From assembly GCA_044222185.1 (NCBI GenBank), contig JBGANV010000002.1:128001-192000 (forward strand): 64,000 nucleotides of DNA, in the 5' to 3' direction. Made by a program: the position numbers and the translations under genes. Positions within the stretch are counted from its first letter, which is position 1. Each line of letters starts with the position of its first letter. The DNA comes from Planctomycetota bacterium. Lineage in GTDB: Bacteria; Planctomycetota; GCA-002687715; CAIWVZ01. Shown here in pieces: positions 1 through 64,000 of the stretch. The notes below the pieces were generated by a model. It was not told where the DNA came from and searched no databases. It saw only the letters and a program-made list of their open reading frames with translations.

Positions 1-342
1 CCGTTCACGCCTCATATGACGAAGGACTCGCTCGTCATGACGAAGGTCCGCGTCCGAAACACCACCAAGGCCTACCTGTTCGGAGGCTCGTTCACATCCA
101 ACGTCCGCGTGACGTGGTTCTTCGCGGACGGGACCGGTCAGATCAAGACCCCGGGACTCGTGTGCGAGGTGTTCCTGCCCCGCGAAGGACTGGCGCCCGA
201 CGAAACGGCCGAGCTCGTCGTGCCGGCGCGCATCCCACGAATGCCCGGCGTGATGACACCCACTCTCGTGGCCGGCGTCGTCGCACAGTACGTCGAGTCC
301 GCGCACGTCCTGCTGAAGGCGGCGCCGATCACCGTCGATTGA
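1..342 (+). CDS. 3' part of a gene running in from the window edge; beta-rich, possibly Ig-like C-terminal domain
   Basis: Frame is open from base 1 to TGA at 340-342; ...VRVRNT...GLAPDETAELVVPARIP resembles an Ig-like fold; sits upstream of algI on the same strand. Confidence 0.6.
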   Translation, partial: PFTPHMTKDSLVMTKVRVRNTTKAYLFGGSFTSNVRVTWFFADGTGQIKTPGLVCEVFLPREGLAPDETAELVVPARIPRMPGVMTPTLVAGVVAQYVESAHVLLKAAPITVD

Positions 343-586
343 GCTGAGCGTGCCAGGCTCGCACCTGGCATCTCCGCGTCGAAAGGTCCGGCGTCGAGTA
401 CGAAACTTGCGGGATGCCTTTCAATTTCCCGCGCCCGACGTTCGATCATTCCCTCCGTCGCGCGGAGGAACTCGCGGCCGTTGCTGGTGGGAATGCGGGG
501 GCATATGATCTCGCCTTCCCTCCCCCGCCCAGTCGTCCCCCCTCGACTGATTCCGACACCTCCGTCGCGCTCGAACGCCGGTTTCG

Positions 587-1984
587 ATGGTCTTCTCCAG
601 CCAGATCTTCATCTTCTTCTTCCTGCCGGCGGCGCTGATTCTCTATTACCTCACGCCCCGCAAGCTGAAGTCCGCATCGCTCGTCTGCATCGGGTTCGTG
701 TTCTACGGCTGGTGGCGACCCGACTTCGTCCTCCTGATGATGGTCACGGCGATCATCGACTACGTCGCAGCGATTCGCATCACGAAGGCGAGGGAGGCCG
801 AGCAAACGGGCAAAGGCTGGCTCCTGCTCTCCGTCATCTCGAACCTGGGTCTGCTCGGCTACTTCAAGTACGCCAACTTCGGCGTCGAAACGTTCAACGC
901 GCTCGTGACGCAGATGGGTGGCTCACCCGTCGCCTGGGCGGAAGTGCTGCTGCCCGTCGGGATCTCCTTCTACACGTTCAAGACGATGAGCTACACCATC
1001 GACGTGTACTGGGGGCGAGTGCGCAAGGCGCGGAACTTCATCGACTACCTGTGCTTCGTCACGATGTTCCCCGAGCTCGTGGCCGGCCCGATCATCCGCT
1101 ACATCTCGGTCGAAGATCAGCTCGTCAATCGCAAGCACTCGATCGCGAAGTTCATCCAGGGAATCGTGGCGTTCCAGTGCGGCCTGGCGAAGAAGCTGCT
1201 GATTGCCGACGTCCTGGCCTCCCTCGCCGACTCGGCGTTCGCGTCGGGATCGCTCAAGCCCTTGGAAGCGTGGATCGGCATCGTCGCCTACGCATTCCAG
1301 ATCTACTTCGATTTCTCCGGCTATTCCGACATGGCGATCGGGCTGGGGCTCATGATCGGATTCCGCTTCCCGATCAACTTCGATCAGCCCTACCGGTCGG
1401 CCAGCATCACGGAGTTCTGGCGGCGATGGCACATCTCGCTGTCCACGTGGCTGCGTGACTACCTCTACATTCCGCTCGGCGGAAACCGCAAGAGCAGCGC
1501 ACGCACCTACGTGAACCTCATGCTCACCATGCTCCTCGGCGGGCTGTGGCACGGCGCCAACTGGACGTTCATCGCGTGGGGCGCCTATCAGGGCCTTTGG
1601 CTCGTCCTCGAACGGCTCAACGGCGGCCGTGCGCTGTGGTGGTGGGCACCCAAGCCCCTGCGCGTTGCGATCACGTTCGTCGCCGTTCTCGTGGGCTGGG
1701 TGCTCTTCCGCGCCTCGACCATGGAGCTCGCCCTCAAGTACATCCGCATGATGTTCGACGTCCGCCACTACTTCGACGCGCCGTTCGCGTGGCTCGACGT
1801 CCGACCGCTACACGTCGTGATGCTCCTCGTCGCTGGCGTCGTCACCTGGATGTTCACGACCACGCAGAACATCGTGGCCGCGATGAAGCCGGTGCAGGTC
1901 CTCGCGGCCCAGCCACTCTTCGCTCTCGCCGTGTTCCAACTGCTCTACCAGCAAAATGTCCCATTCCTCTACTTCCAGTTCTGA
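587..1984 (+). CDS. algI: MBOAT family O-acyltransferase, AlgI/DltB type
   Basis: MVFSS..F.FFFLP start, LPVGISFYTF, AGPIIR, QIYFDFSGYSDMAIG, FWRRWHISLSTWLRDYLYIPLGG, GLWHGA, C-terminal PFLYFQF. Confidence 0.93.
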   Translation: MVFSSQIFIFFFLPAALILYYLTPRKLKSASLVCIGFVFYGWWRPDFVLLMMVTAIIDYVAAIRITKAREAEQTGKGWLLLSVISNLGLLGYFKYANFGVETFNALVTQMGGSPVAWAEVLLPVGISFYTFKTMSYTIDVYWGRVRKARNFIDYLCFVTMFPELVAGPIIRYISVEDQLVNRKHSIAKFIQGIVAFQCGLAKKLLIADVLASLADSAFASGSLKPLEAWIGIVAYAFQIYFDFSGYSDMAIGLGLMIGFRFPINFDQPYRSASITEFWRRWHISLSTWLRDYLYIPLGGNRKSSARTYVNLMLTMLLGGLWHGANWTFIAWGAYQGLWLVLERLNGGRALWWWAPKPLRVAITFVAVLVGWVLFRASTMELALKYIRMMFDVRHYFDAPFAWLDVRPLHVVMLLVAGVVTWMFTTTQNIVAAMKPVQVLAAQPLFALAVFQLLYQQNVPFLYFQF

Positions 1985-3926
1985 CGACCGCCCGGTCGGA
2001 TACGACGCACGGGATCTCGTCCCGATCTGCGACTCCGTATTCGGATCGCCGCTCCGCAAGGTCGCCGCCTGGTTCGCGGCCGGCGTCTTCGCGCTCGTCG
2101 TCGGAGGCGGGTGCCTGGTCGATTCGATCTGGCCCCAACCGCTCCCGAAGCTGGTGGGGTTCGAGAAGGACCGCGAAGACAAGATGCGGAGGGACGCGAA
2201 CTTCCCCGACGGCAGCCTCGCGCGCCTCATCGAGCACGACGTGCGTACGCGATCCACGGTGCGGTCGACTCTCCTGCCCTATTACGCCGGAGCCCTCTGC
2301 CAGTGGTTCGCGGAAGCCGACCCCACCTCGGTCCTCATCGGTCGGAACGGGTGGATGTTCATGTTCTCGCGCCTCTATGCGGCGCCGGCGGCACCGGAGC
2401 GACTGACGGACCGTTACGCGGGCATGCTCTCGGCCGCCAACCGTCGCTTTCAGCGGTTCGGGACCGAGTTGCTCGTGCTGCCACTCCCTCGCAAGGAGGA
2501 GATCTACACGGATCAGATGCGTCGCCCCACGCCGCGCATCGGGCTGAAGCTCTATCCGCGGCTGCTTCAGGCCCTCCGCGAACGCGGCGTGCCTGTCGCG
2601 GATCCCGAACCGGTCTGGCGCAAGAACAAGGACGCTGGCGTCTATTGCAAGACGGATTCGCACTGGAGCCCCTACGGAGCATTGCTCGCGGCAGAGCTCA
2701 CGGCGCAACAGGCCGGCATCCTGAAACCCGAGGCAGAACGAAAGACCGTGCGCAAGGAACTCCGCGACGGCTTCCAGCCCTTCGGGGATCTGCTGCGGCT
2801 AGGTGGCATCCTGCGGAGCGACGGCTCGGGCGTCACGTCGATGCGCGAATCGCTGACGTATTTCGGGTACACCACGGCCGCGACCGGCGCCGACTTCAGG
2901 TTCCGCGGTTCGCCCAAGACGACCGACTGCGCGCTCGTGGGAACGAGCTTCACCGCCGACCTCGACCGATTCCCGACCGCGATCACGCACTTCACCGACC
3001 GCGAATGGTGGATCGGCTCGGCGCGCGCCACGGGCCCCATGCAACCCATGCGAAAAGCCATCGGCGAGTTCCTGAAAACGGGGTTCCCCAAGCTTCTCGT
3101 CTGGGAGATTCCGACCCACTACTTCTTCTGCCTGCAGTCCACGTTCGATGGGCTCGGTGACGCGCTCGCGGCCCTCCCGCCCACCGGCCTTCGCGCCGTC
3201 GACGAGAGCGAGGGTTCGCCCGCGGAACCGCTGCTGTCCAACGCGGCCGAGGTCAAGCCGGGCGTACTGCAGGTCGGTGGCCAGGCGAAGGCTGGCTACA
3301 CGACTCCCGGACGCTTCGTCGAGTCGGCAGACGGCACGTTCTCCATCCGGCTCGTGGGGACCGTCGAGAAGGCCTCGGTGATCTTCAACGTCGAGACGCC
3401 AACCGACCGGGTGACGACGACGCTGGCCCCCGGCCGGGTCGACGTTTCCCTTCCGATCACCGGATACGCGCCCATGTCCCGCGTCGGGTTCACCCTCCGC
3501 GCGCCTTCGGGCACGGCGACGGTCACGCTCGACTCGGTCACGATCGTGAGTGGGCTGGAGAAGCGAGGCGCTTCCGTGAAGGACGGCATCCCGCCACCAA
3601 CCCCAGCCGGCGCCGGCTGGGTGCAGGCGTTGGCGTTCACGGCGGACGCGCCCGCGGACCCGAAGAACGGGTGCATGCTGCGGGTCGAGATCGCCGCCAT
3701 GCCGCCCACCGCCTACCCGATCGCCGTGGCGCGCGTCGATGCGAGCGGCAACCCAGCCGGAACGCTGATGGAGATCCCGGAAGGGAAGTCGCGGCACACG
3801 GTGTTCGTCCCGATCCCCGCCGGGCAAGCGGCGGGCACATGGACGGTGGGCGTAGGCAGCCGGACGGGCACCGCTCCCAAGGTCGCCATGACTTCGGTCG
3901 CGCGTTACGACGTCTCGGCGCCCTGA
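1956..3926 (+). CDS. AlgJ/AlgX-like SGNH O-acetyltransferase with extra C-terminal beta-rich domains
   Basis: N-terminal TM, VLIGRNGWMF, YCKTDSHWSPYGA (D-x-H-W), ALVGTSFT (G-T-S), PKLLVWEIP; overlaps the algI stop. Confidence 0.82.
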   Translation: MSHSSTSSSDDRPVGYDARDLVPICDSVFGSPLRKVAAWFAAGVFALVVGGGCLVDSIWPQPLPKLVGFEKDREDKMRRDANFPDGSLARLIEHDVRTRSTVRSTLLPYYAGALCQWFAEADPTSVLIGRNGWMFMFSRLYAAPAAPERLTDRYAGMLSAANRRFQRFGTELLVLPLPRKEEIYTDQMRRPTPRIGLKLYPRLLQALRERGVPVADPEPVWRKNKDAGVYCKTDSHWSPYGALLAAELTAQQAGILKPEAERKTVRKELRDGFQPFGDLLRLGGILRSDGSGVTSMRESLTYFGYTTAATGADFRFRGSPKTTDCALVGTSFTADLDRFPTAITHFTDREWWIGSARATGPMQPMRKAIGEFLKTGFPKLLVWEIPTHYFFCLQSTFDGLGDALAALPPTGLRAVDESEGSPAEPLLSNAAEVKPGVLQVGGQAKAGYTTPGRFVESADGTFSIRLVGTVEKASVIFNVETPTDRVTTTLAPGRVDVSLPITGYAPMSRVGFTLRAPSGTATVTLDSVTIVSGLEKRGASVKDGIPPPTPAGAGWVQALAFTADAPADPKNGCMLRVEIAAMPPTAYPIAVARVDASGNPAGTLMEIPEGKSRHTVFVPIPAGQAAGTWTVGVGSRTGTAPKVAMTSVARYDVSAP

Positions 3927-3938
3927 TCGGGCACGCCT

Positions 3939-6086
3939 TCAGCGCGGCAGATCGACGGTGAACCGCCCGAACTTCGGGAGGTTCGTGTCGGTGATCAGCA
4001 CGTGGTCTTCGGGCGCGCGACCCGGGCCCGCACGTCGCATGCCGACCCGCACGGGCTGCATCGGATCGATGCCCACGTTGAAGTAGATGCAGCGGACCGC
4101 CACGTTCGCGCTCGTCCCACCCGCGGGAAGCGGAACCATGGGAAGACTCAGGCTCTGCTTCAGGTCCTTGCCGGAATAGAGCTGGCAGAAGAGCTCGAAC
4201 CCGTCCGGGCTCTTGGCCGTCGGATCCCAGAACGTCGCCACGCAGCCCGTCTTGTCGCTCGCCGCACCGACCTCGACGCCGACGAGATGCCACCCGTTTC
4301 CGAACTTCACGTCGACGCGCTTCACGCGGGGGTCGTCGAGCGCGGACGCCGGCATGACGGGGGCGCGCTCCCCCGGATGAATGAACTGCAACAGCGTCAG
4401 TTCGCATTCCGTCGACATCTTGACCTTGTCGATCGTGAGGACCTGGACACCGAGGGAACGGCAACGGTCGAAGTACTGCGGGAACTGCAGAAACACGTCG
4501 TCCGGCCACCGGCGTAGACCAGGCATGTCGACGATCATGAAGTCGAACTTCGCAGCTTCGGCGAGGAACTCGGCATCGGTGAGCTTCTTGCCGACCGGCA
4601 CGGCCTCGGCGGCGTACGAGACACCGCGCCGTAGGGCGACGTAGCGCATGTTCCCCGTGTTCATGTAGTCGTGGTTGGCGGGCGGCGGACCCTGGCCCAG
4701 CCGAATCTGCTGTCTCGGCAGGTGCACGAGCATGACGTCGAGGAATCGCTCGAGGGGCCACGTCTCGCCTTCCGGCGCGGCATTGACCCCGAGCTGTCGC
4801 GCGAGGACGCCGCCATAGCAGTCGTAGGAGGAGATCACCTCGATCTGACCGATCGTCGGACCCTCCACGTCCTTGTAGAGCGGGCGGTAAACGAGCGCGA
4901 TCGTGCCGATGCACGTCAGGCCGAAGAGGACTGCGAGCGTCGCCCGCAGCCGACCGGGAGCCATGTCCTTGATCACGCAAGCCGTCAACAACAGCGCGAT
5001 CGGCGGCGTGGTGATCATGTACTCACTGTTCCCCGATGCCTGCCCCTTCAGGATGATCAGGAACGCCGCGATGAGACTCCCCGCGAGTGTCCAGCCGGCG
5101 GCGATGTTCAGTCCGGGGACCTTGGGCGTGCGCGTGACGAGTCGCCGCAGGCCTCCAATGGCGCCGGCAATCAACGCCCCGACGATCCACGACGCCAGGA
5201 AGAACCCCGTCCCCTTGTTGACGACGGCGCGCGGGTAATAGATCCACCGCTCCAGGCTCCAGAATGGAACGCCGCCCGAGTACTTCACCTGCCCCGCATC
5301 GCCCGTGACCTCGGTCACGTACTCGTAAGTGACCCGCCAGTGGCGGCCATACCAGATGGCACACACGGCGAGGAGCGCGATGCACGCCGCGACTGCATTG
5401 ATGATCACGGTCTTGCGGGGCCGCGCGCGCAGAAGGCCGACGGCGAGGGCCACGGCCCCGCCGCCCACGAGGTAGAGCGGAGCGAGCATGAACGTGAGCG
5501 TCGCCAAGGCCGACAACACGCCGAAGCCGATGGAGTGACCAAGCCGCGTGAACGCGCGGCTGCGAAGCAGCGAGTCGAGCGCCCAGAGTATGAGCACCGT
5601 CATGGGGAACTTGGCCTGATAGGCCCGCGTCTCCACGAGAAGCACGGGCGCCGACATGATGGCGGCCGACGCGAGAAGGCTGAACCACCGGCCGCCGAAG
5701 TTCCGCGCCAGGCGATAGCCCACGAAGGGCAAGAGCGCGAGGAAGATCATCTCGGCGAGCCATTGGGTCTTCACCGAGACCTCGCCGTAGGGCACCGACA
5801 TGGCGGCAACGAGCATGGTTCCGATGGGTGGATGCGGGCGATCGTGGTCGAGGGCCGACTTGAGCCAACCCATCGGGCCGCCGGACTTCCACGCCTCGAG
5901 CATGCGCCACGAATCGATCCGAAACCACGCCGCGTCCTGATACGGAGGTCGCGCCGAGAAGAAGCCATTGCCATGCATCCACCACGTGGACAAACCGACG
6001 TGGGCGACCATGAGCACCAACAAGAGGGTGAGAACGATGAGTCGCCCCGGCTCACGGGCCGGGGCGGGCGTGGGGGATTCAGTCAT
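3939..6086 (-). CDS. GT-C fold (ArnT/GT39/PMT-like) membrane glycosyltransferase
   Basis: PYQDAA early loop, RPHPP motif, about 11 TM segments, periplasmic C-terminal domain (VDVKFGNGWHLVG); start set at ATG of MTESP. Confidence 0.7.
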   Translation of the reverse strand: MTESPTPAPAREPGRLIVLTLLLVLMVAHVGLSTWWMHGNGFFSARPPYQDAAWFRIDSWRMLEAWKSGGPMGWLKSALDHDRPHPPIGTMLVAAMSVPYGEVSVKTQWLAEMIFLALLPFVGYRLARNFGGRWFSLLASAAIMSAPVLLVETRAYQAKFPMTVLILWALDSLLRSRAFTRLGHSIGFGVLSALATLTFMLAPLYLVGGGAVALAVGLLRARPRKTVIINAVAACIALLAVCAIWYGRHWRVTYEYVTEVTGDAGQVKYSGGVPFWSLERWIYYPRAVVNKGTGFFLASWIVGALIAGAIGGLRRLVTRTPKVPGLNIAAGWTLAGSLIAAFLIILKGQASGNSEYMITTPPIALLLTACVIKDMAPGRLRATLAVLFGLTCIGTIALVYRPLYKDVEGPTIGQIEVISSYDCYGGVLARQLGVNAAPEGETWPLERFLDVMLVHLPRQQIRLGQGPPPANHDYMNTGNMRYVALRRGVSYAAEAVPVGKKLTDAEFLAEAAKFDFMIVDMPGLRRWPDDVFLQFPQYFDRCRSLGVQVLTIDKVKMSTECELTLLQFIHPGERAPVMPASALDDPRVKRVDVKFGNGWHLVGVEVGAASDKTGCVATFWDPTAKSPDGFELFCQLYSGKDLKQSLSLPMVPLPAGGTSANVAVRCIYFNVGIDPMQPVRVGMRRAGPGRAPEDHVLITDTNLPKFGRFTVDLPR

Positions 6087-6176
6087 CGAGTGGGGACCTC
6101 GGCAGCGGAAATCGACTACCGATCGTCGAGTGGTGTGGGCGCGCGCCATGCCCTGCCTCGGCGCGCGGGTTTGAGT

Positions 6177-7847
6177 TCACTTCTTCGCGTCGGTGGCCGG
6201 AGCGCTGGCGGGCGCGCTCGCTGGCTTGGGCAACGCTCCCGGCGGAAGTGTGATTTCGACGAGGTCGCCGCTCACACCCCGAGGCGTGATTCCGACACCG
6301 TTCCCGAAGAGGTTCCGGAACTTGTTGACGACCGTGCGTCCCGCATCCGTCATCTCACGGAAGATGCGATCGGATGTTCGGAGCCTCTCCATGGTCCGCG
6401 CGCTCGCTGCATTGTTCGGGTTGAGGTCGAGCGCGTCGATCACGGGGCGGAAACAGAAGTCGATGCGAATGTTTCCGAACGTGACGATGTTGTCCTTCTG
6501 CGTGAACCCGACTTCCGGGTGCGTGATGAGGTGGAAGGCGTTGGCCGAGATGTCATCCCAGTAGTCGACGATCACGAGCCAGCGCTCCTTGCGGTTCGGG
6601 TCGGCCGCGGCGAGCGCCGCCAGGTCCTTTCCGGCTGCATCCTGCGGGATCGGTTGCCGCGGCAGCGGGAACCACTTCTGCATGATCGGAGCGCCGTAGA
6701 ACTGTCGGCCGTCGCCCGTCGAATACGTCATGGGCTTGAACCAGTCGGATTCGCCGCCCGGCAGTGTTCCCGGCATGGCGCCAGCCTGCGAGATGAACAG
6801 GTGCTGGCAAAGGAGGGCGAACAGAAGGATGAGCCCGGGGACCCGCAGAATCATGTGCCGGCGCGCGAGCGCGCGGATGAAGGCCTCGATCCCGAGCGCG
6901 CCGCAGACGGCGATCGGCATGACGAGGAGCATGGCGTAGCGCGGCGTGGTCGCCCATGTGAAATAGAAGAGGAACGGTGCCCCGGTGGCCAGGAGCAGCG
7001 TCTTCCAAAGCACGGGGAGGCGACCCAGTGCCGGCCAACCGGCTGCGGCCGTCAGCAACACCGTCGGGCCGATGCCCCAGTAGAAGTACGTCATCCAGAA
7101 CCCGCGCGACTCGGTGTTGAAGAGGACGTATGTGATCTGATCCGACAGGAGCTTGGCCCCGATGGCCGCGGCGCCCATGCGCGCGATCCACATCGCGAGC
7201 CCGACGCCGAGGATCACGAGCGGCGTCTGCCGCCAGGAACCGCCTTCACGCTTCCACAGGTAGAAGGCGAGCGCGGGGGCTTCGAGGATGGCATCGGAGC
7301 GGAAGAGCATCGCTGCGGAGTGGAGCACCGCAGCCAGGATCGCTCCGCGCCAACCCGGCAGGCGACTCGCCGCCACGAACGCCGCGAGGACCGCTGTCGC
7401 CGATGGCAGCGCGGTGTTGCCGTAGGTCGTCACCCGCCAGAGCAGCGGGCTCAACAACACGCCGAACCCCACGAGCAGGCGGGCGCGCCGCGAGAGGTCG
7501 CGAGGGAACGCCAGAAGCCCCAGCAGCGTGAGCAGCACGCCACAGGTCGGCGAGATCGCGATCATGATGTCGCGGATCCGCGTCAGGTCGCCGCCACCGG
7601 TCAGGTGATAGAGCCCGCGTGCAAGCCCGTAATACCCGATCTGCTCGGGAAAGTTGTACCGGCGTGCCGGCACGTCCCGCTCGAGCGAGATGGCACCGAA
7701 AGCTATCGCGGCCTGGTCGCCGTCCGTCAGGCGACCGAAGTCGGCGTAAGAGAACCGTAGAAACGTTGCAAGCGCGACAACGGCCAATCCCAGGGTCGCA
7801 AAGACCCTCGGGGAGACGTCGTTGTCGAATCCCGGCCTGGCATCCAT
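6177..7847 (-). CDS. Multi-pass membrane protein, probable GT-C glycosyltransferase
   Basis: First TM followed by acidic DGD loop, FRSDA and TPRYAMLL motifs typical of GT-C proteins; adjacent to the ArnT-like gene. Confidence 0.55.
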   Translation of the reverse strand: MDARPGFDNDVSPRVFATLGLAVVALATFLRFSYADFGRLTDGDQAAIAFGAISLERDVPARRYNFPEQIGYYGLARGLYHLTGGGDLTRIRDIMIAISPTCGVLLTLLGLLAFPRDLSRRARLLVGFGVLLSPLLWRVTTYGNTALPSATAVLAAFVAASRLPGWRGAILAAVLHSAAMLFRSDAILEAPALAFYLWKREGGSWRQTPLVILGVGLAMWIARMGAAAIGAKLLSDQITYVLFNTESRGFWMTYFYWGIGPTVLLTAAAGWPALGRLPVLWKTLLLATGAPFLFYFTWATTPRYAMLLVMPIAVCGALGIEAFIRALARRHMILRVPGLILLFALLCQHLFISQAGAMPGTLPGGESDWFKPMTYSTGDGRQFYGAPIMQKWFPLPRQPIPQDAAGKDLAALAAADPNRKERWLVIVDYWDDISANAFHLITHPEVGFTQKDNIVTFGNIRIDFCFRPVIDALDLNPNNAASARTMERLRTSDRIFREMTDAGRTVVNKFRNLFGNGVGITPRGVSGDLVEITLPPGALPKPASAPASAPATDAKK

Positions 7848-8209
7848 GAGGGAGGGGTTCCTTGGAATGTCATCGACCTGGGCACCGGCACCGTGCCGGG
7901 ACCTTGCGGTGAGGGATCATTGGGTGATCGGTCATTTGAGCGCATTGGCCGCGCGCCCGGGTTCAGGCCCGAGCGGCCGGCCGGAGGCCTGCGAGCGGCG
8001 CGCCGCCGAGTCGGACGGAACCAAACGTCCGCTGGACCGGTCGGGGCGCCGACGGGCGCGGACCGTACTACCGGCCTCGGGAAACTGCAAGCGGGAATCA
8101 CTCCGCTGCACCGCAGGGAACGGATCCGCGCGCTGAGAAAAACTGTGCGTCGCAGCACGGTAGCCGCCCGGCCATGCGCGGCATTCGGCCGGGCGGTGCC
8201 ATCACCCGA

Positions 8210-9556
8210 TCAGATCGCCGTGGCCGTCTGCGTCTTCGGGTCGAATCGCCAGGCCTTCCCCTCCCAGAGCGAGCGGGTGGCGAGGTCGACGATGACCATC
8301 ACCTTGCAGGCGAATGCCACCGGGCTGACGTTGGGCTTGCGAGTCCGGATGGAATTCATCCAGTCGACCCGCAGCTCGATCTGGTCGTCCTGCCCCTTGC
8401 ACTCGATCTTCTTCTCCTCGATCTCGTCGGCGAACACGCGCTCGGGCCGCAGGACGCAGTTGTTCCCGCCCAGGAGCAGATTGGCCTGATGCCCGCGGAT
8501 CAGCGTCTCCAGGCCGGACTCGTTGCACGTGGAACCGGCAACGACCATGGTGTGCTCGTTCTCGAACTCGATCGTGAGGTGAACCTGGTCGTGGTTCTCC
8601 ATCTTCTTGTCGACGTAGTGGCCGCCCGCGGCGGAGACGCGCACCGGCCAGCCCAGGTTGGTCGCCCAGATCAACGGCGTCATCTGGTGGACGAGAAGGT
8701 CACCCACGATCCCCGTCGACCACTTCCGATAGCGGCGCCAGCGGTGGAACACCTCGGTGTCGAACGGCTGCGCGCCCAGGGGGCCGCACCAGGCATCCCA
8801 GTCGAGCATCTCGCCCGGCTTCACCTCCGGGTTGATCTTGTAGAGCCACTCGCCGTCTTTCGAATTGCGGCAGTAGCTCGTCTGGCTCAACGTCAGATGT
8901 CCCAGCACCCCCGTGTCGATTATCTTCTTCGCCTCGATGTACTTGGGGGTCAGCATGTACTGGGTGCCGACCTGGAAGATCTGCTCGTTGGCGTCGACGA
9001 CCTTCTTGATGCGGAAGGCATCCTCGAAGGTCAGCGTCATGGGCTTCTCGCAGTAGACGTCCTTGCCCGCCAGGATGCTGTCGATCGACATCTGCGCGTG
9101 CCAGTGCTCCGGCGCCGCGATCAAGACGCCGTGGATGTCGTCCCGGGCGATGAGGTCCTTGTAATTGCGATACCCGTCGACCTTGGTCTTCTGGCGGTCG
9201 CTGCACTTCTTGACCGCGTGGTCGAGGTTCGGCTTGCAGACGTCGGCGACGGCGGCGATCTCGCATTTGACCCGGTTCGAGGAGTTCAGCCCCATGAACG
9301 CGTCCAAGTGCGCCGAGCCCATGCCGCCCACGCCGATGACTCCGATGCGGAGCGGAGCACCCTCATCGAGCTTGGCTCGGGGCTTGGCCTTTTGCGCGGC
9401 GTCCTGTGGGACCACCACCGACGGGCGCGGCTCTGCCGGGACGGACGCGCGGGCGATCCCGCTGGCCGCGGCGAGGACGGCCGCCTTGCGCAGGAAGTCT
9501 CGACGGGAGGAGTTCTCGGGCGATCCCGAACGGTCTGACGGTTTTGTGGGCTTCAT
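8210..9556 (-). CDS. Tat-exported Gfo/Idh/MocA family oxidoreductase
   Basis: SRRDFLRK twin-arginine motif, IGVIGVGGMG Rossmann motif, APEHWH, GKDVYCEKP, GDLLVH. Confidence 0.92.
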   Translation of the reverse strand: MKPTKPSDRSGSPENSSRRDFLRKAAVLAAASGIARASVPAEPRPSVVVPQDAAQKAKPRAKLDEGAPLRIGVIGVGGMGSAHLDAFMGLNSSNRVKCEIAAVADVCKPNLDHAVKKCSDRQKTKVDGYRNYKDLIARDDIHGVLIAAPEHWHAQMSIDSILAGKDVYCEKPMTLTFEDAFRIKKVVDANEQIFQVGTQYMLTPKYIEAKKIIDTGVLGHLTLSQTSYCRNSKDGEWLYKINPEVKPGEMLDWDAWCGPLGAQPFDTEVFHRWRRYRKWSTGIVGDLLVHQMTPLIWATNLGWPVRVSAAGGHYVDKKMENHDQVHLTIEFENEHTMVVAGSTCNESGLETLIRGHQANLLLGGNNCVLRPERVFADEIEEKKIECKGQDDQIELRVDWMNSIRTRKPNVSPVAFACKVMVIVDLATRSLWEGKAWRFDPKTQTATAI

Positions 9557-9569
9557 TGGGAGGGCGGCG

Positions 9570-9599
9570 ATTCTATAGGCGCGGTTCAAAAACGGGCAA
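9570..9599 (-). promoter_or_regulatory. Candidate sigma70 promoter for the oxidoreductase gene
   Basis: Minus strand TTGCCC-N18-TAGAAT ending 13 nt upstream of ATG 9556. Confidence 0.35.
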
Positions 9600-9709
9600 C
9601 GGGGAACTGCAACAACGTTCGGCGCCTGATCCGCGTAAGCCCGTGACTCAGACCCGGCGACGAGCGCCCAGCCCCGGAACCACACGCTCACCCCGCGGCC
9701 CCACTCCGA

Positions 9710-11140
9710 TCAGAAGTCCAGTTGCGTGTACAAGTCCATCCGCACGGCGTTGCCGAGGTGGAGGTCGACCCACTGGGTCTCCCAGTAGATCACGTCGAGA
9801 CCCGCCTTCCAGCCCGAGCCGATGTCGTACTTCGTCGCAAGATAAAGCGTCCAGTTGAGATCACGGTACCCCGGCGCGAGGTCTTCGGAGTCCGCGTTGT
9901 CGATCGTCCCGCCGAGCGTCACGGTGAAACAATCGGTCGCTTGCAAGACGAGCTCGACCCACCCACCGATGGCATCGATCTCGTGCCCGAACGCCGCGCT
10001 GGTCGGGTCCGTGTTCAGCGTCTGGCCGATGGAGCCGCGGACGTCGCCCAAGGCCGATCCGATCTGCGCCTCCCCGCGAAGGCTCACGGGGCCAAAGAGC
10101 GGCACGGTCCAATCGACGCCGCCGAGCCACGCGGTGAAATCGTGATCGCCGCCGTAGGCGCGATCGGTCTCGTATCCGGCCCAGTACCCCCATGCGCCGA
10201 CGGCGATCACCTTTCCATCGACCCAGGACGGCAGTGTCCCCCCGAACCGACCCTGGAAATTCGGATGCCCTGAGTCGAACCCGTCGCGTTCCGTCGACTT
10301 GTAGGCGACAGGCGGCGGGGTCGTGGCGTCCACGTCCTGGTTCTTCACCGAGCCTGTGGGGCCGGCGTGCAGCCGGAACTGGAACGAGCTCGCCTTGGGA
10401 TCACCGCGATCCCAGATGAACTCCACCTGGGGTCGCCGGTGGCCGACGTTGCCCGCGTCCCACATGATCGTCTCGCCGTTCACCGAAGGAATCAGCGGGC
10501 CGATGGCGTCCCAGTCCTGACCGAAGCGGAGGGAGACCTCGTCGAACTGGGCCGTGAAGTACGCGAGCCGCAACCGCGGGACCGGGAGCGATTCGCCAAT
10601 GCCCGCCGGGAAGTTCGCAAAGTCCATCTCCAGCTTGCCCGTCACGTTGGCGCTCCCGATCTTCCCCGCATCGAGGTCGAATCCAAACCGCGTGAGACGG
10701 GAGTCGAAGGCGAAGTCGTCGTCGTTCGGTTGCGCGTTCACCGAATCCTCGGGCACGACGACGGTCGGCGTGATCTGGCTGTCCTGACGCGCGGTGTTGT
10801 AGTAGGCGTCGAGACGGAAGAAGCCGTAGAACTTCAGCGGGAACCCGGAGCGCGTGAGTTGTTTCCACGTGACGCCGTCGGCTACCCGCGCGGACACGGC
10901 GTTCACCTGCGTCTCGAGCGCTTGCCCGGCCTCGGCCTCGCTACGTTCGGCACGCACGGCGCGCAGCTCGGCCTCGAGCGCTTCGTTGCGCCGCTCGCTG
11001 CGCTCGAGCCGCTCGAGGATCCGCTGGGTGCGGTCCTCAAGCTCCTGGAAGCGGCGATCATCGCCGGCCCGCCCGTCCTGGCCCCGAACACACAGCGCCG
11101 CGAGGCACGCGACGCCGATCACGATCCCGGTCGACTTCAT
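9710..11140 (-). CDS. DcaP-like trimeric outer-membrane porin
   Basis: Signal peptide, N-terminal coiled coil, LKFYGFFRLDA, SRLTRFG, GKLEMDF, PRLRLAY, FGQDW, C-terminal YTQLDF beta-signal. Confidence 0.75.
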   Translation of the reverse strand: MKSTGIVIGVACLAALCVRGQDGRAGDDRRFQELEDRTQRILERLERSERRNEALEAELRAVRAERSEAEAGQALETQVNAVSARVADGVTWKQLTRSGFPLKFYGFFRLDAYYNTARQDSQITPTVVVPEDSVNAQPNDDDFAFDSRLTRFGFDLDAGKIGSANVTGKLEMDFANFPAGIGESLPVPRLRLAYFTAQFDEVSLRFGQDWDAIGPLIPSVNGETIMWDAGNVGHRRPQVEFIWDRGDPKASSFQFRLHAGPTGSVKNQDVDATTPPPVAYKSTERDGFDSGHPNFQGRFGGTLPSWVDGKVIAVGAWGYWAGYETDRAYGGDHDFTAWLGGVDWTVPLFGPVSLRGEAQIGSALGDVRGSIGQTLNTDPTSAAFGHEIDAIGGWVELVLQATDCFTVTLGGTIDNADSEDLAPGYRDLNWTLYLATKYDIGSGWKAGLDVIYWETQWVDLHLGNAVRMDLYTQLDF

Positions 11141-11173
11141 GATGTGTTCTCCTATTCCTTCGAGTCCCTCGAG

Positions 11174-11491
11174 TCACGGCTTCCGCTCGATCACGTCCCG
11201 TGCCCAGGCCAGCGCGGCCATCGCTCCGGGAAAACCGATCGTGGGGATGAGCAGGAGCAGCGCGTGGTAGATCTCCTCCTTCGAGACGCCGGCCTTCAGC
11301 GCCTTGCGAACGTGCGCGTGGAGGCCGCCCTCCAGACGCGCCGCCCCCGAGATCGCAACCTTCACGAGCGCCCGCGTCTTCTCGTCGAGTGCCCCGGCAC
11401 CATGCGCCGACTGCCCGAGCGCTTCGTAGGCACGCGCCACGTCCGGGAAGGTCGTCTGGAACCACGCGTAGTGAGATGGCAGTTCGTTCAC
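11174..11491 (-). CDS. Carboxymuconolactone decarboxylase (CMD/AhpD-like) family protein
   Basis: GALDEKTRALVKVAIS, HAHVRKALKAGVSKEEI, IPTIGFP. Confidence 0.88.
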   Translation of the reverse strand: MNELPSHYAWFQTTFPDVARAYEALGQSAHGAGALDEKTRALVKVAISGAARLEGGLHAHVRKALKAGVSKEEIYHALLLLIPTIGFPGAMAALAWARDVIERKP

Positions 11492-11518
11492 GGTGAAAAT
11501 CCCCGTTTTGGGCCTTAG

Positions 11519-12646
11519 TCAGCGGGCGGATGCCTCTGCGCGAAATGCCGCCAGGAATCGCCACGCGAAGAGACCGAGGGCGCCGGTCAGCGGCGCCAGG
11601 GCGAGAAGGCTCGGCAACGTGAAGGTCGGAAGGAGCGGGGGCGCGAGGATCAGCACGATGTCCACGATCCGCCCGGCCAGGAGCACCCAGCCGACGCGGA
11701 GGATCATGTCCTCGTTCCGACGCAGCGTGCGCGGCATCAGCGTCGCGAAGGGCACGAGCCAGTTGAGTGCGACGTTCACCAGCTCGACCGCGGGCCAGCC
11801 TCCGCCGCTCCGCGCGGTGTACCAGGCCGTCTCCTCCGGCATGTTCGTGTACCAGACGAGCATGTACTGACAGAAACGGATGTAGCCCCAGAACAACGTG
11901 AGCGACAGCGCGACCTTGCCGAGGTCGTCGAAGCCATCCGTCGTGATTCCGCGATGGCTCCCGGCTCGACGAGACAACACGGACATCACCATCACGAGCG
12001 CGACGCCAGACAGCGCGATCCCGCTCATGATGAGGAGGGCGTACATCGTGCTGAACCACGCAGGCTCGATGGACTGGAACCAATCGATCGACGCCACGCT
12101 GAACGTGACGGCAAACACGAGGAGGAACACGGCCGAGTCCCGCAACGCCCGGTACCGACTGCCGGACGATGGCGCGGACGACGCGTGCCGGAGGCTCGCG
12201 CCCAGCCGCGAGGCGAGCCAAAGCCACATCGCGAGGACGAGGAGGAGTCGCGCCGCGAAGAACGGCGTGTTCAACCAGCCCGCCCGATGCGACGTGGCGT
12301 GCGCGCCGTCTCCGCCGGCGTGAGCCCAGGAGTACAGCGCGCTCGTGCCGAAGATGATCAGGACGCCGAAAGCGGCTGCGACGGGCAACGTCCGCCCCAT
12401 GGCGTCGATCACCGGTCGGAACGGGATCGCCCAGCGTGCGCTCGTCAGCTCGCGGATGGCGGCGAAGAACGGACCGGCGACGGCAAACCCGAGAAGCGCG
12501 AGGAATCCCATGAGGACGCCGGCCCACGAGGCCCTGGCATCCAGATAGAGCCCGAGGACGAACACGGCGGCGCCGCCGAGGGCCATCGCACGGAAGACGC
12601 GCTCGAGGCCCGACGCCGGGCCAGTCACCGCGGTGGTGCGGATCAT
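11519..12646 (-). CDS. actF: Alternative complex III subunit F
   Basis: LYSWAH, WLNTPFFAARL, DWFQSIEPAWFSTMY, DLGK, FWGYIRFCQYMLVWYTNMPEET; follows actE. Confidence 0.9.
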   Translation of the reverse strand: MIRTTAVTGPASGLERVFRAMALGGAAVFVLGLYLDARASWAGVLMGFLALLGFAVAGPFFAAIRELTSARWAIPFRPVIDAMGRTLPVAAAFGVLIIFGTSALYSWAHAGGDGAHATSHRAGWLNTPFFAARLLLVLAMWLWLASRLGASLRHASSAPSSGSRYRALRDSAVFLLVFAVTFSVASIDWFQSIEPAWFSTMYALLIMSGIALSGVALVMVMSVLSRRAGSHRGITTDGFDDLGKVALSLTLFWGYIRFCQYMLVWYTNMPEETAWYTARSGGGWPAVELVNVALNWLVPFATLMPRTLRRNEDMILRVGWVLLAGRIVDIVLILAPPLLPTFTLPSLLALAPLTGALGLFAWRFLAAFRAEASAR

Positions 12647-13194
12647 TTCTTCACCTCCCGCTGAAGGGCGCGCACCCGAAGGATCACCTTCCAGCGATCG
12701 TCGGGCGGAAGCTGGGCCGCGTAGGACGCCATGTTGTTCTGGCCCGTCGTCAGGATGTGGAACATCTCGCCGTCCGTGAGTTTCAGAGCATGCGCGGCCT
12801 TCATCGAGGGCGGCGCCTGCATCCCTCGGAGCACGACGGGCGGCGGCGTTTCGCCGTCAGGGCCGTGGCAGGTCATGCAATAGATCATGAAGAGACGCTC
12901 GCCCCTGGCGAGCGCGCCGGCGTCGTCGGCTCTGTAGGGGTTCGTCAGCTCGCGCCCTGCGCGGGCCTGCTCGTCGAGTCCCTTGGCGAAGTCGAAGACC
13001 TCGCTGCCGACGAGAGCCACGCCGGCCGGGAGCTCCACGGATCGCACGTTCGCCTTCACGGCGGGGGTCCGCGCCATGTCCGGGAAGAACTCGAGCCCGC
13101 GAACGGAGCCGTCGGGTGGCAACGCACTGCGCAGCACGAGAAGCAGGGCGACCGCTGCGAGCGTCGCGACGATGATTCCGCGTGATCCTTTCAT
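12643..13194 (-). CDS. actE: Alternative complex III monoheme cytochrome c subunit E
   Basis: EFFPDM, NPY...LARGERLFMIYCMTCHG, DGEMFHILTTGQNNMASYA..DRWKVI; ATGA overlap with actD. Confidence 0.85.
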   Translation of the reverse strand: MKGSRGIIVATLAAVALLLVLRSALPPDGSVRGLEFFPDMARTPAVKANVRSVELPAGVALVGSEVFDFAKGLDEQARAGRELTNPYRADDAGALARGERLFMIYCMTCHGPDGETPPPVVLRGMQAPPSMKAAHALKLTDGEMFHILTTGQNNMASYAAQLPPDDRWKVILRVRALQREVKK

Positions 13195-13709
13195 GCGATC
13201 ACCTCCCAGGTCTTCGCGGCGCCGTGGCGAACGAGGAGGGCCTCCACGTCCACCCATTCCGGCGCGTCGAGGCTGCGGGCGACGATCAAGGCGAAGCGAT
13301 CGTCCGTGACGCCCTCGATCTGCGGCGCCGGGAGTTTCCCAGGGCGAAGCCCCGACCTGACGATCACGGCGAACACGGTCGCGAGCCCGGCACAGAGGAT
13401 CGTGAGTTCGAACGCCACGGGCATGAACGCCGGGAACGAGTTCCACGGCTTGCCTCCCACGTCGATGGGCCAGTCCGCCGCCGAAGCCCAGTACTGCAAG
13501 CCAAACCCGGCGGCGAGCCCGAACAAACCAGCGCACAGCGTCACCCATGGAAGGCGCGAGCGGCGAAGCTGGAGGAGATCATCCAGCCCGTGCACCGGGT
13601 AGGGCGTGTGCGCGTCGAGGATGCGGAGATCCGCACGCCGACAAGCACGAGCCGCCGCGAGGAAGGACGTCTCGTCGGTGAAGACTCCGAACTGCAATCG
13701 GCGGTTCAT
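13191..13709 (-). CDS. actD: Alternative complex III subunit D (DUF3341)
   Basis: LDAHTPYPVHGLD, DWPIDVGGKP, PAFMPVAFELTIL, TDDRFAL; ATGA overlap with actC. Confidence 0.92.
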   Translation of the reverse strand: MNRRLQFGVFTDETSFLAAARACRRADLRILDAHTPYPVHGLDDLLQLRRSRLPWVTLCAGLFGLAAGFGLQYWASAADWPIDVGGKPWNSFPAFMPVAFELTILCAGLATVFAVIVRSGLRPGKLPAPQIEGVTDDRFALIVARSLDAPEWVDVEALLVRHGAAKTWEVIA

Positions 13710-15139
13710 GAGTGCGCCTCCCGATCGTGCCCGCCGTGTCCCTGGCCGAGCACCGTCTTCACCTCGAACATGGAGATCATGGGTCCGAAGCGACAGAAGA
13801 GCAGGAACGCCGTGAAGAAGAGACCGAAGGCTCCGATCATGGCCCCGCCTTCGATCCACGTCGGGCAGTATCCCGCCCACGTCGACGGGAGGAACTCCCG
13901 CGTGAGCGAGGTGACGATGATCACGAAGCGCTCGAACCACATGCCCACGTTCACGACGAGTGAGAGCACGAAGACGGCGGGGATCGAATAGCGGACGCGC
14001 CGGAACCACAGCAGCTGCGGCGCGATCACGTTGCACGCGAACATCGTCCAGTAGGCCCACGCGAACGGACCCGCCATGCGATTCTTGAAGGCGAATTGCT
14101 CGTAGGGATTGCCCGACCACCACGCCGTGAACAGCTCGGTGACGTAGGCGAGCCCGACGATCGTCCCGGTGAAGACCAGGATCCTGCACATGGCGAGGAT
14201 GTGCCGCTGCGTGATGTAGTTCTCGAACCTCATCACGCGCCGCGCGATGATCATGAGCGTGAGCACCATCGCGAAGCCAGAGAAGACGGCGCCGATGACG
14301 AAGTACGGAGGGAAGATGGTGGTGTGCCAGCCCGGAACGATGGACGTGGCGAAATCCATGCTCACGACGCTGTGGACGGAAACGACGAGCGGTGTCGCCA
14401 GCGCGGCCAGCAGCACGCATGCGATCTCATAGCGGTGCCAGGTTCGCGCCGACCCGCTCCAACCGAGGCTGAGCCACCCAAAGAGCTTCTTGCGCAGGCC
14501 GCGGGCGCGATCCCGGATCGTCGCCAGGTCGGGGATCAGGCCCAGGTACCAGAACAGCAGCGAGATCGTGAAGTACGTCCCGATGGCGAAGACGTCCCAG
14601 AGCAAGGCCGACCGGAAGTTCACCCACAGCGAGCCACGCGTGTTCGGATAGGGAAACACCCAGAGCGCGAGCCACGGCCGCCCCATGTGGATCACGGGGA
14701 ATATGCCGGCACAGATGACGGCGAAGATCGTCATCGCTTCGGCGGAGCGATTGATCGAGGTTCGCCACTTCTGCCGGAGCAGGAGGAGCACCGCCGAGAT
14801 CAACGTGCCGGCGTGACCGATTCCGACCCAGAACACGAAGTTCGTGATGTCGAACGCCCAGCCGACGGAGTTGTTGAGGCCCCACGTCCCGATCCCTGTG
14901 GCGATCTGGTAGCCCACGCACCAGACCCCGTACCCGAGTGCGACGACGGCCGCGACGAACGCGCCGTACCACAGCCCCGTCGGTCGCCCCTCGATGGGCG
15001 AGCACACGTCGCGAGTGACGTCCGACGGGCGAAGCCCTCCCTTGATCACGGGTGCATCGTGTGGGTCGACGTCGTGGGCCGGTGCTTGGGCCGTCGAGGG
15101 GCGACTCGCGGGAACATCGATCAAACCGGACGTCTGCAT
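13706..15139 (-). CDS. actC: Alternative complex III subunit C (NrfD/PsrC family quinol-binding)
   Basis: WAFDITNFVFWVGIGHAGTLISA, WRTSINRSAEAMTIFAV, HMGRPW, SVHSVVSMDFA, GMWFERFVII. Confidence 0.95.
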   Translation of the reverse strand: MQTSGLIDVPASRPSTAQAPAHDVDPHDAPVIKGGLRPSDVTRDVCSPIEGRPTGLWYGAFVAAVVALGYGVWCVGYQIATGIGTWGLNNSVGWAFDITNFVFWVGIGHAGTLISAVLLLLRQKWRTSINRSAEAMTIFAVICAGIFPVIHMGRPWLALWVFPYPNTRGSLWVNFRSALLWDVFAIGTYFTISLLFWYLGLIPDLATIRDRARGLRKKLFGWLSLGWSGSARTWHRYEIACVLLAALATPLVVSVHSVVSMDFATSIVPGWHTTIFPPYFVIGAVFSGFAMVLTLMIIARRVMRFENYITQRHILAMCRILVFTGTIVGLAYVTELFTAWWSGNPYEQFAFKNRMAGPFAWAYWTMFACNVIAPQLLWFRRVRYSIPAVFVLSLVVNVGMWFERFVIIVTSLTREFLPSTWAGYCPTWIEGGAMIGAFGLFFTAFLLFCRFGPMISMFEVKTVLGQGHGGHDREAHS

Positions 15140-15148
15140 GGCGCCTCC

Positions 15149-18109
15149 TCACGACTCCCGGTTGCGGATTTGAGCGAGGTAACGGACCGACGGTCGCACG
15201 TTCAGCTCCTCGAGGACGCGATAGGACCTCACCGACTCCGCCTTCTTCGAGACCGCGCTCTTCGGATCGGCCAGGTTGCCGAACGTGATGGCGCGCGTCG
15301 GACACGACTGCGCACAGGCGGTCGTGAATTCGCCGTCGCGGAGCGGCTCGCCGCGGCGCTTCGCATCAAGCGACGCATCGCGGATCCGCTGGACGCACAA
15401 GCTGCACTTCTCCATCACGCCACGGCTGCGGACGGTCACGTTGGGATTCAGCGCGAGATTCGCCAGCTGGTCGTCGTGGGGGTAATCGAACCAGTTGAAG
15501 CGACGGACCTTGTAGGGGCAGGTGTTGGCGCAATAGCGCGTGCCCACGCAGCGGTTGTAGACCTGCTGATTGAGCCCGTCCTCGGAATGGACCGTCGCGA
15601 GAACCGGGCACACGGCCTCGCACGGCGCATTGCCGCAGTGCTGGCACATCATCGGCTGATGCGCGACGTGGACGTCGTCGCCGTCGCCTTGCGCATAACG
15701 ATCCACGCGCATCCAGGCCATGTCGCGATGACGGCGAACCTCGTCCCGACCGACGACGGGAATGTTGTTCTCCGCCTGGCACGCAATCACGCACGCGGAG
15801 CATCCGTTGCAGGCATTCACGTCGACGGCGAGACCCCAACGAGGCCCGTCCGTCGTGTGGTCCTCGGGCCACATGCCGGGCTCCGGCCCTCCTTCGAGTC
15901 CGAGCGCCTCAGCCGGGTTGCGGCGGAATTCGCCCAGCGATGCCGAACGCACGGCGTCGCGCACCTCGCCGCCCACCGGCGCGAGATGCGGTGGAATATC
16001 GAGGCTCTGATACTCCTGGACCGTCGCCAGTTCGACGTGGGCGGCGGTGCGCGTGATCCGGCACGTGCGAACGTCGGTGCGGACGCAGCGGTCCGCGAAA
16101 GCGAGGAGCGGCGCGACGTTCACGCCGATCACGCCGCCGGCCGTCACTGCGGGGTGGGCGTCGACCCAGGCGGGACCCGCGTTCGCGAAACGATCGGTCC
16201 CCACGCGTCCATGCCCGAGCGGCATGGCGACGACTCGATCGTGCTGTCCAGGCTGCAGATGTACGGGCAGCTCGACGACGGGCGCTCCCCCACCACACTC
16301 GACTCGCACCACGTCGCCTTCCCCCACACCGATCTCACGTGCCGCGAGCGGCGACAACGACACCCACGACTCCCATGCGAGCCGGGTGACGGGGTCGGCC
16401 ATCTCCTGCAACCACGGATTCTGGGCGTGGCGGCCGTCGAGCAGCGCGGCCGTGGGATGGAGCACGAGCGCGAACGTCCCCGCAGCGGGAGGCGACGTCC
16501 TCGGCGCGGCTGCCAGATCGACGGCACCCGCGCCGCGGCCGCCCGTCGCCGGCGCCGGGACGACGACCGAACCCTCGCGCTGCACCTTGCCGAAGAATCG
16601 CCGGAACGGCCCGCCATCCGTGAACCGTGGATGGATCTCGCGCTCCCACGTCTCGCGCACCAGCTCCGCATCGGATCGTGTATCGCCCATCCATCGCGCG
16701 AGCGAGGCGCGAAGCGTGCGTGTCGAACGAAGCGGTTGCGACGCCGGCTGCTGGAGGCAGAACACGCCAGCCTGGGGCTCGGCATCTCCCCACGCCTCCA
16801 GTGCATGAGGCTCGGGGCACACCCAGTGAGCCAGCTCCGTGGTCTCGTCCTTCAACGACGCGACCGAGATCACGAGCCTGGCCTTGCGCAGTTGTTGCGA
16901 CAACCCGCCCGCACCGGGCAGGTCGTACGCCGGATTGCAGCCGGCGACGATCAACAGATCGACGCCGCCTGCGTCCAGCTCGTCACGAAGACCGGCGAGC
17001 TCGGCGTCGGACCCCCGGCGCTGGAACGACAGTCGTTCCAGGTCGAGGGTCGTGCCGAAGGCACCGAGCGCGCCGTTGATGTTGTCGACCCGAAGCTGGG
17101 TGTCCACGTCGTTGACACCGCACACGACCAGGGCGCGGCCGCGCGCGGCGACGAGCTCCGCCGCCAGCCGCGAGAGTTCCGATGCACGCGGCACTTCTCG
17201 CGCGACGTCCGTCGACCCGCCTCGCAGTCCGGACGCGACGGCCGCGTGGAGGGCAGCAATGGCCCCCTGGATTTCCCAGGGCGCGACCCGGAACCGCTCG
17301 TCGGCGCATCCGCCCGTCACCGTCATGCGTGACTCGAATTGCCAATGGCGCGCCATGCGACTCGACGTGTCGTCGGGGTTGCGGCGCCGAGACCAGGCGG
17401 CCGCGTGTTCCACCGGCGAGATCCACGGTCCGAGGAAGTCCGCCTCGAACGAGGCGATGACGTCGGCCCGGTCGAATCGATGGCGCGGGATGGCGCGGAC
17501 GCCGTGCGTCTTCGAGCAGGACTCGGCCATCGCCGAGGCGGACAGCGCGTCGTAGCTCACGTGCCGCGCGTCTCGGAAGCTCTGGAGAAACCGCCCGATC
17601 ACGCGGTTCGTGCTGGGGCTCGTCACCGATCCGGTGAGGAGCCGCACGCGGCCCCCGCCGTCGCGCACCGCCTGCAGTGCCGCGGTGATCTCCCGGTCCG
17701 CGTCTGCCCACGACGCAGGCTGCCGATTGCGCTGCGGTCCGTCGAAGCGGTGAGAATCGTAGAGGCCGATCACGGTCGCCTGACCCACGGCGCACAATCC
17801 GCCATCCGAAACCGGGTGCCCGGGCAGCCCCTCCAGCTTGACGGGCCGCCCGTCGAGGCACGTGGCGCGGACACCGCACCCTGCCGAGCAGCCCTGGCAC
17901 GTCGTCGCGATGGCGTAGCGGCGGCCCGGAACCACTCCCTCGCTCGGCGCGAGCGGCGCCACGATCTTGGACCCGGGAGCGCGCGAGCACCCGGCGACGC
18001 TCGCGGCTGCGATCCCGAAGCCGACCATCCGCAGGAAGGAACGCCGTGACGGCTCGGTCGTCTCGAACGGGAGGATCACGTCGTCGGCGTTGTGGGATTT
18101 CGCAGTCAT
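15149..18109 (-). CDS. actB: Alternative complex III subunit B (molybdopterin-oxidoreductase-like plus Fe-S domain), Tat lipoprotein
   Basis: SRRSFL Tat motif with VAGC lipobox, GRPVKLEG, NPWLQEMADP, CNGCSACVIACQAENN, CQHCGNAPCEAVCPV, CVGTRYCANTCPY, MEKCSLC, CAQSCP. Confidence 0.95.
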   Translation of the reverse strand: MTAKSHNADDVILPFETTEPSRRSFLRMVGFGIAAASVAGCSRAPGSKIVAPLAPSEGVVPGRRYAIATTCQGCSAGCGVRATCLDGRPVKLEGLPGHPVSDGGLCAVGQATVIGLYDSHRFDGPQRNRQPASWADADREITAALQAVRDGGGRVRLLTGSVTSPSTNRVIGRFLQSFRDARHVSYDALSASAMAESCSKTHGVRAIPRHRFDRADVIASFEADFLGPWISPVEHAAAWSRRRNPDDTSSRMARHWQFESRMTVTGGCADERFRVAPWEIQGAIAALHAAVASGLRGGSTDVAREVPRASELSRLAAELVAARGRALVVCGVNDVDTQLRVDNINGALGAFGTTLDLERLSFQRRGSDAELAGLRDELDAGGVDLLIVAGCNPAYDLPGAGGLSQQLRKARLVISVASLKDETTELAHWVCPEPHALEAWGDAEPQAGVFCLQQPASQPLRSTRTLRASLARWMGDTRSDAELVRETWEREIHPRFTDGGPFRRFFGKVQREGSVVVPAPATGGRGAGAVDLAAAPRTSPPAAGTFALVLHPTAALLDGRHAQNPWLQEMADPVTRLAWESWVSLSPLAAREIGVGEGDVVRVECGGGAPVVELPVHLQPGQHDRVVAMPLGHGRVGTDRFANAGPAWVDAHPAVTAGGVIGVNVAPLLAFADRCVRTDVRTCRITRTAAHVELATVQEYQSLDIPPHLAPVGGEVRDAVRSASLGEFRRNPAEALGLEGGPEPGMWPEDHTTDGPRWGLAVDVNACNGCSACVIACQAENNIPVVGRDEVRRHRDMAWMRVDRYAQGDGDDVHVAHQPMMCQHCGNAPCEAVCPVLATVHSEDGLNQQVYNRCVGTRYCANTCPYKVRRFNWFDYPHDDQLANLALNPNVTVRSRGVMEKCSLCVQRIRDASLDAKRRGEPLRDGEFTTACAQSCPTRAITFGNLADPKSAVSKKAESVRSYRVLEELNVRPSVRYLAQIRNRES

Positions 18110-18118
18110 GGCACGGAC

Positions 18119-18796
18119 TCAGTAATGGCAAGCCGAACAATCGGTGGTGACGTGCGACGCGACGCGTGTGTGATCGGGAGCCGGCGTGAGTGCGCCCCGG
18201 CCCGCCTTCGCGTTGATCCGATGGCACTCGACGCACCACCCCATGGAGAGGTTCGAGTCCTGACGCACGCGGTCCATCGTCTCCACGGCGCCGTGACATT
18301 GCTGGCACTCGACGCCGCGCGTGATGTGCGCCCGATGATCGAACGCGACGTGATCCGGAAGTCGGTGGACGCGCTCCCACGCGAGTGGGCGCGACTCCGC
18401 ACCGGCGATCGGCTTCTGGTCGTCGTCGAGGCCGAGGGCGCGGTAGATCTTCCCGATCTCGGGCGAGACGATGCGGCGCGGCTCGCGCTTCTCGGCGACC
18501 GCGGCCAGCTTCTCCGTGTCCGCTGCATTCTTGCTCGTTGTCACGACGACGTGGCAATTCATGCAGACCGACGTGGCGGGGATCCCAGCACTCGGGCCCT
18601 TCTCCGCGGCGTCATGGCAATAGAGGCAGTGGATCGCGAGTTCGCCAGCGTGCAGGCGGTGCGAGAACGCGATCGGCTGCGTGGGTTCATACCCCTGGTC
18701 GTTGCCCGGGAGACGGATCGCCGCCGTACTGACGACGACGGCGGCTCCCGGGATCAACACGCAGAAGAAGAAGATCTTCGCGTTGCGGTCAAGCAT
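18119..18796 (-). CDS. actA: Alternative complex III pentaheme cytochrome c subunit A
   Basis: N-terminal TM, QPIAFSHRLHAG, five CxxCH (CLYCH, CMNCH, CQQCH, CVECH, CSACH), LPDHVAFDH. Confidence 0.93.
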   Translation of the reverse strand: MLDRNAKIFFFCVLIPGAAVVVSTAAIRLPGNDQGYEPTQPIAFSHRLHAGELAIHCLYCHDAAEKGPSAGIPATSVCMNCHVVVTTSKNAADTEKLAAVAEKREPRRIVSPEIGKIYRALGLDDDQKPIAGAESRPLAWERVHRLPDHVAFDHRAHITRGVECQQCHGAVETMDRVRQDSNLSMGWCVECHRINAKAGRGALTPAPDHTRVASHVTTDCSACHY

Positions 18797-18797
18797 G

Positions 18798-20396
18798 TCA
18801 GCACGGAACCTCCGCGTTCTTGCGCGCGTAGAACCACCAGTTCACGACGAGACACGTGGCGTAATAGATCGCGAACCCGTACAGGGCGTTCTCCGGCGTC
18901 TTCGCCTTGATCTGGGCCCCGAAGACCTCGGGGATGATGCAGGCGCCGTAAGCCGCGACGGCCGACGTCCACCCGAGAACGGGGCCCGCCTGATCCGGTT
19001 TGAAGATCATGGGGATCATCCGAAACGTCGAGCCGTTGCCGATCCCCGTGGTGACGAAGAGCACGAGGAACAGCGTCAGGAACATGGGGAAGTAGTCGTT
19101 GGGGTTCGGCGCGACGGATGCCGCCTTCACACACCATGCGACGCCGAGGGCGGCAGCGATCATCAGCACCGTGTCCCATTGCGTGACACGCGCGCCGCCG
19201 AGCTTGTCTGAAAGCCAGCCTCCGACCGGGCGAATGAGAGAACCGACCAAGGGGCCAAGCCACGCATAGGCGAGCGGGCTCGGAGGATTCGGATTGGGTG
19301 CACCGTTCGGAAGCTGGCCGAAAACGTCCTTGATGAGATTGGGGAACGCCTGGCTGTACCCGATGAAGGACCCGAAGGTCATCACGTAGAGCCAGGTCAT
19401 CACCCAGTTGTGTTTGGCGCGGAAGATGGCGAACTGCGCATCCAGGCGGGGGCGGATCTGAGGCGGCGAGAACCACTTCATCGCGCCGAGCGTGACGACG
19501 ATGGTGACCAGCAGCGCGATCCAGATCGACGCCTGCAGTCCGACGCGGAGCCACACGCCGGCGCCGACACCGAGGCCACCGAGAGCGATCAGCCAGAGCA
19601 TCCGGCCGATCGACGTCGACGTGGACGCGGTGCGGTGCTGCGGGAGATTCGTCATCCCGACCCACGCGCAGATGGCGAGCACGGCGAGGATGGGGAGCCA
19701 GATCAATCCGGCATTCTGGATCCACACCTCCGTCCCGGCCGGCACCCCACCCACGGCCTTCGGCAATCTCAGCGCCGTGCCTCCCAGCGCGCCGAACAAG
19801 CCGAGCGTCATGGACCAGGGCAGAAGGACCTGGGCCACGCTCACGCCGAGGTTGCCGAGGCCCGCATTGAGGCCGAGTGCCAGGCCCTGCATCCGCTTGG
19901 GAAAGAAGAACGAGATGTTCGACATGGACGATGCAAACGCGCCACCGCCGAAGCCCGAGAGCGCCGCGAGCGTCACGAACGTCGCGTAGCTCGTGTGCAG
20001 GTCGCGCAATGCGAGACCAACCCCCGCGGCGGGGATCATCAAGAGCAGCGACGTCATCGCGATCACGTTGCGGCCGCCACAGATTGCGATGAGGAACGAG
20101 TTGGGGATCCTCAGCGTCGCGCCCGAGAGCCCCGCGACTCCCACGAGTGTGTAGAAGAGCTGCTTGTTCTGCTGCTCGTTCGGATCGAAGACGAAGCCCA
20201 GGTCCCGCATCTTCGCCGTGATGATCGACCAGTAGACCCAGACCGCGAATCCGCAAAGCAGGTTCGGGACGGAGATCCACAGATTGCGATTGGCGATGCG
20301 CTTGCCGGGGCGCTCCCAGAACGCCGCGTCTTCCGCATTCCACGGAGCCGAGGTGATGCCAGCGGGTCTGGCGTCGACAGGAATGGGGCCGCTCAT
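18798..20396 (-). CDS. narK: NarK2-type nitrate/nitrite antiporter (MFS)
   Basis: W.AED.AFWE..GKRIANRNLWISVP, GFGGGAFASSMSNISFFFPK, YVMTFGSFIG, GIGNGSTFRMIP. Confidence 0.93.
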   Translation of the reverse strand: MSGPIPVDARPAGITSAPWNAEDAAFWERPGKRIANRNLWISVPNLLCGFAVWVYWSIITAKMRDLGFVFDPNEQQNKQLFYTLVGVAGLSGATLRIPNSFLIAICGGRNVIAMTSLLLMIPAAGVGLALRDLHTSYATFVTLAALSGFGGGAFASSMSNISFFFPKRMQGLALGLNAGLGNLGVSVAQVLLPWSMTLGLFGALGGTALRLPKAVGGVPAGTEVWIQNAGLIWLPILAVLAICAWVGMTNLPQHRTASTSTSIGRMLWLIALGGLGVGAGVWLRVGLQASIWIALLVTIVVTLGAMKWFSPPQIRPRLDAQFAIFRAKHNWVMTWLYVMTFGSFIGYSQAFPNLIKDVFGQLPNGAPNPNPPSPLAYAWLGPLVGSLIRPVGGWLSDKLGGARVTQWDTVLMIAAALGVAWCVKAASVAPNPNDYFPMFLTLFLVLFVTTGIGNGSTFRMIPMIFKPDQAGPVLGWTSAVAAYGACIIPEVFGAQIKAKTPENALYGFAIYYATCLVVNWWFYARKNAEVPC

Positions 20397-20397
20397 T

Positions 20398-21975
20398 TCA
20401 ACGCCCTCCCGGAGTCACGGGCCTCTTCGCCCCGAGGTTCACCTCGAAGTCGGCGATCGCCGTCTTCGCCACGGCCTCGACCGGGCCATGTTCGATCCGC
20501 CGCGCGAGTGCCGGCGATTGTTCGCGGATCATCCGGCGGATCACCATGTGCATCCAAACGAGGCACACGACGGCGAGCGCCAGAAGGAACATCCAGGTCG
20601 TCGTCCAGATCCCGCTCCACTGGAGCAGGTACCCGAAGAGGATCGGACAGATGAACCCGCCGAGCCCGCCCAGCACTCCCACGATTCCGCCGACGACTCC
20701 GACCTCCGTCGGGAAGTAGTCTGGAATGTGCCGGTAGACGGCGGCCTTGCCGATTCCGAGCGCGATCCCGAGCGCGAAGACGAGCGCCGTGAAGATCCAC
20801 ACGTTCGCCTGGAAGTAGATGTGCGTCACGCCGCGCGCGAGCAGCTGCTTCCGTGCGACCTTGTCACCCACCTTGACGACGGGCTCTTGCCAGGCCTGCA
20901 TGGTCGGCAGCACGAGTGCATCCGCGTCGTGAAAGATGTCTGACTCACCCCCGGCCTTGCGCCGCAGCGGCAACCGCAGGGAATCGAGGACGATCTCGCC
21001 GTCCGCGACCGCCGTGATCGTCCCCGGCTTCGGCGCGATGATCGACTCGCCGGGAGCGCGCACGTCCATGCGCGGAACGACGAGCAAGAGACAGCAGATC
21101 GCGCTGATGCCCAGGATCCAGTACATCACGGCCCGCGCCCCGAACTTGTCCGACATCCACCCGCCGATGGCGCGGATGACGCCCGACGGAAGACTGAACG
21201 ACGACGCGAGCACGCCCGCCGCGGCGAGCGACATCCCATAGACGCTGACGTAGTACGGGATCAGCCACTGCGAAAGCGCCACGAAGCAGCCGAAGACGAG
21301 GAAGTAGTAGAGCCCGAACCGCCAGACCCGCATCCGCCCCAACGGCGACAGGCGCTGGCCGAGCGTCCTCCCCTGCGACGCGGCCGCCACGCGATCGAAC
21401 GTCATGAACCAGAAGATGATCGCCATGGCGACGAGGGCGATGGCGTAGATCTTCGGCATGTTCCGCCAACCCTCGAGCCCTTCCGCGCCAGACGTCAGGG
21501 TCTTGAGAAGCTTGGGTGCGCCGAGGCTCGTGATGGCGGCTCCCGCATTACCCGCGCCGAAGATGCCGAGGGCCGTGCCCTGCCGTTCGCGGGAGAACCA
21601 GACGGACGAATAGGCGATCCCGACGGCGAATGACGCCCCGCTCAATCCAAATCCGAGGCTCGCGAGGGCGAACTCCATGAACGTCGTGCAGCTCGACAGG
21701 AACCACATGGGGATCGCCGAGAGCAGCATCAACACGGTGAAGACCCGGCGACCGCCGTAGCGGTCCGTCAGCACTCCGACCGGCAGGCGCATGATCGATC
21801 CCGTGAGCACGGGGATGCCGATCAGCCAGCCGATCTGGACCTTCGACCAGTCGAAGACGCCGCTGTCGACGAGGAACGTCGCCAGCACTCCGTTCGCCAT
21901 CCAGACGGCAAAGCAGATGGTGAACGCGAGCGTATTCGCGGCGAGGACGAGCCCGGCTTTGGCGGAGTCCTTCAT
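20398..21975 (-). CDS. narK: NarK1-type nitrate transporter (MFS) with an inserted soluble domain
   Basis: NTLAFTICFAVW, GASFAVGIAY, QGTALGIFGAGNAG, VWRFGLYYFLVFG, GIGKAAVYRHIPDYFP; GGAGGGAG RBS before ATG 21975. Confidence 0.92.
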   Translation of the reverse strand: MKDSAKAGLVLAANTLAFTICFAVWMANGVLATFLVDSGVFDWSKVQIGWLIGIPVLTGSIMRLPVGVLTDRYGGRRVFTVLMLLSAIPMWFLSSCTTFMEFALASLGFGLSGASFAVGIAYSSVWFSRERQGTALGIFGAGNAGAAITSLGAPKLLKTLTSGAEGLEGWRNMPKIYAIALVAMAIIFWFMTFDRVAAASQGRTLGQRLSPLGRMRVWRFGLYYFLVFGCFVALSQWLIPYYVSVYGMSLAAAGVLASSFSLPSGVIRAIGGWMSDKFGARAVMYWILGISAICCLLLVVPRMDVRAPGESIIAPKPGTITAVADGEIVLDSLRLPLRRKAGGESDIFHDADALVLPTMQAWQEPVVKVGDKVARKQLLARGVTHIYFQANVWIFTALVFALGIALGIGKAAVYRHIPDYFPTEVGVVGGIVGVLGGLGGFICPILFGYLLQWSGIWTTTWMFLLALAVVCLVWMHMVIRRMIREQSPALARRIEHGPVEAVAKTAIADFEVNLGAKRPVTPGGR

Positions 21976-21989
21976 GACGGCTCCCTCCA

Positions 21990-22685
21990 TCACACCGATG
22001 CGCCGCTGCGGTCGGCCGGCAGCGGTCGGTTCCACAGAACGACCTGCGTCTTGCGCCACAGGTACGGGTTCGGAACGACGAGGATGTGGACCAGTCGGGT
22101 GAACGGGAAGAAACCCATGAGCGCGAACGCATTGAGGACGTGGATCTTCGCGAGGAGCGGCATCCCGGCGATGAACGTCACGTCAGGATTGAAGCGTGCG
22201 AGCGACCAGAGCCACGGCGACATCGACGTCGCAAACCACGAACTCCCCCAGCCGTAGAGCAGCGCCACGCCGGCGCCCGTGCCGACCTGCACGACGAGAA
22301 GGGCGTAGAGGAACCAATCGCCCTTCGACGTGACGCGGCGCGCCTTCGGAAACACGCGCCTGCGGATGATCGTGTTCGCGAGTCCGACGAGCGTGAGGAT
22401 CGTGAACGCGAGTCCCGTCACCTCCAGGAGGAACAAGCGCAGCGGCGCGGCGTTCCACGCGAGGATCACGCCGGGCATGAGGAAGGCAAGCAGGTGCCCC
22501 GTCAGCACGGTGAGGATGCCGTAATGGAAGGGCACGGTGCCCCAGAAGTGCATCTGGTTTTCGAGAAACTGCGACGACAGCGTGGAATAGGTGAACTTGC
22601 GCTGCCGGTAGCGCTGGATCGTGACGATCAGGAAGATCGCCGTGACGACATAGGGAACGACCGCGAACAGCAGGACGTCAGGCAT
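21990..22685 (-). CDS. narI: Respiratory nitrate reductase gamma subunit (cytochrome b)
   Basis: SSQFLE, PFHYGIL..LTGH, KIH...FPFTRLVH: all four heme-b His ligands present. Confidence 0.95.
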   Translation of the reverse strand: MPDVLLFAVVPYVVTAIFLIVTIQRYRQRKFTYSTLSSQFLENQMHFWGTVPFHYGILTVLTGHLLAFLMPGVILAWNAAPLRLFLLEVTGLAFTILTLVGLANTIIRRRVFPKARRVTSKGDWFLYALLVVQVGTGAGVALLYGWGSSWFATSMSPWLWSLARFNPDVTFIAGMPLLAKIHVLNAFALMGFFPFTRLVHILVVPNPYLWRKTQVVLWNRPLPADRSGASV

Positions 22686-23214
22686 GGCTCGCCTCCGCGG
22701 GAGCGACGTGTGATTGGAAGACGCGGGCCGCTGCGCGAAGGGCGCCGGTCCATGGCTTGGAGGCATCACCGAGGGATTCGGTGACCTTCTTCAACGCCGG
22801 AAGCGCCACTTCACCGGCCACGAGCGCGGCCGTGTGCGCCGGCACGCGCCCGAGCAGCTGCAGCAGGTGCGTGACGTGGTCCGGCAGCTCACCGTTCTCG
22901 GGGATGCCGTGCTCGCGCAAGAGCTGGCGTACGCGGACGAGGAACGCGCCGCGGGAGTAGTTCTCGCCGAAGAGCTGCCACCCGAGCTCGAGCGCCCGAT
23001 CGGAGGAGTTGTCGAACGTCCCCGTGTAGGACTCCTCGAGTTCCTCCGTCGAGCATCGGGCGACCCAATCCCGGAACTCCGCCAGGTCGGGCCCGAACTC
23101 CGGAGCCACCGTCGCCAGTTCGGCGGCCGCCTCCAGCACGACGGCTTTCCCGATCGTGCCCGGATATCGCAGCAACTCCGCCGTCAGATCGTGCACGTGA
23201 GGTGAGAGGTTCAT
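22678..23214 (-). CDS. narJ: Nitrate reductase Mo-cofactor chaperone
   Basis: AELLRYP, YTGTFD, LFGENYSRG, ELPDH; lies between narH and narI. Confidence 0.9.
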   Translation of the reverse strand: MNLSPHVHDLTAELLRYPGTIGKAVVLEAAAELATVAPEFGPDLAEFRDWVARCSTEELEESYTGTFDNSSDRALELGWQLFGENYSRGAFLVRVRQLLREHGIPENGELPDHVTHLLQLLGRVPAHTAALVAGEVALPALKKVTESLGDASKPWTGALRAAARVFQSHVAPAEASHA

Positions 23215-23216
23215 CG

Positions 23217-24704
23217 TCAGACGCTCATGGGGAATTCGCGGAAGCCGAAGCCCGTGCTCGCGCGGTGATCGTGCGGGTCCTCGAGCATCTCGATGGCCTG
23301 CTCGCGTTGCATCGGCGGAATCACCACGCGCTCCTCCATCGACGCGAGGGACGTCATCTTGTAGATCGCGTCGGCCTCGATCGGCGTGCTGTCGGCCTCA
23401 CGTAGCGCTCGCTCGGCCGCGTCGCGCGTCACGTCGCCGACGGTCACGTGGCGGCGCCACAATCGAACGGCCATCTGCTTGCGAAGCGCGTAGCGCACCT
23501 TCCCGTCGTTGCCCGCGGCGAAGAGCCGGCCCAGGTAGGCGATGGGGGCACGCGCCTTCTCGATGTCGCCAAACAGACCGTCGATGTCGTTCGTGACGAC
23601 GTTGCCCCGCGACTGCGACATCACCGGCAGGAGCGGCGGCACGTAGAAGAGCATGGGGAACGTGCGGAACTCCACGTGGAGCGGCAGCGCCAGCTTCCAG
23701 ATCTTCGTGAACGAGTAGATGGGCGACCGCCGTGCGGATTCGATGACGGGCTCGGGCACGCCGTTTCGCCGCGCGCCCTCGATGACCTCGGGGTCGTCCG
23801 GATCGAGGATCAGGTCGCGTTCGGCATCGACGAGTTCGTGATCGGGCTTCAGCGCCGCGGCGCGGATCCGGTCGGCGTCATAGAGCACGTTGCCGAGGTA
23901 GCGAATGCGCCCCACGCAGCTGTGGAAGCACGCCGGCGCCTGCCCGGACTCGAGTCGCGGGAAGCACAGGATGCACTTCTCCGACTTGCCGGTCGCCCAG
24001 TTGTAGTACGTCTTCTTGTATGGGCAGGCGGCGACGCACGCGCGCCACGCGCGGCACCGCTCCTGGTTGAGGAGGACGATGCCGTCCTCACCCCGCTTGT
24101 AGAGCGCACCCGATGGGCACGCGGCGACGCAGGACGGGTTGAGGCAGTGATTGCAGATGCGCGGCAGGTAGAAGAACGCCATGCGCTCGATTTCGAGCAT
24201 CTGCTGGCGCACCGCGGGGTCGAGCCCCTCGAGGTTCGGATCGTTCGCGGCATAGACGGACGACCCGCCGAGATCGTCGTCGAAGTTCGGACCCGACTCG
24301 ATGTTCAACTGCTCGCCGGTGATCATCGAGACCGGCACGGCAGTCGGCTGATCGTCACCCTCGGGCGCGTTGAACAGGTCCTGATACTTGTAGGTCCATG
24401 GCTCGTAGTAGTCGTCCATCGAAGGCATGGACGGGTTGTGGAAGATGTTGGGGATGAGGCGCGTCTTGCTCGTCGATCGCAGCCACAACTCGCGCCCGTC
24501 CGTCTGCCAGCCGCCCTTGTAGCCGGCCTGGTCTTCCCATTTGGACGGATAACCGGTCCCCGGTTTCGTCTCGACGTTGTTCCACCACATGTACTCCGTG
24601 CCTTCACGGTCGGTCCATATGTTCTTGCACGCGACGCTGCACGTGTGACAACCGATGCACTTGTCGAGATGGAAGAGGAGGGAGATCTGCGATCGGACGT
24701 CCAT
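23217..24704 (-). CDS. narH: Nitrate reductase / nitrite oxidoreductase beta subunit
   Basis: FHLDKCIGCHTCSVACKN, WNNVETKPG, PRICNHCLNPSCVAACP, CRAWRACVAACPY, KCILC; an alternative GTG start at 24737 would overlap the narG stop. Confidence 0.96.
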   Translation of the reverse strand: MDVRSQISLLFHLDKCIGCHTCSVACKNIWTDREGTEYMWWNNVETKPGTGYPSKWEDQAGYKGGWQTDGRELWLRSTSKTRLIPNIFHNPSMPSMDDYYEPWTYKYQDLFNAPEGDDQPTAVPVSMITGEQLNIESGPNFDDDLGGSSVYAANDPNLEGLDPAVRQQMLEIERMAFFYLPRICNHCLNPSCVAACPSGALYKRGEDGIVLLNQERCRAWRACVAACPYKKTYYNWATGKSEKCILCFPRLESGQAPACFHSCVGRIRYLGNVLYDADRIRAAALKPDHELVDAERDLILDPDDPEVIEGARRNGVPEPVIESARRSPIYSFTKIWKLALPLHVEFRTFPMLFYVPPLLPVMSQSRGNVVTNDIDGLFGDIEKARAPIAYLGRLFAAGNDGKVRYALRKQMAVRLWRRHVTVGDVTRDAAERALREADSTPIEADAIYKMTSLASMEERVVIPPMQREQAIEMLEDPHDHRASTGFGFREFPMSV

Positions 24705-24733
24705 TTGGGATTCCTCGGTTCGTGACTTGGCGT

Positions 24734-27700
24734 TCACCAGCTCAGACGTGGAAGCTTGCGGACGAGGATGTGGGTGTCCCGGTTGCAGCCCGTCGGTCCC
24801 CAGTAATTGAAGTGGTAGGTGAACTGGCCGTATCCGCCGACCATGAGGTTCGGCTTGAGCCGCGTTCGTGTGAGGCTGTTGTGCCCGCCCGCGCGGCGGT
24901 CACCGCGCAGCGGAGATCGCGGCACGCCGTAGGTGCGCTCCGGCGAGTGGTAGATGATGCAGATGCCTCGCGGGATGCGTGCACTGACGGCCGCACGCGT
25001 GACGACGACGCCGTGGTCGTTGTGGACCTCGACCCAGTCGTTGTCCTCGATGCCGATGCTGCTCGCGTCGCGATCGTTCATCCAGAACGGGTCGCAGCCG
25101 CGCGAAAGCGTCGTCATCCGTTGGTTGTCGCCGTAGGTCGAATGGATGTGCCATTTCCCGTGCGGCGTGAGGTAGTTGAGCATCAGCGTGGCACCCTCGG
25201 CCGTGCTGAAGCGCAGATCCGAGTACTCGTCGGGCTTGGGCTTCGGTTTGTAGGTCGGAAGGTGCTCACCGAACTGCAGGTAACCCGGGTGGTCCAGGTA
25301 GAAGTGCTGACGGCCCGTGAGCGTGCGCCACGGCACGAGGTGCTCGCGGTTGTAGGTGAACGGCGCATACGCGCGGCCATCGGTGACGAGGCCCGACCAC
25401 ATGGGGCTGTTCAACAATCGGCGCGGCTGCGATTGGAGATCCTGGTAGCGCATCCGCGTGGCGCGGGTCGGATCTGCGAGCTTCGTCAGCGAGAGACCTG
25501 TCTTCTGCTCCATGTCGCGATAGGAGCGCCACGCGAGCTCGCCGTTCGTGACCGTCGCGAGCGTGAGGACGACGTTGGCCGCGTCCTTCGCTTCGGCGAG
25601 CGACGGATACGACTTGCCGGCCCACGTCTGCGTGGGACCCTCACGCGCGAGGTCGTCATAGAAGTCGTCGACCGGGTACCACGTGCCGTGAGCACCGAGG
25701 CCCGTCTCCCGGACTTTGGGTCCATAGGAGACGAACATGTTGTAGAGGTTGGCGTAGTCACGCTCGACGATCTTCATCCCAGGCATGGTCTTGCCCGGAA
25801 TCGCTTCGCATTCGCCGTTGATCCAATCGCGGATCTGCGGCTGCGCGATTTCCGCGGCCGTGTCGTGGGCCAGCGGTGAACAAACGAGATCCCGCGTCTT
25901 GCCCGGGAGATGTCGGACCGCAAGCTTGGAGAACTCGCGTGCGACGGATTTGAAGATGTCCCAGTCGCTTCGTGACTCCCAGCACGGAGGCACGGCTTCG
26001 GCCAGCGGGTGGATGAAGCTGTGCATGTCCGTCGAGTTGAGGTCCGCCTTCTCGTACCAGGTGGCCGCGGGGAGGATCACGTCCGAGTACAGCGCGGACG
26101 TATCCATGCGGAAATTCAGATCGACGACGAGGTCGATCTTCCCTTGCGGTGCCTGGGCGAGCCACTCGACCTGCTTCACGGAGTCCGCGGCCAGGTCCTT
26201 CGACACGCGATTGGTGTGAGTCCCGAGATAGTGATCGAGGAAGTACTCGTGACCCTTGGCGGACGACATGAGCGCGTTGCCACGCCAGATGAACCACACC
26301 CGAGGCCATGAAGCCTCCGCGTCCGGCCGCTCGATGGCGAACTTCAGTTCGCGGCTCTTCAGGCGAGCGACGACCCAATCGACGATCGCTTTCTCGTCCT
26401 TCGCACCGGCAGCTTCGGCCTCCTTGACGAGGTCCAGCGTGTTGCGGTCGAACTGGGGGTAGAACGGCAGCCAGCCGTTGCGCACGGCGCGCACGTTCAC
26501 GTCGACCGTGTGACCTTCCGCCAGGCTACCCGGCGGCTGGTCCGGCGGCACCGTGTGATAGTCGCGGAAGCTCTTCTCGTACCGCCACTGATCGCTGTGG
26601 ACGTAGTGCCAGCTCGGGCCGTTCTGCAGACGCGAGGGTGGGAACCAATCCTTCGCCATGGCGATGTTCGACCATGGCTCCATCGGCGCGAGCTTCTCTT
26701 GACCGACGTAATGCGCGAGACCGCCGCCGTTCACCCCCACGCACCCGCAGAACATCAGGGCGTGGATCGCCGCCCGATACATCAAGTTCGCGTGATACCA
26801 GTGGTTGATACCGGCCCCGATCACGACCGTGCACTTGCCACCAGTGTGCTCCGCCGTCGACGCCCACTCGCGCGCGAAGCGGATCAACGTCTCGCGGCCG
26901 ACACCGGTGTACTTCTCCGCCCACGCCGGCGTGTAGACGCGATCCTCGTCGTACGTCGTCGGATAGTCGCCGCTGAGCCCGCGCGGCACGCCGTATTGCG
27001 CCATGAGCAGGTCGTAGGCCGTCGTGACGACGGCCTCGGTCCCGTCACGCGTTCGCAGCCTGCGAACCGGCACACCGCGCATGACGGACGTCGCATTGGC
27101 GAAGTCATCCAGGCGGACGTCGACAACGTCGTCGTGCTTCTCGAGGAACGTCAGCTCCGCATCGATCGGCGAGCCGTCCAGGCCGTCCTTGGGCTCGAGG
27201 TTCCACTGGCCCTTCTTCTCCTGCCAGCGATGCCCCATGGAACCCATGGGCATCTTGGGCTTGTCGTCACCCCGATCCCATTGCAGGAACTTCCATTCGC
27301 CGTTTACCTCGGCCGCATAGCGCTCGAGGCGCCCCGCGCGAAGCAGCTGCCCCGCCTTCCACCCGCTCGCCGATCGCGTGAGCTCGACCAGGAACGGCGC
27401 ATCCGTGAACCGACGCGTGTAGTCGAGGAAGCTCGGGAGTTTCCGCTCGTAGTGGAACTCCTTGAGGATGACGTGATTGACCGCCATCCACCACGCGCCG
27501 TCCTGCCCCGCGTTGATCGGGATCCACTCGTCCGAGTACTTCGAGACCTGGCTGAAGTCCGGCGAGAACACGACCATCTTCGAGCCGTTGTGTCGCGCTT
27601 CCGCAGCGAAGTGCACGTCCGGCGTGCGCGTCATGTTGAGGTTCGCACCCATGACGGCGAGGAACTTCGCGTTGTACCAGTCGGCCGATTCGTTGACGTC

Positions 27701-28372
27701 CGTCTGCTCGCCCCACGTCTCGGGTGAAGCGCTCGGCAGGTCGCAGTACCAGTCGTAGAACGAGAGGTTCACACCGCCCATCAACTGGAGCATGCGCGAT
27801 CCCGCCGCATACGAGAGCATGGACATGGCGGGTATGGGTGAGAAGCCGGTGACGCGATCAGGCCCGTGCTCCTTGATCGTGTGAACCGTCGACGCCGCGA
27901 TGATCTCGAGCGCCTGGCTCCAGGAAGCGCGGCGCAGTCCGCCCTTTCCACGGGCGCGTTGATACCGGGCCCGTCGCGCCGGGTCGGACATGATGGATGC
28001 CCAGGCGTCGACCGGGTCTTCGTGCTTCGCCCGTGCTTCCTTCCACAGGTCGAGGAGCGCGCCGCGGATGTACGGATACTTCACGCGCAGCGGGCTGTAG
28101 AGGTACCACGAGTACGAGATCCCGCGCTGACACCCGCGCGGTTCGTAACCCGGCAGGCTCTTCTCGAGCGCGGGATAGTCGAGCCCCTGCATTTCCCAGG
28201 TGACGATCCCGTCCTTGACGTGGATGTTCCACGTGCACGAGCCCGTGCAATTCACGCCGTGGGTGCTGCGCACGACGCGATCGTGCTGCCAGCGGTTCCG
28301 ATAGAACTCCTCCCAAGCGCGGGTCTGAGGTTCGTGCGAGTCCTGGATGAATGGATTCTTGATGTCGCCCAC
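24734..28372 (-). CDS. narG: Cytoplasmic nitrate reductase / nitrite oxidoreductase alpha subunit (Mo-bisPGD)
   Basis: [17 protein letters not shown] (FS0), [20 protein letters not shown] (Asp Mo ligand), [21 protein letters not shown]; no Tat signal; GTG 28372 with GAGGAG RBS. Confidence 0.97.
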
Positions 28373-28377
28373 GGCTC

Positions 28378-29220
28378 TCAACTCCTCGAGACCATCGGAC
28401 GCCGCACGGCACGGAACCGGCGACGCCACAGGAAATCAGCCACCATGAGCAAGAGCGCCGCACACCCGGCGCTCACCAGGAGGAAATCCACGCGCGACGT
28501 GCCTTGCGCAGCGGTGGAAGTCTCCGCGGCGTTCTTGAGATAGGCGACGACGCCCAGGATCTCCTCGCCTTCGAGGGGATGCGTGCGGAAGACCGGGCCC
28601 ATGACCGGCGACGGCGGCGCCGAGAGCCACGCTGCGATCGCCTTGCGGCCTTCGAGACGGGCGTAGGCCGCCGTCAGATCGGGCCCGAGCGCCCCGCCGC
28701 CCAGTCCGCCGAGAGGCGCCGTCGTGTGGCACGAGTTGCACGGAGGTGCCCCGCTCTTGAACGCCGCGCGGCCGGTGAACAGCGCCTCGCCGGTCACGAT
28801 GTCTGTCGCATTCAGGGGGCGATCGCTGATCGTCAGCCCCATGAAGTGAGACTTCTCGAGCTTGGACTCCGCCGCGATCATCGCGACGAGCTTCCCCGCG
28901 AGCGCCGCGTCGATTCCCGGCAGCGTGGGCATCACGACGCCGCGGGCCTCTTCGAGCAACTTGCGGGCGTACGGGTCACCCGAATCGATGACTTTCTTCG
29001 GATCCGGAATGAACGCCGTCAGCCAGGCGCGATCCCGTCGGTCCTGGACGTTCTTGAGATCGGGGCCTGCGAGACGCCCGCCGCCGATCGTGTGGCAACT
29101 GGAGCAGTTGCGCTTGAAGAAGTCGAGCGTCTCCTCCGAAGGCGCGTCCTGGGCCCAGAGCGTGGGACACGAACTGAAGAGGACGACGAAGGTTGCGAGG
29201 GTCGCGGTGATTCGCGTCAC
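28378..29220 (-). CDS. narC: Membrane-anchored periplasmic diheme cytochrome c (NarC-like)
   Basis: Sec signal, CSSCH..GPDL..VMP and CNSCH..GPDL..PVM, C-terminal TM plus RRRFRAVRR; first gene of the nar unit. Confidence 0.82.
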
Positions 29221-29249
29221 GGGTGGTCTCCCGGCTGCCGCGCAGGAAG

Positions 29250-29265
29250 ATCAAACTCCGTGCCA
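29250..29265 (-). promoter_or_regulatory. Candidate sigma54 (-24/-12) promoter of the nar-act unit
   Basis: Minus strand TGGCACGGAGTTTGAT matches TGGCAC-N5-TTGC with one mismatch (TTGA); about 30 nt upstream of the narC start; the adjacent gene encodes a bEBP. Confidence 0.6.
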
Positions 29266-29369
29266 CTTCGCCGCGCGACTCGCTCTCACGCGGAGGGACT
29301 GACTTGCGGCGAAAACCGCGAAGTTTTCGCCAGCGGCTGGCGCATGCGGCGACGGCCGGACCATCCCGG

Positions 29370-29410
29370 CCGCATACGCGTCTATGCACCTCCGCAGCGC
29401 CCGGTATGCG
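29370..29410. promoter_or_regulatory. Two tandem candidate enhancer (UAS) sites
   Basis: CCGCA-N8-TATGC at 29370 and 29392 (GCA-N10-TGC dyads), 22 bp apart, about 105-145 bp upstream of the -24 box. Confidence 0.45.
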
Positions 29411-29460
29411 GTCGCGATGCGAGCGTTCGTGCGCCGCCCGACCGACGCGGGGTCGCCCTC

Positions 29461-30870
29461 TCAGTCGAAGTGCGTGCGCTCGATCCCGAGCTGGCGCATG
29501 ATCCGCTGGAGCGCTGCGCGCGTCAGCCCGCAGCGTTCAGCTGCGTGCGAGATGTTCCCCTTCGCGCGCTCGAGTGCGCGCTGCACGTACTCGCGCTGGA
29601 ACCGCTCGATGGCGCGTTGCTTCTCCGCGTTGTAGTCGGCGTCGCCGTCGTCGGCGGCACCCGCCGGTGCCGAGTCCCAGCCGGAGTCACGCAGCCCGAG
29701 GTGGTGCGGGAGGATCCGGTCCCCGGGCGACACGACGACGGCGCGTTGCAACGTATTCGCGAGCTCGCGCACGTTGCCTGGCCAGCGGTGTGCCTTCAGG
29801 GCGCCCAGTGCATCGTCGGACAGAACCGGCTCCGCGGCCCCTGGCGGGAGGCAGGCCTTGGCAGCTTCCGCAAGAAAGTGCCGCGCGAGAGGTTCGACGT
29901 CGCGGGGTCGTTCGCGCAGCGGCGGGATGAACACCCGGACGACGCCCAGCCGATAGAACAGGTCCTCTCGAAACTCGCCTCGGCGGATCATGGGCTCGAG
30001 GTCGCGATTCGTGGCGCACACAAGGCGGAATTCCACGGCGACGTCCGCCGCGCCTCCCAGGGGCCGCACCACGTGATCCTGCAGGACCCGCAGGAGCTTG
30101 CCCTGAAACGACTGCGACATCGACGAGACCTCGTCGAGGAAGACGGTGCCACCGCGCGCCGCGACGAAGAGCCCTTCGCGATCGCGGTCCGCACCCGTGA
30201 AGGCTCCACGCCGATGGCCGAAGAGCTCCGACTCCAGGAGCGTGTCCGGGAGCGCGGCGGCGTTGACCGCGAGGAACGGCCGCGACGCCACGGAACTCCT
30301 CGCGTGGATCGCCCGCGCGACCAGCTCCTTGCCCGTTCCGCTTTCGCCTTCGACGAGCACGGGGACGGGGCTTCGCGCGGCACGATCGACCAGGTCCATC
30401 ACCCGCAACATGGCGGGATCGATTCCGATCAGCGGCGCTCCGCGTGGAACGTCCCGATGCTGCGCCGCGCGCGCCGCGAGCACCTGCAGCCCGAGTCGCT
30501 CGACGACCTGCACGACCTCGTCGTTGTCGAACGGCTTCGTCAGGAAATGCGCGGCCCCCGATCGCAACGACTGCACGGCCGTCTGGATCGTGCCGAAACC
30601 AGTGACGATGACGACCTGCGTCGTGCGCGACCGCGTCTTCACTTCCGTGAGGAGTTCGGTCCCCGACATCCGCGGCATCATCAGGTCGGTCACCACGACG
30701 TCCGCGGGCTCGGCGTCGAACATGCGGAGCGCCTCCGCGCCGTCGCGAGCGGCCCGGACATCGGCGCCGAGACGTTCGAGCAGACGCGTCAGCCCGAGCC
30801 TGATGTCCGCCTCGTCGTCCACGACGAGGATGTGGACGCCTCCGAGGGTCCGGCTTGCCGGCGTCGTCAT
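29461..30870 (-). CDS. NtrC-family sigma54-dependent response regulator (REC-AAA+-Fis HTH)
   Basis: ILVVDDE, TDLMMP, GESGTGKELVARAIH, ESELFGHRRGAFTGA, FLDEV, WPGNVREL, GNISHAA..G. Confidence 0.95.
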   Translation of the reverse strand: MTTPASRTLGGVHILVVDDEADIRLGLTRLLERLGADVRAARDGAEALRMFDAEPADVVVTDLMMPRMSGTELLTEVKTRSRTTQVVIVTGFGTIQTAVQSLRSGAAHFLTKPFDNDEVVQVVERLGLQVLAARAAQHRDVPRGAPLIGIDPAMLRVMDLVDRAARSPVPVLVEGESGTGKELVARAIHARSSVASRPFLAVNAAALPDTLLESELFGHRRGAFTGADRDREGLFVAARGGTVFLDEVSSMSQSFQGKLLRVLQDHVVRPLGGAADVAVEFRLVCATNRDLEPMIRRGEFREDLFYRLGVVRVFIPPLRERPRDVEPLARHFLAEAAKACLPPGAAEPVLSDDALGALKAHRWPGNVRELANTLQRAVVVSPGDRILPHHLGLRDSGWDSAPAGAADDGDADYNAEKQRAIERFQREYVQRALERAKGNISHAAERCGLTRAALQRIMRQLGIERTHFD

Positions 30871-33089
30871 GCCGCGACTCCGATCCGCCGGCGCAGACGC
30901 ACGCGGAAGACCGTGCCCGCGGGCCCCGTCGAGATCAGTTCGACGCCGCCGCCGTGCATCTCGGCGATTCGGCGCGCCGTCGACAATCCGAGCCCCGTCC
31001 CCTCGCCCCGCGGCTTCGTCGTGAAGAATGGTTTGAAGACCATGTCGCGCGTTTCCGGCGGAATCCCCGGACCCGAATCCGCGATGTCCACTTCGATCCA
31101 ATCGCCGCTCGATCGAGACGTGATCGTCACCGAGCCTCCCCCGCGCGCGCTCATCGCCTGGATGGCGTTCACGATCAGGTTGACGAAGACCTGGCGGATC
31201 TGAACTTCGTCGCCGCTGACGTCGACCGGCTCGGAACCCAGTTCGAGGTTCATCGACACGCCAGCTCGCTCGCGCACGGGCCGCAGGAAACCCGCCACGT
31301 CTTCCAGCACGCCGTTGACGTCGACGGAGGCGACCTCGGGCGTGGCGCCCGTGGCGTAGTCCAGGAGCTCGCGAATCGTGCGCTTGCACGCATCGACGTT
31401 GCGACGGATGACGCTCGTGTGTTCGCGAAGCGGCGACTCCGCTTCGAGATCGCTCTCCAACATCTGCGTGAAGAGGCTGCACGCGGCCAGCGGATTGTTC
31501 AACTCGTGCGCCATCACCGCGGCCACTTCGCCGAGGACCGACAAGCGCTCCTGATGGATCTGCCGCTCGTCCTGCGCGATGCGGTCCGTGATGTCGCGTG
31601 CGACGAGAACGCGGCCCGAACGACCGCGTCCGTCCCGCGGGAGCCGCGTCGTGTGGATCTCGTACGAACCGCCGTCGATGTCCACGATGCAGTTTCGGGG
31701 TGTCGCCTCCGGATCGAAGAGGCACTCACCGCACCCGCCGCGCGCGCGCGTCTCGTGGCAGCGGTGATGGCCGGCGGCCGCATCCTGGTTCTCGATCAGC
31801 TTGAGGAGAGGGCGAGCGGCGGCATTCGCCACGACGGGTCGTCCGTCCGAATCGACCACGACGAGGCCATCGTGCATGGACGAGATCACGGCGGCGAGCC
31901 GGTCGCCTTCCCGCCGAAGCTCGGCCTGCCGCTCCGTCAGGTCGGCAGCGGCGCGCTCGAGGCGCGAGGTCCGTTCCTGGACGGCCGCCGCCATGACGTT
32001 GAACGATCGCGCCAGTTCGCCGATCTCGTCGGAGGTCTGAACGTCGACGTGGGCGCTGAAATCTCCCTTCGCGATCCGGCGAGCGGCGTCTTGCATCCGC
32101 ATGAGCGGTCGCGCGACGAAACGCATGGGAAACCAGGCGAGGAGCGCGGCGGCCGCCGCGAGCGCGAGGCCTGCAGCCAGGACTCGACTCTTCAACCCAG
32201 CGACGGCGCTCAGGTCTTCGCTGATGTTCCGCTCGATCTCAACGGACCAGCCGCGCATGGAGATCGGGAACGTCGAGGATGCGATCTCATCGGGGGGCCG
32301 CGCCCGAGGCGGGGGTCGTAGCTCGTAGCGAACGCCAAACCCCGATCGCACGAGGGGCGAATCGGGTGCGGGTCCATCACGCGACGTCAGTTCGGGGGCG
32401 ATCGACAGCTCGCCGCGGCGGTCGTCCACGAGGCGTACTTTCAGACTGTCGATCTGCATCTCGCGGACGCCGGAGCCCGCGAACGCAGCGGCGATCCACG
32501 CGCCAGGACGCACGCGTGCGACGAGGCGCCCGAGGGCCCGCGCTCCCGCGACGGATCGAAGCGGGGTCGAGATCACGAGTCCAGGCTCATCACTCCCCGG
32601 TTGTGTGAACACCGCGCAACCCGGATCCGCGCCCTCGACGCCGGCCTGCCCCATCACGGCTCCGACGGCCGCCACCGTCTGCGGCGCCGTCGACATCACC
32701 GGAATACCGTCGGGCCCGAACACGTCGAGCGCAGTGAATGCCTCGACCAGGGGGAGCTTGTTCGACTCCAGGTGGCGGCGCAGCTCGGCCTCCGTCGCCG
32801 TCCGCCCCGCATCGCCGGCGCCGTCCAGGAGACTCTCCACGTGACCGCGGATGTAGCCGTCGGACGCGAAATCACGGACGCGGCTCGCGAGCAGGCGCAA
32901 CTCGGCATCGAGCGCGGACGCGCACGCACGCGACTGCAATGCGAGACGCCCACGAATCTCCGTCTCGAGATCACTCTTCTCGGACCCGAACACCAGGTAT
33001 CCGCCGACGGCGAACGCCACGAGACACACGCCGACGAGCGCGGCGGAGAGCTTGTAGCGAACGGGGATCCTGTGGAGCGGGTCTCGCAT
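30867..33089 (-). CDS. Sensor histidine kinase (periplasmic sensor, HAMP, PAS, HisKA, HATPase)
   Basis: Two TMs, RPL..A..IAKGD..DEIGELARSFN (HAMP), SMHDGLVVVD (PAS), AHELNNPL, DSGPGIP, PFFTTK, GTGLGL; ATGA overlap with the regulator. Confidence 0.93.
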   Translation of the reverse strand: MRDPLHRIPVRYKLSAALVGVCLVAFAVGGYLVFGSEKSDLETEIRGRLALQSRACASALDAELRLLASRVRDFASDGYIRGHVESLLDGAGDAGRTATEAELRRHLESNKLPLVEAFTALDVFGPDGIPVMSTAPQTVAAVGAVMGQAGVEGADPGCAVFTQPGSDEPGLVISTPLRSVAGARALGRLVARVRPGAWIAAAFAGSGVREMQIDSLKVRLVDDRRGELSIAPELTSRDGPAPDSPLVRSGFGVRYELRPPPRARPPDEIASSTFPISMRGWSVEIERNISEDLSAVAGLKSRVLAAGLALAAAAALLAWFPMRFVARPLMRMQDAARRIAKGDFSAHVDVQTSDEIGELARSFNVMAAAVQERTSRLERAAADLTERQAELRREGDRLAAVISSMHDGLVVVDSDGRPVVANAAARPLLKLIENQDAAAGHHRCHETRARGGCGECLFDPEATPRNCIVDIDGGSYEIHTTRLPRDGRGRSGRVLVARDITDRIAQDERQIHQERLSVLGEVAAVMAHELNNPLAACSLFTQMLESDLEAESPLREHTSVIRRNVDACKRTIRELLDYATGATPEVASVDVNGVLEDVAGFLRPVRERAGVSMNLELGSEPVDVSGDEVQIRQVFVNLIVNAIQAMSARGGGSVTITSRSSGDWIEVDIADSGPGIPPETRDMVFKPFFTTKPRGEGTGLGLSTARRIAEMHGGGVELISTGPAGTVFRVRLRRRIGVAA

Positions 33090-33312
33090 GGGGCATCGAA
33101 CGGAGGCTCGCGCACCGAAACTACGCGGCTCCCGACGGACGGTCGGGGCGCACTCGCAGTGATCTGAAGCGGATCATACGCGCCGCACACCGCGCGCGAG
33201 GCCACGCGACCGTATCGACCGGCCTCATGGCGTCGCCCCGCGGCTCCTGCCATCTTGCACCTGGGAAAAACGCGCTCCGTTGATCCCGAGTTTCAACTTA
33301 GGATGAGCCCGC

Positions 33313-35346
33313 TTGGCGCCACCGAACGATCGCAGTGAGACGAAACAACCTGGACGCAAGAGCCGCAAGCGCGTCCTGATCCCCGTCATCCTCGGCATTC
33401 TGCTCGGCACGATCTGCGTCGTGGCGATGCGGAAGGTCTACAACCCGTTCGAGAGCGGACTCGGCGACACGTCCCTCGTCGCACTCGTCCCTGAGGATGC
33501 GGACCTCGTCCTCTCCGTTCCCCACGTCCCGAGGTTCCTCGGCGAGCTTCGGGACCGGGAGTTCGTGAAGCGACTCGAGCAAGCCGATGGCTTCCAGAAC
33601 TTCCTGAAGTCGCCGTATGCCAATCGAACGGGCGCAGTCCGAGCCGTGTCGTCCGCCTTCGCCCAGCTCGACCGGCTGCGGGCGAGCCGACCTCTCGACC
33701 TCGAGCTCTGGGGAGAACTCTCCGGGGAGGAACTCGCGGTCGTCGGCTATGCGCCCCAGAAAACCGAGGACCAGTGGCGCGTCCTCGTGATGTTCCGGCC
33801 CGGGTCCTGGAAGGTCCTCGCCGCCGTGAACTGCCTCATCGACTCGGACATCGGTGGCTTGAAGACCGTGACGTCGGAACTGGAGCGTCAGGGCATCACC
33901 GTGCAGGAGCGGCTGCGGGATTCGATCACCCTGAAGATCGACCGATTCGGGCTCGTCTCGATCGCGCGCGTGCGCGATGCAGTCCTCTTCGGCACGGACG
34001 TTCGCCGGCTCCAGCGCCTGAAGGCCGACATCGACCGCGACGGTCTGCCGCATCGGCCCAAGGATCGCTATGCGCCGCTGGCGGCCAAGACCGCAGCGTC
34101 GCAGAAGGAGATCCGCGCGATAGTGAATCGGTCGATCGCGGATGCGCAGCTCGACCTCTCGCGCAACCTCGACGAGCAGTGGGGCCCGGACAACGTGGCG
34201 CTCACCCAGGCGATCCTGCCGCGGATCGCGGGCACCGACCTGTTCGTTCGGCTCGTCGTCGACGACTTCACGCAACTCTCGATCAAGACGATGGAGGGCA
34301 TCGCCAAGCCCGCCGACCTCTCACCCGCCTACCAGCCATTCCCGAAGGACGTTGCCGTCGAAGCGCTGCGCCGCTCGGCGCCACTCCTCCCCGCGTCGAC
34401 GTTCGCCTTCGGCCACTTCGAGGTCGACACGCGCCGCTTCCTCGCGGCGTTGTTCCAACGCCCCGAGGTGTTCTCCCGCGCCGATCTCTCGGCGCTCAAC
34501 GACGCGCTGTCGTCGCTGCGGGAGATCAAGACGGTCGACGGATTGGTGGAAGCGATCGACGACACCTGCCACGGAAGCCTTTCGCTCGCGTTCTTCAAAC
34601 AGGACCGTGAGCCGCTCGACAACTCGGAGCCTGGCGTCGCAACGGTGTTCGAGCTGAAGGACGAGGCGCGACTCCGCACGCTCATCGCAGCCATCCAGGA
34701 GCAGGTCCGCGTCGGAGCCGACCCGGCGAAGAAGGGCGGGCTGAAGGGGATCGTCCCGTCCAAGAGCGGAGAGATCGACCTGTTCGAGCTCGTGCTTCCC
34801 GACGGCATCGTCGACGACTACCGCGTGACCAAGCCGGGGTTCGCGATCTCGAAAGGCATGATCGTCTGCACGAACTATTTCCCCACGCTCCGCGAGGCCG
34901 CGAAGGCGGGGAATCTCTTCCTCGCCGACAGCCCGACGCGCGAGATCCTCGAGCGAGCGCTCGCGACGTCGCCGGACGATCTGAGGATGGCGTGGGCCGT
35001 CGCGGGCACGTCGATGTACTCGTACTTCGATCAGTCCGTGGAAGGGTGGGCGACGAAACGCACGACGCCGTCCGCCGTCGTCGAGCGCGCCTGGCGCACG
35101 AAGGCGGAATCGGACGCGCGCGCCCGGGGCCTGCGCCCGGACACACCCGAGTTCACGAAGTCCGTCGAGCATGCCTACGAACGTGAGGCGGAGGCCATGA
35201 CCGGGCCGCAGCGCCGCGCCGAGCGCGCCAAGCTCCAGCAGTACCTCGACTACTTCCGCGACCTCGTCGAGACCGCCGACGTCACCGTGGCGAATTCGGA
35301 CGGACTCGATCTGACGCTACGCGTGGACTTGAAGGCCTCGAAGTAG
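33313..35346 (+). CDS. Membrane-anchored hypothetical protein (possibly DUF3352-like)
   Basis: 677-aa ORF with strong GC3 bias; basic N-terminus plus TM; two LVP.DA / LLPAST repeat starts. Confidence 0.7.
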   Translation: MAPPNDRSETKQPGRKSRKRVLIPVILGILLGTICVVAMRKVYNPFESGLGDTSLVALVPEDADLVLSVPHVPRFLGELRDREFVKRLEQADGFQNFLKSPYANRTGAVRAVSSAFAQLDRLRASRPLDLELWGELSGEELAVVGYAPQKTEDQWRVLVMFRPGSWKVLAAVNCLIDSDIGGLKTVTSELERQGITVQERLRDSITLKIDRFGLVSIARVRDAVLFGTDVRRLQRLKADIDRDGLPHRPKDRYAPLAAKTAASQKEIRAIVNRSIADAQLDLSRNLDEQWGPDNVALTQAILPRIAGTDLFVRLVVDDFTQLSIKTMEGIAKPADLSPAYQPFPKDVAVEALRRSAPLLPASTFAFGHFEVDTRRFLAALFQRPEVFSRADLSALNDALSSLREIKTVDGLVEAIDDTCHGSLSLAFFKQDREPLDNSEPGVATVFELKDEARLRTLIAAIQEQVRVGADPAKKGGLKGIVPSKSGEIDLFELVLPDGIVDDYRVTKPGFAISKGMIVCTNYFPTLREAAKAGNLFLADSPTREILERALATSPDDLRMAWAVAGTSMYSYFDQSVEGWATKRTTPSAVVERAWRTKAESDARARGLRPDTPEFTKSVEHAYEREAEAMTGPQRRAERAKLQQYLDYFRDLVETADVTVANSDGLDLTLRVDLKASK

Positions 35347-35348
35347 GA

Positions 35349-35387
35349 CGTCGTCGCCGCGCAGAAGGGCGGTCGCGGCGATCGACG
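35349..35387. terminator. GC-rich hairpin between convergent genes
   Basis: TCGCCGCG-N12-CGCGGCGA with flanking CGTCG/CGACG; no U-tract. Confidence 0.3.
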
Positions 35388-35396
35388 CCCGACCGT

Positions 35397-36221
35397 TCAG
35401 GCAGCCCCGGGCGACTCATCCAGGATGCGGCGAAACAGCGCGTTCAGCGCCTCGTGCCCGGAGATCTGGTGCGATGGCGTCGGAGCAACGGATTCCAGGC
35501 GTGCGAGCTCGCGCACGATGAACTCGTCGAGCGCCGGCACCGGCGGTGCGGACTCCATCTCGAGCGCCCGTTTCTTCGCGTCGAGCAGCGCGTCGATCGC
35601 GGCACGAAGCTCCGGCTGGTCCGCCACGAGATCGAGGAGGCGGTCGAACTGGATTGGTGCGACCGTCCCGAAGCGCTCGAGCCACCGCACGCACAGCAGC
35701 GGCCGAAGCACGTACAGGTACTTCTTCAGTCGCACGGACTCGGTCCGGAGGTATCCGCGATGGTTCGTCCGTGCCATGCTCCGGAAATGGTGGATCCCTT
35801 TCTCGGGGACGTAGACCGACGGCGCCAGTCGGCGAGCTTCGTCGTGGAAGCAGCCTGCCGTGGAATAGGCGATCGGCGAGTGGATCCACTCGATGAATGC
35901 CGGGTTCGACTGGCCGAAGAGCCGCAGCGCCTTGCGGACGTCCCAGCCGTTCAGGTCGATCTCGTCGGTGATCGGGCGCTCGATCACGTCACGTCGCTCT
36001 TCGAGGTCGACCGACAGGTACCACTCGCGCGGGCGGACGTAGACGAACCTCACGTCGTAGTCACTGTCCGGAGATGGAAAACCCCAGGCGCGGCTGCCCG
36101 ACTCGACGGCGAGGAGGATCCGCACGCCTTCCTCCTGCGCGACCGCGCGCAGGCGTGCGCCGATCTCCGCGCGGACCGACGGTGGAATGGGATCGTCGTG
36201 AGCGAGAGCGTCGCCGTTCAC
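35397..36221 (-). CDS. Pol-beta superfamily nucleotidyltransferase (RlaP/YcgL-like)
   Basis: LAVESGSRAWGFPSPDSDYDVRFVY, RDVIERPI, GWDVRKAL, LKKYLYVLRPLL. Confidence 0.9.
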   Translation of the reverse strand: MNGDALAHDDPIPPSVRAEIGARLRAVAQEEGVRILLAVESGSRAWGFPSPDSDYDVRFVYVRPREWYLSVDLEERRDVIERPITDEIDLNGWDVRKALRLFGQSNPAFIEWIHSPIAYSTAGCFHDEARRLAPSVYVPEKGIHHFRSMARTNHRGYLRTESVRLKKYLYVLRPLLCVRWLERFGTVAPIQFDRLLDLVADQPELRAAIDALLDAKKRALEMESAPPVPALDEFIVRELARLESVAPTPSHQISGHEALNALFRRILDESPGAA

Positions 36222-37366
36222 GCTGGAACCATCCTCTCGTAGACCTCCAGGGTCTTCGCCAGCATGGAATCGAGGGAGAACTCGGCCGCGACGCGGGCTC
36301 GCGCGGCGCGACCGAGATCGGCGCGGCGCACGGGATCGACGAGCAGCGATTCCACGTCGCTCACGAGCGGCGCGACGGAATCGGGATCGAACAAGAGGCC
36401 GGTCACGCCGTGCTCCACCGCCTCGTCGATGCCCTGGATGCGTGGCGCTACCACTGGCACGCCGACGCTCATGGCTTCGAGGACCGTGAGGGGCAGACCT
36501 TCGTAGCGGGACGTCATGACGAGCACGTCGAGCCCGCAGAACAGCTCGCGGGCGTCCGGGCGGTGACCGAGGAAGCGGATGCGATCACCGAGACCCAGTG
36601 CCTTCGCCCGCACTTCGAGGGCGCGTCGATCCTCGCCGTCCCCGAGGACGACGAACCGCGCCGTCGGAAGGCGGGTCGCCACCTCCGCCATGGCCTCCAC
36701 GAACAGCTGCGGCTGCTTCTGCGCCGACAGCCGCGCAGCGAATCCGATCAGCCCGTTCGATCCGACGGGGAGATCGGGCCAGAGTTCTGCCCGTGCCGCG
36801 GCGCGTGCGGAGACCCCGGGGTCCGGCGGCAGGGCGATCCCGTTGTGGACGACGGTGACACGATCCGGCGGCAACTTCCGCGAGAGCAGCGCATCGCGTG
36901 ATGCTCGCGACACGACGATGTGCTGCCGGACGACCGCCATGGCGACCTGATGGCGAAGTGGCGTCGGCAAGTCGTCGAAGGGGCTGTGGGGCAAATGCTC
37001 CGTCGTGACGAGATTGCGGTACCCAGCGAGCTTGGCTGCGACGATCGCGCCGTTGCACGCTCTCGGATCGACGAGGTTGAAGTGAATGATCTGCGGCCGG
37101 CGCCACGCGACGTGGCGTAGGACCTTCAGGAAAGGTCCGACGGCGCTGAGGGTCGGCACCCGAGGGAGCCGCGTCACCGCGATGTCCTTTGCAGATAGCC
37201 TCGCCGCGAGCGCGTCCATCTCCGGCTCGGTCGCCAACACGACCTCGGGCGTGACGGCCTTGCGGGCGAAGCCCGTGGCCAACAGCTCCAGGTAGCGCTC
37301 CCCGCCGCCGTAGACGGGGGCATCGCTGAAATAGGTCACGCGAATCGGCGCGAGGCGGACGCTCAT
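36218..37366 (-). CDS. Glycosyltransferase family 4
   Basis: YGGGE, VVHNGI, ARLSAQK, SRYEGLPLTVLEAM; ATGA overlap with the upstream GT. Confidence 0.92.
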   Translation of the reverse strand: MSVRLAPIRVTYFSDAPVYGGGERYLELLATGFARKAVTPEVVLATEPEMDALAARLSAKDIAVTRLPRVPTLSAVGPFLKVLRHVAWRRPQIIHFNLVDPRACNGAIVAAKLAGYRNLVTTEHLPHSPFDDLPTPLRHQVAMAVVRQHIVVSRASRDALLSRKLPPDRVTVVHNGIALPPDPGVSARAAARAELWPDLPVGSNGLIGFAARLSAQKQPQLFVEAMAEVATRLPTARFVVLGDGEDRRALEVRAKALGLGDRIRFLGHRPDARELFCGLDVLVMTSRYEGLPLTVLEAMSVGVPVVAPRIQGIDEAVEHGVTGLLFDPDSVAPLVSDVESLLVDPVRRADLGRAARARVAAEFSLDSMLAKTLEVYERMVPA

Positions 37367-38592
37367 GAGCCGCCCTCGCTCGTGGACGCGCATGCCTGCT
37401 CGACCGCTGCCGCGAACGCGGCGCCCAGCGCGCGCCATCCGTGGGAGGACTCGACGAACGCACGGGCGCGCTCCACGAGCGTCGAACCGAGCGCGTGGTC
37501 GCTGCGCAGCCGCAGAATCGCACGGGCCATGCCTTCCGCGTCATCGGCGATGAGGAGTTCTCGTTCGTGCTCCACGCCCAGGCCTGACGCGCCGACCGCC
37601 GTCGCGATGACCGGCCGACCGAGCGCGAACGCCTCGAGGATCTTGAGACGGGTCCCGCCGCCCAACCGCAACGGGACGATCACCGCGGACGCATCGCGAT
37701 ACAGGGGAACCAGGTCGGGAACCCGTCCCGTGACCGTCACGCCGGGGGTCTGACCAAGCTCGCGAATCGAAGGCCCCGCATCGCGCCCGGCGAGCACGAC
37801 CGGAACGTCCCCGATCCGCGCGCGAATCGCGGGCAATTGCTCGCGCACGAAGTGGATCGCGGCATCGACGTTCGGTGGGTAGTCGAACGATCCGACGAAG
37901 AGGAGAGGCCCAGTGGCCGGCGGGGGCGGGAGGACGCGGAAGGCCTCCGTGTCGACTCCGTTCGCGATGGTCACGACGCGCGCACCGGGCGCGAGGACGC
38001 GCAGCCTCGCAGCGTCGTCATCCGACACCGCGACGGCCAGCCGGCTGGCGGCCACGAACCGACCTTCCTCCCGCGCGAGGATCTCCCCATCGCGCCGCGT
38101 GAGCCTGCCGGTGAGTCCGCCGGCGCTTCGCGCGCAGTCGCGAATGAGGTCGGACTCCACGTTGTGAGTGGCGGCGACGTACGGGACGCCCTGGAAAAGG
38201 TCCCGATAGACGCTCATCCACAGTGACTCCACGATGACCACGTCGAATGATGCACGAGACATCTCGTCCGAGACGAGATCGGAGAACGACTGATGAAGCC
38301 ACCGCGGAAGGAGTGATCCCCGCCCCGCGAGGATTCGCGCCCATTTGGCCAGTCGCGCCGCCGGAGGCAAAGATGACGACTCGCGCGGGATCAGAGCACC
38401 GCGCGTCGCGATGCCGCGCCGACTCAATTCGGTCGCGTCATGCCTTTCATCCGGCGTGCGCGCGATTCCGAGGAGAGTGACGTCGTGTCGCGCTGCGAGC
38501 GCGCTCACGAGGTGGAACGTCCTGATGCGCCCGCCATGGTCCAGGGGCCAGGGGAGATAGGGCGTGATCGCCAGAACCTTCAAGCGCAGCAA
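37363..38592 (-). CDS. Glycosyltransferase family 4
   Basis: PWPLDHGGRIR, HNVES, NGVD, FVGSFDYPPNVDA, GGGTRLKILEA. Confidence 0.92.
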   Translation of the reverse strand: MLRLKVLAITPYLPWPLDHGGRIRTFHLVSALAARHDVTLLGIARTPDERHDATELSRRGIATRGALIPRESSSLPPAARLAKWARILAGRGSLLPRWLHQSFSDLVSDEMSRASFDVVIVESLWMSVYRDLFQGVPYVAATHNVESDLIRDCARSAGGLTGRLTRRDGEILAREEGRFVAASRLAVAVSDDDAARLRVLAPGARVVTIANGVDTEAFRVLPPPPATGPLLFVGSFDYPPNVDAAIHFVREQLPAIRARIGDVPVVLAGRDAGPSIRELGQTPGVTVTGRVPDLVPLYRDASAVIVPLRLGGGTRLKILEAFALGRPVIATAVGASGLGVEHERELLIADDAEGMARAILRLRSDHALGSTLVERARAFVESSHGWRALGAAFAAAVEQACASTSEGGS

Positions 38593-38749
38593 CCCATGAC
38601 CACACGACGACTAAGCGCGTCTCGAGGCTCCGTCCGGTGAAACCCGATCGTTCCGCACACGATTGCCGTTCATCGCAAGCTCCGCGGAATTCCGATCGGC
38701 GTCAGGTGCGGTCGATCGTAGCACGGTACGCTTCTGGACCCCGTCGGCG

Positions 38750-39961
38750 ATGAAGGTCCTGTTTCTCTATCCCTACCTGCTGTACCCGGGCGTCGCTCAC
38801 GGCGGCGGTCGCCTCCTGGTCCCCCTTCTGGAACGCCTGCGCAAGCACGCCGAGATCACGCTCGTCTGCGGTTACCGGCCCCAGGAGCAGCAGTTCCTCG
38901 AGAGCGCACGGGAACTCGTGGCGCACCTCCACGCCGTGCCGCGACCGTTCAAGGTCGACAAGACGGTTCCCCTCCGCGCGGCCGAGCTCGCTCGTACGGT
39001 CACGAAGGAGCTCCTCACCGACGCGCCTCGCTTCGTCACCAAGCTCGACCGCCAGGTGTTCCATCGCGCCGTCGCCGAGGTTCGCGCCCACCGGCGCTTC
39101 GACCTGGTCCAAGTCGAGCTGGCCGGCTTCGCTCAATACATCGAAGCGCTCCGCGACCTGCCGTCGATCCTCGTAGACCACGAAGCCGGATCGGCATCGA
39201 GCCAGACGCCGGACACCGATCGACGGGTGCTTTCGTACGTGAAGCGCATCTATCCGCTGTTCACTCAGCTCTGCGCCCTTTCACCGGAGGACGCCGCATC
39301 GCTGGAGGCGATTCTCCCGGGCCGCGAGGTCCTCGTGCGCGCACCCGGCGTGACCCTGCCGGGAATCCCCGCCACCCCTTCCCCCGGAGATCCCGGCCGC
39401 ATCCTCTTCTTCGGCAGCGTCGATCACCTGCCGAACCGCGAAGCCCTCGAATGGTTCGCCGAAAACGTGTGGCCCCGGATTCACCAGGACGTGCCCGGCG
39501 CGCGGCTGATCGTCGCGGGTGGCCGCCTTCCCCTGATGCTCGGTGCCAAGCTCAAGCGCGCCGGGGTCGAGGTGCTCGGATTCGTCGAGAACCTCGGGGC
39601 CGAGCTCGAACGTGCGGCGGTCGTCGTGGCGCCCATTCGCTCGGGGCGCGGCGTCCGCATCAAGAACATCGAAACTCTCGCCGCGGCACGACCGCTCGTC
39701 AGCACTCGTCTCGGCGCGCAGGGACTTCGCCTCGTCGATGGCGAGACGGCGCTCCTCGCGGACGAAGCGGACACGTTCGCCGCCGCCGTGACGAGACTGC
39801 TCCGCAATCCCGCGGACGCGGTCGCCCTGGGCGTGCGCGGCCGTCGTCACGTGGAACACAACTACAGCCACGACCGCGCCGCCGAGTTCAATCTCGAGCT
39901 CTGGACGAAGATGGTTCGCTCGCCGACGGAATCGATCCGCGTCGGCATGGAAACGCACTGA
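38750..39961 (+). CDS. Glycosyltransferase family 4
   Basis: MKVLFL..HGGG, FFGSVDHLPNREA, GRGVRIKNIETLA. Confidence 0.9.
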   Translation: MKVLFLYPYLLYPGVAHGGGRLLVPLLERLRKHAEITLVCGYRPQEQQFLESARELVAHLHAVPRPFKVDKTVPLRAAELARTVTKELLTDAPRFVTKLDRQVFHRAVAEVRAHRRFDLVQVELAGFAQYIEALRDLPSILVDHEAGSASSQTPDTDRRVLSYVKRIYPLFTQLCALSPEDAASLEAILPGREVLVRAPGVTLPGIPATPSPGDPGRILFFGSVDHLPNREALEWFAENVWPRIHQDVPGARLIVAGGRLPLMLGAKLKRAGVEVLGFVENLGAELERAAVVVAPIRSGRGVRIKNIETLAAARPLVSTRLGAQGLRLVDGETALLADEADTFAAAVTRLLRNPADAVALGVRGRRHVEHNYSHDRAAEFNLELWTKMVRSPTESIRVGMETH

Positions 39962-40027
39962 ATCGAGGGCGGCCCGTGGCGGCCCCCGCTTGGCGCCGTT
40001 GCATGGCGTGGCTACAAGCGCGGTCCT

Positions 40028-41062
40028 TTGCCACTCCACCTCTTCCCCATCGACTCGTACCTGTGGTTCTACGCCGCGTTCGTGGCGTTCATCATCACGT
40101 TGCTGGTGTTGGACCTGAAGGTGTTCCACCGGAAGTCCCACGCGGTCTCGTCGAAGGAGGCCGGGCTGTGGAGCCTCTTCTGGTGCTCGCTCGCGCTGGG
40201 CTTCGGGGTCGTCGTCTACCTGGTGGCGCCCAAGCTCCTCGCTGCGGATCCGCGACTCGCGGGGTGGACGGGTGAGCAGATCGCGAAAGCCACGCGCGAC
40301 CTCACGATTCAGTACCTGAATGGGTACCTGATCGAGATCTGCCTCTCCGTCGACAACCTCTTCGTGTTCGTCGTCGTCTTCCAGTACTTCAGGATCCCCG
40401 GCCCGCTGCAACACCGGATCCTCTTCTTCGGCATCCTCGGCGCCATCGTGTTCCGCGCGATCTTCATCGCGGCGGCGTCGTTCCTCACGCAGTTCCACTG
40501 GGTGCTGATCGTCATGGGCGCGTTCCTGGTCTGGACCGGCCTGAAGATGTTCAAGGGAAGTGACGAGGAGATCGAGCCCGAGAACAACCTGGGCCTGAAG
40601 ATCCTGCGTCGCTTCTATCCGGTGACCTCGCGTCTCGACGGCGACTCGTTCTTCACTCTCGAGAACGGTCGCAAGGCGGCGACGCCCCTGCTCGTCACGC
40701 TCATCGTCGTCGAGATGACGGACATCGTCTTCGCCGTCGACTCGGTGCCAGCGGTATTCGGCGTCACGCAGGAACCGCTCGTCGTCTTCACGTCGAACAT
40801 GTTCGCGATCCTGGGCCTGCGGACGCTGTACTTCCTGCTGGCCAACGCCGTGCAGAAGTTCCACCTCCTCAAGTACGGCCTCGGCGTCATCCTCATGTTC
40901 GTCGGCCTGAAGATGTGCGCCTTCGACCCGCTGGGCTGGAAGCTGCCGCCGCTGGTGTCGTTGGCCGTCATCCTGGGCCTCCTGACGATCTCCATCGTGA
41001 TGTCGCTGACGATTCCACCGAAGTCGGACGAGGCCACGCAACAGCCTGGTCCCCACGCCTGA
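40028..41062 (+). CDS. TerC/Alx family metal homeostasis membrane protein
   Basis: GYLIEICLSVDNLFVF, QHRILFFGILGA, ATPLL, DIVFAVDSVPA, SNMFAILGLR. Confidence 0.93.
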   Translation: MPLHLFPIDSYLWFYAAFVAFIITLLVLDLKVFHRKSHAVSSKEAGLWSLFWCSLALGFGVVVYLVAPKLLAADPRLAGWTGEQIAKATRDLTIQYLNGYLIEICLSVDNLFVFVVVFQYFRIPGPLQHRILFFGILGAIVFRAIFIAAASFLTQFHWVLIVMGAFLVWTGLKMFKGSDEEIEPENNLGLKILRRFYPVTSRLDGDSFFTLENGRKAATPLLVTLIVVEMTDIVFAVDSVPAVFGVTQEPLVVFTSNMFAILGLRTLYFLLANAVQKFHLLKYGLGVILMFVGLKMCAFDPLGWKLPPLVSLAVILGLLTISIVMSLTIPPKSDEATQQPGPHA

Positions 41063-41094
41063 CCGCACGGTTCGCTGCCGAACGAGGAGCTCCC

Positions 41095-43539
41095 ATGGCG
41101 CGCATTCCACTCGTGGTGTTCGCGAGCGTCGTCGCCCTTCTCGCACAGGAACCCGCGACGACCTGGGTCGATTCGCTGACCCTCGACGTCGAGGGTCGGG
41201 CGTTCGCCGACGTCGCCGCGCCCTTCGATCGCCTGCCGGCCCGCGCGGAGACGCTCGTGCGCAAACCGGTGTGGGAGCTGAGTCGCAACTCGGCGGGCAT
41301 CGCGATCCGGTTTCGAACGGATGCGGAGAAGATCCAGGCCCGCTGGCGGGTGACGTCGGAGACGCTCGCCATGCCACACATGCCAGCGACGGGAGTCAGC
41401 GGCGTCGACCTCTACGTGCGTCTGGACTCGGGCGCATGGCGCTGGGCGGGATCCGGCCGCCCCAAGAAGCGCGATTCGGAGGCGACGTTGATCTCGGGTC
41501 TGTCCGTCGGGATGCGGGAATACCTCCTGTACCTCCCGCTGTACAACGGCACCGAGAAGCTCGAGATCGGCGTGCCTGCCGGTCGCAAGATCGAGAAGGC
41601 CGGTCCGCGCCCCGAGCCGTTCCGGCGGCCCGTCGTGTTCTACGGGACGTCGATAACGCACGGAGCGTGCGCGTCGCGTCCCGGAATGACGCACGTGGCG
41701 ATCCTCGGCCGTGACCTCGACCGGCCCGTCGTCAACCTGGGATTCTCCGGAAACGGAACGCTCGACCTGGAGATGGCCGATCTACTGGCCGAGATCGATG
41801 CTGCGGTCTACGTGCTCGACTGCCTGCCGAACATGAACGCGAAGACCGTCGCGGAGCGGGCGGCCCCCTTCGTGCGCAAACTTCGCGCGCTCAAGCCGGC
41901 AACGCCCATTCTCCTCGTGGAGGACCGGCGCGCACCGACGGCGGATCTCATCCCTGCGAGAAGCGCGTTTCACCGGGCGAACGCCGCCGCGCTCCGCACG
42001 AGCTACGAGACGTTGATGCGCGAGGGCGTCCCGGCGCTCTACTACCTCGGCACCGAGTTTCTCCTCGGGCACGACGGCGAAGCGACGGTCGACGACTCGC
42101 ATCCGACGGACCTGGGGTTCGAGCGGCAAGCGGCGGCCTTCCTCGAGAAGCTGCGGGACGCGCTCGCCCAGGACGACGCGCCGACACCGCTCGACCCCGT
42201 CCCGACCGCCCGTCAGCTTCGCTGGCACGCGCTCGAGTTCTACGCGTTCGTGCACTTCAACATGAACACGTTCTCGGACCTCGAATGGGGCAAGGGCGTG
42301 GAGGACCCGAACACCTTCAACCCGACGGCACTCGATTGCCGCCAGTGGGCGAAGGTCGCCCGCGAGGCCGGCATGAAGGCGATCATCCTCACTGCCAAGC
42401 ACCACGACGGCTTCTGCCTCTGGCCGTCGGCCCACTCCGCGCACACCGTGAGGCAGAGCCGTTGGCGCGACGGTCGCGGGGACGTCGTGCGCGAACTCAG
42501 CGACGCCTGCCGCGAGTTCGAGCTGAAGTTCGGCGTCTACATCTCACCGTGGGATCGCAACCACCCGGCCTACGGCGATTCACCCCGCTACAACGCGGTG
42601 TTCCGCGGTCAGTTGACCGAGCTCCTGTCGCACTATGGCGAAGTCTCCGAGGTCTGGTTCGACGGCGCGTGCGGCGAGGGCCCCAACGGCAAGAAGCAGG
42701 TCTACGACTTCCCCTCGTTCATCGACGTGGTGCGCCGGCTGCAACCGAACGCCGTGATCTTCAGCGACGCCGGTCCGGACATCCGCTGGGTCGGGAACGA
42801 GAATGGCTTCGCCGATCCGACGTGCTGGTCGACTCTTCGTCGCGACGAGTTCTTCCCCGGCTGTCCGAACTCGGCGGAGCTCACGCAAGGCCACGAGGGC
42901 GGGACCCACTGGGTGCCCGCCGAGTGCGACGTCTCGATCCGGCCGGGCTGGTACTACCACGCCGATCAGGACGCCAAGGTCAAGTCGGTGGAGCAACTCC
43001 TCGACATCTACTACCGATCCGTCGGGCAGAACGGATCGCTGCTCTTGAACCTCCCCGTCGACCGGCGTGGCCTCGTCCACGAGAACGATGCAGCGCGTCT
43101 GATGGAGCTCCACCAGGCGCTCGCGACGACGTTCGGCCGCAACCTCGCGAGCGGGATGGCGGCGCAGGCGAACAACGTCCGCAGGAAGCTCGAACGGTTC
43201 GGCGCGGGACGGATCACCGACGGCGATCCGGAGACGTACTGGGCCGCTGACGACGGCGTGACACGGTGCGAGCTCACGCTCGAGGCAAGAGAGGCCACGA
43301 CGTTCGACCGCATCCAGCTCATGGAAGCAATCGCGTTGGGGCAGCGCGTCAAATCCTTCGGCATCGATGCCTGGGTCGACGGGGCGTGGACGCGGATCGC
43401 CGACGGGACGACGATCGGCCACAAGCGGATCTTCCGCGTCCCGCCGGTCACCACGACGAAAGTGCGCGTCGTGATCGGCGATGCACGGGCCTGCCCGGCG
43501 ATCGCCGAGTTCTCACTCTTTCGGTCGGCGGGGTCGTGA
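41095..43539 (+). CDS. Secreted fusion: SGNH/GxDLY esterase + GH29 alpha-L-fucosidase + F5/8-type C (CBM32-like) domain
   Basis: GVDLY, FYGTSITHG, NLGFSG, D.SHP; then FVHFNMNTF, TAKHHDGFCLWPS, YISPWDRN, WFDGA, RWVGNE, SIRPGWYYH; then DGDPETYW, TIGHKRI. Confidence 0.9.
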   Translation: MARIPLVVFASVVALLAQEPATTWVDSLTLDVEGRAFADVAAPFDRLPARAETLVRKPVWELSRNSAGIAIRFRTDAEKIQARWRVTSETLAMPHMPATGVSGVDLYVRLDSGAWRWAGSGRPKKRDSEATLISGLSVGMREYLLYLPLYNGTEKLEIGVPAGRKIEKAGPRPEPFRRPVVFYGTSITHGACASRPGMTHVAILGRDLDRPVVNLGFSGNGTLDLEMADLLAEIDAAVYVLDCLPNMNAKTVAERAAPFVRKLRALKPATPILLVEDRRAPTADLIPARSAFHRANAAALRTSYETLMREGVPALYYLGTEFLLGHDGEATVDDSHPTDLGFERQAAAFLEKLRDALAQDDAPTPLDPVPTARQLRWHALEFYAFVHFNMNTFSDLEWGKGVEDPNTFNPTALDCRQWAKVAREAGMKAIILTAKHHDGFCLWPSAHSAHTVRQSRWRDGRGDVVRELSDACREFELKFGVYISPWDRNHPAYGDSPRYNAVFRGQLTELLSHYGEVSEVWFDGACGEGPNGKKQVYDFPSFIDVVRRLQPNAVIFSDAGPDIRWVGNENGFADPTCWSTLRRDEFFPGCPNSAELTQGHEGGTHWVPAECDVSIRPGWYYHADQDAKVKSVEQLLDIYYRSVGQNGSLLLNLPVDRRGLVHENDAARLMELHQALATTFGRNLASGMAAQANNVRRKLERFGAGRITDGDPETYWAADDGVTRCELTLEAREATTFDRIQLMEAIALGQRVKSFGIDAWVDGAWTRIADGTTIGHKRIFRVPPVTTTKVRVVIGDARACPAIAEFSLFRSAGS

Positions 43540-44703
43540 GAGCACGAAACTCAATCGTTCCGCGACGTTCTTCGCCGCGGCGTCCCAGGTGAGGTTCGCC
43601 CGCACGTGAGCGGACGCCCGCTGGCCCATCTCGCGCATGCGAGGTCGGTGGTGGGCTGCGAGCTTCAGCAGCGCCGCGAGGTGATCGATGCTCGGTTCCA
43701 GCGTCCACGCCGGACCGACCGTCTGCATGGGCGTGGTCATCGTGCGCCGATCGGACGGGATGAACACCGCCGTCCCCTCGGAGCAGAAGTCGTCCGTGCT
43801 CCCTCCGCGCGTGACGATGGGCGTGAGCCCGCACGCCATCGATTCTGCCACCGGAAGCGCGAACCCTTCGCCGCGATACGGATGTACGAGCATGTGACAC
43901 GCCGTATACAGCGACGGCAGTTCGCAGAGTGGCATGTCGTCGTCGATGTAGACGATCTCGCCGGCGTCCGGCATCGCCTGCACCTTGCGAATCCCCTCGT
44001 GGAACGTCTGCCCCTTGTAGGCGTTGTCGCGGCAGAAGTCTTTGATGACGAGACAGACGTCGTCGGTGCGACGGAACGCCTTGACCCAGGCTTGCAGCAG
44101 GACGTCGATGCCCTTGCGGTGGATCGTCCCGCCGACGAAGAGGAAGCGGAACGACTTCTTGGTTGCGTTCACGATCCGAGGGTGCGGAGGCGCGTCACTC
44201 GAGAACGATGAATCGACCCCGAGGCGGATCACGTGGACGCGCTCCGGGTCCACGCCGTCATCGACGTAGGCGGATCGGTTGACGTTCGCGTAGACCCACA
44301 CGTCGTCCGCGCGATCGCGGAACGCCCGGATCCACTCGGCAGGCATACTGCCGAACTCCCACGGCTGGAAGACGACCCAATGCCCGGGACCCGGGCTCTT
44401 GAGGATCGGCGGCCACACGTGCGTGATCTCGAGATCGGCTGGGGTCTTGCGCCGCTGGCGACGCGCGGCGGCAAGCAGGGCCGCGGACTCGTCGCCGGCC
44501 TTGCCGGGGTTGAACGCGGCCTTCCCCGACTGTGAGACCTCCACGTCGAACTCGGGCAGCCCAGCCAGACCGCCCGCGAGCCTTCGGTTCACGAGTGCGA
44601 GGCTGTGATGGACGAAGAACTCGCCGTGCCAGCGCACGTGGGCAACGCGCGGCGGCGCCACCGGACCGGTCGCGGTCCCCGATGTCCCAATCCCATTCAT
44701 CAC
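43513..44703 (-). CDS. Glycosyltransferase family 4
   Basis: PWEFG, FRFLFVGGTIHRKGIDVL, HPYRGEGFALPVAESMACG. Confidence 0.9.
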   Translation of the reverse strand: MMNGIGTSGTATGPVAPPRVAHVRWHGEFFVHHSLALVNRRLAGGLAGLPEFDVEVSQSGKAAFNPGKAGDESAALLAAARRQRRKTPADLEITHVWPPILKSPGPGHWVVFQPWEFGSMPAEWIRAFRDRADDVWVYANVNRSAYVDDGVDPERVHVIRLGVDSSFSSDAPPHPRIVNATKKSFRFLFVGGTIHRKGIDVLLQAWVKAFRRTDDVCLVIKDFCRDNAYKGQTFHEGIRKVQAMPDAGEIVYIDDDMPLCELPSLYTACHMLVHPYRGEGFALPVAESMACGLTPIVTRGGSTDDFCSEGTAVFIPSDRRTMTTPMQTVGPAWTLEPSIDHLAALLKLAAHHRPRMREMGQRASAHVRANLTWDAAAKNVAERLSFVLSRPRRPKE

Positions 44704-44771
44704 GTCGGGATATCGGCAACGCGATGCCGCCGGCTTGAGGAAGCAGGCGGCTGCCGGGTTAGGCTTCCGCC

Positions 44772-46178
44772 ATGATTCCCGTTCTCCTTGCGGCCGTCCT
44801 GACGCTCGTCACGCAGGATCCTGGGTTCGATGCGACCTTCACCGGCCGCACGTTGCGGTTCGACTACAACCACGCCGGCAAGTCCGGCGAGGAGCACGTC
44901 GCGCTCCGCGGCATGCGGCTCGAGGGCCCGTGGGCCGGACCGCGCGCCAGGCTGACCGACGATCTGAATCTGGGTCAGTTCCGGGTCCGCATCCTCGACA
45001 CGAAGACGAAGCGGCTGCTCTATGCCCATGGCTTCGGCAGCATCTTCGGCGAGTGGCAGACGACGGGCGAGGCGAAGACCGCCTGGCGCGCCATCGAGGA
45101 GTCCGTCCGGTTCCCCGAGCCCAAGGCACCGTTCACCCTGGCTCTCGATCGCCGTTCCGATGGGGGGACCTTCGAACCCATCTTCTCAGGCGACTGGGAT
45201 ACGGAAGGCCGAACCATCGACCGCAGCCCCATCACACCGCGCGGTGAAGTCATCACGCTGATGGACAACGGCCCGGCCGCGAAGAAGGTGGACATGCTGT
45301 TTCTCGCCGAGGGCTACACGGCGGACCAGCGCGAGAAGTTTCGCGGCGATGCCACGCGCGTGCTCGGCGCATTGTTCGAGACGGAGCCCTACAAGCGTCA
45401 TCGCACCGACTTCAACGTGCGCGGGATCTTCCTTCCCGCGGCGCAGGCGGGCATCAGCAATCCACGCAAGGGCATCTGGCGTGACTCGCCCTTCGGATGC
45501 ACGTTCAACTCCTTCGACAGCGATCGCTACGTGCTCACGCTCGCCGATCGCAACCTCCGCGAGATCGCGGCGCAGGCGCCCTATGACGCGCTCGTCATCC
45601 TCTTCAACGACCGCAAGTATGGCGGCGGCGGAATCTACGGCCTGTGGTCCACGTGCGCGGCCGATTCCAGCGAGGCGAACTACCTGCTGGTCCACGAATT
45701 CGGTCACGCCTTCGCCGGTCTCGCGGACGAGTACTACACGTCGCAAGTCGCCTACGAGCAGTTCCCGCCACCCGGCACCGAGCCGTGGGAGCCGAACGTC
45801 ACGGCGTTGCGGGATCCCAAGGCCCTGAAGTGGCGCGATCTCGTCGACGCCGACACGCCCCTACCCTCGCCGTGGAATCAGGCCGCCTACGACGCCACCG
45901 ATCTGGCCCTCCAGGCGAAACGCAAGGACCTCATCGAGAAGCGTGGCACCGACGAAGCGATGGAAGCCCTGTTCGGAGAGACGAAGAGCATCACGTCGAA
46001 GATGCTCGAGTCCGAGAAGCTCTTCGGGAAGGTCGGTGCGTTCGAAGGTGCCAACTATCAGGCGAAGGGTTACTTCCGCCCCGAGCTCGACTGCATCATG
46101 TTCACCCGCAACCCGAAACGGTTCTGCAAGGTCTGCGAGCGGGCGATCGAGACGGTGATCGCCTCGTATCTCGACTGA
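44772..46178 (+). CDS. M64 family (IgA peptidase-like) metallopeptidase
   Basis: Signal peptide, TLRFDY.H.G, KVD.LF.AEGYT, YGGGG, HEFGHAFAGLADEY, C-terminal DCIM..FCKVC. Confidence 0.9.
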   Translation: MIPVLLAAVLTLVTQDPGFDATFTGRTLRFDYNHAGKSGEEHVALRGMRLEGPWAGPRARLTDDLNLGQFRVRILDTKTKRLLYAHGFGSIFGEWQTTGEAKTAWRAIEESVRFPEPKAPFTLALDRRSDGGTFEPIFSGDWDTEGRTIDRSPITPRGEVITLMDNGPAAKKVDMLFLAEGYTADQREKFRGDATRVLGALFETEPYKRHRTDFNVRGIFLPAAQAGISNPRKGIWRDSPFGCTFNSFDSDRYVLTLADRNLREIAAQAPYDALVILFNDRKYGGGGIYGLWSTCAADSSEANYLLVHEFGHAFAGLADEYYTSQVAYEQFPPPGTEPWEPNVTALRDPKALKWRDLVDADTPLPSPWNQAAYDATDLALQAKRKDLIEKRGTDEAMEALFGETKSITSKMLESEKLFGKVGAFEGANYQAKGYFRPELDCIMFTRNPKRFCKVCERAIETVIASYLD

Positions 46179-46488
46179 ACGGAGCGATCGCGGGGCGATC
46201 CAGCTGACCGTCCTCCTCGTCGCTGCGAATCCACCCTGTGCGCCTCACGCGGTCGCAGGCGCGGCGGAGCTCGGTGCACGCGAGATTCCCCCACCGACGT
46301 CCACCGCACCCTCGAGCGTCGACACGATGCCGCCGCGCGGCCGAGCATGATCGCGACGGCCGCGTTGGCAGCCGTCGCCCGGTCACCGGAGCACGGCGCG
46401 CGGTCTCTTGCGTCGAGGCCGACGGTCAAGACGACGAGCCCCGGGCGAGCGGGGCGCTCCGCTGAGAGCGTCGGATCCTCGGCGGTCG

Positions 46489-49400
46489 TCAGTTCGGCCA
46501 GAGAAGCCGCAGAAGCCACGCGGACGATGGCGGTGTCGACCCGGTGTCGGCTCGCGCGTCGATGCTCTGGAGAAGAACCAGTCGTTTCGCGGCGAGAGGG
46601 TCGGGCTCGGTGATGTGAACCAGGTCCGCCGGCGAGAGGAGTGTGGGCGACATGATCACATTGCGAGGGTCGAGGCTATGCGACGGATCGAGCGCCGCGG
46701 GCATCCATGGCTGGACACCTGCCGCCAGAACGTGCCACACCTCGTGCGAGAAGATGTGCGGATTCAACCCGAGCGTGAACACCGGCCCGCCGGGCACCAC
46801 GGGTGGCGTCGTCACACCCATGGCGTACTTGCCGACGAAGATCGTGTTGTCGAAGGCGTCGGCGTGCGGGAACCCGACCGGGAAATAGGAAAGCCCGTAC
46901 GTCGCACCGCCCGGCAGCACGGCGTCCGCGTTCAGGATGAAGACGTCGATCGCCGTCGGGTCCATCCGCCCGTAGTTCAGACACATGGCATAGGTCCCGA
47001 GGCTGAACGCGTCCGACGGCGGAGATGCGAAGCCCTCGACGCCGAACCCGACCGTCGGCGGCGGATTCCCTTCGATCGCGAATGCGCGCGTGATGTTCGC
47101 CCGGAACGGGATCTCGCGACGGTTGATGAGGACCATGTATTGAGGACCCGTGGGCCACGCGATCGTTTGGAACTCGGGGACGAGGTAACCCTCGGGCAGC
47201 TGCGTCGTCGCGATCGCGATGATCAAGTTGTTGACGACAGTGGCGATGTTGTCGCCCAAGAGGAAGTCGACCCGGACCTCGACCCCGTTGACCTCTCCGC
47301 TGATGGCACCAGCACCGAGCGTGTACGCGGTGGGCTGCGTCTGCCAGAAGTGGATGGCGTTGTTGACGGGATTCAGATTGGTCGTTTCCGACGCATGGAC
47401 ACGCATTCCCGCCTGTGCGAGGTCATCGTTGATCCAATCGACTGCCTCGTCGTAGTTCCACGCTTCGCCAGGGAGTCCGAACAGCCGCAGCCTGGCGGTG
47501 CGCAACGCGTTGACGCCCGCCTCGGTCGGAGGTCTGAAAACCGGAAGCGACCGCTCGGTGAATGCGTTGCCGTTGATCTTCAGCGACGCACTCACGGAAT
47601 CGTTCGAGTAGATCTCGTTCGGATTGACGGGCGGATTGTCCAGCCGCGCGAGGCGCGTGTAGATCCCCCCGTGCGCGTCGTCCAGGTCATTCGAGACGAG
47701 ACGGACGAAGCCAGTCCGCAGGGCATCGACCGTTCCGATGGTCCCCGGAGTCAACGTGTACTGTTCGATGCTTCGCGGATAGGGTGGCTGGCCCGGGACC
47801 ATGACGGCGATGTCCACCTGGGCGTTCACCGATGCATCGAGCCCAACGACCTCCACCCTGAAGTTGTCGACGTCGCCGGTCGGGGCGGCATCGAAGACGA
47901 GCGGCGGCGGAAACGAGTTGTCCACATCCGCGTTCGTGAGCCGGATCGTCACCATCTCGCTGATCTCGAGGGCGGCGGACGGCCCATAGAGCGGAATCGG
48001 ATCGGAGAGGTCGCCGAGGAAGCGGAGACCGACGACCGATACGCTCACGACGTTCCGGCACATGAACCGCGCGGTGGTCATGTCGCTGTAGACGGCCGCG
48101 TGGATGTGCGTCTGGCCGGGCGCCCTTCCTTCGACCCAATAGGTCTGCGTTCCTGCGGCGGCAAAGGTGACGTAAGCACCATTGGTCACTTCACCGGTCT
48201 TGTTCGGATTCGTGAAGATCTTCACGCCGTCGACCGGGAACCAGCTCAAGCGCACGCGGCTTTGGCTGGATGGCGGCCCGAACGGGATGACGATCTGAAG
48301 CTGCTTGAGGTCGTCCTCGCCGTTGATGCTGGCCTCTCCGAGGTCGCTCGCGCCATTCGCGTTGTCGTCGTCGTCGTTCAACGGAATGAGATTGCCGAGA
48401 CGGCACTCCTCGGTCGCATTGTCGGTCGTGTTGATCGTTCCGTCGTTGTTCGAGTCCACGCGGACGTCGACACAGGGGTAGACGGTGAGCTGCACGCTCG
48501 GCGGCGTGACGATCGGGTCGTCGAAGTTCGCCCAGACGCCCGTGCCCGTGTACCACTGCGGCATCCCGTCGTCGCCGGTCAGCGAGACGCGAACGATAGT
48601 CGCGGCCTGGATCTTCGGAACCCAGCAGATCGGCTGCTGTGCCGTCGAGGAGCTGGATCCAGCGAGGAAGCTGGTTCCGGGCTCGCTGACGAACCAACCC
48701 GGTGTCGTCTGCAGCGTCCACGCGTAGCGCACCGAGTCTCGGCAATCGTATTCGATCGCACCGCCGCCGCAGTCCCACTTCTTCCGGTCGAAGTCCCTGA
48801 CGTTGCCCCAGAACGGGCTCGGTGTCTCGGCACAAATGAATCCGTCACCGGGGCCGCTCGACGCCGCCGTGAGTCGATAGGGCGACACCTGATTGATGGG
48901 AAGGGGCGACGTCAATTGACAAATGCACGACGCCCCGACCTGGCCGATGATCGTTCCTGGCGGCGTTTGCGTGCAGTATGCGTTCGGCTGATCGATCTTG
49001 ACGCGATAGGTGCCGTTCGCGTTGTGCCAGATCGTCACGGTCAGTTCGGGTAGTCCGCCATCGCATTGGGGCCGTTCCACGCGAGGGTCGTCCATCGTCA
49101 CTGGCACGGAAACTCCGGTTGCTGGCGTGAAGAAGCCGTCATCGATGTCCATCTGGATCTTGAACGTGATCGAGGAGCCTCGGTCGATCTTCCACCCGGG
49201 GTAGAAGATCACGGTGTCGCCCTGGCACGAGCGGACCTCGCGACATTGGCGATCGATGAACGTGGACCCACTCGGGGTCGTGTCCTGCAGGATCCAGCTC
49301 ACGTGTGTCGAGTCTCGGTGCGGATACACGTTGAGCGGAGAGATCCGGTCACCCTGGGTTCCCCAGAACGTGGCTTCGTCGAGGTCGTACGGAAACACAC

Positions 49401-49608
49401 GGATGATGATTGGCTCGGGAAAGCACTGCGTCTTGTCGTAGCCGCCGGATTGATCGTTGAATTGGATCTGCGGCATGATGGTCACGCGCGGAATCCACTC
49501 CAGAAGCGCTCCAGGACCACAGGCGGTCTGACCAACCGCCGTAACCGTGACGACAGAAACGAACGCGCAGGCGACGGCCATGTACATCGGCCGCAGTTCA
49601 AGACGCAT
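46489..49608 (-). CDS. Large secreted protein with PAD-like Ca-binding Ig region and C-terminal zincin motif
   Basis: Signal peptide, DVRVDSNNDG...LNDDDDNANG..D...EDDL, HEVWH..H..NVIM; start uncertain (49632/49608/49587). Confidence 0.65.
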   Translation of the reverse strand: MRLELRPMYMAVACAFVSVVTVTAVGQTACGPGALLEWIPRVTIMPQIQFNDQSGGYDKTQCFPEPIIIRVFPYDLDEATFWGTQGDRISPLNVYPHRDSTHVSWILQDTTPSGSTFIDRQCREVRSCQGDTVIFYPGWKIDRGSSITFKIQMDIDDGFFTPATGVSVPVTMDDPRVERPQCDGGLPELTVTIWHNANGTYRVKIDQPNAYCTQTPPGTIIGQVGASCICQLTSPLPINQVSPYRLTAASSGPGDGFICAETPSPFWGNVRDFDRKKWDCGGGAIEYDCRDSVRYAWTLQTTPGWFVSEPGTSFLAGSSSSTAQQPICWVPKIQAATIVRVSLTGDDGMPQWYTGTGVWANFDDPIVTPPSVQLTVYPCVDVRVDSNNDGTINTTDNATEECRLGNLIPLNDDDDNANGASDLGEASINGEDDLKQLQIVIPFGPPSSQSRVRLSWFPVDGVKIFTNPNKTGEVTNGAYVTFAAAGTQTYWVEGRAPGQTHIHAAVYSDMTTARFMCRNVVSVSVVGLRFLGDLSDPIPLYGPSAALEISEMVTIRLTNADVDNSFPPPLVFDAAPTGDVDNFRVEVVGLDASVNAQVDIAVMVPGQPPYPRSIEQYTLTPGTIGTVDALRTGFVRLVSNDLDDAHGGIYTRLARLDNPPVNPNEIYSNDSVSASLKINGNAFTERSLPVFRPPTEAGVNALRTARLRLFGLPGEAWNYDEAVDWINDDLAQAGMRVHASETTNLNPVNNAIHFWQTQPTAYTLGAGAISGEVNGVEVRVDFLLGDNIATVVNNLIIAIATTQLPEGYLVPEFQTIAWPTGPQYMVLINRREIPFRANITRAFAIEGNPPPTVGFGVEGFASPPSDAFSLGTYAMCLNYGRMDPTAIDVFILNADAVLPGGATYGLSYFPVGFPHADAFDNTIFVGKYAMGVTTPPVVPGGPVFTLGLNPHIFSHEVWHVLAAGVQPWMPAALDPSHSLDPRNVIMSPTLLSPADLVHITEPDPLAAKRLVLLQSIDARADTGSTPPSSAWLLRLLWPN

Positions 49609-50060
49609 GGTTGATCTCCGATGAAGCGCCACGACGGCGCCAGCACCTGTCTTCTTGAGATCGTCTGCAGAAAGCGGACACGGCCCTCACTCGGCGACGG
49701 CCGATGAATCCCCCTTCGGAGAGCGTCGTTGCCCGCTCCCTCGGTGCGCCGTGGAATTCGTGTGCCGATCGGCCCGCCGCACGCGCCGGTGGTGCGTCGC
49801 GCGACACCGATCGATCGAGGCGGTCGCAACCCCCCTCCGATGAGCTGAAGCCGTTGCGCGAACGCGGCGCCGGCGCCCCAGCAGCGTGCACACCTCGCGG
49901 CGTGCGCTTCGTGAGGGGCCGGGGCCCCATCCGCTCGATCGCCAGGCGTACCAGCGCTTCGGCCTTCCCGGCAGTACGGCCGCGCGATCGCCGGGCTGCG
50001 CACGCGTCGCTTTCCTGCACGTCCTCGGAGCGCTCGCCGACACGCTGGTACAGTCGCCGC

Positions 50061-53000
50061 ATGGTCACCCGCGTCGATCAAATTCGGGTCTTTCTCAGCT
50101 CACGCATGGCCGGGCTCAAGGACCTCAGGGCGACGTTGAAGCGATCGCTGGAACGTCAGGGACTCGACGTGTTCGTCTACGAAGTCGACGCCGGAGCGCG
50201 ACCCGACGACCCGGAATCGGCGTCGCTGACGGAGGTCGAGCGCGCCGACATCGTCGTCCTCGTCCTCGAGCACTCCTACGGCGAGATCACGGAGCGGGAG
50301 TACGACCACGCGCGAAAGCACGACAAACCCTGTCTCGTCTACACGCGTCTCGACGGTCCCGTCGACCCCAACCAGAGACGCTTCCTCGACAAGCTGTCCG
50401 GTGCACGCGGCGCGCCGAGTCGGGAGAGATTCACCGACGCGCCCGAACTCGCGGACAAGGTTGCACGCGACACCCAGTCGTGGCTCGTGCGGGAGTTCCG
50501 CCGCCTGTCCGCGGCCGTGATAGACCCAGCGAGTCCTCCGCGCCAGGCTGCGCAGTTCCACGTCCTCATGGAGCGGCTCCAGACCGCGTCGTCCATGGGA
50601 CTTCAAACTGGCAGCGCCGCCGACCTGCTCGCGTGGCAGCTGCGGCTGTGGTTCGATGCTCTGGGTTATCCACTAGACGGTGAGACGTCAGCGAACGGAG
50701 CGTACGTCGACTTCCTCGTCCGCCTACCGGAACGTCGACGTCAGTTTCGAACCGTGCTCGTCCGGGCCAAGGATTCGGAGGTTCGTGCGCCCGACGTGGA
50801 AGAGGCCGTGCAACTCTTGGAACACAAGCGGGCGGAGCTGCGCCTGGACGAGTGTTGGCTCGTCGGTCCGCGCCGCGTTTCGCCGGCGGCCCGAGAGGCT
50901 GCGCGACCGGGCCGCCACGTCGACGTCTTCACGCTCGACGAGATCATCGAGGAGGATGTCGACTTCACGCCCTATTTCGAGTGGCTGGATGCCGAGGCTC
51001 GAAGGACCAAGATCGACGAATCGTACGTACCGCTTGCGGCCACGGTGACGGAGTTCGCCGCCGACGGCAAGTCGGCCGGAAAGAGCCGCTACACGGACGT
51101 CGGCGTGTACGTGGATCGGTGGCTCGACGATCCATCGGGTGAACACGTCAGCCTTCTCGGCGAGTTCGGGACCGGCAAGTCCTGGTTCTCCTTGGAATAC
51201 GCCGTCGGGCTATCGAGGAAATATCGGGCCGCGCAATCGGCCGGAGCGACGCGTCCGCGGATCCCGCTGCTCGTCCGGCTGCGCGACTACTCCCGAGGGT
51301 TCAAAGACGTCGCGTCGCTACTCACGGACGTCGTCTTCCGCGAGCATCAGATCAACATCCCGACGTACTCCGCTTTGGAAGTGCTGAACCGGCTTGGACG
51401 CCTGTTGTTCATCTTCGACGGATTCGACGAGATGGCGGCCCGCGTGGATCGCCAGAAGATGACGGACAACTTCTGGGCGATGGCAGCAGTCCTCAGTCCG
51501 GGCGCGAAGGCGATCCTCACGTGTCGCACGGAGTACTTCCAGTTCGCACAGCAAGCGCGCGACATCCTCGAAGGGCGACTACGCGGCAGCAAGATGCGCG
51601 ACGTCGCCGACACGTCTCGGTTCCAGGTCGCTGAACTCGAGATGTTCGACGACGCGCGACTCCGGAAGGTCCTGGCGAAGAAGGCATCGCCATCCCAGGT
51701 CGACGCCGTCATGGCGAACAAGAATCTGGTCGACCTCGCCCGTCGCCCGGTCATGGTGGATTTGTTGATCGAGGCCATGCCGTCCCTCGACGCCGACCGA
51801 GCCGACATGGCGCAGGTGTACTACCAGGCCGTGAAGCTCAAGATGGAGCGTGACATCCGGCAAAGCCGAACGTTCACGTCCATGGTCGACAAGATGTTCT
51901 TCATGTGCGAGTTGTCGTGGGAGATGCTGTCCACGGACCAGATGAAGTTCCATTACAAGGCCATCCCCGAGCGCATTCGCGCCTACTTCGGCGGGCGCGT
52001 CCAGAATGCAGAGGAAGACCACTGGCACCACGACCTCCTGTCACAGACCATGCTCGTCCGTGACGACGAGGGGCATTATCGGCCCGCGCATCGTTCACTA
52101 TTGGAGTTCTTCGTCGCCTACAAGCTTTCCGCAGAGCTGGGAGCCATCCGCAACGCGTACCTGGACATCGTCCGCGCGCGCGCATCCGTCGATCCCGGGC
52201 TTCCGCCGGCCCGATATCGTTGGTCGACTTACTTCGCCGCGGAGAGTTCGAGCAAACATCCCAAGCCGGTGCTTTCGGAGTTCACGCGCGATTTCGAGGC
52301 CAGGCTCGGGGCTTCCTGGGGGCGGGCAAAGATCGATGGCGCATTGTCCGGCCTCATCTTCCTGCTCTGCGGCAAGGAGCGGCTTCACGACGCGCTGCGC
52401 GCGAGTGGAGAGGACGCCCCGGCCTCGGCGCACTACGTTGCCCGGTTGCTGAGCCTGCTTGCACAACACGGCCCGATCGGGGCGGTGTCCCTGCCCGGGG
52501 CCATCGTGAATGATGTGAGACTCGTGCGGCAGGATCTGACGAGCGCGAGCCTCGCGCGCAGCGTCTGGACGAACGGTTCGTTGGAGCGCGTGCGATTCGA
52601 CGACGCTTGCCTGGCCGAATCCCGATTCCAGAACATGAGACTGACCGACGTCACGTTCCGGAGTGCGGATCTCACGTCATGCGAGGTCGACGAAAGGTCC
52701 ACGATCGGAGCAACGATCCAGGCAGCGGCATGGTGTCGCATCGGCGAGCGGGAACTCGTCATCGCATCGTCGACCGACGGCCGGTTCGTCGCGATCGAGC
52801 CCTCGGCTGAATACGCAATCGAGTTTGCGCCGCCCTTCGATCCTCGATCGTGGGAAGCCCTGATCGAGGGCTCAGTTGCAGTGGCCGGGATCGGCGTCCT
52901 CGAATTCGGTCCGAAGGCGGTTGTCGCGGCGTCGCCTTCTGGGAGTCCCCGTTGGAGACCGACCGTGCTCCCGGCCGAGATGACCATGCTCTCGAATTCG

Positions 53001-53465
53001 TCCACCCACGGCTCCATCCACAGCCGCCCGGTCATCGTGAGCATGCAGGCATCGCAAGACCTGGTCGCGTCCGATGAGTACGTCGACGCGAGCCACCAAG
53101 GAGGTCCTGACGAGGGATTCCTGGCCGTTGCCCCCTCGGGCCGAATGCTTGCCGGCTTGAGTATCTGGGGCACGGACTCCGCGTTCCTCACACGGGGGCG
53201 CCGCAAGCGCATGCTGTTGAAGGACTGCGTTGTTTCCTACGGAATCACGGCCTCATTCAGCCCCAGCGATTCCCTGATCGCGCTCTGCGAGTCACCCCGA
53301 ACCGTCGGATTCTGGCGCACCGATACCGGTGAACTCGTCGCGACCTTTCGGATGCCACCGCTGTGCGTCGGCGCCCGCATCGACGACGCGAAGGGCATCG
53401 GGGGCGGGACGGCGCTTCGGATCGATCGGGCGCGGCGCGTTTCGGCGGATGGGGCGCCCGGCTGA
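50061..53465 (+). CDS. DUF4062 + inactive REase-like + NACHT NTPase + pentapeptide + WD40-like protein (NLR-like)
   Basis: IRVFLSS..YG..TEREY (DUF4062), LLGEFGTGKS (Walker A), LFIFDGFDEM (Walker B), ILTCR, HRSLLEFF, ASLARS/ACLAES pentapeptides, SFSP...VGFW. Confidence 0.85.
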   Translation: MVTRVDQIRVFLSSRMAGLKDLRATLKRSLERQGLDVFVYEVDAGARPDDPESASLTEVERADIVVLVLEHSYGEITEREYDHARKHDKPCLVYTRLDGPVDPNQRRFLDKLSGARGAPSRERFTDAPELADKVARDTQSWLVREFRRLSAAVIDPASPPRQAAQFHVLMERLQTASSMGLQTGSAADLLAWQLRLWFDALGYPLDGETSANGAYVDFLVRLPERRRQFRTVLVRAKDSEVRAPDVEEAVQLLEHKRAELRLDECWLVGPRRVSPAAREAARPGRHVDVFTLDEIIEEDVDFTPYFEWLDAEARRTKIDESYVPLAATVTEFAADGKSAGKSRYTDVGVYVDRWLDDPSGEHVSLLGEFGTGKSWFSLEYAVGLSRKYRAAQSAGATRPRIPLLVRLRDYSRGFKDVASLLTDVVFREHQINIPTYSALEVLNRLGRLLFIFDGFDEMAARVDRQKMTDNFWAMAAVLSPGAKAILTCRTEYFQFAQQARDILEGRLRGSKMRDVADTSRFQVAELEMFDDARLRKVLAKKASPSQVDAVMANKNLVDLARRPVMVDLLIEAMPSLDADRADMAQVYYQAVKLKMERDIRQSRTFTSMVDKMFFMCELSWEMLSTDQMKFHYKAIPERIRAYFGGRVQNAEEDHWHHDLLSQTMLVRDDEGHYRPAHRSLLEFFVAYKLSAELGAIRNAYLDIVRARASVDPGLPPARYRWSTYFAAESSSKHPKPVLSEFTRDFEARLGASWGRAKIDGALSGLIFLLCGKERLHDALRASGEDAPASAHYVARLLSLLAQHGPIGAVSLPGAIVNDVRLVRQDLTSASLARSVWTNGSLERVRFDDACLAESRFQNMRLTDVTFRSADLTSCEVDERSTIGATIQAAAWCRIGERELVIASSTDGRFVAIEPSAEYAIEFAPPFDPRSWEALIEGSVAVAGIGVLEFGPKAVVAASPSGSPRWRPTVLPAEMTMLSNSSTHGSIHSRPVIVSMQASQDLVASDEYVDASHQGGPDEGFLAVAPSGRMLAGLSIWGTDSAFLTRGRRKRMLLKDCVVSYGITASFSPSDSLIALCESPRTVGFWRTDTGELVATFRMPPLCVGARIDDAKGIGGGTALRIDRARRVSADGAPG

Positions 53466-53479
53466 TCGCTCGACGCGGA

Positions 53480-54880
53480 TCAGTCGCGCAGCCGGAGCGC
53501 TGCTCTACAAGCCGCGGCCTGCCGAGGGAGGCGGCGCCCGGTGATGGCGACGAGCGCGTGAAATGCGGCGTCCTCGATCACCGGGTCTCCGGATCCGAGC
53601 GCGCGCACGAGGGCCGGCAGGGCTCGCGGCGACCGCAGCATGCCGAGCGCGGATGCGACGACGCCGCGCAGGGGTGAACTGTCGTCGTCCAGCAGCGCGC
53701 CGAGTTGATCGGCGAACACGTCACGAAAGAGAGGCCTCGCGGCGACTTCGCGGACGGCGTCGAGGAGCGACGCGGTGTCCCGTGCCTTCAACGCCGCCCG
53801 CAGGTCCGGGCTCTTCGAGTCGAACCAGGCAAGTTCGTCGTCGTACCACGTCTGCCAGATGGTTGCGTCCGGATCGTAGTCCGCGCCCGAGAGGACCTTG
53901 AGCGCGGCGTGCGCTTCGTCGACCGTTGTCTTGTCGCTGCCGAGCAGGCGGATCAGATCCGGCACGGCCCGTGAATCGTGGATCTGGGCGACGAGCCTCG
54001 CGGCCGCCGCGGGCACGCGCGAGCGCGGGTTCGCACGAAGGAGGCGAGCGACGATGTCGCACTCGCTGCGTGTGACGCCGCGAAACTCCTGGCTTGGAAT
54101 GTGACTGAGGTCGAGCAGCAGCGCGCGGGCGGCGTCGGGGTCCGCGGCAGGAATGCGCGCGATGAGAAATGCGACGACGTCTGGCCCCGGCGACTCGAGC
54201 AAGGCCTGCGTCGTGAGTCGCTGCGTCTCCGGCGACAGCGCTTGCCACCCATCCTTGAGCGTCGCGAGGAAAGTCGGGTCGGAACCGCGCAAGTGGCGAA
54301 GCGTCGTGCGCAATGCGGCCTCGGCTCTCGGTGCCGCCAGCTCCGTTGGTTCGAACCCGCCGATGACGTGAAGGAAGAGCGGAGTCGCAGGCGCAACGCC
54401 GATGCGCGGGATCTCCTCGATCACCATCAGGCGCCGAGCGAATGTCGCGCCATCGCAAGATGCCGCGAGGGCTGCGAGTTGCTCCGTGGGTTGCAACGAA
54501 CGGAGAGCTCGTTTCAGAACGCGTTGCTTCTCCTTGGATTCGACCGGCGCTTCAGAGTCGTCGCCCGTTGCGCCGCCCGGCCGCCGGCCCCAGCACGCCT
54601 GCAGCAGCGCCGCAGGAGAGGAGCGTCCGAGCTCGGTGAGCGCCTGCGCCCCCTCGGTTGCGGAGACGTCGGCGGCGTCGACGATTCTCCAGATGTCCGC
54701 GAGCAGCGGTGGCGCAGGATCGCTCGGGCGGAATAGCGTGAAGGCGTCGTCTGACGGCCGCGATTCCGCCGGACCCGGTATGTCATCCGGGGTCTGGGCG
54801 CCCGTCCAATGCGTCGTCAGGGTCCCGGCGAGCGCGATCACGGCCCATGCACGAACCATCGCGCGCAAGCGTTCACTCAT
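53480..54880 (-). CDS. Exported HEAT-repeat protein
   Basis: Signal-like N-terminus; repeats SRAVPDLIRLL, AHAALKVLSG..W..W, ALPALVRAL, AFHALVAITG. Confidence 0.75.
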   Translation of the reverse strand: MSERLRAMVRAWAVIALAGTLTTHWTGAQTPDDIPGPAESRPSDDAFTLFRPSDPAPPLLADIWRIVDAADVSATEGAQALTELGRSSPAALLQACWGRRPGGATGDDSEAPVESKEKQRVLKRALRSLQPTEQLAALAASCDGATFARRLMVIEEIPRIGVAPATPLFLHVIGGFEPTELAAPRAEAALRTTLRHLRGSDPTFLATLKDGWQALSPETQRLTTQALLESPGPDVVAFLIARIPAADPDAARALLLDLSHIPSQEFRGVTRSECDIVARLLRANPRSRVPAAAARLVAQIHDSRAVPDLIRLLGSDKTTVDEAHAALKVLSGADYDPDATIWQTWYDDELAWFDSKSPDLRAALKARDTASLLDAVREVAARPLFRDVFADQLGALLDDDSSPLRGVVASALGMLRSPRALPALVRALGSGDPVIEDAAFHALVAITGRRLPRQAAACRAALRLRD

Positions 54881-56261
54881 TGACCGCGGCTTCGAGCCAG
54901 GCGACGACGCCATACTTGAGGACCTGTTTCTGGGTGGGGATCCCAAGGAAGTCGATCGTCCCGTTCTTCAGCCGAAGGTCCACGTTCAACGTGAGCTTCG
55001 AGTGTTGGGTACCGAAGTCCCGATTGATGGCGACCTTGTTGGCCGCGGACATGGTGCCGTTCACGGTTACGCGCGCCGAGCCCGTCGCATTGAGGTTGTT
55101 GTCGTAGAAGTTGTTCTCGGCGTACATGAACGCATTCATCGCTTCGAGGGTTCCGAACGTGGGATCCCCGAAGTAGATGTTGCCGCTGTCGGGAACCGCG
55201 CTGTCCTTCAGCGCGATGAGCGCCAGACCATCGGTCGCCGGATGGTTGTAGTAGATGTTGTCCGAGACGTAGATGTTCCCGCGCACGACGATCGTGGGTT
55301 GGACGGATGCGCCGCCGGGTCCACGGATCTTGAACGAGTACGTCTGGTAATTGTGGATCCAGAGATTGCCGTCGATGTAGTAGAGCGACTTCCCGGCCGT
55401 CGGGAACGTCACCGTGAATGCATCGCTGCCGTCCATCGCGGCATCGAGTCGCACGGTTTCATAGGGACTCTCGAGGAAGTAGTCCGCCTTGGTCGTCGTG
55501 GCATTGGTCGTGGCGCGATCACTGCAATCGCGACGGAACATGCTCGCCGGATTGGTTTGAGGGAGCTGCCAGCCCGTGCCGCCAGCGTCGTCGGAATGAC
55601 GGGTGGCGCTCTGAAACTGCTGGGCAACGTTGACCGTCGCGATCGATGGATAGTTGATGGCACTGAAATCGGGCACCGGCTGGTGAACCCCTTCCTCGCC
55701 CACCATCCCGAACACATCGCCCGTCGCGCGCGCCGTGCCGACGATGGACGAATTGCCGTTGACCTGGATGTTCCCGCCGCTGTAGACGTCGCCATGAACC
55801 TGGTCGGCCTGGACGCCAAGGCCACCGAACTTCAGCGAGTAGGTCGGATCTCCGTCCGCGTTTCCTGCGAACAGCGCGTGGTGGAAGACGTGCCCCGTCA
55901 CGGAGACGAGCGCCTTCACGGCTCTCACCTTCCCGTTGTAGGCCGCGCGCGCGGTGACCGTGTAGGTGTTGTTGCCCCCGTCGACGGCCGTGACCCAGTA
56001 GGCGCCTCCCCCGAAACTCACGGGGCTTTGTTCGGTGCCGACGTTTCCGTCGCCGCCGTTCGAGAGCTCGAGCACCGCGTCCTGAACACCCGATTCGGCG
56101 ATGTACTGCCGAAACAGGTTCTGCCGCGCCGTCGACTGCTCCTCCGTAGTCGAGACCACGGAGGAGACCATGGTGACGCCGAACACGAGGAGGGACACCG
56201 CCAAGATCAGGCAGGTGACGAGCGTCGCGCCGCGCTCGCTGGAGGGTTGCATCCTGGCCAT
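54873..56261 (-). CDS. PilX/GspK-like minor pseudopilin with large C-terminal beta domain
   Basis: ERG|ATLV hydrophobic helix, YIAESGVQDA; repeated IVVRGNIYV / YIDGNLWI beta motifs. Confidence 0.75.
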   Translation of the reverse strand: MARMQPSSERGATLVTCLILAVSLLVFGVTMVSSVVSTTEEQSTARQNLFRQYIAESGVQDAVLELSNGGDGNVGTEQSPVSFGGGAYWVTAVDGGNNTYTVTARAAYNGKVRAVKALVSVTGHVFHHALFAGNADGDPTYSLKFGGLGVQADQVHGDVYSGGNIQVNGNSSIVGTARATGDVFGMVGEEGVHQPVPDFSAINYPSIATVNVAQQFQSATRHSDDAGGTGWQLPQTNPASMFRRDCSDRATTNATTTKADYFLESPYETVRLDAAMDGSDAFTVTFPTAGKSLYYIDGNLWIHNYQTYSFKIRGPGGASVQPTIVVRGNIYVSDNIYYNHPATDGLALIALKDSAVPDSGNIYFGDPTFGTLEAMNAFMYAENNFYDNNLNATGSARVTVNGTMSAANKVAINRDFGTQHSKLTLNVDLRLKNGTIDFLGIPTQKQVLKYGVVAWLEAAVNE

Positions 56262-56264
56262 GGG

Positions 56265-56924
56265 TTAGTTCCTCAGGGAGATCGAGGTCTCGGCGAGGCG
56301 GGAGATCACGCGCCCCCCGGCGCTCGTCGCCTGTACCGTCACGGACACCGTGATGACGCTCCCATCCATGGCGAATGCCAACCCGGGCTCGTCGATCAGA
56401 CCGTTCCCGTTGTCGTCGATGCCGTTGGCCGATTCGCCTCTCGCCAGCTCGGCGACGCCTCGAACGACGACATCGGTCCATTGGTCCGGACTTCCGACGT
56501 TCCGCACGAGCTGAATCTGGCGCTCGTCGATGAGCCCGTCGCCATCGTTGTCTTGACCGTCATCGGTCTCCGTCGGCTCGATGACCAGCTCGAGGCGACG
56601 CAAGTTCCCATAGGTCGCGCCTGACGCGTCGAATCCGTCGGCTCGGCGATACGTGATCGAGGAACTCCCGAGAGGCGCCAGCGGAACGGGCGTCAGGGTC
56701 GAGGCGCCCGCCATCGTGAGTTCCTGCGAGACGGACTCGAGCGCCCGCGCGGCCCTCTGTTGGAGGTGCGAGAACGACACCGTCGCTTGCGCCGTGTTTC
56801 CCGACGCGACGGTGACCACGAGGATGGCCCCCACGACGGTGCTGCCCAAGGCTACGGCGACGACCAGCTCCACGAGGGTGAACCCCCGTCGCTCGTCTCG
56901 TGATCCGACCGCGCATGGTCTCAT
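56265..56924 (-). CDS. PilW/GspJ-like prepilin
   Basis: RRG|FTLVELVVA class III signal; ATGA overlap with the upstream gene; C-terminal ISLRN. Confidence 0.85.
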   Translation of the reverse strand: MRPCAVGSRDERRGFTLVELVVAVALGSTVVGAILVVTVASGNTAQATVSFSHLQQRAARALESVSQELTMAGASTLTPVPLAPLGSSSITYRRADGFDASGATYGNLRRLELVIEPTETDDGQDNDGDGLIDERQIQLVRNVGSPDQWTDVVVRGVAELARGESANGIDDNGNGLIDEPGLAFAMDGSVITVSVTVQATSAGGRVISRLAETSISLRN

Positions 56925-57781
56925 TGGTATCGCGAGCTCCACTGGCTTTCGCGATTGGCGGTGAGGATACGCGGCACGCTGATCTCACGCGGCCCTGCGG
57001 CGCTCTCCCACGAGACCGTGATGAGGACGGGGAGAACCTTGTAGGTCGTCGCAGGACTCGACGCGGTGATGCTCCCGTCACCGTCCAGGTCCCAGGAACG
57101 GTCACCGAGCAACGGGTGGTGAGCACTCTCGCTGAGGTTGCCGCCGCTGTCCGTCGGGAAGGCGATCGTCACCGTCATCGGGATGTCTGCCGTCTCGGCG
57201 CTCGAGCTGGACGAACTCCCGGAACCACCGCCGTTCGAGGTCGTGTTGCCGTTCGCACTCGTGTTGCCGTTCGCACTCGTGTTGCCGTTCGCACTCGTGT
57301 TGCCGTTCGAGCTGGTGTTGCCGTTCGGCGAACTGCTCGACCCGCCCCCCTGAGTGGGTCGCGAGGTGCTCCCACCACTACTGCTTTCGGCCGCCCGCCC
57401 GAGCAGACCCGCAGGGCTGAACGTTCCGCCGATCGACGTTCCGGGTCCGTCCGGATCGTCGTCAGCGAGCGTGTTGAAGCGGGCGTACACCTCCGAGAAC
57501 GGAACCGACTGGAGCGACTCGATCACTTGTCTCACGACCGCCGTCGCGGCTCCGTATTCGCGGTTCCTCGACTCCAGCGTGATGCTCGTGACCATCATGC
57601 TGAGCGTGCCAACCGCCAGAAGACTCACGACGGTCATGGCTATGACCACTTCGAGAATCGTGAAACCGCTCTCCGGCCGTGGTGAGCTCGCCGCGCAACC
57701 GACTTCGAATGACGCGAACCGCGACGAACCTCCTCGCGGCGGATCGTCGTGCGTCCATATAGGTGGGCCCCGTCGGCTCAA
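56921..57781 (-). CDS. PilV/GspI-like prepilin with low-complexity insert
   Basis: SG|FTILEVVIAM class III signal; C-terminal PVLITVSW; start (TTG 57781) uncertain. Confidence 0.8.
   Translation of the reverse strand: MSRRGPPIWTHDDPPRGGSSRFASFEVGCAASSPRPESGFTILEVVIAMTVVSLLAVGTLSMMVTSITLESRNREYGAATAVVRQVIESLQSVPFSEVYARFNTLADDDPDGPGTSIGGTFSPAGLLGRAAESSSGGSTSRPTQGGGSSSSPNGNTSSNGNTSANGNTSANGNTSANGNTTSNGGGSGSSSSSSAETADIPMTVTIAFPTDSGGNLSESAHHPLLGDRSWDLDGDGSITASSPATTYKVLPVLITVSWESAAGPREISVPRILTANRESQWSSRYQ
57241..57330. repeat. 18-bp tandem repeat, about 5 copies, encoding (NGNTSA)n
   Basis: TCGTGTTGCCGTTCGCAC three exact copies plus two variant copies. Confidence 0.9.
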
Positions 57782-58395
57782 ACAGCGACCTCGATCAAGC
57801 GATTGATTGCGACCGCGTGCCTTCGGAATGCAGTCGATTCGATTCTGGCGTACGTCTCATCCAAGGCGAGGCCTCCAGACGGAACCCCCTGAGGGTTATC
57901 GAGCGGTTGCCTTCAGGAACAAAACCGGCGGCGCCATGTCACTCGATCGATAACCGGCACCCGCATCTCGGTATGGCTCGAACGACACGAGGACCAGACT
58001 GTGAGCGCATGTTGTCCCGATCGCACGCGGCGGCTCCGGCCATCCGCCAAGGGTGACTCAGAGAGCCGGGATCGGTCAGTCCCCCACGCGATGGCTCCCA
58101 CGGCCCTGGACCGCCGCACGTGCCGCCAGGGGAGCCTCGCTTGACCGAACGCCACGCTTAATGCCGGTCGGACGGAGCACCGCACCGCGGCGATCGGGCG
58201 AGTACTCGTCGTGGCACCGCGCTCGTCTCCGTGCCCGTCCGGACCGACGTCACGGCCGGTTGACGCTCGGTCCGCGTCGGCGACTGGCCTGCGAGGGCGC
58301 GGCGTCGCCCATGATCGGGTCGACGAATCACCGGGCATGGCGTCGATTCGACGGTTGAATCGAAGGGCGATCGGAGGGAACACCGCTCCCGAGCC

Positions 58396-59097
58396 ATGCC
58401 TTACCCAACCCGCTTCACCGTCGCAGACGCCTTGGCCGATGTCCTCACCGTCGTCGAGTCCGTCGTAGGCGAGCGCACGCCCCAGGTCCGCGTCGCGCGA
58501 CGCAAGCTTACGGCGGCGTTGAAGGAGGCACCGGGGACCGCCGTCCTCGACATCGCCCAGGGCCTCGTCGACACGGGGCGTTGGCCGCACCTCGCGGTCG
58601 CCTACGAGCTCATCGAGAGCCACCCCGGAGCGCGCGAGTCGATCAACGCACGGCGCATCACCGCGCTCGGCAAGCACCTGCGCGACTGGTGCTCGGTCGA
58701 CACCTTCGGGACGTCGGTCACTGGCCAGGCCTGGCGCGAGGGCCGGATCACCGACTCCGTCGTCGAGCGATGGACGAAATCCGATGACCGCTGGTGGCGC
58801 CGCCTCGCACTCGTCTCGACGGTGCCATTGAACACGAAGGCTCGCGGTGGAACCGGCGATACGGCACGCACGCTCGCCATCTGCAAGCGCCTCCTCGCCG
58901 ATCGCGACGACATGGTCGAGAAGGCGCTGTCGTGGGCTCTGCGAGAACTCGCCAAGCGTGATGCACGCGCGGTCGCCCGATTCGTCGCCGACCACGAGGG
59001 CCGCCTCGCGGCGCGCGTCCGCCGCGAGGTCGACAACAAGCTGCGCACGGGGCTGAAGAGCGGCGCCACGCGCAAGCGGCGCGTCAGTAGACCGTGA
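58396..59097 (+). CDS. DNA alkylation repair protein (AlkD-like)
   Basis: DWCSVDTF, W..SDDRWWRR, DRDDMVEKALSWALRELAK, VRREV.NKL.TG.K. Confidence 0.85.
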   Translation: MPYPTRFTVADALADVLTVVESVVGERTPQVRVARRKLTAALKEAPGTAVLDIAQGLVDTGRWPHLAVAYELIESHPGARESINARRITALGKHLRDWCSVDTFGTSVTGQAWREGRITDSVVERWTKSDDRWWRRLALVSTVPLNTKARGGTGDTARTLAICKRLLADRDDMVEKALSWALRELAKRDARAVARFVADHEGRLAARVRREVDNKLRTGLKSGATRKRRVSRP

Positions 59098-60469
59098 GCG
59101 TGTAGATCGGGAGGCCGGCCCCGAGCGGAGCAAACACGGCCGCGAGGCTCGAGAACGCGACGCTCGACGCCAGCAGATCCATGTGGATCACGCCGAAGGG
59201 AATGCCCACGAACCCTGGCGTTCCATACAGCGGTGCGAACGGAATGCCGGCGATGGCCGCACAGGTCGGCCCCGCGGGCGGCGGCCCGCCGTAGCCGTGC
59301 GCCGCGAGGCCAGGCCCGATCCCGACCTGGTCATGCATCGCGACCGTCACCGTGTTCGCGGCGCGGTCACGCGTCACGACGATCCGGCTGTCGTCCCACA
59401 ACTCGACGGTCATCGATCGCTGGTTCGCCGTACCGGCTGCCGCGCCGAAGGTCATCACGTTCTTCCAGCGGACGATGTGGCGGGTCGGCCAGAATGGGAA
59501 CGCCGGTGCGATCTCCATCGTCAGGTCGTTGACGAGCGGCGGAGGCGGCGGAACGGCCAGATCCAGGTCGGCGTGATTGGCATCGATCCGCGGGCGCGCC
59601 GTCACGGATGCCGCGGGGCATCCGAAGTCACCGCTCGTACCCGCGAGGTCGCATCCCCCACCGGTGCCAGGCCCCGGGAGGAAGTCGATGTACCCATTGG
59701 TGTCGACCTCGCAGAGCGGAGTGGGGATCCCATAGAAGGCAAACAGCGGTGGCGTCGGCATGGGTGCCTGTCCGTCGTCAGTCGGAACAGTCGCACCGCA
59801 CGGAAGCAGCGCCGGAACGAGGGTCGCCTCCGCCGGCGACGGACCGGGGAACAGACACACGCCATTGGAGAGCGCCAGCGCACCTCCCGGCAGGCACACC
59901 ACGGCCTGAAGCGTGATCGGTCCGAGCGCTGCGGCTGCGGGCGGGTATCCGACGATCACCTCGAACTTGTTCGGGAACCCCGGATCCACGGGCGGAATGA
60001 TGGGCGGCGGACCCACGAGACCGCATCCATCGACGATCGCTCCACCGATCGCTGGAAGGATCGAGATGATCGCGGGAGTCCCGGGCCCCGCGCACGGCTG
60101 CACGAACACCGGTGCAAGCGCCGCGGGGATGTTCACGGCTCCGACGGACCAGAAGATCGTCACGGGGCTGGGCGCGCCGAGCGGTAGTGGCCCGAGTGTT
60201 CCCGCGGGAACGGAGAGCGAGATCGTGACCGTCGACCCCGGAGTCGCATGAGCACGATAGGGATTGCCCGGCGCGGGGAACGGATAGCCGATCGTATTGC
60301 CTGGCGCCCCCGGCATGTCAGCCACGGCAGCGTGTGTCGACGTCAGGTTGGCAAAGACGTCGAGATGGAAGCCGCAACTGGCCGGTCCCTGCGCAATCAC
60401 GGATTGCGCGGCAAACGTCACGAGCAGGACGTACAGACGGCGCCACGGCAAGGTGGTTGGGAGCCGCAT
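59084..60469 (-). CDS. Secreted Pro/Gly/Cys-rich hypothetical protein
   Basis: Signal peptide ending VIAQ; TDDG..P..F.FYG...VDTNGYI nidogen-like motif; LQAVV...ALSNG motif. Confidence 0.65.
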   Translation of the reverse strand: MRLPTTLPWRRLYVLLVTFAAQSVIAQGPASCGFHLDVFANLTSTHAAVADMPGAPGNTIGYPFPAPGNPYRAHATPGSTVTISLSVPAGTLGPLPLGAPSPVTIFWSVGAVNIPAALAPVFVQPCAGPGTPAIISILPAIGGAIVDGCGLVGPPPIIPPVDPGFPNKFEVIVGYPPAAAALGPITLQAVVCLPGGALALSNGVCLFPGPSPAEATLVPALLPCGATVPTDDGQAPMPTPPLFAFYGIPTPLCEVDTNGYIDFLPGPGTGGGCDLAGTSGDFGCPAASVTARPRIDANHADLDLAVPPPPPLVNDLTMEIAPAFPFWPTRHIVRWKNVMTFGAAAGTANQRSMTVELWDDSRIVVTRDRAANTVTVAMHDQVGIGPGLAAHGYGGPPPAGPTCAAIAGIPFAPLYGTPGFVGIPFGVIHMDLLASSVAFSSLAAVFAPLGAGLPIYTLTVY

Positions 60470-60729
60470 GGATTCACCCTCGTTGCAAGTCGCACGACCG
60501 TCTCGGAGGGCGGCGCGGGCGAAGTGCCCGCGGAGGGGGGATGAGACGGCTGGGCGGGAGCGTACAGACGCTCACCCACGAAGATCAAAGGAATTCGCGG
60601 CGGAGCGCGCGATCGGCACCGGAGACGCGGATGCTCACCTCGCGGATGTCGAAGCGTGGCGCGAAGTTCGCGAACGGGCGGCGGCTTCGCCGACTCGACG
60701 AGAAAGTGACCGACGACGCGCGGCGGCGA

Positions 60730-62244
60730 TCACCAGCTGCGGTCGATCAGACGAAGCGGCGCGGAGGCCACGTGCTCCGTGAGCAGCAGATGCGCGCAAG
60801 CGCCTTCGATGATGCCCGGCAACGCATCGGGGAACCCGAGCTCCTTCGCCGCATCCGTCGTCGTCGCCGCGAGCGCCACGTCGAACGGCAGCGCTTCCTC
60901 CGCGAAGAACGGCGCCTCTCCGGGGTGGTCGGGACGACTTCGATTCACGGTGATGTGCAGGTTGAGGAACGGGTCCGGCTCCTCGACGGGTGCATCGGTA
61001 CCCAGGACGATCGGTACGCCGCGACGATGAAGGCTCGCGCAGCGGAAGCTCCGATGCGCTCGCGGGCCGAGACCGGCGTGCGCGATCTCAACGTCCGAGT
61101 GGAGGTGGACGGGCTGCATCGACGCGACGGCGCCCGTCTGCGCGAGACGGTCCAGATCCTCGTCCGCGATCGTCTGCGCGTGTTCGACGCGCGGTCGGAT
61201 CGAAGCGGGGAACGGCCCGATCGCGAGCAACGTGTCGATGAGCATGCGCACGGCGGCATCGCCGATGGCGTGGACCATGGGCCGCAGACCATGCTCGCGG
61301 CAGAGCGTCAACTCTTCCTGGATTCGCTTGCGGTCGTAGAGCATGGTGCCGCGGGACTGGGGTCGATCGCAGTAGCACTCGAGCATGGCGGCCGTGCGTG
61401 AGCCGAGCGCGCCGTCGAGGAAGAACTTCACTCCTCCGAGCTTCAGGCGTTCGCTTCCTTCGCCGCTCCGACGAGCCGCGTGGATCGCGCGGTGGAGGTC
61501 GCGCGCGGGGATCGCCGTCGCGACGAACATGCGCAGTCGACCTTCCTCTTCGAGGCCGCGCCAGCCTTCCTCGGTGTCCGGGTCCATGTCTTGCGCGACG
61601 ACGATCCCGCGGCGCAGGAAATCGTCCTGCGCCAGCGACAGGTCATCCTTCCATTGCTCGAACGTTCGCTTGGGCAGGACGCGCTGCACGAGCTGCACGG
61701 CATTCTCGAACAGGAGGCCCGTGGGTTCGCCGCGGTCGTCCTTGGCGATGATGCCGCCCGCGGGCGCCGTGGTCGCGCGATCGACGTGAGCGAGGGTCAG
61801 GGCCCGCGAGTTCAGCCAGCACGCGTGTTCGTCGTGGGACGCGAGGTAGACCGGATGGTCCTTCGTCGCTTCGTCCAGGCGGCGCGCGTGCGGCGCGTCG
61901 TCTTTCGCGAAGAGGTTGAGGTCGTAGCCGCGGCCGATGATCCAGCGGCCGGCCTCCGTCCGCGCCGCCACGGCGCGCACCCGGGCGATCACCTCGTCCG
62001 TCGAACGGCAACCCCGCAGTTGAGCCGCCCCGAGGAAGTTGGCCCACAAGCCGAGGTGCACGTGCGCATCGGCGAAAGCTGGAATCACCAGGTGCTCCGC
62101 CGCCGCGGACGGGCGCTCGACGGCGCGGATCGCGCGGATCACCCCGTCGCGGACGTCGACCTGCCAGGTGCCGCTTCGACCGGCGATGCGCACCGGTCCC
62201 CAGGAGAACGTTCGCAGCTGAGTCGAAGGTGGGTTCATGGACAT
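60730..62244 (-). CDS. Amidohydrolase_3 (YtcJ-like) metal-dependent hydrolase
   Basis: PAFADAHVH, WLNSRAL, PTGLLFE, KFFLDGALGSRTA, HAIGD, RVEHAQ, SMQPVH, GTDAPV. Confidence 0.93.
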   Translation of the reverse strand: MSMNPPSTQLRTFSWGPVRIAGRSGTWQVDVRDGVIRAIRAVERPSAAAEHLVIPAFADAHVHLGLWANFLGAAQLRGCRSTDEVIARVRAVAARTEAGRWIIGRGYDLNLFAKDDAPHARRLDEATKDHPVYLASHDEHACWLNSRALTLAHVDRATTAPAGGIIAKDDRGEPTGLLFENAVQLVQRVLPKRTFEQWKDDLSLAQDDFLRRGIVVAQDMDPDTEEGWRGLEEEGRLRMFVATAIPARDLHRAIHAARRSGEGSERLKLGGVKFFLDGALGSRTAAMLECYCDRPQSRGTMLYDRKRIQEELTLCREHGLRPMVHAIGDAAVRMLIDTLLAIGPFPASIRPRVEHAQTIADEDLDRLAQTGAVASMQPVHLHSDVEIAHAGLGPRAHRSFRCASLHRRGVPIVLGTDAPVEEPDPFLNLHITVNRSRPDHPGEAPFFAEEALPFDVALAATTTDAAKELGFPDALPGIIEGACAHLLLTEHVASAPLRLIDRSW

Positions 62245-62486
62245 GGATCGCGCGCTTGGGTGAGGGACTCGTCTGAGCACCTGGGGAAACGACGACAGGG
62301 ACAGCGTTTACGTCATCGCGCGCGGAGGCGTCAAGCGCCGTTGCACACCCGCCGGGCGCCGCCCGGGAATCCGGGCGCAACGGGGATCATCCAATCTCGT
62401 GCGACGTTCGCGCTCCCAGATCCGTCCGTGGATCGGAGCGCGCGGGAGTCCTCACCCGTATGCTCTCGTCGTTCAGAGGTGTCGGC

Positions 62487-63065
62487 ATGTCGGCACTGGT
62501 TCGCAGCACCCCCATCTGGAGACGCACGCTGGCCTGGAGCGTCGACTACTTCGTCGTCGCGCTCTACATGGCCGCGCTGTTCTTCTGCTTCTTCCTCCTC
62601 GACCCGCGGAACGTGGATCGCGATGGCCTCTTCGCCTCGGCGGAGCGGGCGCAGATCTCGTCGTTCCTGCTGCTCACGCTGCCCGTGGTGCTCTATGCGG
62701 CGATCACCGAGTCGTCCGCGCAACGGGGAACGCTCGGCAAGCAGGTCACGGGACTCGTCGTCGAGACCGCCGCGGGCGCGCGGCTGACGCTCGCGCGGAG
62801 CCTTCTTCGATCGACGCTCAAATTCGCGCCGTGGGAGCTTGCGCACACGTTCATCCACCGCGCCAGCCGCGTGCATTGGGAGATGGACTGGGTGCCGGCG
62901 TGGGCCAAGGCTTGCCTTTGGATCTCGCTTGGCCTCACGGCGATCTACATCACGGGCACCATGACCGGTTCGCGTCGGCCGCTCTACGACCTCATCGCCG
63001 GGACGCAGGTGAGTTTGCGCATGCCGACGGCGCCCTCGCGGCCGCGGTTGCAGTCGGCGGTGTGA
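62487..63065 (+). CDS. RDD family membrane protein
   Basis: WRRTLAWSVD, GTLGKQVTGL.V, RSLLR, RRPLYDLIAGTQV. Confidence 0.88.
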   Translation: MSALVRSTPIWRRTLAWSVDYFVVALYMAALFFCFFLLDPRNVDRDGLFASAERAQISSFLLLTLPVVLYAAITESSAQRGTLGKQVTGLVVETAAGARLTLARSLLRSTLKFAPWELAHTFIHRASRVHWEMDWVPAWAKACLWISLGLTAIYITGTMTGSRRPLYDLIAGTQVSLRMPTAPSRPRLQSAV

Positions 63066-63078
63066 TTCGCGGGGAAGG

Positions 63079-63610
63079 TCGAGAACCGCCTCGAACGAAC
63101 GGCTCTCGGCGCGGTCGTTCGCGAGGAGCGCCAGTCTTCCGCCGCCTCGGCGGAGACTGGCTGGATCCCCGCGCGTCCTCGCGCGGGCCAACTGGCGTTG
63201 ATCGCGGTTCGGTGCGAGATCACCAACGTCGGCATGATCTTCGAACGCGACGCGGCGTTTCCACATCGGCCGGACCGGACGCCTCGGCTGCGCCTCGGTC
63301 GTCCGGCGATCCCGCCACTCGCGCCGCCGCGTTCGCGGCGGGTCGAGTGGCGCTCCGTCGTCTTCGATAGGACGAACGGGGCGAGAACTGCGCACTCGAA
63401 GGGCGGAGGAGCGCCGCGTCTACCGCCGTCTCGGCGGAGACCGGCAGGATCGCCGCGCGTCTCGCGCAGGCCAGCCGGCGTCGATCGCGGGGCGGTGGGA
63501 GATCACCAACGGCCGCATGATCTTCGAATGGCCCCCAGCACGCCCGACATCGGCCGGACCGGACGCCTCGGCTGCGCCTCGGTCGAGTGGCGCTCCGTGG
63601 CTCATTTCGA
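63079..63610. repeat. Two imperfect direct copies of a palindromic non-coding element
   Basis: Copies at about 63079-63367 and 63381-63610; 39-bp exact core at 63263-63301 and 63547-63585; hairpin at 63130-63161. Confidence 0.8.
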
Positions 63611-63630
63611 GGGCGATCCGCCCCCGGCGG

Positions 63631-64000
63631 TCATCCGCTGCAGCACTTCTTGAACTTCTTCCCGCTGCCGCAGGGGCACGGATCGTTGCGACCGACTTTG
63701 ACGTCGCGCACGAACGGCGTCCGCTCGGCGGCCTCGGGCGGCTCGGAATCCTCCGGCTCATCGTCGAGCGGCCCCTCCGGCAGCCCCAAACTCGGCTCGA
63801 ACGGCGACGCGCGTCTCGGGCCGTCGTCATCCCCATCCTCGTCGAGATCGCCCTCGTCCCATTCGTCCAGAGGCTCCTCCGCGAAGCAGGGCCAGGAAGC
63901 CACCTCGGCCTCGAGGTCGTCGATCAGATCCAAGGACTCCGGCTCGAAGGAAACCCCGAAGTCGCCGACGTCGTCGGGCGACCTGTGCTGGGTTCGCCCG
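63631..64000 (-). CDS. SEC-C motif protein (probably DUF1186-type), 5' truncated
   Basis: [20 protein letters not shown]; [15 protein letters not shown] motif; frame open to the window end. Confidence 0.85.

What the first reader, a model, noticed from the sequence alone, without database searches (positions are those of the whole stretch)
9710..29220. Nitrate/nitrite oxidoreductase and alternative complex III in one 15-gene respiratory super-operon
Seen: narC-G-H-J-I-K1-K2-actA-B-C-D-E-F-CMD-porin are co-oriented. Every junction is 33 nt or less, several are ATGA overlaps, and only 1 nt separates narK2 from actA. No heme-copper oxidase or SCO gene lies next to act. Established: ACIII is a quinol:cytochrome c oxidoreductase usually encoded and assembled with aa3/caa3 oxidases (Rhodothermus, Flavobacterium), and NarGHI normally takes electrons directly from quinol and needs no complex III. 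Inference: this may be an ACIII-NarC-NarGHI chain or supercomplex. It could route quinol to ACIII to cytochrome c to NarC/NarI for extra energy conservation, feed periplasmic N-oxide reductases, or drive reverse electron flow if the enzyme oxidises nitrite. This is the best candidate for an undescribed system in the window.
Basis: partly seen in the sequence, partly recalled or inferred. Interest (0 to 1): 0.88.

Follow-up and report, generated by a model that had tools for sequence, protein, structure and literature searches.

The report
Nitrate reductase operon with dedicated ACIII
A planctomycete from wastewater-type habitats encodes its membrane nitrate reductase and a special form of the respiratory enzyme alternative complex III in one tightly packed operon, a pairing that recurs in many bacteria and suggests a barely studied, possibly more energy-efficient way of breathing nitrate.

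Summary
On the minus strand, 9710-29220, narC-G-H-J-I-K1-K2-actA-B-C-D-E-F-CMD-porin are co-oriented. Every junction is 33 nt or less, and 1 nt separates narK2 from actA. The linkage is not chance or mis-assembly. In 41 of 57 narG-bearing Planctomycetota genomes, actD lies 8-13 kb downstream of narG on the same strand. Among the 65 closest ActB loci from several phyla where the upstream DNA is visible, 45 carry nar genes and 8 carry only narC plus a narI-like gene; none of the 80 loci has an oxidase.

This ACIII belongs to a separate clade (SH-aLRT 99) that usually keeps a four-cysteine FS0 iron-sulfur motif, which oxidase-linked and solved ACIIIs lack. Nar is the Thermus type, with the dihaem cytochrome NarC.

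Best reading (about 0.45): ACIII oxidises menaquinol and passes electrons through NarC and NarI to NarGH, adding a coupling site. This mechanism is inferred, not shown.

It is not wholly undescribed. A 2023 paper (PMC10732223) noted Nar genes upstream of this six-gene cluster in 13 MAG instances, without naming it ACIII. This scan has also reported the operon type four times in other genomes. Verdict: new variant of a known kind, uncharacterised experimentally.

The parts
30867..33089 (-). Sensor histidine kinase (HAMP, HisKA, HATPase_c). Co-oriented and upstream of the operon.
   Evidence: Pfam. Its stop overlaps the regulator's start as ATGA.
29461..30870 (-). NtrC-type sigma-54-dependent response regulator (receiver, Sigma54_activat, HTH_8).
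   Evidence: Pfam. rpoN is present in the genome.
29309..29330 (-). Perfect 8+8 palindrome GCGAAAAC-N6-GTTTTCGC, about 45 nt upstream of the -24 element. A possible activator-binding site (inference).
   Evidence: Read directly from the sequence.
29250..29265 (-). Sigma-54-like -24/-12 element TGGCAC-N5-TTGAT. It ends 30 nt before the narC start.
   Evidence: the only match in the window at one mismatch or less. About 1.85 matches are expected per 64 kb on both strands, so a hit in this 240-nt spacer by chance is unlikely. The element is not conserved upstream of narC in the other 30 loci examined.
28378..29220 (-). narC: membrane-anchored periplasmic dihaem cytochrome c. It has a signal peptide, CXXCH motifs at residues 39 and 161, invariant Met97 and Met207, and a C-terminal TM helix at 246-264 followed by a basic tail.
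   Evidence: Haem domain 1 is most like the N-terminal haem domain of F. johnsoniae ActA (6btm_A residues 57-145, E 5.6e-10).
24734..28381 (-). narG: cytoplasmic-type nitrate reductase alpha subunit. The start is TTG 28381; the alternatives are 28372 and 28429.
   Evidence: TIGR01580, 1507 bits against a cut-off of 1084. The H-x3-C-x3-C FS0 motif is present and there is no twin-arginine motif.
23217..24704 (-). narH: iron-sulfur subunit.
   Evidence: TIGR01660, 610 bits against a cut-off of 524.
22678..23214 (-). narJ: assembly chaperone.
   Evidence: Pfam Nitrate_red_del, 35.5 bits. The NCBIfam narJ score is below its cut-off.
21990..22685 (-). narI: dihaem b membrane subunit. All four haem-ligand His are present. 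Arg stands where E. coli has Lys86.
20398..21975 (-). narK1: NarK-family MFS transporter.
   Evidence: The TIGR00886 score is below its cut-off.
18798..20396 (-). narK2: NarK-family nitrate/nitrite transporter.
   Evidence: NarK and NarU models at 288-296 bits, below their cut-offs.
18119..18796 (-). actA: pentahaem cytochrome c with an N-terminal TM helix.
   Evidence: Five CXXCH motifs. Matches 6btm_A at E 1.4e-44.
15149..18109 (-). actB: Tat-exported fusion of a molybdopterin-like B1 domain and an iron-sulfur B2 domain. It keeps an FS0-type motif at C71, C74, C78 and C106.
   Evidence: Matches 6f0k_B at E 6.5e-168. Pfam Molybdop_Fe4S4 hit at residues 68-110. Cysteine map.
13706..15139 (-). 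actC: NrfD-like quinol-binding membrane subunit.
   Evidence: Matches 6btm_C at E 1.8e-182.
13191..13709 (-). actD.
   Evidence: PF11821, 164 bits. It is the only ActD match in the genome.
12643..13194 (-). actE: monohaem cytochrome c.
   Evidence: One CXXCH motif. Matches 6f0k_E at E 7.9e-13.
11519..12646 (-). actF: second NrfD-like membrane subunit.
   Evidence: Matches 6f0k_F at E 1.1e-38.
11174..11491 (-). CMD-family protein without cysteines. A lineage-specific passenger of the operon.
   Evidence: PF02627, E 5e-20. Found in 1 of 80 related loci.
9710..11140 (-). Porin-like outer-membrane protein with a signal peptide, a coiled coil and a C-terminal Phe. Lineage-specific.
   Evidence: No Pfam or NCBIfam hit. 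Two paralogues at 50-55% identity lie elsewhere in the genome, and none occurs in the related loci.

Best explanation
This is probably one sigma-54-dependent operon. It encodes a Thermus-type four-subunit nitrate reductase (NarC-NarG-NarH-NarI), the chaperone NarJ, two NarK transporters, and a dedicated alternative complex III from a distinct, mostly FS0-retaining clade.

Shown here:
- the gene content and the tight packing
- conservation of the nar-act linkage
- the separate ACIII clade
- the cofactor motifs

Inferred mechanism:
1. Menaquinol is oxidised at ActC on the periplasmic side, with proton translocation by ACIII.
2. Electrons run through the ActB clusters and the ActA and ActE haems to the two haems of membrane-tethered NarC.
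3. They then pass to the outer haem bD of NarI, cross the membrane to haem bP, and reach NarH and NarG, which reduce nitrate in the cytoplasm.

This keeps the electrogenic NarI step and adds the ACIII coupling site, so more of the roughly 0.5 V between menaquinol and nitrate is conserved. NarK1 and NarK2 import nitrate and export nitrite. The neighbouring kinase and regulator switch the operon on.

My confidence that ACIII and Nar are a co-expressed functional unit is about 0.85. The stated 0.45 is for this particular electron route.
For: 1. Packing. Junctions are 33 nt or less and 1 nt separates narK2 from actA. No sigma-70-like promoter was found inside the cluster on the coding strand, and terminator-like sites were fewer than in shuffles, 5 against 8.9.

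2. Conservation in the phylum. Of 57 narG-bearing genomes among 401 Planctomycetota, 41 have actD on the same contig and strand, 7.8-13.2 kb downstream. G018 adds one more through a contig end that reads narK1-narK2-actA.

3. Conservation across phyla. Of the 80 closest ActB loci, 65 show at least 1.5 kb upstream. Of these, 45 have co-oriented nar genes, 8 have narC plus a narI-like gene only, and 12 have neither. They come from Planctomycetota, Acidobacteriota, Zixibacteria, Myxococcota and Bdellovibrionota. No oxidase gene was found in any of the 80.

4. Separate clade. In the ActC tree all nar-linked rows fall on one side of a branch, against the oxidase-linked paralogues of the same phylum. 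Support was FastTree 99 with 83 rows and IQ-TREE SH-aLRT 99.1 with 45 rows. G005, G073 and G301 carry both a nar-linked actD and a second actD on another contig.

5. Myxococcaceae module. In 8 of 8 loci, a peroxidase gene, narC, a narI-like gene and actA-F stand together without narGHJ. The NarI-like protein keeps the two ligands of haem bD and lacks both ligands of haem bP. This ties NarC and the outer haem of NarI to ACIII independently of NarGH.

6. NarC haem domain 1 resembles the mobile sixth-haem domain of F. johnsoniae ActA. That domain is proposed to carry electrons from ACIII to its oxidase (PMC8552683, passages).

7. Few alternative acceptors. This genome shows no NirK, NirS, NrfA or NosZ. 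In 40 other carriers NirK was found in 0, cytochrome d1 in 2, a NosZ-like gene in 1 and NrfA in 17.

8. Precedents. Thermus NarC binds NarI and carries electrons (PMC7694296, passages). Haloarchaea place a Rieske/cytochrome b complex in their nar cluster (PMC3509893, passages).
Against: - NarI keeps all four haem ligands and a basic residue (Arg) at the position of the quinol-site Lys86 of E. coli. It may therefore oxidise menaquinol directly and short-circuit ACIII.
- NarC-type nar operons exist without an adjacent ACIII: G308, G140 and G302, and Thermus according to PMC7694296.
- Twelve loci of the same ACIII clade have no nar genes upstream, so this ACIII type is not restricted to Nar.
- Electron transfer from a c-type haem to NarI haem bD is probably uphill. 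This rests on recalled midpoint potentials, not on a measurement in this system.
- Co-transcription, physical association and proton stoichiometry are all untested.
Confidence: 0.45

Rival explanations
1. Parallel branches. NarGHI takes electrons directly from menaquinol at NarI as in E. coli. The co-expressed ACIII is simply the anaerobic complex III, and together with NarC it supplies c-type cytochromes for other acceptors such as cbb3- or NOR-type haem-copper enzymes, peroxidase and, where present, Nir or Nos.
For: - In Thermus, NarC is proposed to pass electrons from Nar to Nir and Nor while complex III is repressed (PMC7694296, passages).
- ACIII has been proposed to supply N2O reduction (PMC9270275, a passage citing Refojo 2012).
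- NarI here looks fully competent for quinol oxidation.
- Myxococcaceae link ACIII, NarC and a cytochrome c peroxidase.
- This genome has a ccoN-like enzyme and an 802-aa haem-copper enzyme.
Against: - The linkage is with nar itself, not with nir, nor or nos. Of 73 co-oriented ORFs downstream of actF, one was a cytochrome d1 protein and one a multihaem cytochrome.
- In 40 other carriers NirK was found in 0, cytochrome d1 in 2 and a NosZ-like gene in 1.
- This genome already has four cytochrome b homologues, one of them beside its aa3 oxidase.
Confidence: 0.3
2. Reverse or lithotrophic use. The enzyme oxidises nitrite, or NarC accepts electrons from periplasmic donors such as Fe(II)-derived cytochromes. 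ACIII then runs backwards, as its relative Qrc does, to reduce menaquinone by reverse electron flow.
For: - The order narC-G-H-J-I-K resembles the Nitrobacter nxr cluster (PMC7694296, passage).
- The nearest NCBIfam models for ActA and ActB are QrcA, QrcB and QrcC, all below their cut-offs.
- PMC10732223 found the cluster in iron- and manganese-oxidising biofilms (passages).
Against: - NarG scores as an equivalog of respiratory NarG.
- No RuBisCO was found in a genome estimated 94% complete.
- The surrounding genes are heterotrophic in character: glycoside hydrolases, peptidase and glycosyltransferases.
- No Cyc2-type or multihaem uptake genes lie in the cluster.
Confidence: 0.08
3. The six act-like genes encode a new periplasmic catalytic enzyme rather than an ACIII. 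One version is the NrfAH-like nitrite reductase proposed in PMC10732223. Another is a molybdoenzyme that still uses FS0 to feed a cofactor.
For: - ActB keeps the FS0 cysteines and a Molybdop_Fe4S4 hit.
- Nitrite is the product of the upstream enzyme.
- The authors of PMC10732223 raised this idea (section 10, read in full).
Against: - All six subunits match solved ACIII chains, ActC at E 1e-182.
- ActA has five ordinary CXXCH motifs and no CXXCK-type catalytic haem motif.
- The core Molybdopterin domain PF00384 gives no hit in ActB.
- Bdellovibrionota members are nar-linked but lack FS0.
Confidence: 0.05
4. Chance adjacency or mis-assembly at the narK2-actA junction.
For: None found. The assembly is a 16-contig draft.
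Against: - The same junction or gene order occurs in dozens of independent assemblies.
- An 8957-nt contig of run X1, which may be the source sample, spans 15638-24594 without a difference.
- Base composition is even across the junction.
Confidence: 0.01

Closest known systems
Thermus thermophilus narCGHJIKT operon (heterotetrameric NarCGHI)
   Same: The gene order is narC-G-H-J-I followed by two transporters. NarC is a periplasmic dihaem cytochrome c with a membrane anchor, and NarGH faces the cytoplasm (PMC7694296 and PMC10609526, passages).
   Different: Thermus has no ACIII in or beside the operon, and its flanks hold dnrST, drpAB and nrc (PMC7694296). Here six act genes follow with a 1-nt gap, and regulation appears to be sigma-54 dependent.
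Oxidase-linked alternative complex III (Rhodothermus marinus 6F0K, Flavobacterium johnsoniae 6BTM; also the photosynthetic Roseiflexus 6LOD and entry 8K9E)
   Same: The six subunits ActA-F stand in the same order, each matching its solved chain. ActA is pentahaem, ActE is monohaem, ActB has a Tat signal, and the B2 domain has the cysteine motifs for its clusters.
   Different: It forms a separate clade. ActB keeps a CX2CX3C...C FS0 motif that is absent from 6f0k_B, 6btm_B and 8k9e_B in the printed alignments and from 10 of 10 oxidase-linked planctomycete ActBs. It is linked to nar, never to cox. ActB is 23-35% identical to the oxidase-linked paralogues of the same phylum, against 46-55% within its own clade.
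Haloarchaeal Rieske/cytochrome b-Nar gene clusters
   Same: A complex-III-type quinol oxidase is encoded inside the nitrate reductase cluster and is proposed to feed Nar (PMC3509893, abstract and passages).
   Different: The complex III there is an unrelated Rieske/cytochrome b type. The haloarchaeal NarGH faces outward and has no NarI redox loop. Here NarGH is cytoplasmic and NarI is present.
Nitrobacter-type nitrite oxidoreductase cluster
   Same: A cytochrome c gene stands ahead of NarG-, NarH-, NarJ- and NarI-like genes and a NarK-like transporter (PMC7694296 passage; further details recalled).
   Different: No evidence of nitrite oxidation or autotrophy was found here. I know of no report of ACIII in that cluster; this is recalled, not tested.
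The conserved Nar-plus-six-gene cluster of PMC10732223 (FEMS Microbiol Lett 2023)
   Same: It has the same architecture: Nar genes upstream of a 5-haem cytochrome, a fused FeS/molybdopterin protein, NrfD, ActD, a cytochrome c and a second membrane subunit. It was seen in Planctomycetota and other MAGs, with sigma-54 and NtrC-family kinase genes nearby (section 10 and the Fig. 6 legend).
   Different: The authors said it matched no described complex and proposed an NrfAH-like nitrite reductase or an unspecified respiratory role. They did not identify it as a distinct ACIII clade, and did not note the FS0 motif, NarC, or the phylum-wide statistics.

Membership tests
Alternative complex III | Six subunits ActA-F, encoded in that order | tested here: met
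   PDB chain matches: ActA 1.4e-44, ActB 6.5e-168, ActC 1.8e-182, ActE 7.9e-13, ActF 1.1e-38. ActD matches PF11821 at 164 bits.
Alternative complex III | Pentahaem ActA and monohaem ActE | tested here: met
   Five CXXCH motifs in ActA and one in ActE. All of them are invariant in 31-row alignments.
Alternative complex III | ActB is a Tat-exported B1+B2 fusion whose B2 domain carries the cysteines for one [3Fe-4S] and three [4Fe-4S] clusters | tested here: met
   SRRSFL motif at residues 21-26, and cysteine groups at 767-777, 822-834, 854-864, 902-905 and 932-936.
Alternative complex III | The B1 domain is devoid of cofactors, with no FS0 cluster and no Mo/W-bisPGD, as in the solved structures | tested here: not met
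   The FS0 motif is present at C71, C74, C78 and C106, with a Pfam Molybdop_Fe4S4 hit. It is present in 44 of 48 nar-linked, 8 of 8 narCI and 14 of 18 other ActBs of the clade, and in 0 of 10 cox-linked ActBs. Cluster occupancy and Mo content cannot be tested with these tools, and PF00384 gives no hit. This concerns the textbook subtype, not the family as a whole.
Alternative complex III | Genetic or physical association with a haem-copper oxidase (usual, not defining) | tested here: not met
   No COX1-family hit in the window flanks or in any of the 80 related loci. In contrast, 10 of 11 full-length oxidase-type planctomycete loci have COX1 downstream.
Thermus-type NarCGHI nitrate reductase | NarG, NarH, NarJ and NarI of the respiratory cytoplasmic type | tested here: met
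   TIGR01580, TIGR01660 and TIGR00351 are over their cut-offs. NarJ is over the Pfam cut-off. All four NarI haem-ligand His are present.
Thermus-type NarCGHI nitrate reductase | A membrane-anchored periplasmic dihaem cytochrome c is encoded first in the operon | tested here: met
   Signal peptide, two CXXCH motifs, two invariant Met and a C-terminal TM helix. No direct sequence comparison with Thermus NarC was made.
Thermus-type NarCGHI nitrate reductase | NarC binds NarI and is needed for maturation of the enzyme | not tested
   Known for Thermus from two-hybrid and mutant work (PMC7694296, passages). No test of this pair was run here.
Sigma-54 promoter | -24 GG and -12 GC elements with the consensus TGGCAC-N5-TTGCW, next to an activator gene | tested here: inconclusive
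   TGGCAC-N5-TTGAT, with one mismatch in the -12 element, lies 30 nt before narC (the consensus is recalled). The activator and rpoN are present. The element is not conserved in the other 30 loci.
Nitrite oxidoreductase (Nitrobacter type) | Works in the oxidative direction in a nitrite-oxidising organism | not testable with these tools
   Only indirect evidence: no RuBisCO was found and NarG scores as a NarG equivalog.

The most novel reading that the evidence does not exclude
ACIII, NarC and NarGHI form a stable 'nitrate respirasome'. In this reading NarC is the free-standing equivalent of the mobile sixth-haem domain of Flavobacterium ActA and plugs the ACIII haem wire into haem bD of NarI. 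The long-puzzling 'dead-end' iron-sulfur wire of ACIII is the remnant of a working second electron path, which this older, FS0-retaining clade still uses. Nitrate respiration with menaquinol would then conserve roughly twice the charge per electron of textbook NarGHI. ACIII would have served anaerobic respiration before it was recruited to oxidases.
Probability: 0.25. Interest if true: 0.85.

Novelty: new variant of a known kind. Interest (0 to 1): 0.68.

Why it matters
ACIII is treated as an enzyme of aerobic or photosynthetic chains. A 2023 survey states that ActB takes part 'exclusively in aerobic respiration' and dates its origin by oxygen (PMC10100899, passages). Textbook bacterial NarGHI is said to bypass any complex III (PMC3509893, passage).

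Here, in at least 41 of 57 sampled nitrate-reducing Planctomycetota and in members of four other phyla, Nar comes with its own ACIII. If the two work in series, three things follow:
- The energy yield of nitrate respiration in abundant soil, sediment and wastewater bacteria is underestimated.
- The role of the ACIII iron-sulfur wire becomes testable in a natural variant that keeps one more cluster site.
- The evolutionary dating of ACIII by oxygen needs revision.

The Myxococcaceae variant occurs in cultured, genetically tractable bacteria. That offers an entry point for experiments on the NarC/NarI-ACIII connection.

Tried and rejected
- **Complex prediction.** ActA and ActE against NarC, each with its own alignment, gave no verdict (score 0.00 in two runs, controls not run). 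This is neither support nor evidence against.
- **RNA evidence.** No RNA holder is listed for this stretch, so co-transcription could not be examined.
- **Independent contigs.** Contigs of runs X3, X5 and X7 were too short to bridge the junction in the listed pieces. Two X7 variant rows at 18743 and 18843 with the same depth hint at one short contig across 18797, but that contig is not listed.
- **Sigma-54 conservation.** The sigma-54 motif is not conserved upstream of narC elsewhere: 1 of 31 loci, and that one is the window itself. It is therefore a local regulatory feature, not part of the operon type.
- **FS0 as the NarC docking site.** Considered and set aside. Bdellovibrionota loci have narC but no FS0 (L051, L073). 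Vicinamibacterales-type loci have FS0 but no nar genes.
- **Loss of the NarI quinol site.** Not supported. The position of E. coli Lys86 holds Arg in 43 of 43 NarI sequences of this operon type, and also in three unlinked NarC-type operons. Without a wider NarI sample I cannot say whether Arg is unusual.
- **Conserved downstream partner.** None found among 73 co-oriented ORFs after actF. Minus-strand ORFs were left out after the size limit.
- **CMD and porin as part of the system.** Rejected as conserved parts.
- **Earlier descriptions.** Seven paper searches found only PMC10732223. Subscription papers, such as Refojo 2010 and 2012, Sousa 2018 and Cava 2008, were not seen and may bear on this. 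The supplementary tables of PMC10732223 were not opened.

Full report
**What is there.** The window is G000:C6:128001-192000, from a 7.08-Mb, 16-contig genome with about 66% G+C. Record titles of its nearest relatives place it in the Planctomycetota.

On the minus strand between 29220 and 9710 lie fifteen co-oriented genes:
- narC, a dihaem cytochrome c
- narG (TIGR01580, 1507 bits), narH, narJ and narI
- two NarK-family transporters
- actA, actB, actC, actD, actE and actF
- a CMD-family gene
- a porin-like gene with no family hit

Each Act protein matches its counterpart in the solved ACIII structures: ActA 1.4e-44, ActB 6.5e-168, ActC 1.8e-182, ActE 7.9e-13, ActF 1.1e-38. ActD matches PF11821. 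It is the only ActD match in the genome.

**Packing and signals.** With the start codons best supported by Shine-Dalgarno sequences and family alignments, every junction is 33 nt or less. One nucleotide separates narK1 from narK2 and narK2 from actA. The actC/D, actD/E and actE/F junctions are ATGA overlaps.

A scan of 9500-29490 found no sigma-70-like promoter inside the cluster on the coding strand. The single hit lies in front of the next gene at 9599-9570. Terminator-like sites were fewer than in shuffles.

Upstream and co-oriented are a histidine kinase and an NtrC-type sigma-54 activator. The 240-nt spacer before narC holds TGGCAC-N5-TTGAT at 29265-29250. This is the only match in the window to the recalled sigma-54 consensus at one mismatch or less. 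rpoN is present. The motif is not found before narC in the 30 other loci examined, so regulation is local to this lineage.

**Is the linkage more than chance?** Yes.
- Among 401 Planctomycetota genomes, G000 included, 57 have narG at E 1e-150 or better and 206 have actD.
- From the printed places, 41 of the 57 have actD on the same contig and strand as narG, 7.8-13.2 kb downstream.
- In 15 genomes the two genes lie on different contigs, and in several of these narG sits at a contig end.
- One of those 15, G018, has a contig end reading narK1-narK2-actA.
- One genome, G206, has no actD match.
- Clear exceptions exist. G308, G140 and G302 have narC-type operons with at least 7 kb of downstream DNA and no act genes. 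G026 has a more distant Nar and an oxidase-linked ACIII.

Across phyla, a scan of one genome per species with ActB returned 80 loci, the best of 122 confirmed. tblastn with the window's proteins gave these counts:
- 65 loci show at least 1.5 kb upstream of act.
- 45 of the 65 have co-oriented nar genes upstream. The gene next to actA is narK2 in 19, narK1 in 7 and narI in 19.
- 8 have narC plus a narI-like gene only.
- 12 have neither.

None of the 80 loci has a hit to the genome's three haem-copper oxidase subunits. The carriers are labelled Planctomycetota, Acidobacteriota, Zixibacteria, Myxococcota and Bdellovibrionota. These loci were chosen as the nearest relatives of this ActB, so the proportions describe the clade, not ACIII in general.

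**A separate ACIII clade.** I fetched 20 regions around actD from relatives. Ten carry COX1 about 2.5 kb after actF. Their ActB is 31-35% identical to the window's, against 46-55% for the nar-linked planctomycete ones.

- In a FastTree of 83 ActC rows, a 72-row group with support 99 holds all 41 nar-linked rows, all 8 narC/narI-only rows and 23 rows of undetermined or other context. It holds none of the 8 oxidase-linked rows. Two oxidase-linked loci, L095 and L098, were dropped by my length and stop filter.
- An IQ-TREE quick search on 45 rows puts 34 nar-type rows against 11 others with SH-aLRT 99.1.
- G005, G073 and G301 carry both a nar-linked actD and a second actD on another contig; G005's second copy is oxidase-linked.
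- Inside the clade, phyla are interleaved, which suggests lateral transfer of the module. This is an inference from an unrooted tree.

**The FS0 motif.** ActB of the window has C71-x2-C74-x3-C78...C106 and a Pfam Molybdop_Fe4S4 hit. In the printed alignments, the corresponding stretch of 6f0k_B, 6btm_B and 8k9e_B has no cysteines.

Counting ActBs whose N-terminus is present:

| Context | With FS0 motif | Note |
|---|---|---|
| nar-linked | 44 of 48 | L031 keeps three of the four Cys; L051, L055 and L073 are Bdellovibrionota |
| narC/narI-only | 8 of 8 | |
| other members of the clade | 14 of 18 | the four without it are Bdellovibrionota |
| oxidase-linked | 0 of 10 | |

This confirms the lead from an earlier scan note (e1-2635388). 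In the solved ACIIIs, the [4Fe-4S] chain that points towards B1 is described either as a wire to an unknown partner or as a dead end (PMC8552683 and PMC7439408, passages). Whether FS0 is occupied here, and whether B1 binds a cofactor, cannot be told from sequence. PF00384 gives no hit.

**Nar is the Thermus type.**
- NarC has a signal peptide, two CXXCH motifs, two invariant Met and a C-terminal helix with a basic tail. All of these are conserved in 23 sequences.
- In Thermus, NarC binds NarI, is needed for maturation, and is thought to pass electrons to Nir and Nor (PMC7694296, passages).
- NarI keeps all four haem ligands. The position of E. coli Lys86 is Arg in 43 of 43 sequences.
- The best solved match of NarC haem domain 1 is the N-terminal haem domain of F. 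johnsoniae ActA (E 5.6e-10). That domain is proposed to shuttle electrons from ACIII to the oxidase (PMC8552683).

**A reduced module in Myxococcaceae.** In 8 of 8 loci of Myxococcus, Corallococcus and look-alike records, the order is an unknown gene, a dihaem cytochrome c peroxidase, a small unknown gene, narC, a 205-aa narI-like gene and actA-F. narGHJ are absent. The NarI-like protein keeps His66 and His187, the ligands of the outer haem bD. It lacks His56 and His205, the ligands of the inner haem bP. This ties NarC and the periplasmic half of NarI to ACIII independently of NarGH. I did not find this noted in earlier scan reports.

**What else could take the electrons?**
- This genome shows no NirK over the cut-off, no convincing cytochrome d1, no NrfA and no NosZ. 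It is estimated 94% complete.
- It does have an aa3 oxidase beside a cytochrome b gene, three more cytochrome b homologues, a ccoN-like gene and an 802-aa haem-copper enzyme.
- In 40 other nar-act-linked planctomycete genomes, NirK was found in 0, cytochrome d1 in 2 (one genus), a NosZ-like gene in 1 and NrfA in 17.
- No control genome rang for the d1 and NosZ searches, but real hits in G245, G356 and G061 show that these searches can find the genes.
- Of 73 co-oriented ORFs after actF, none was a conserved reductase or oxidase. They included Moco-synthesis genes, NarK, porin-like, NifU-like and regulatory genes.

**Reading.** The data show a conserved, co-packed Nar-ACIII unit. I infer a series chain: menaquinol, ACIII, NarC, NarI haem bD, haem bP, NarH, NarG. 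Using recalled potentials of about -0.07 V for menaquinone and about +0.42 V for nitrate, this is thermodynamically allowed and would add the ACIII coupling site to the NarI charge separation.

The main rival is parallel operation, with NarC as a branch point as in Thermus. The intact-looking NarI quinol site and the existence of NarC-type Nar without ACIII keep that rival alive. Nitrite oxidation and a catalytic role for the act-like complex have little support.

**Prior knowledge.** PMC10732223 (section 10 read in full) reports 13 instances of Nar genes upstream of this six-gene cluster in MAGs. The authors judged that it matched no described complex and proposed an NrfAH-like nitrite reductase or a respiratory role. 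PMC10100899 (passages) treats ActB as exclusively aerobic. This scan has reported the same operon type four times on other genomes (e1-1155353, e1-1425328, e1-2635388, e1-4443337). No experimental characterisation was found in seven searches. Subscription papers were not visible.

**Verdict.** This is a new variant of a known kind, widespread and untested at the bench.

Noticed in passing
L053:4677-16512 and the matching parts of L054, L056, L063, L067, L068, L070, L071: Myxococcaceae keep a conserved array: an unknown gene, a dihaem cytochrome c peroxidase, a small unknown gene, narC, a 205-aa narI-like gene and actA-F. narGHJ are absent. The NarI-like protein retains only the ligands of the outer haem bD. 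The array may form a quinol-to-peroxide chain.
   Followed up: partly
L054 (record titled Comamonas sp. KCTC 72670) and L056 (titled Proteobacteria bacterium): These loci sit inside the Myxococcus group in the ActC tree and are 88-89% identical to Myxococcus in the peroxidase gene. The record labels look wrong, or the assemblies are contaminated.
   Followed up: no
L011, L036, L041, L043, L045, L047, L048, L059 (Acidobacteriota, mostly Vicinamibacterales): A sub-clade of FS0-retaining ACIII stands alone, without nar or cox genes. Its neighbours include an MtrC-like multihaem cytochrome, DUF5916 proteins, Omp85 and a TonB-dependent receptor. Its electron partner is unknown.
   Followed up: partly
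L049, L050, L051, L055, L058, L064, L073 (Bdellovibrionota): ACIIIs of the same clade have lost the FS0 cysteines, yet three of them are still nar-linked with narC. A NifU-like gene follows actF in three of them.
   Followed up: partly
window 9710-11140, with paralogues at G000:C1:2159949-2161355 and C5:63036-64442: A porin-like protein family (signal peptide, coiled coil, C-terminal Phe) has no Pfam or NCBIfam match. There are three copies in this genome at 50-55% identity. In L005 an Alginate_exp-type porin occupies the same place after actF.
   Followed up: partly
window 49704-53465 (+): A 1253-aa protein with DUF4062, a NACHT-associated inactive restriction endonuclease domain, a NACHT domain and pentapeptide repeats. 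It is a candidate STAND-type defence or signalling protein.
   Followed up: no
window 4671-7760 (+), 46489-49632 (-), 33313-35346 (+), 54402-56624 (+): Four large ORFs of 677-1047 aa have no Pfam match.
   Followed up: no
window 587-3926 (+): An MBOAT and AlgX-like pair, suggesting O-acetylation of an exopolysaccharide. Three GT4 glycosyltransferases lie at 37363-44703.
   Followed up: no
window 9600-29500 in runs X1, X3, X5, X7: Near-identical DNA occurs in bioreactor and activated-sludge metagenome runs of several studies. X3 contigs of 400-700 nt show 0-8 differences. The organism or close strains therefore appear to live in wastewater-type systems.
   Followed up: partly
G302 (L118, and actD at C73:74042-74530): This is a planctomycete in which the narC-type nar operon and a nar-type actD (167 bits) lie on different contigs, with about 7 kb of non-act DNA after narK2. 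It is a natural case of unlinked partners that could serve for comparison.
   Followed up: partly
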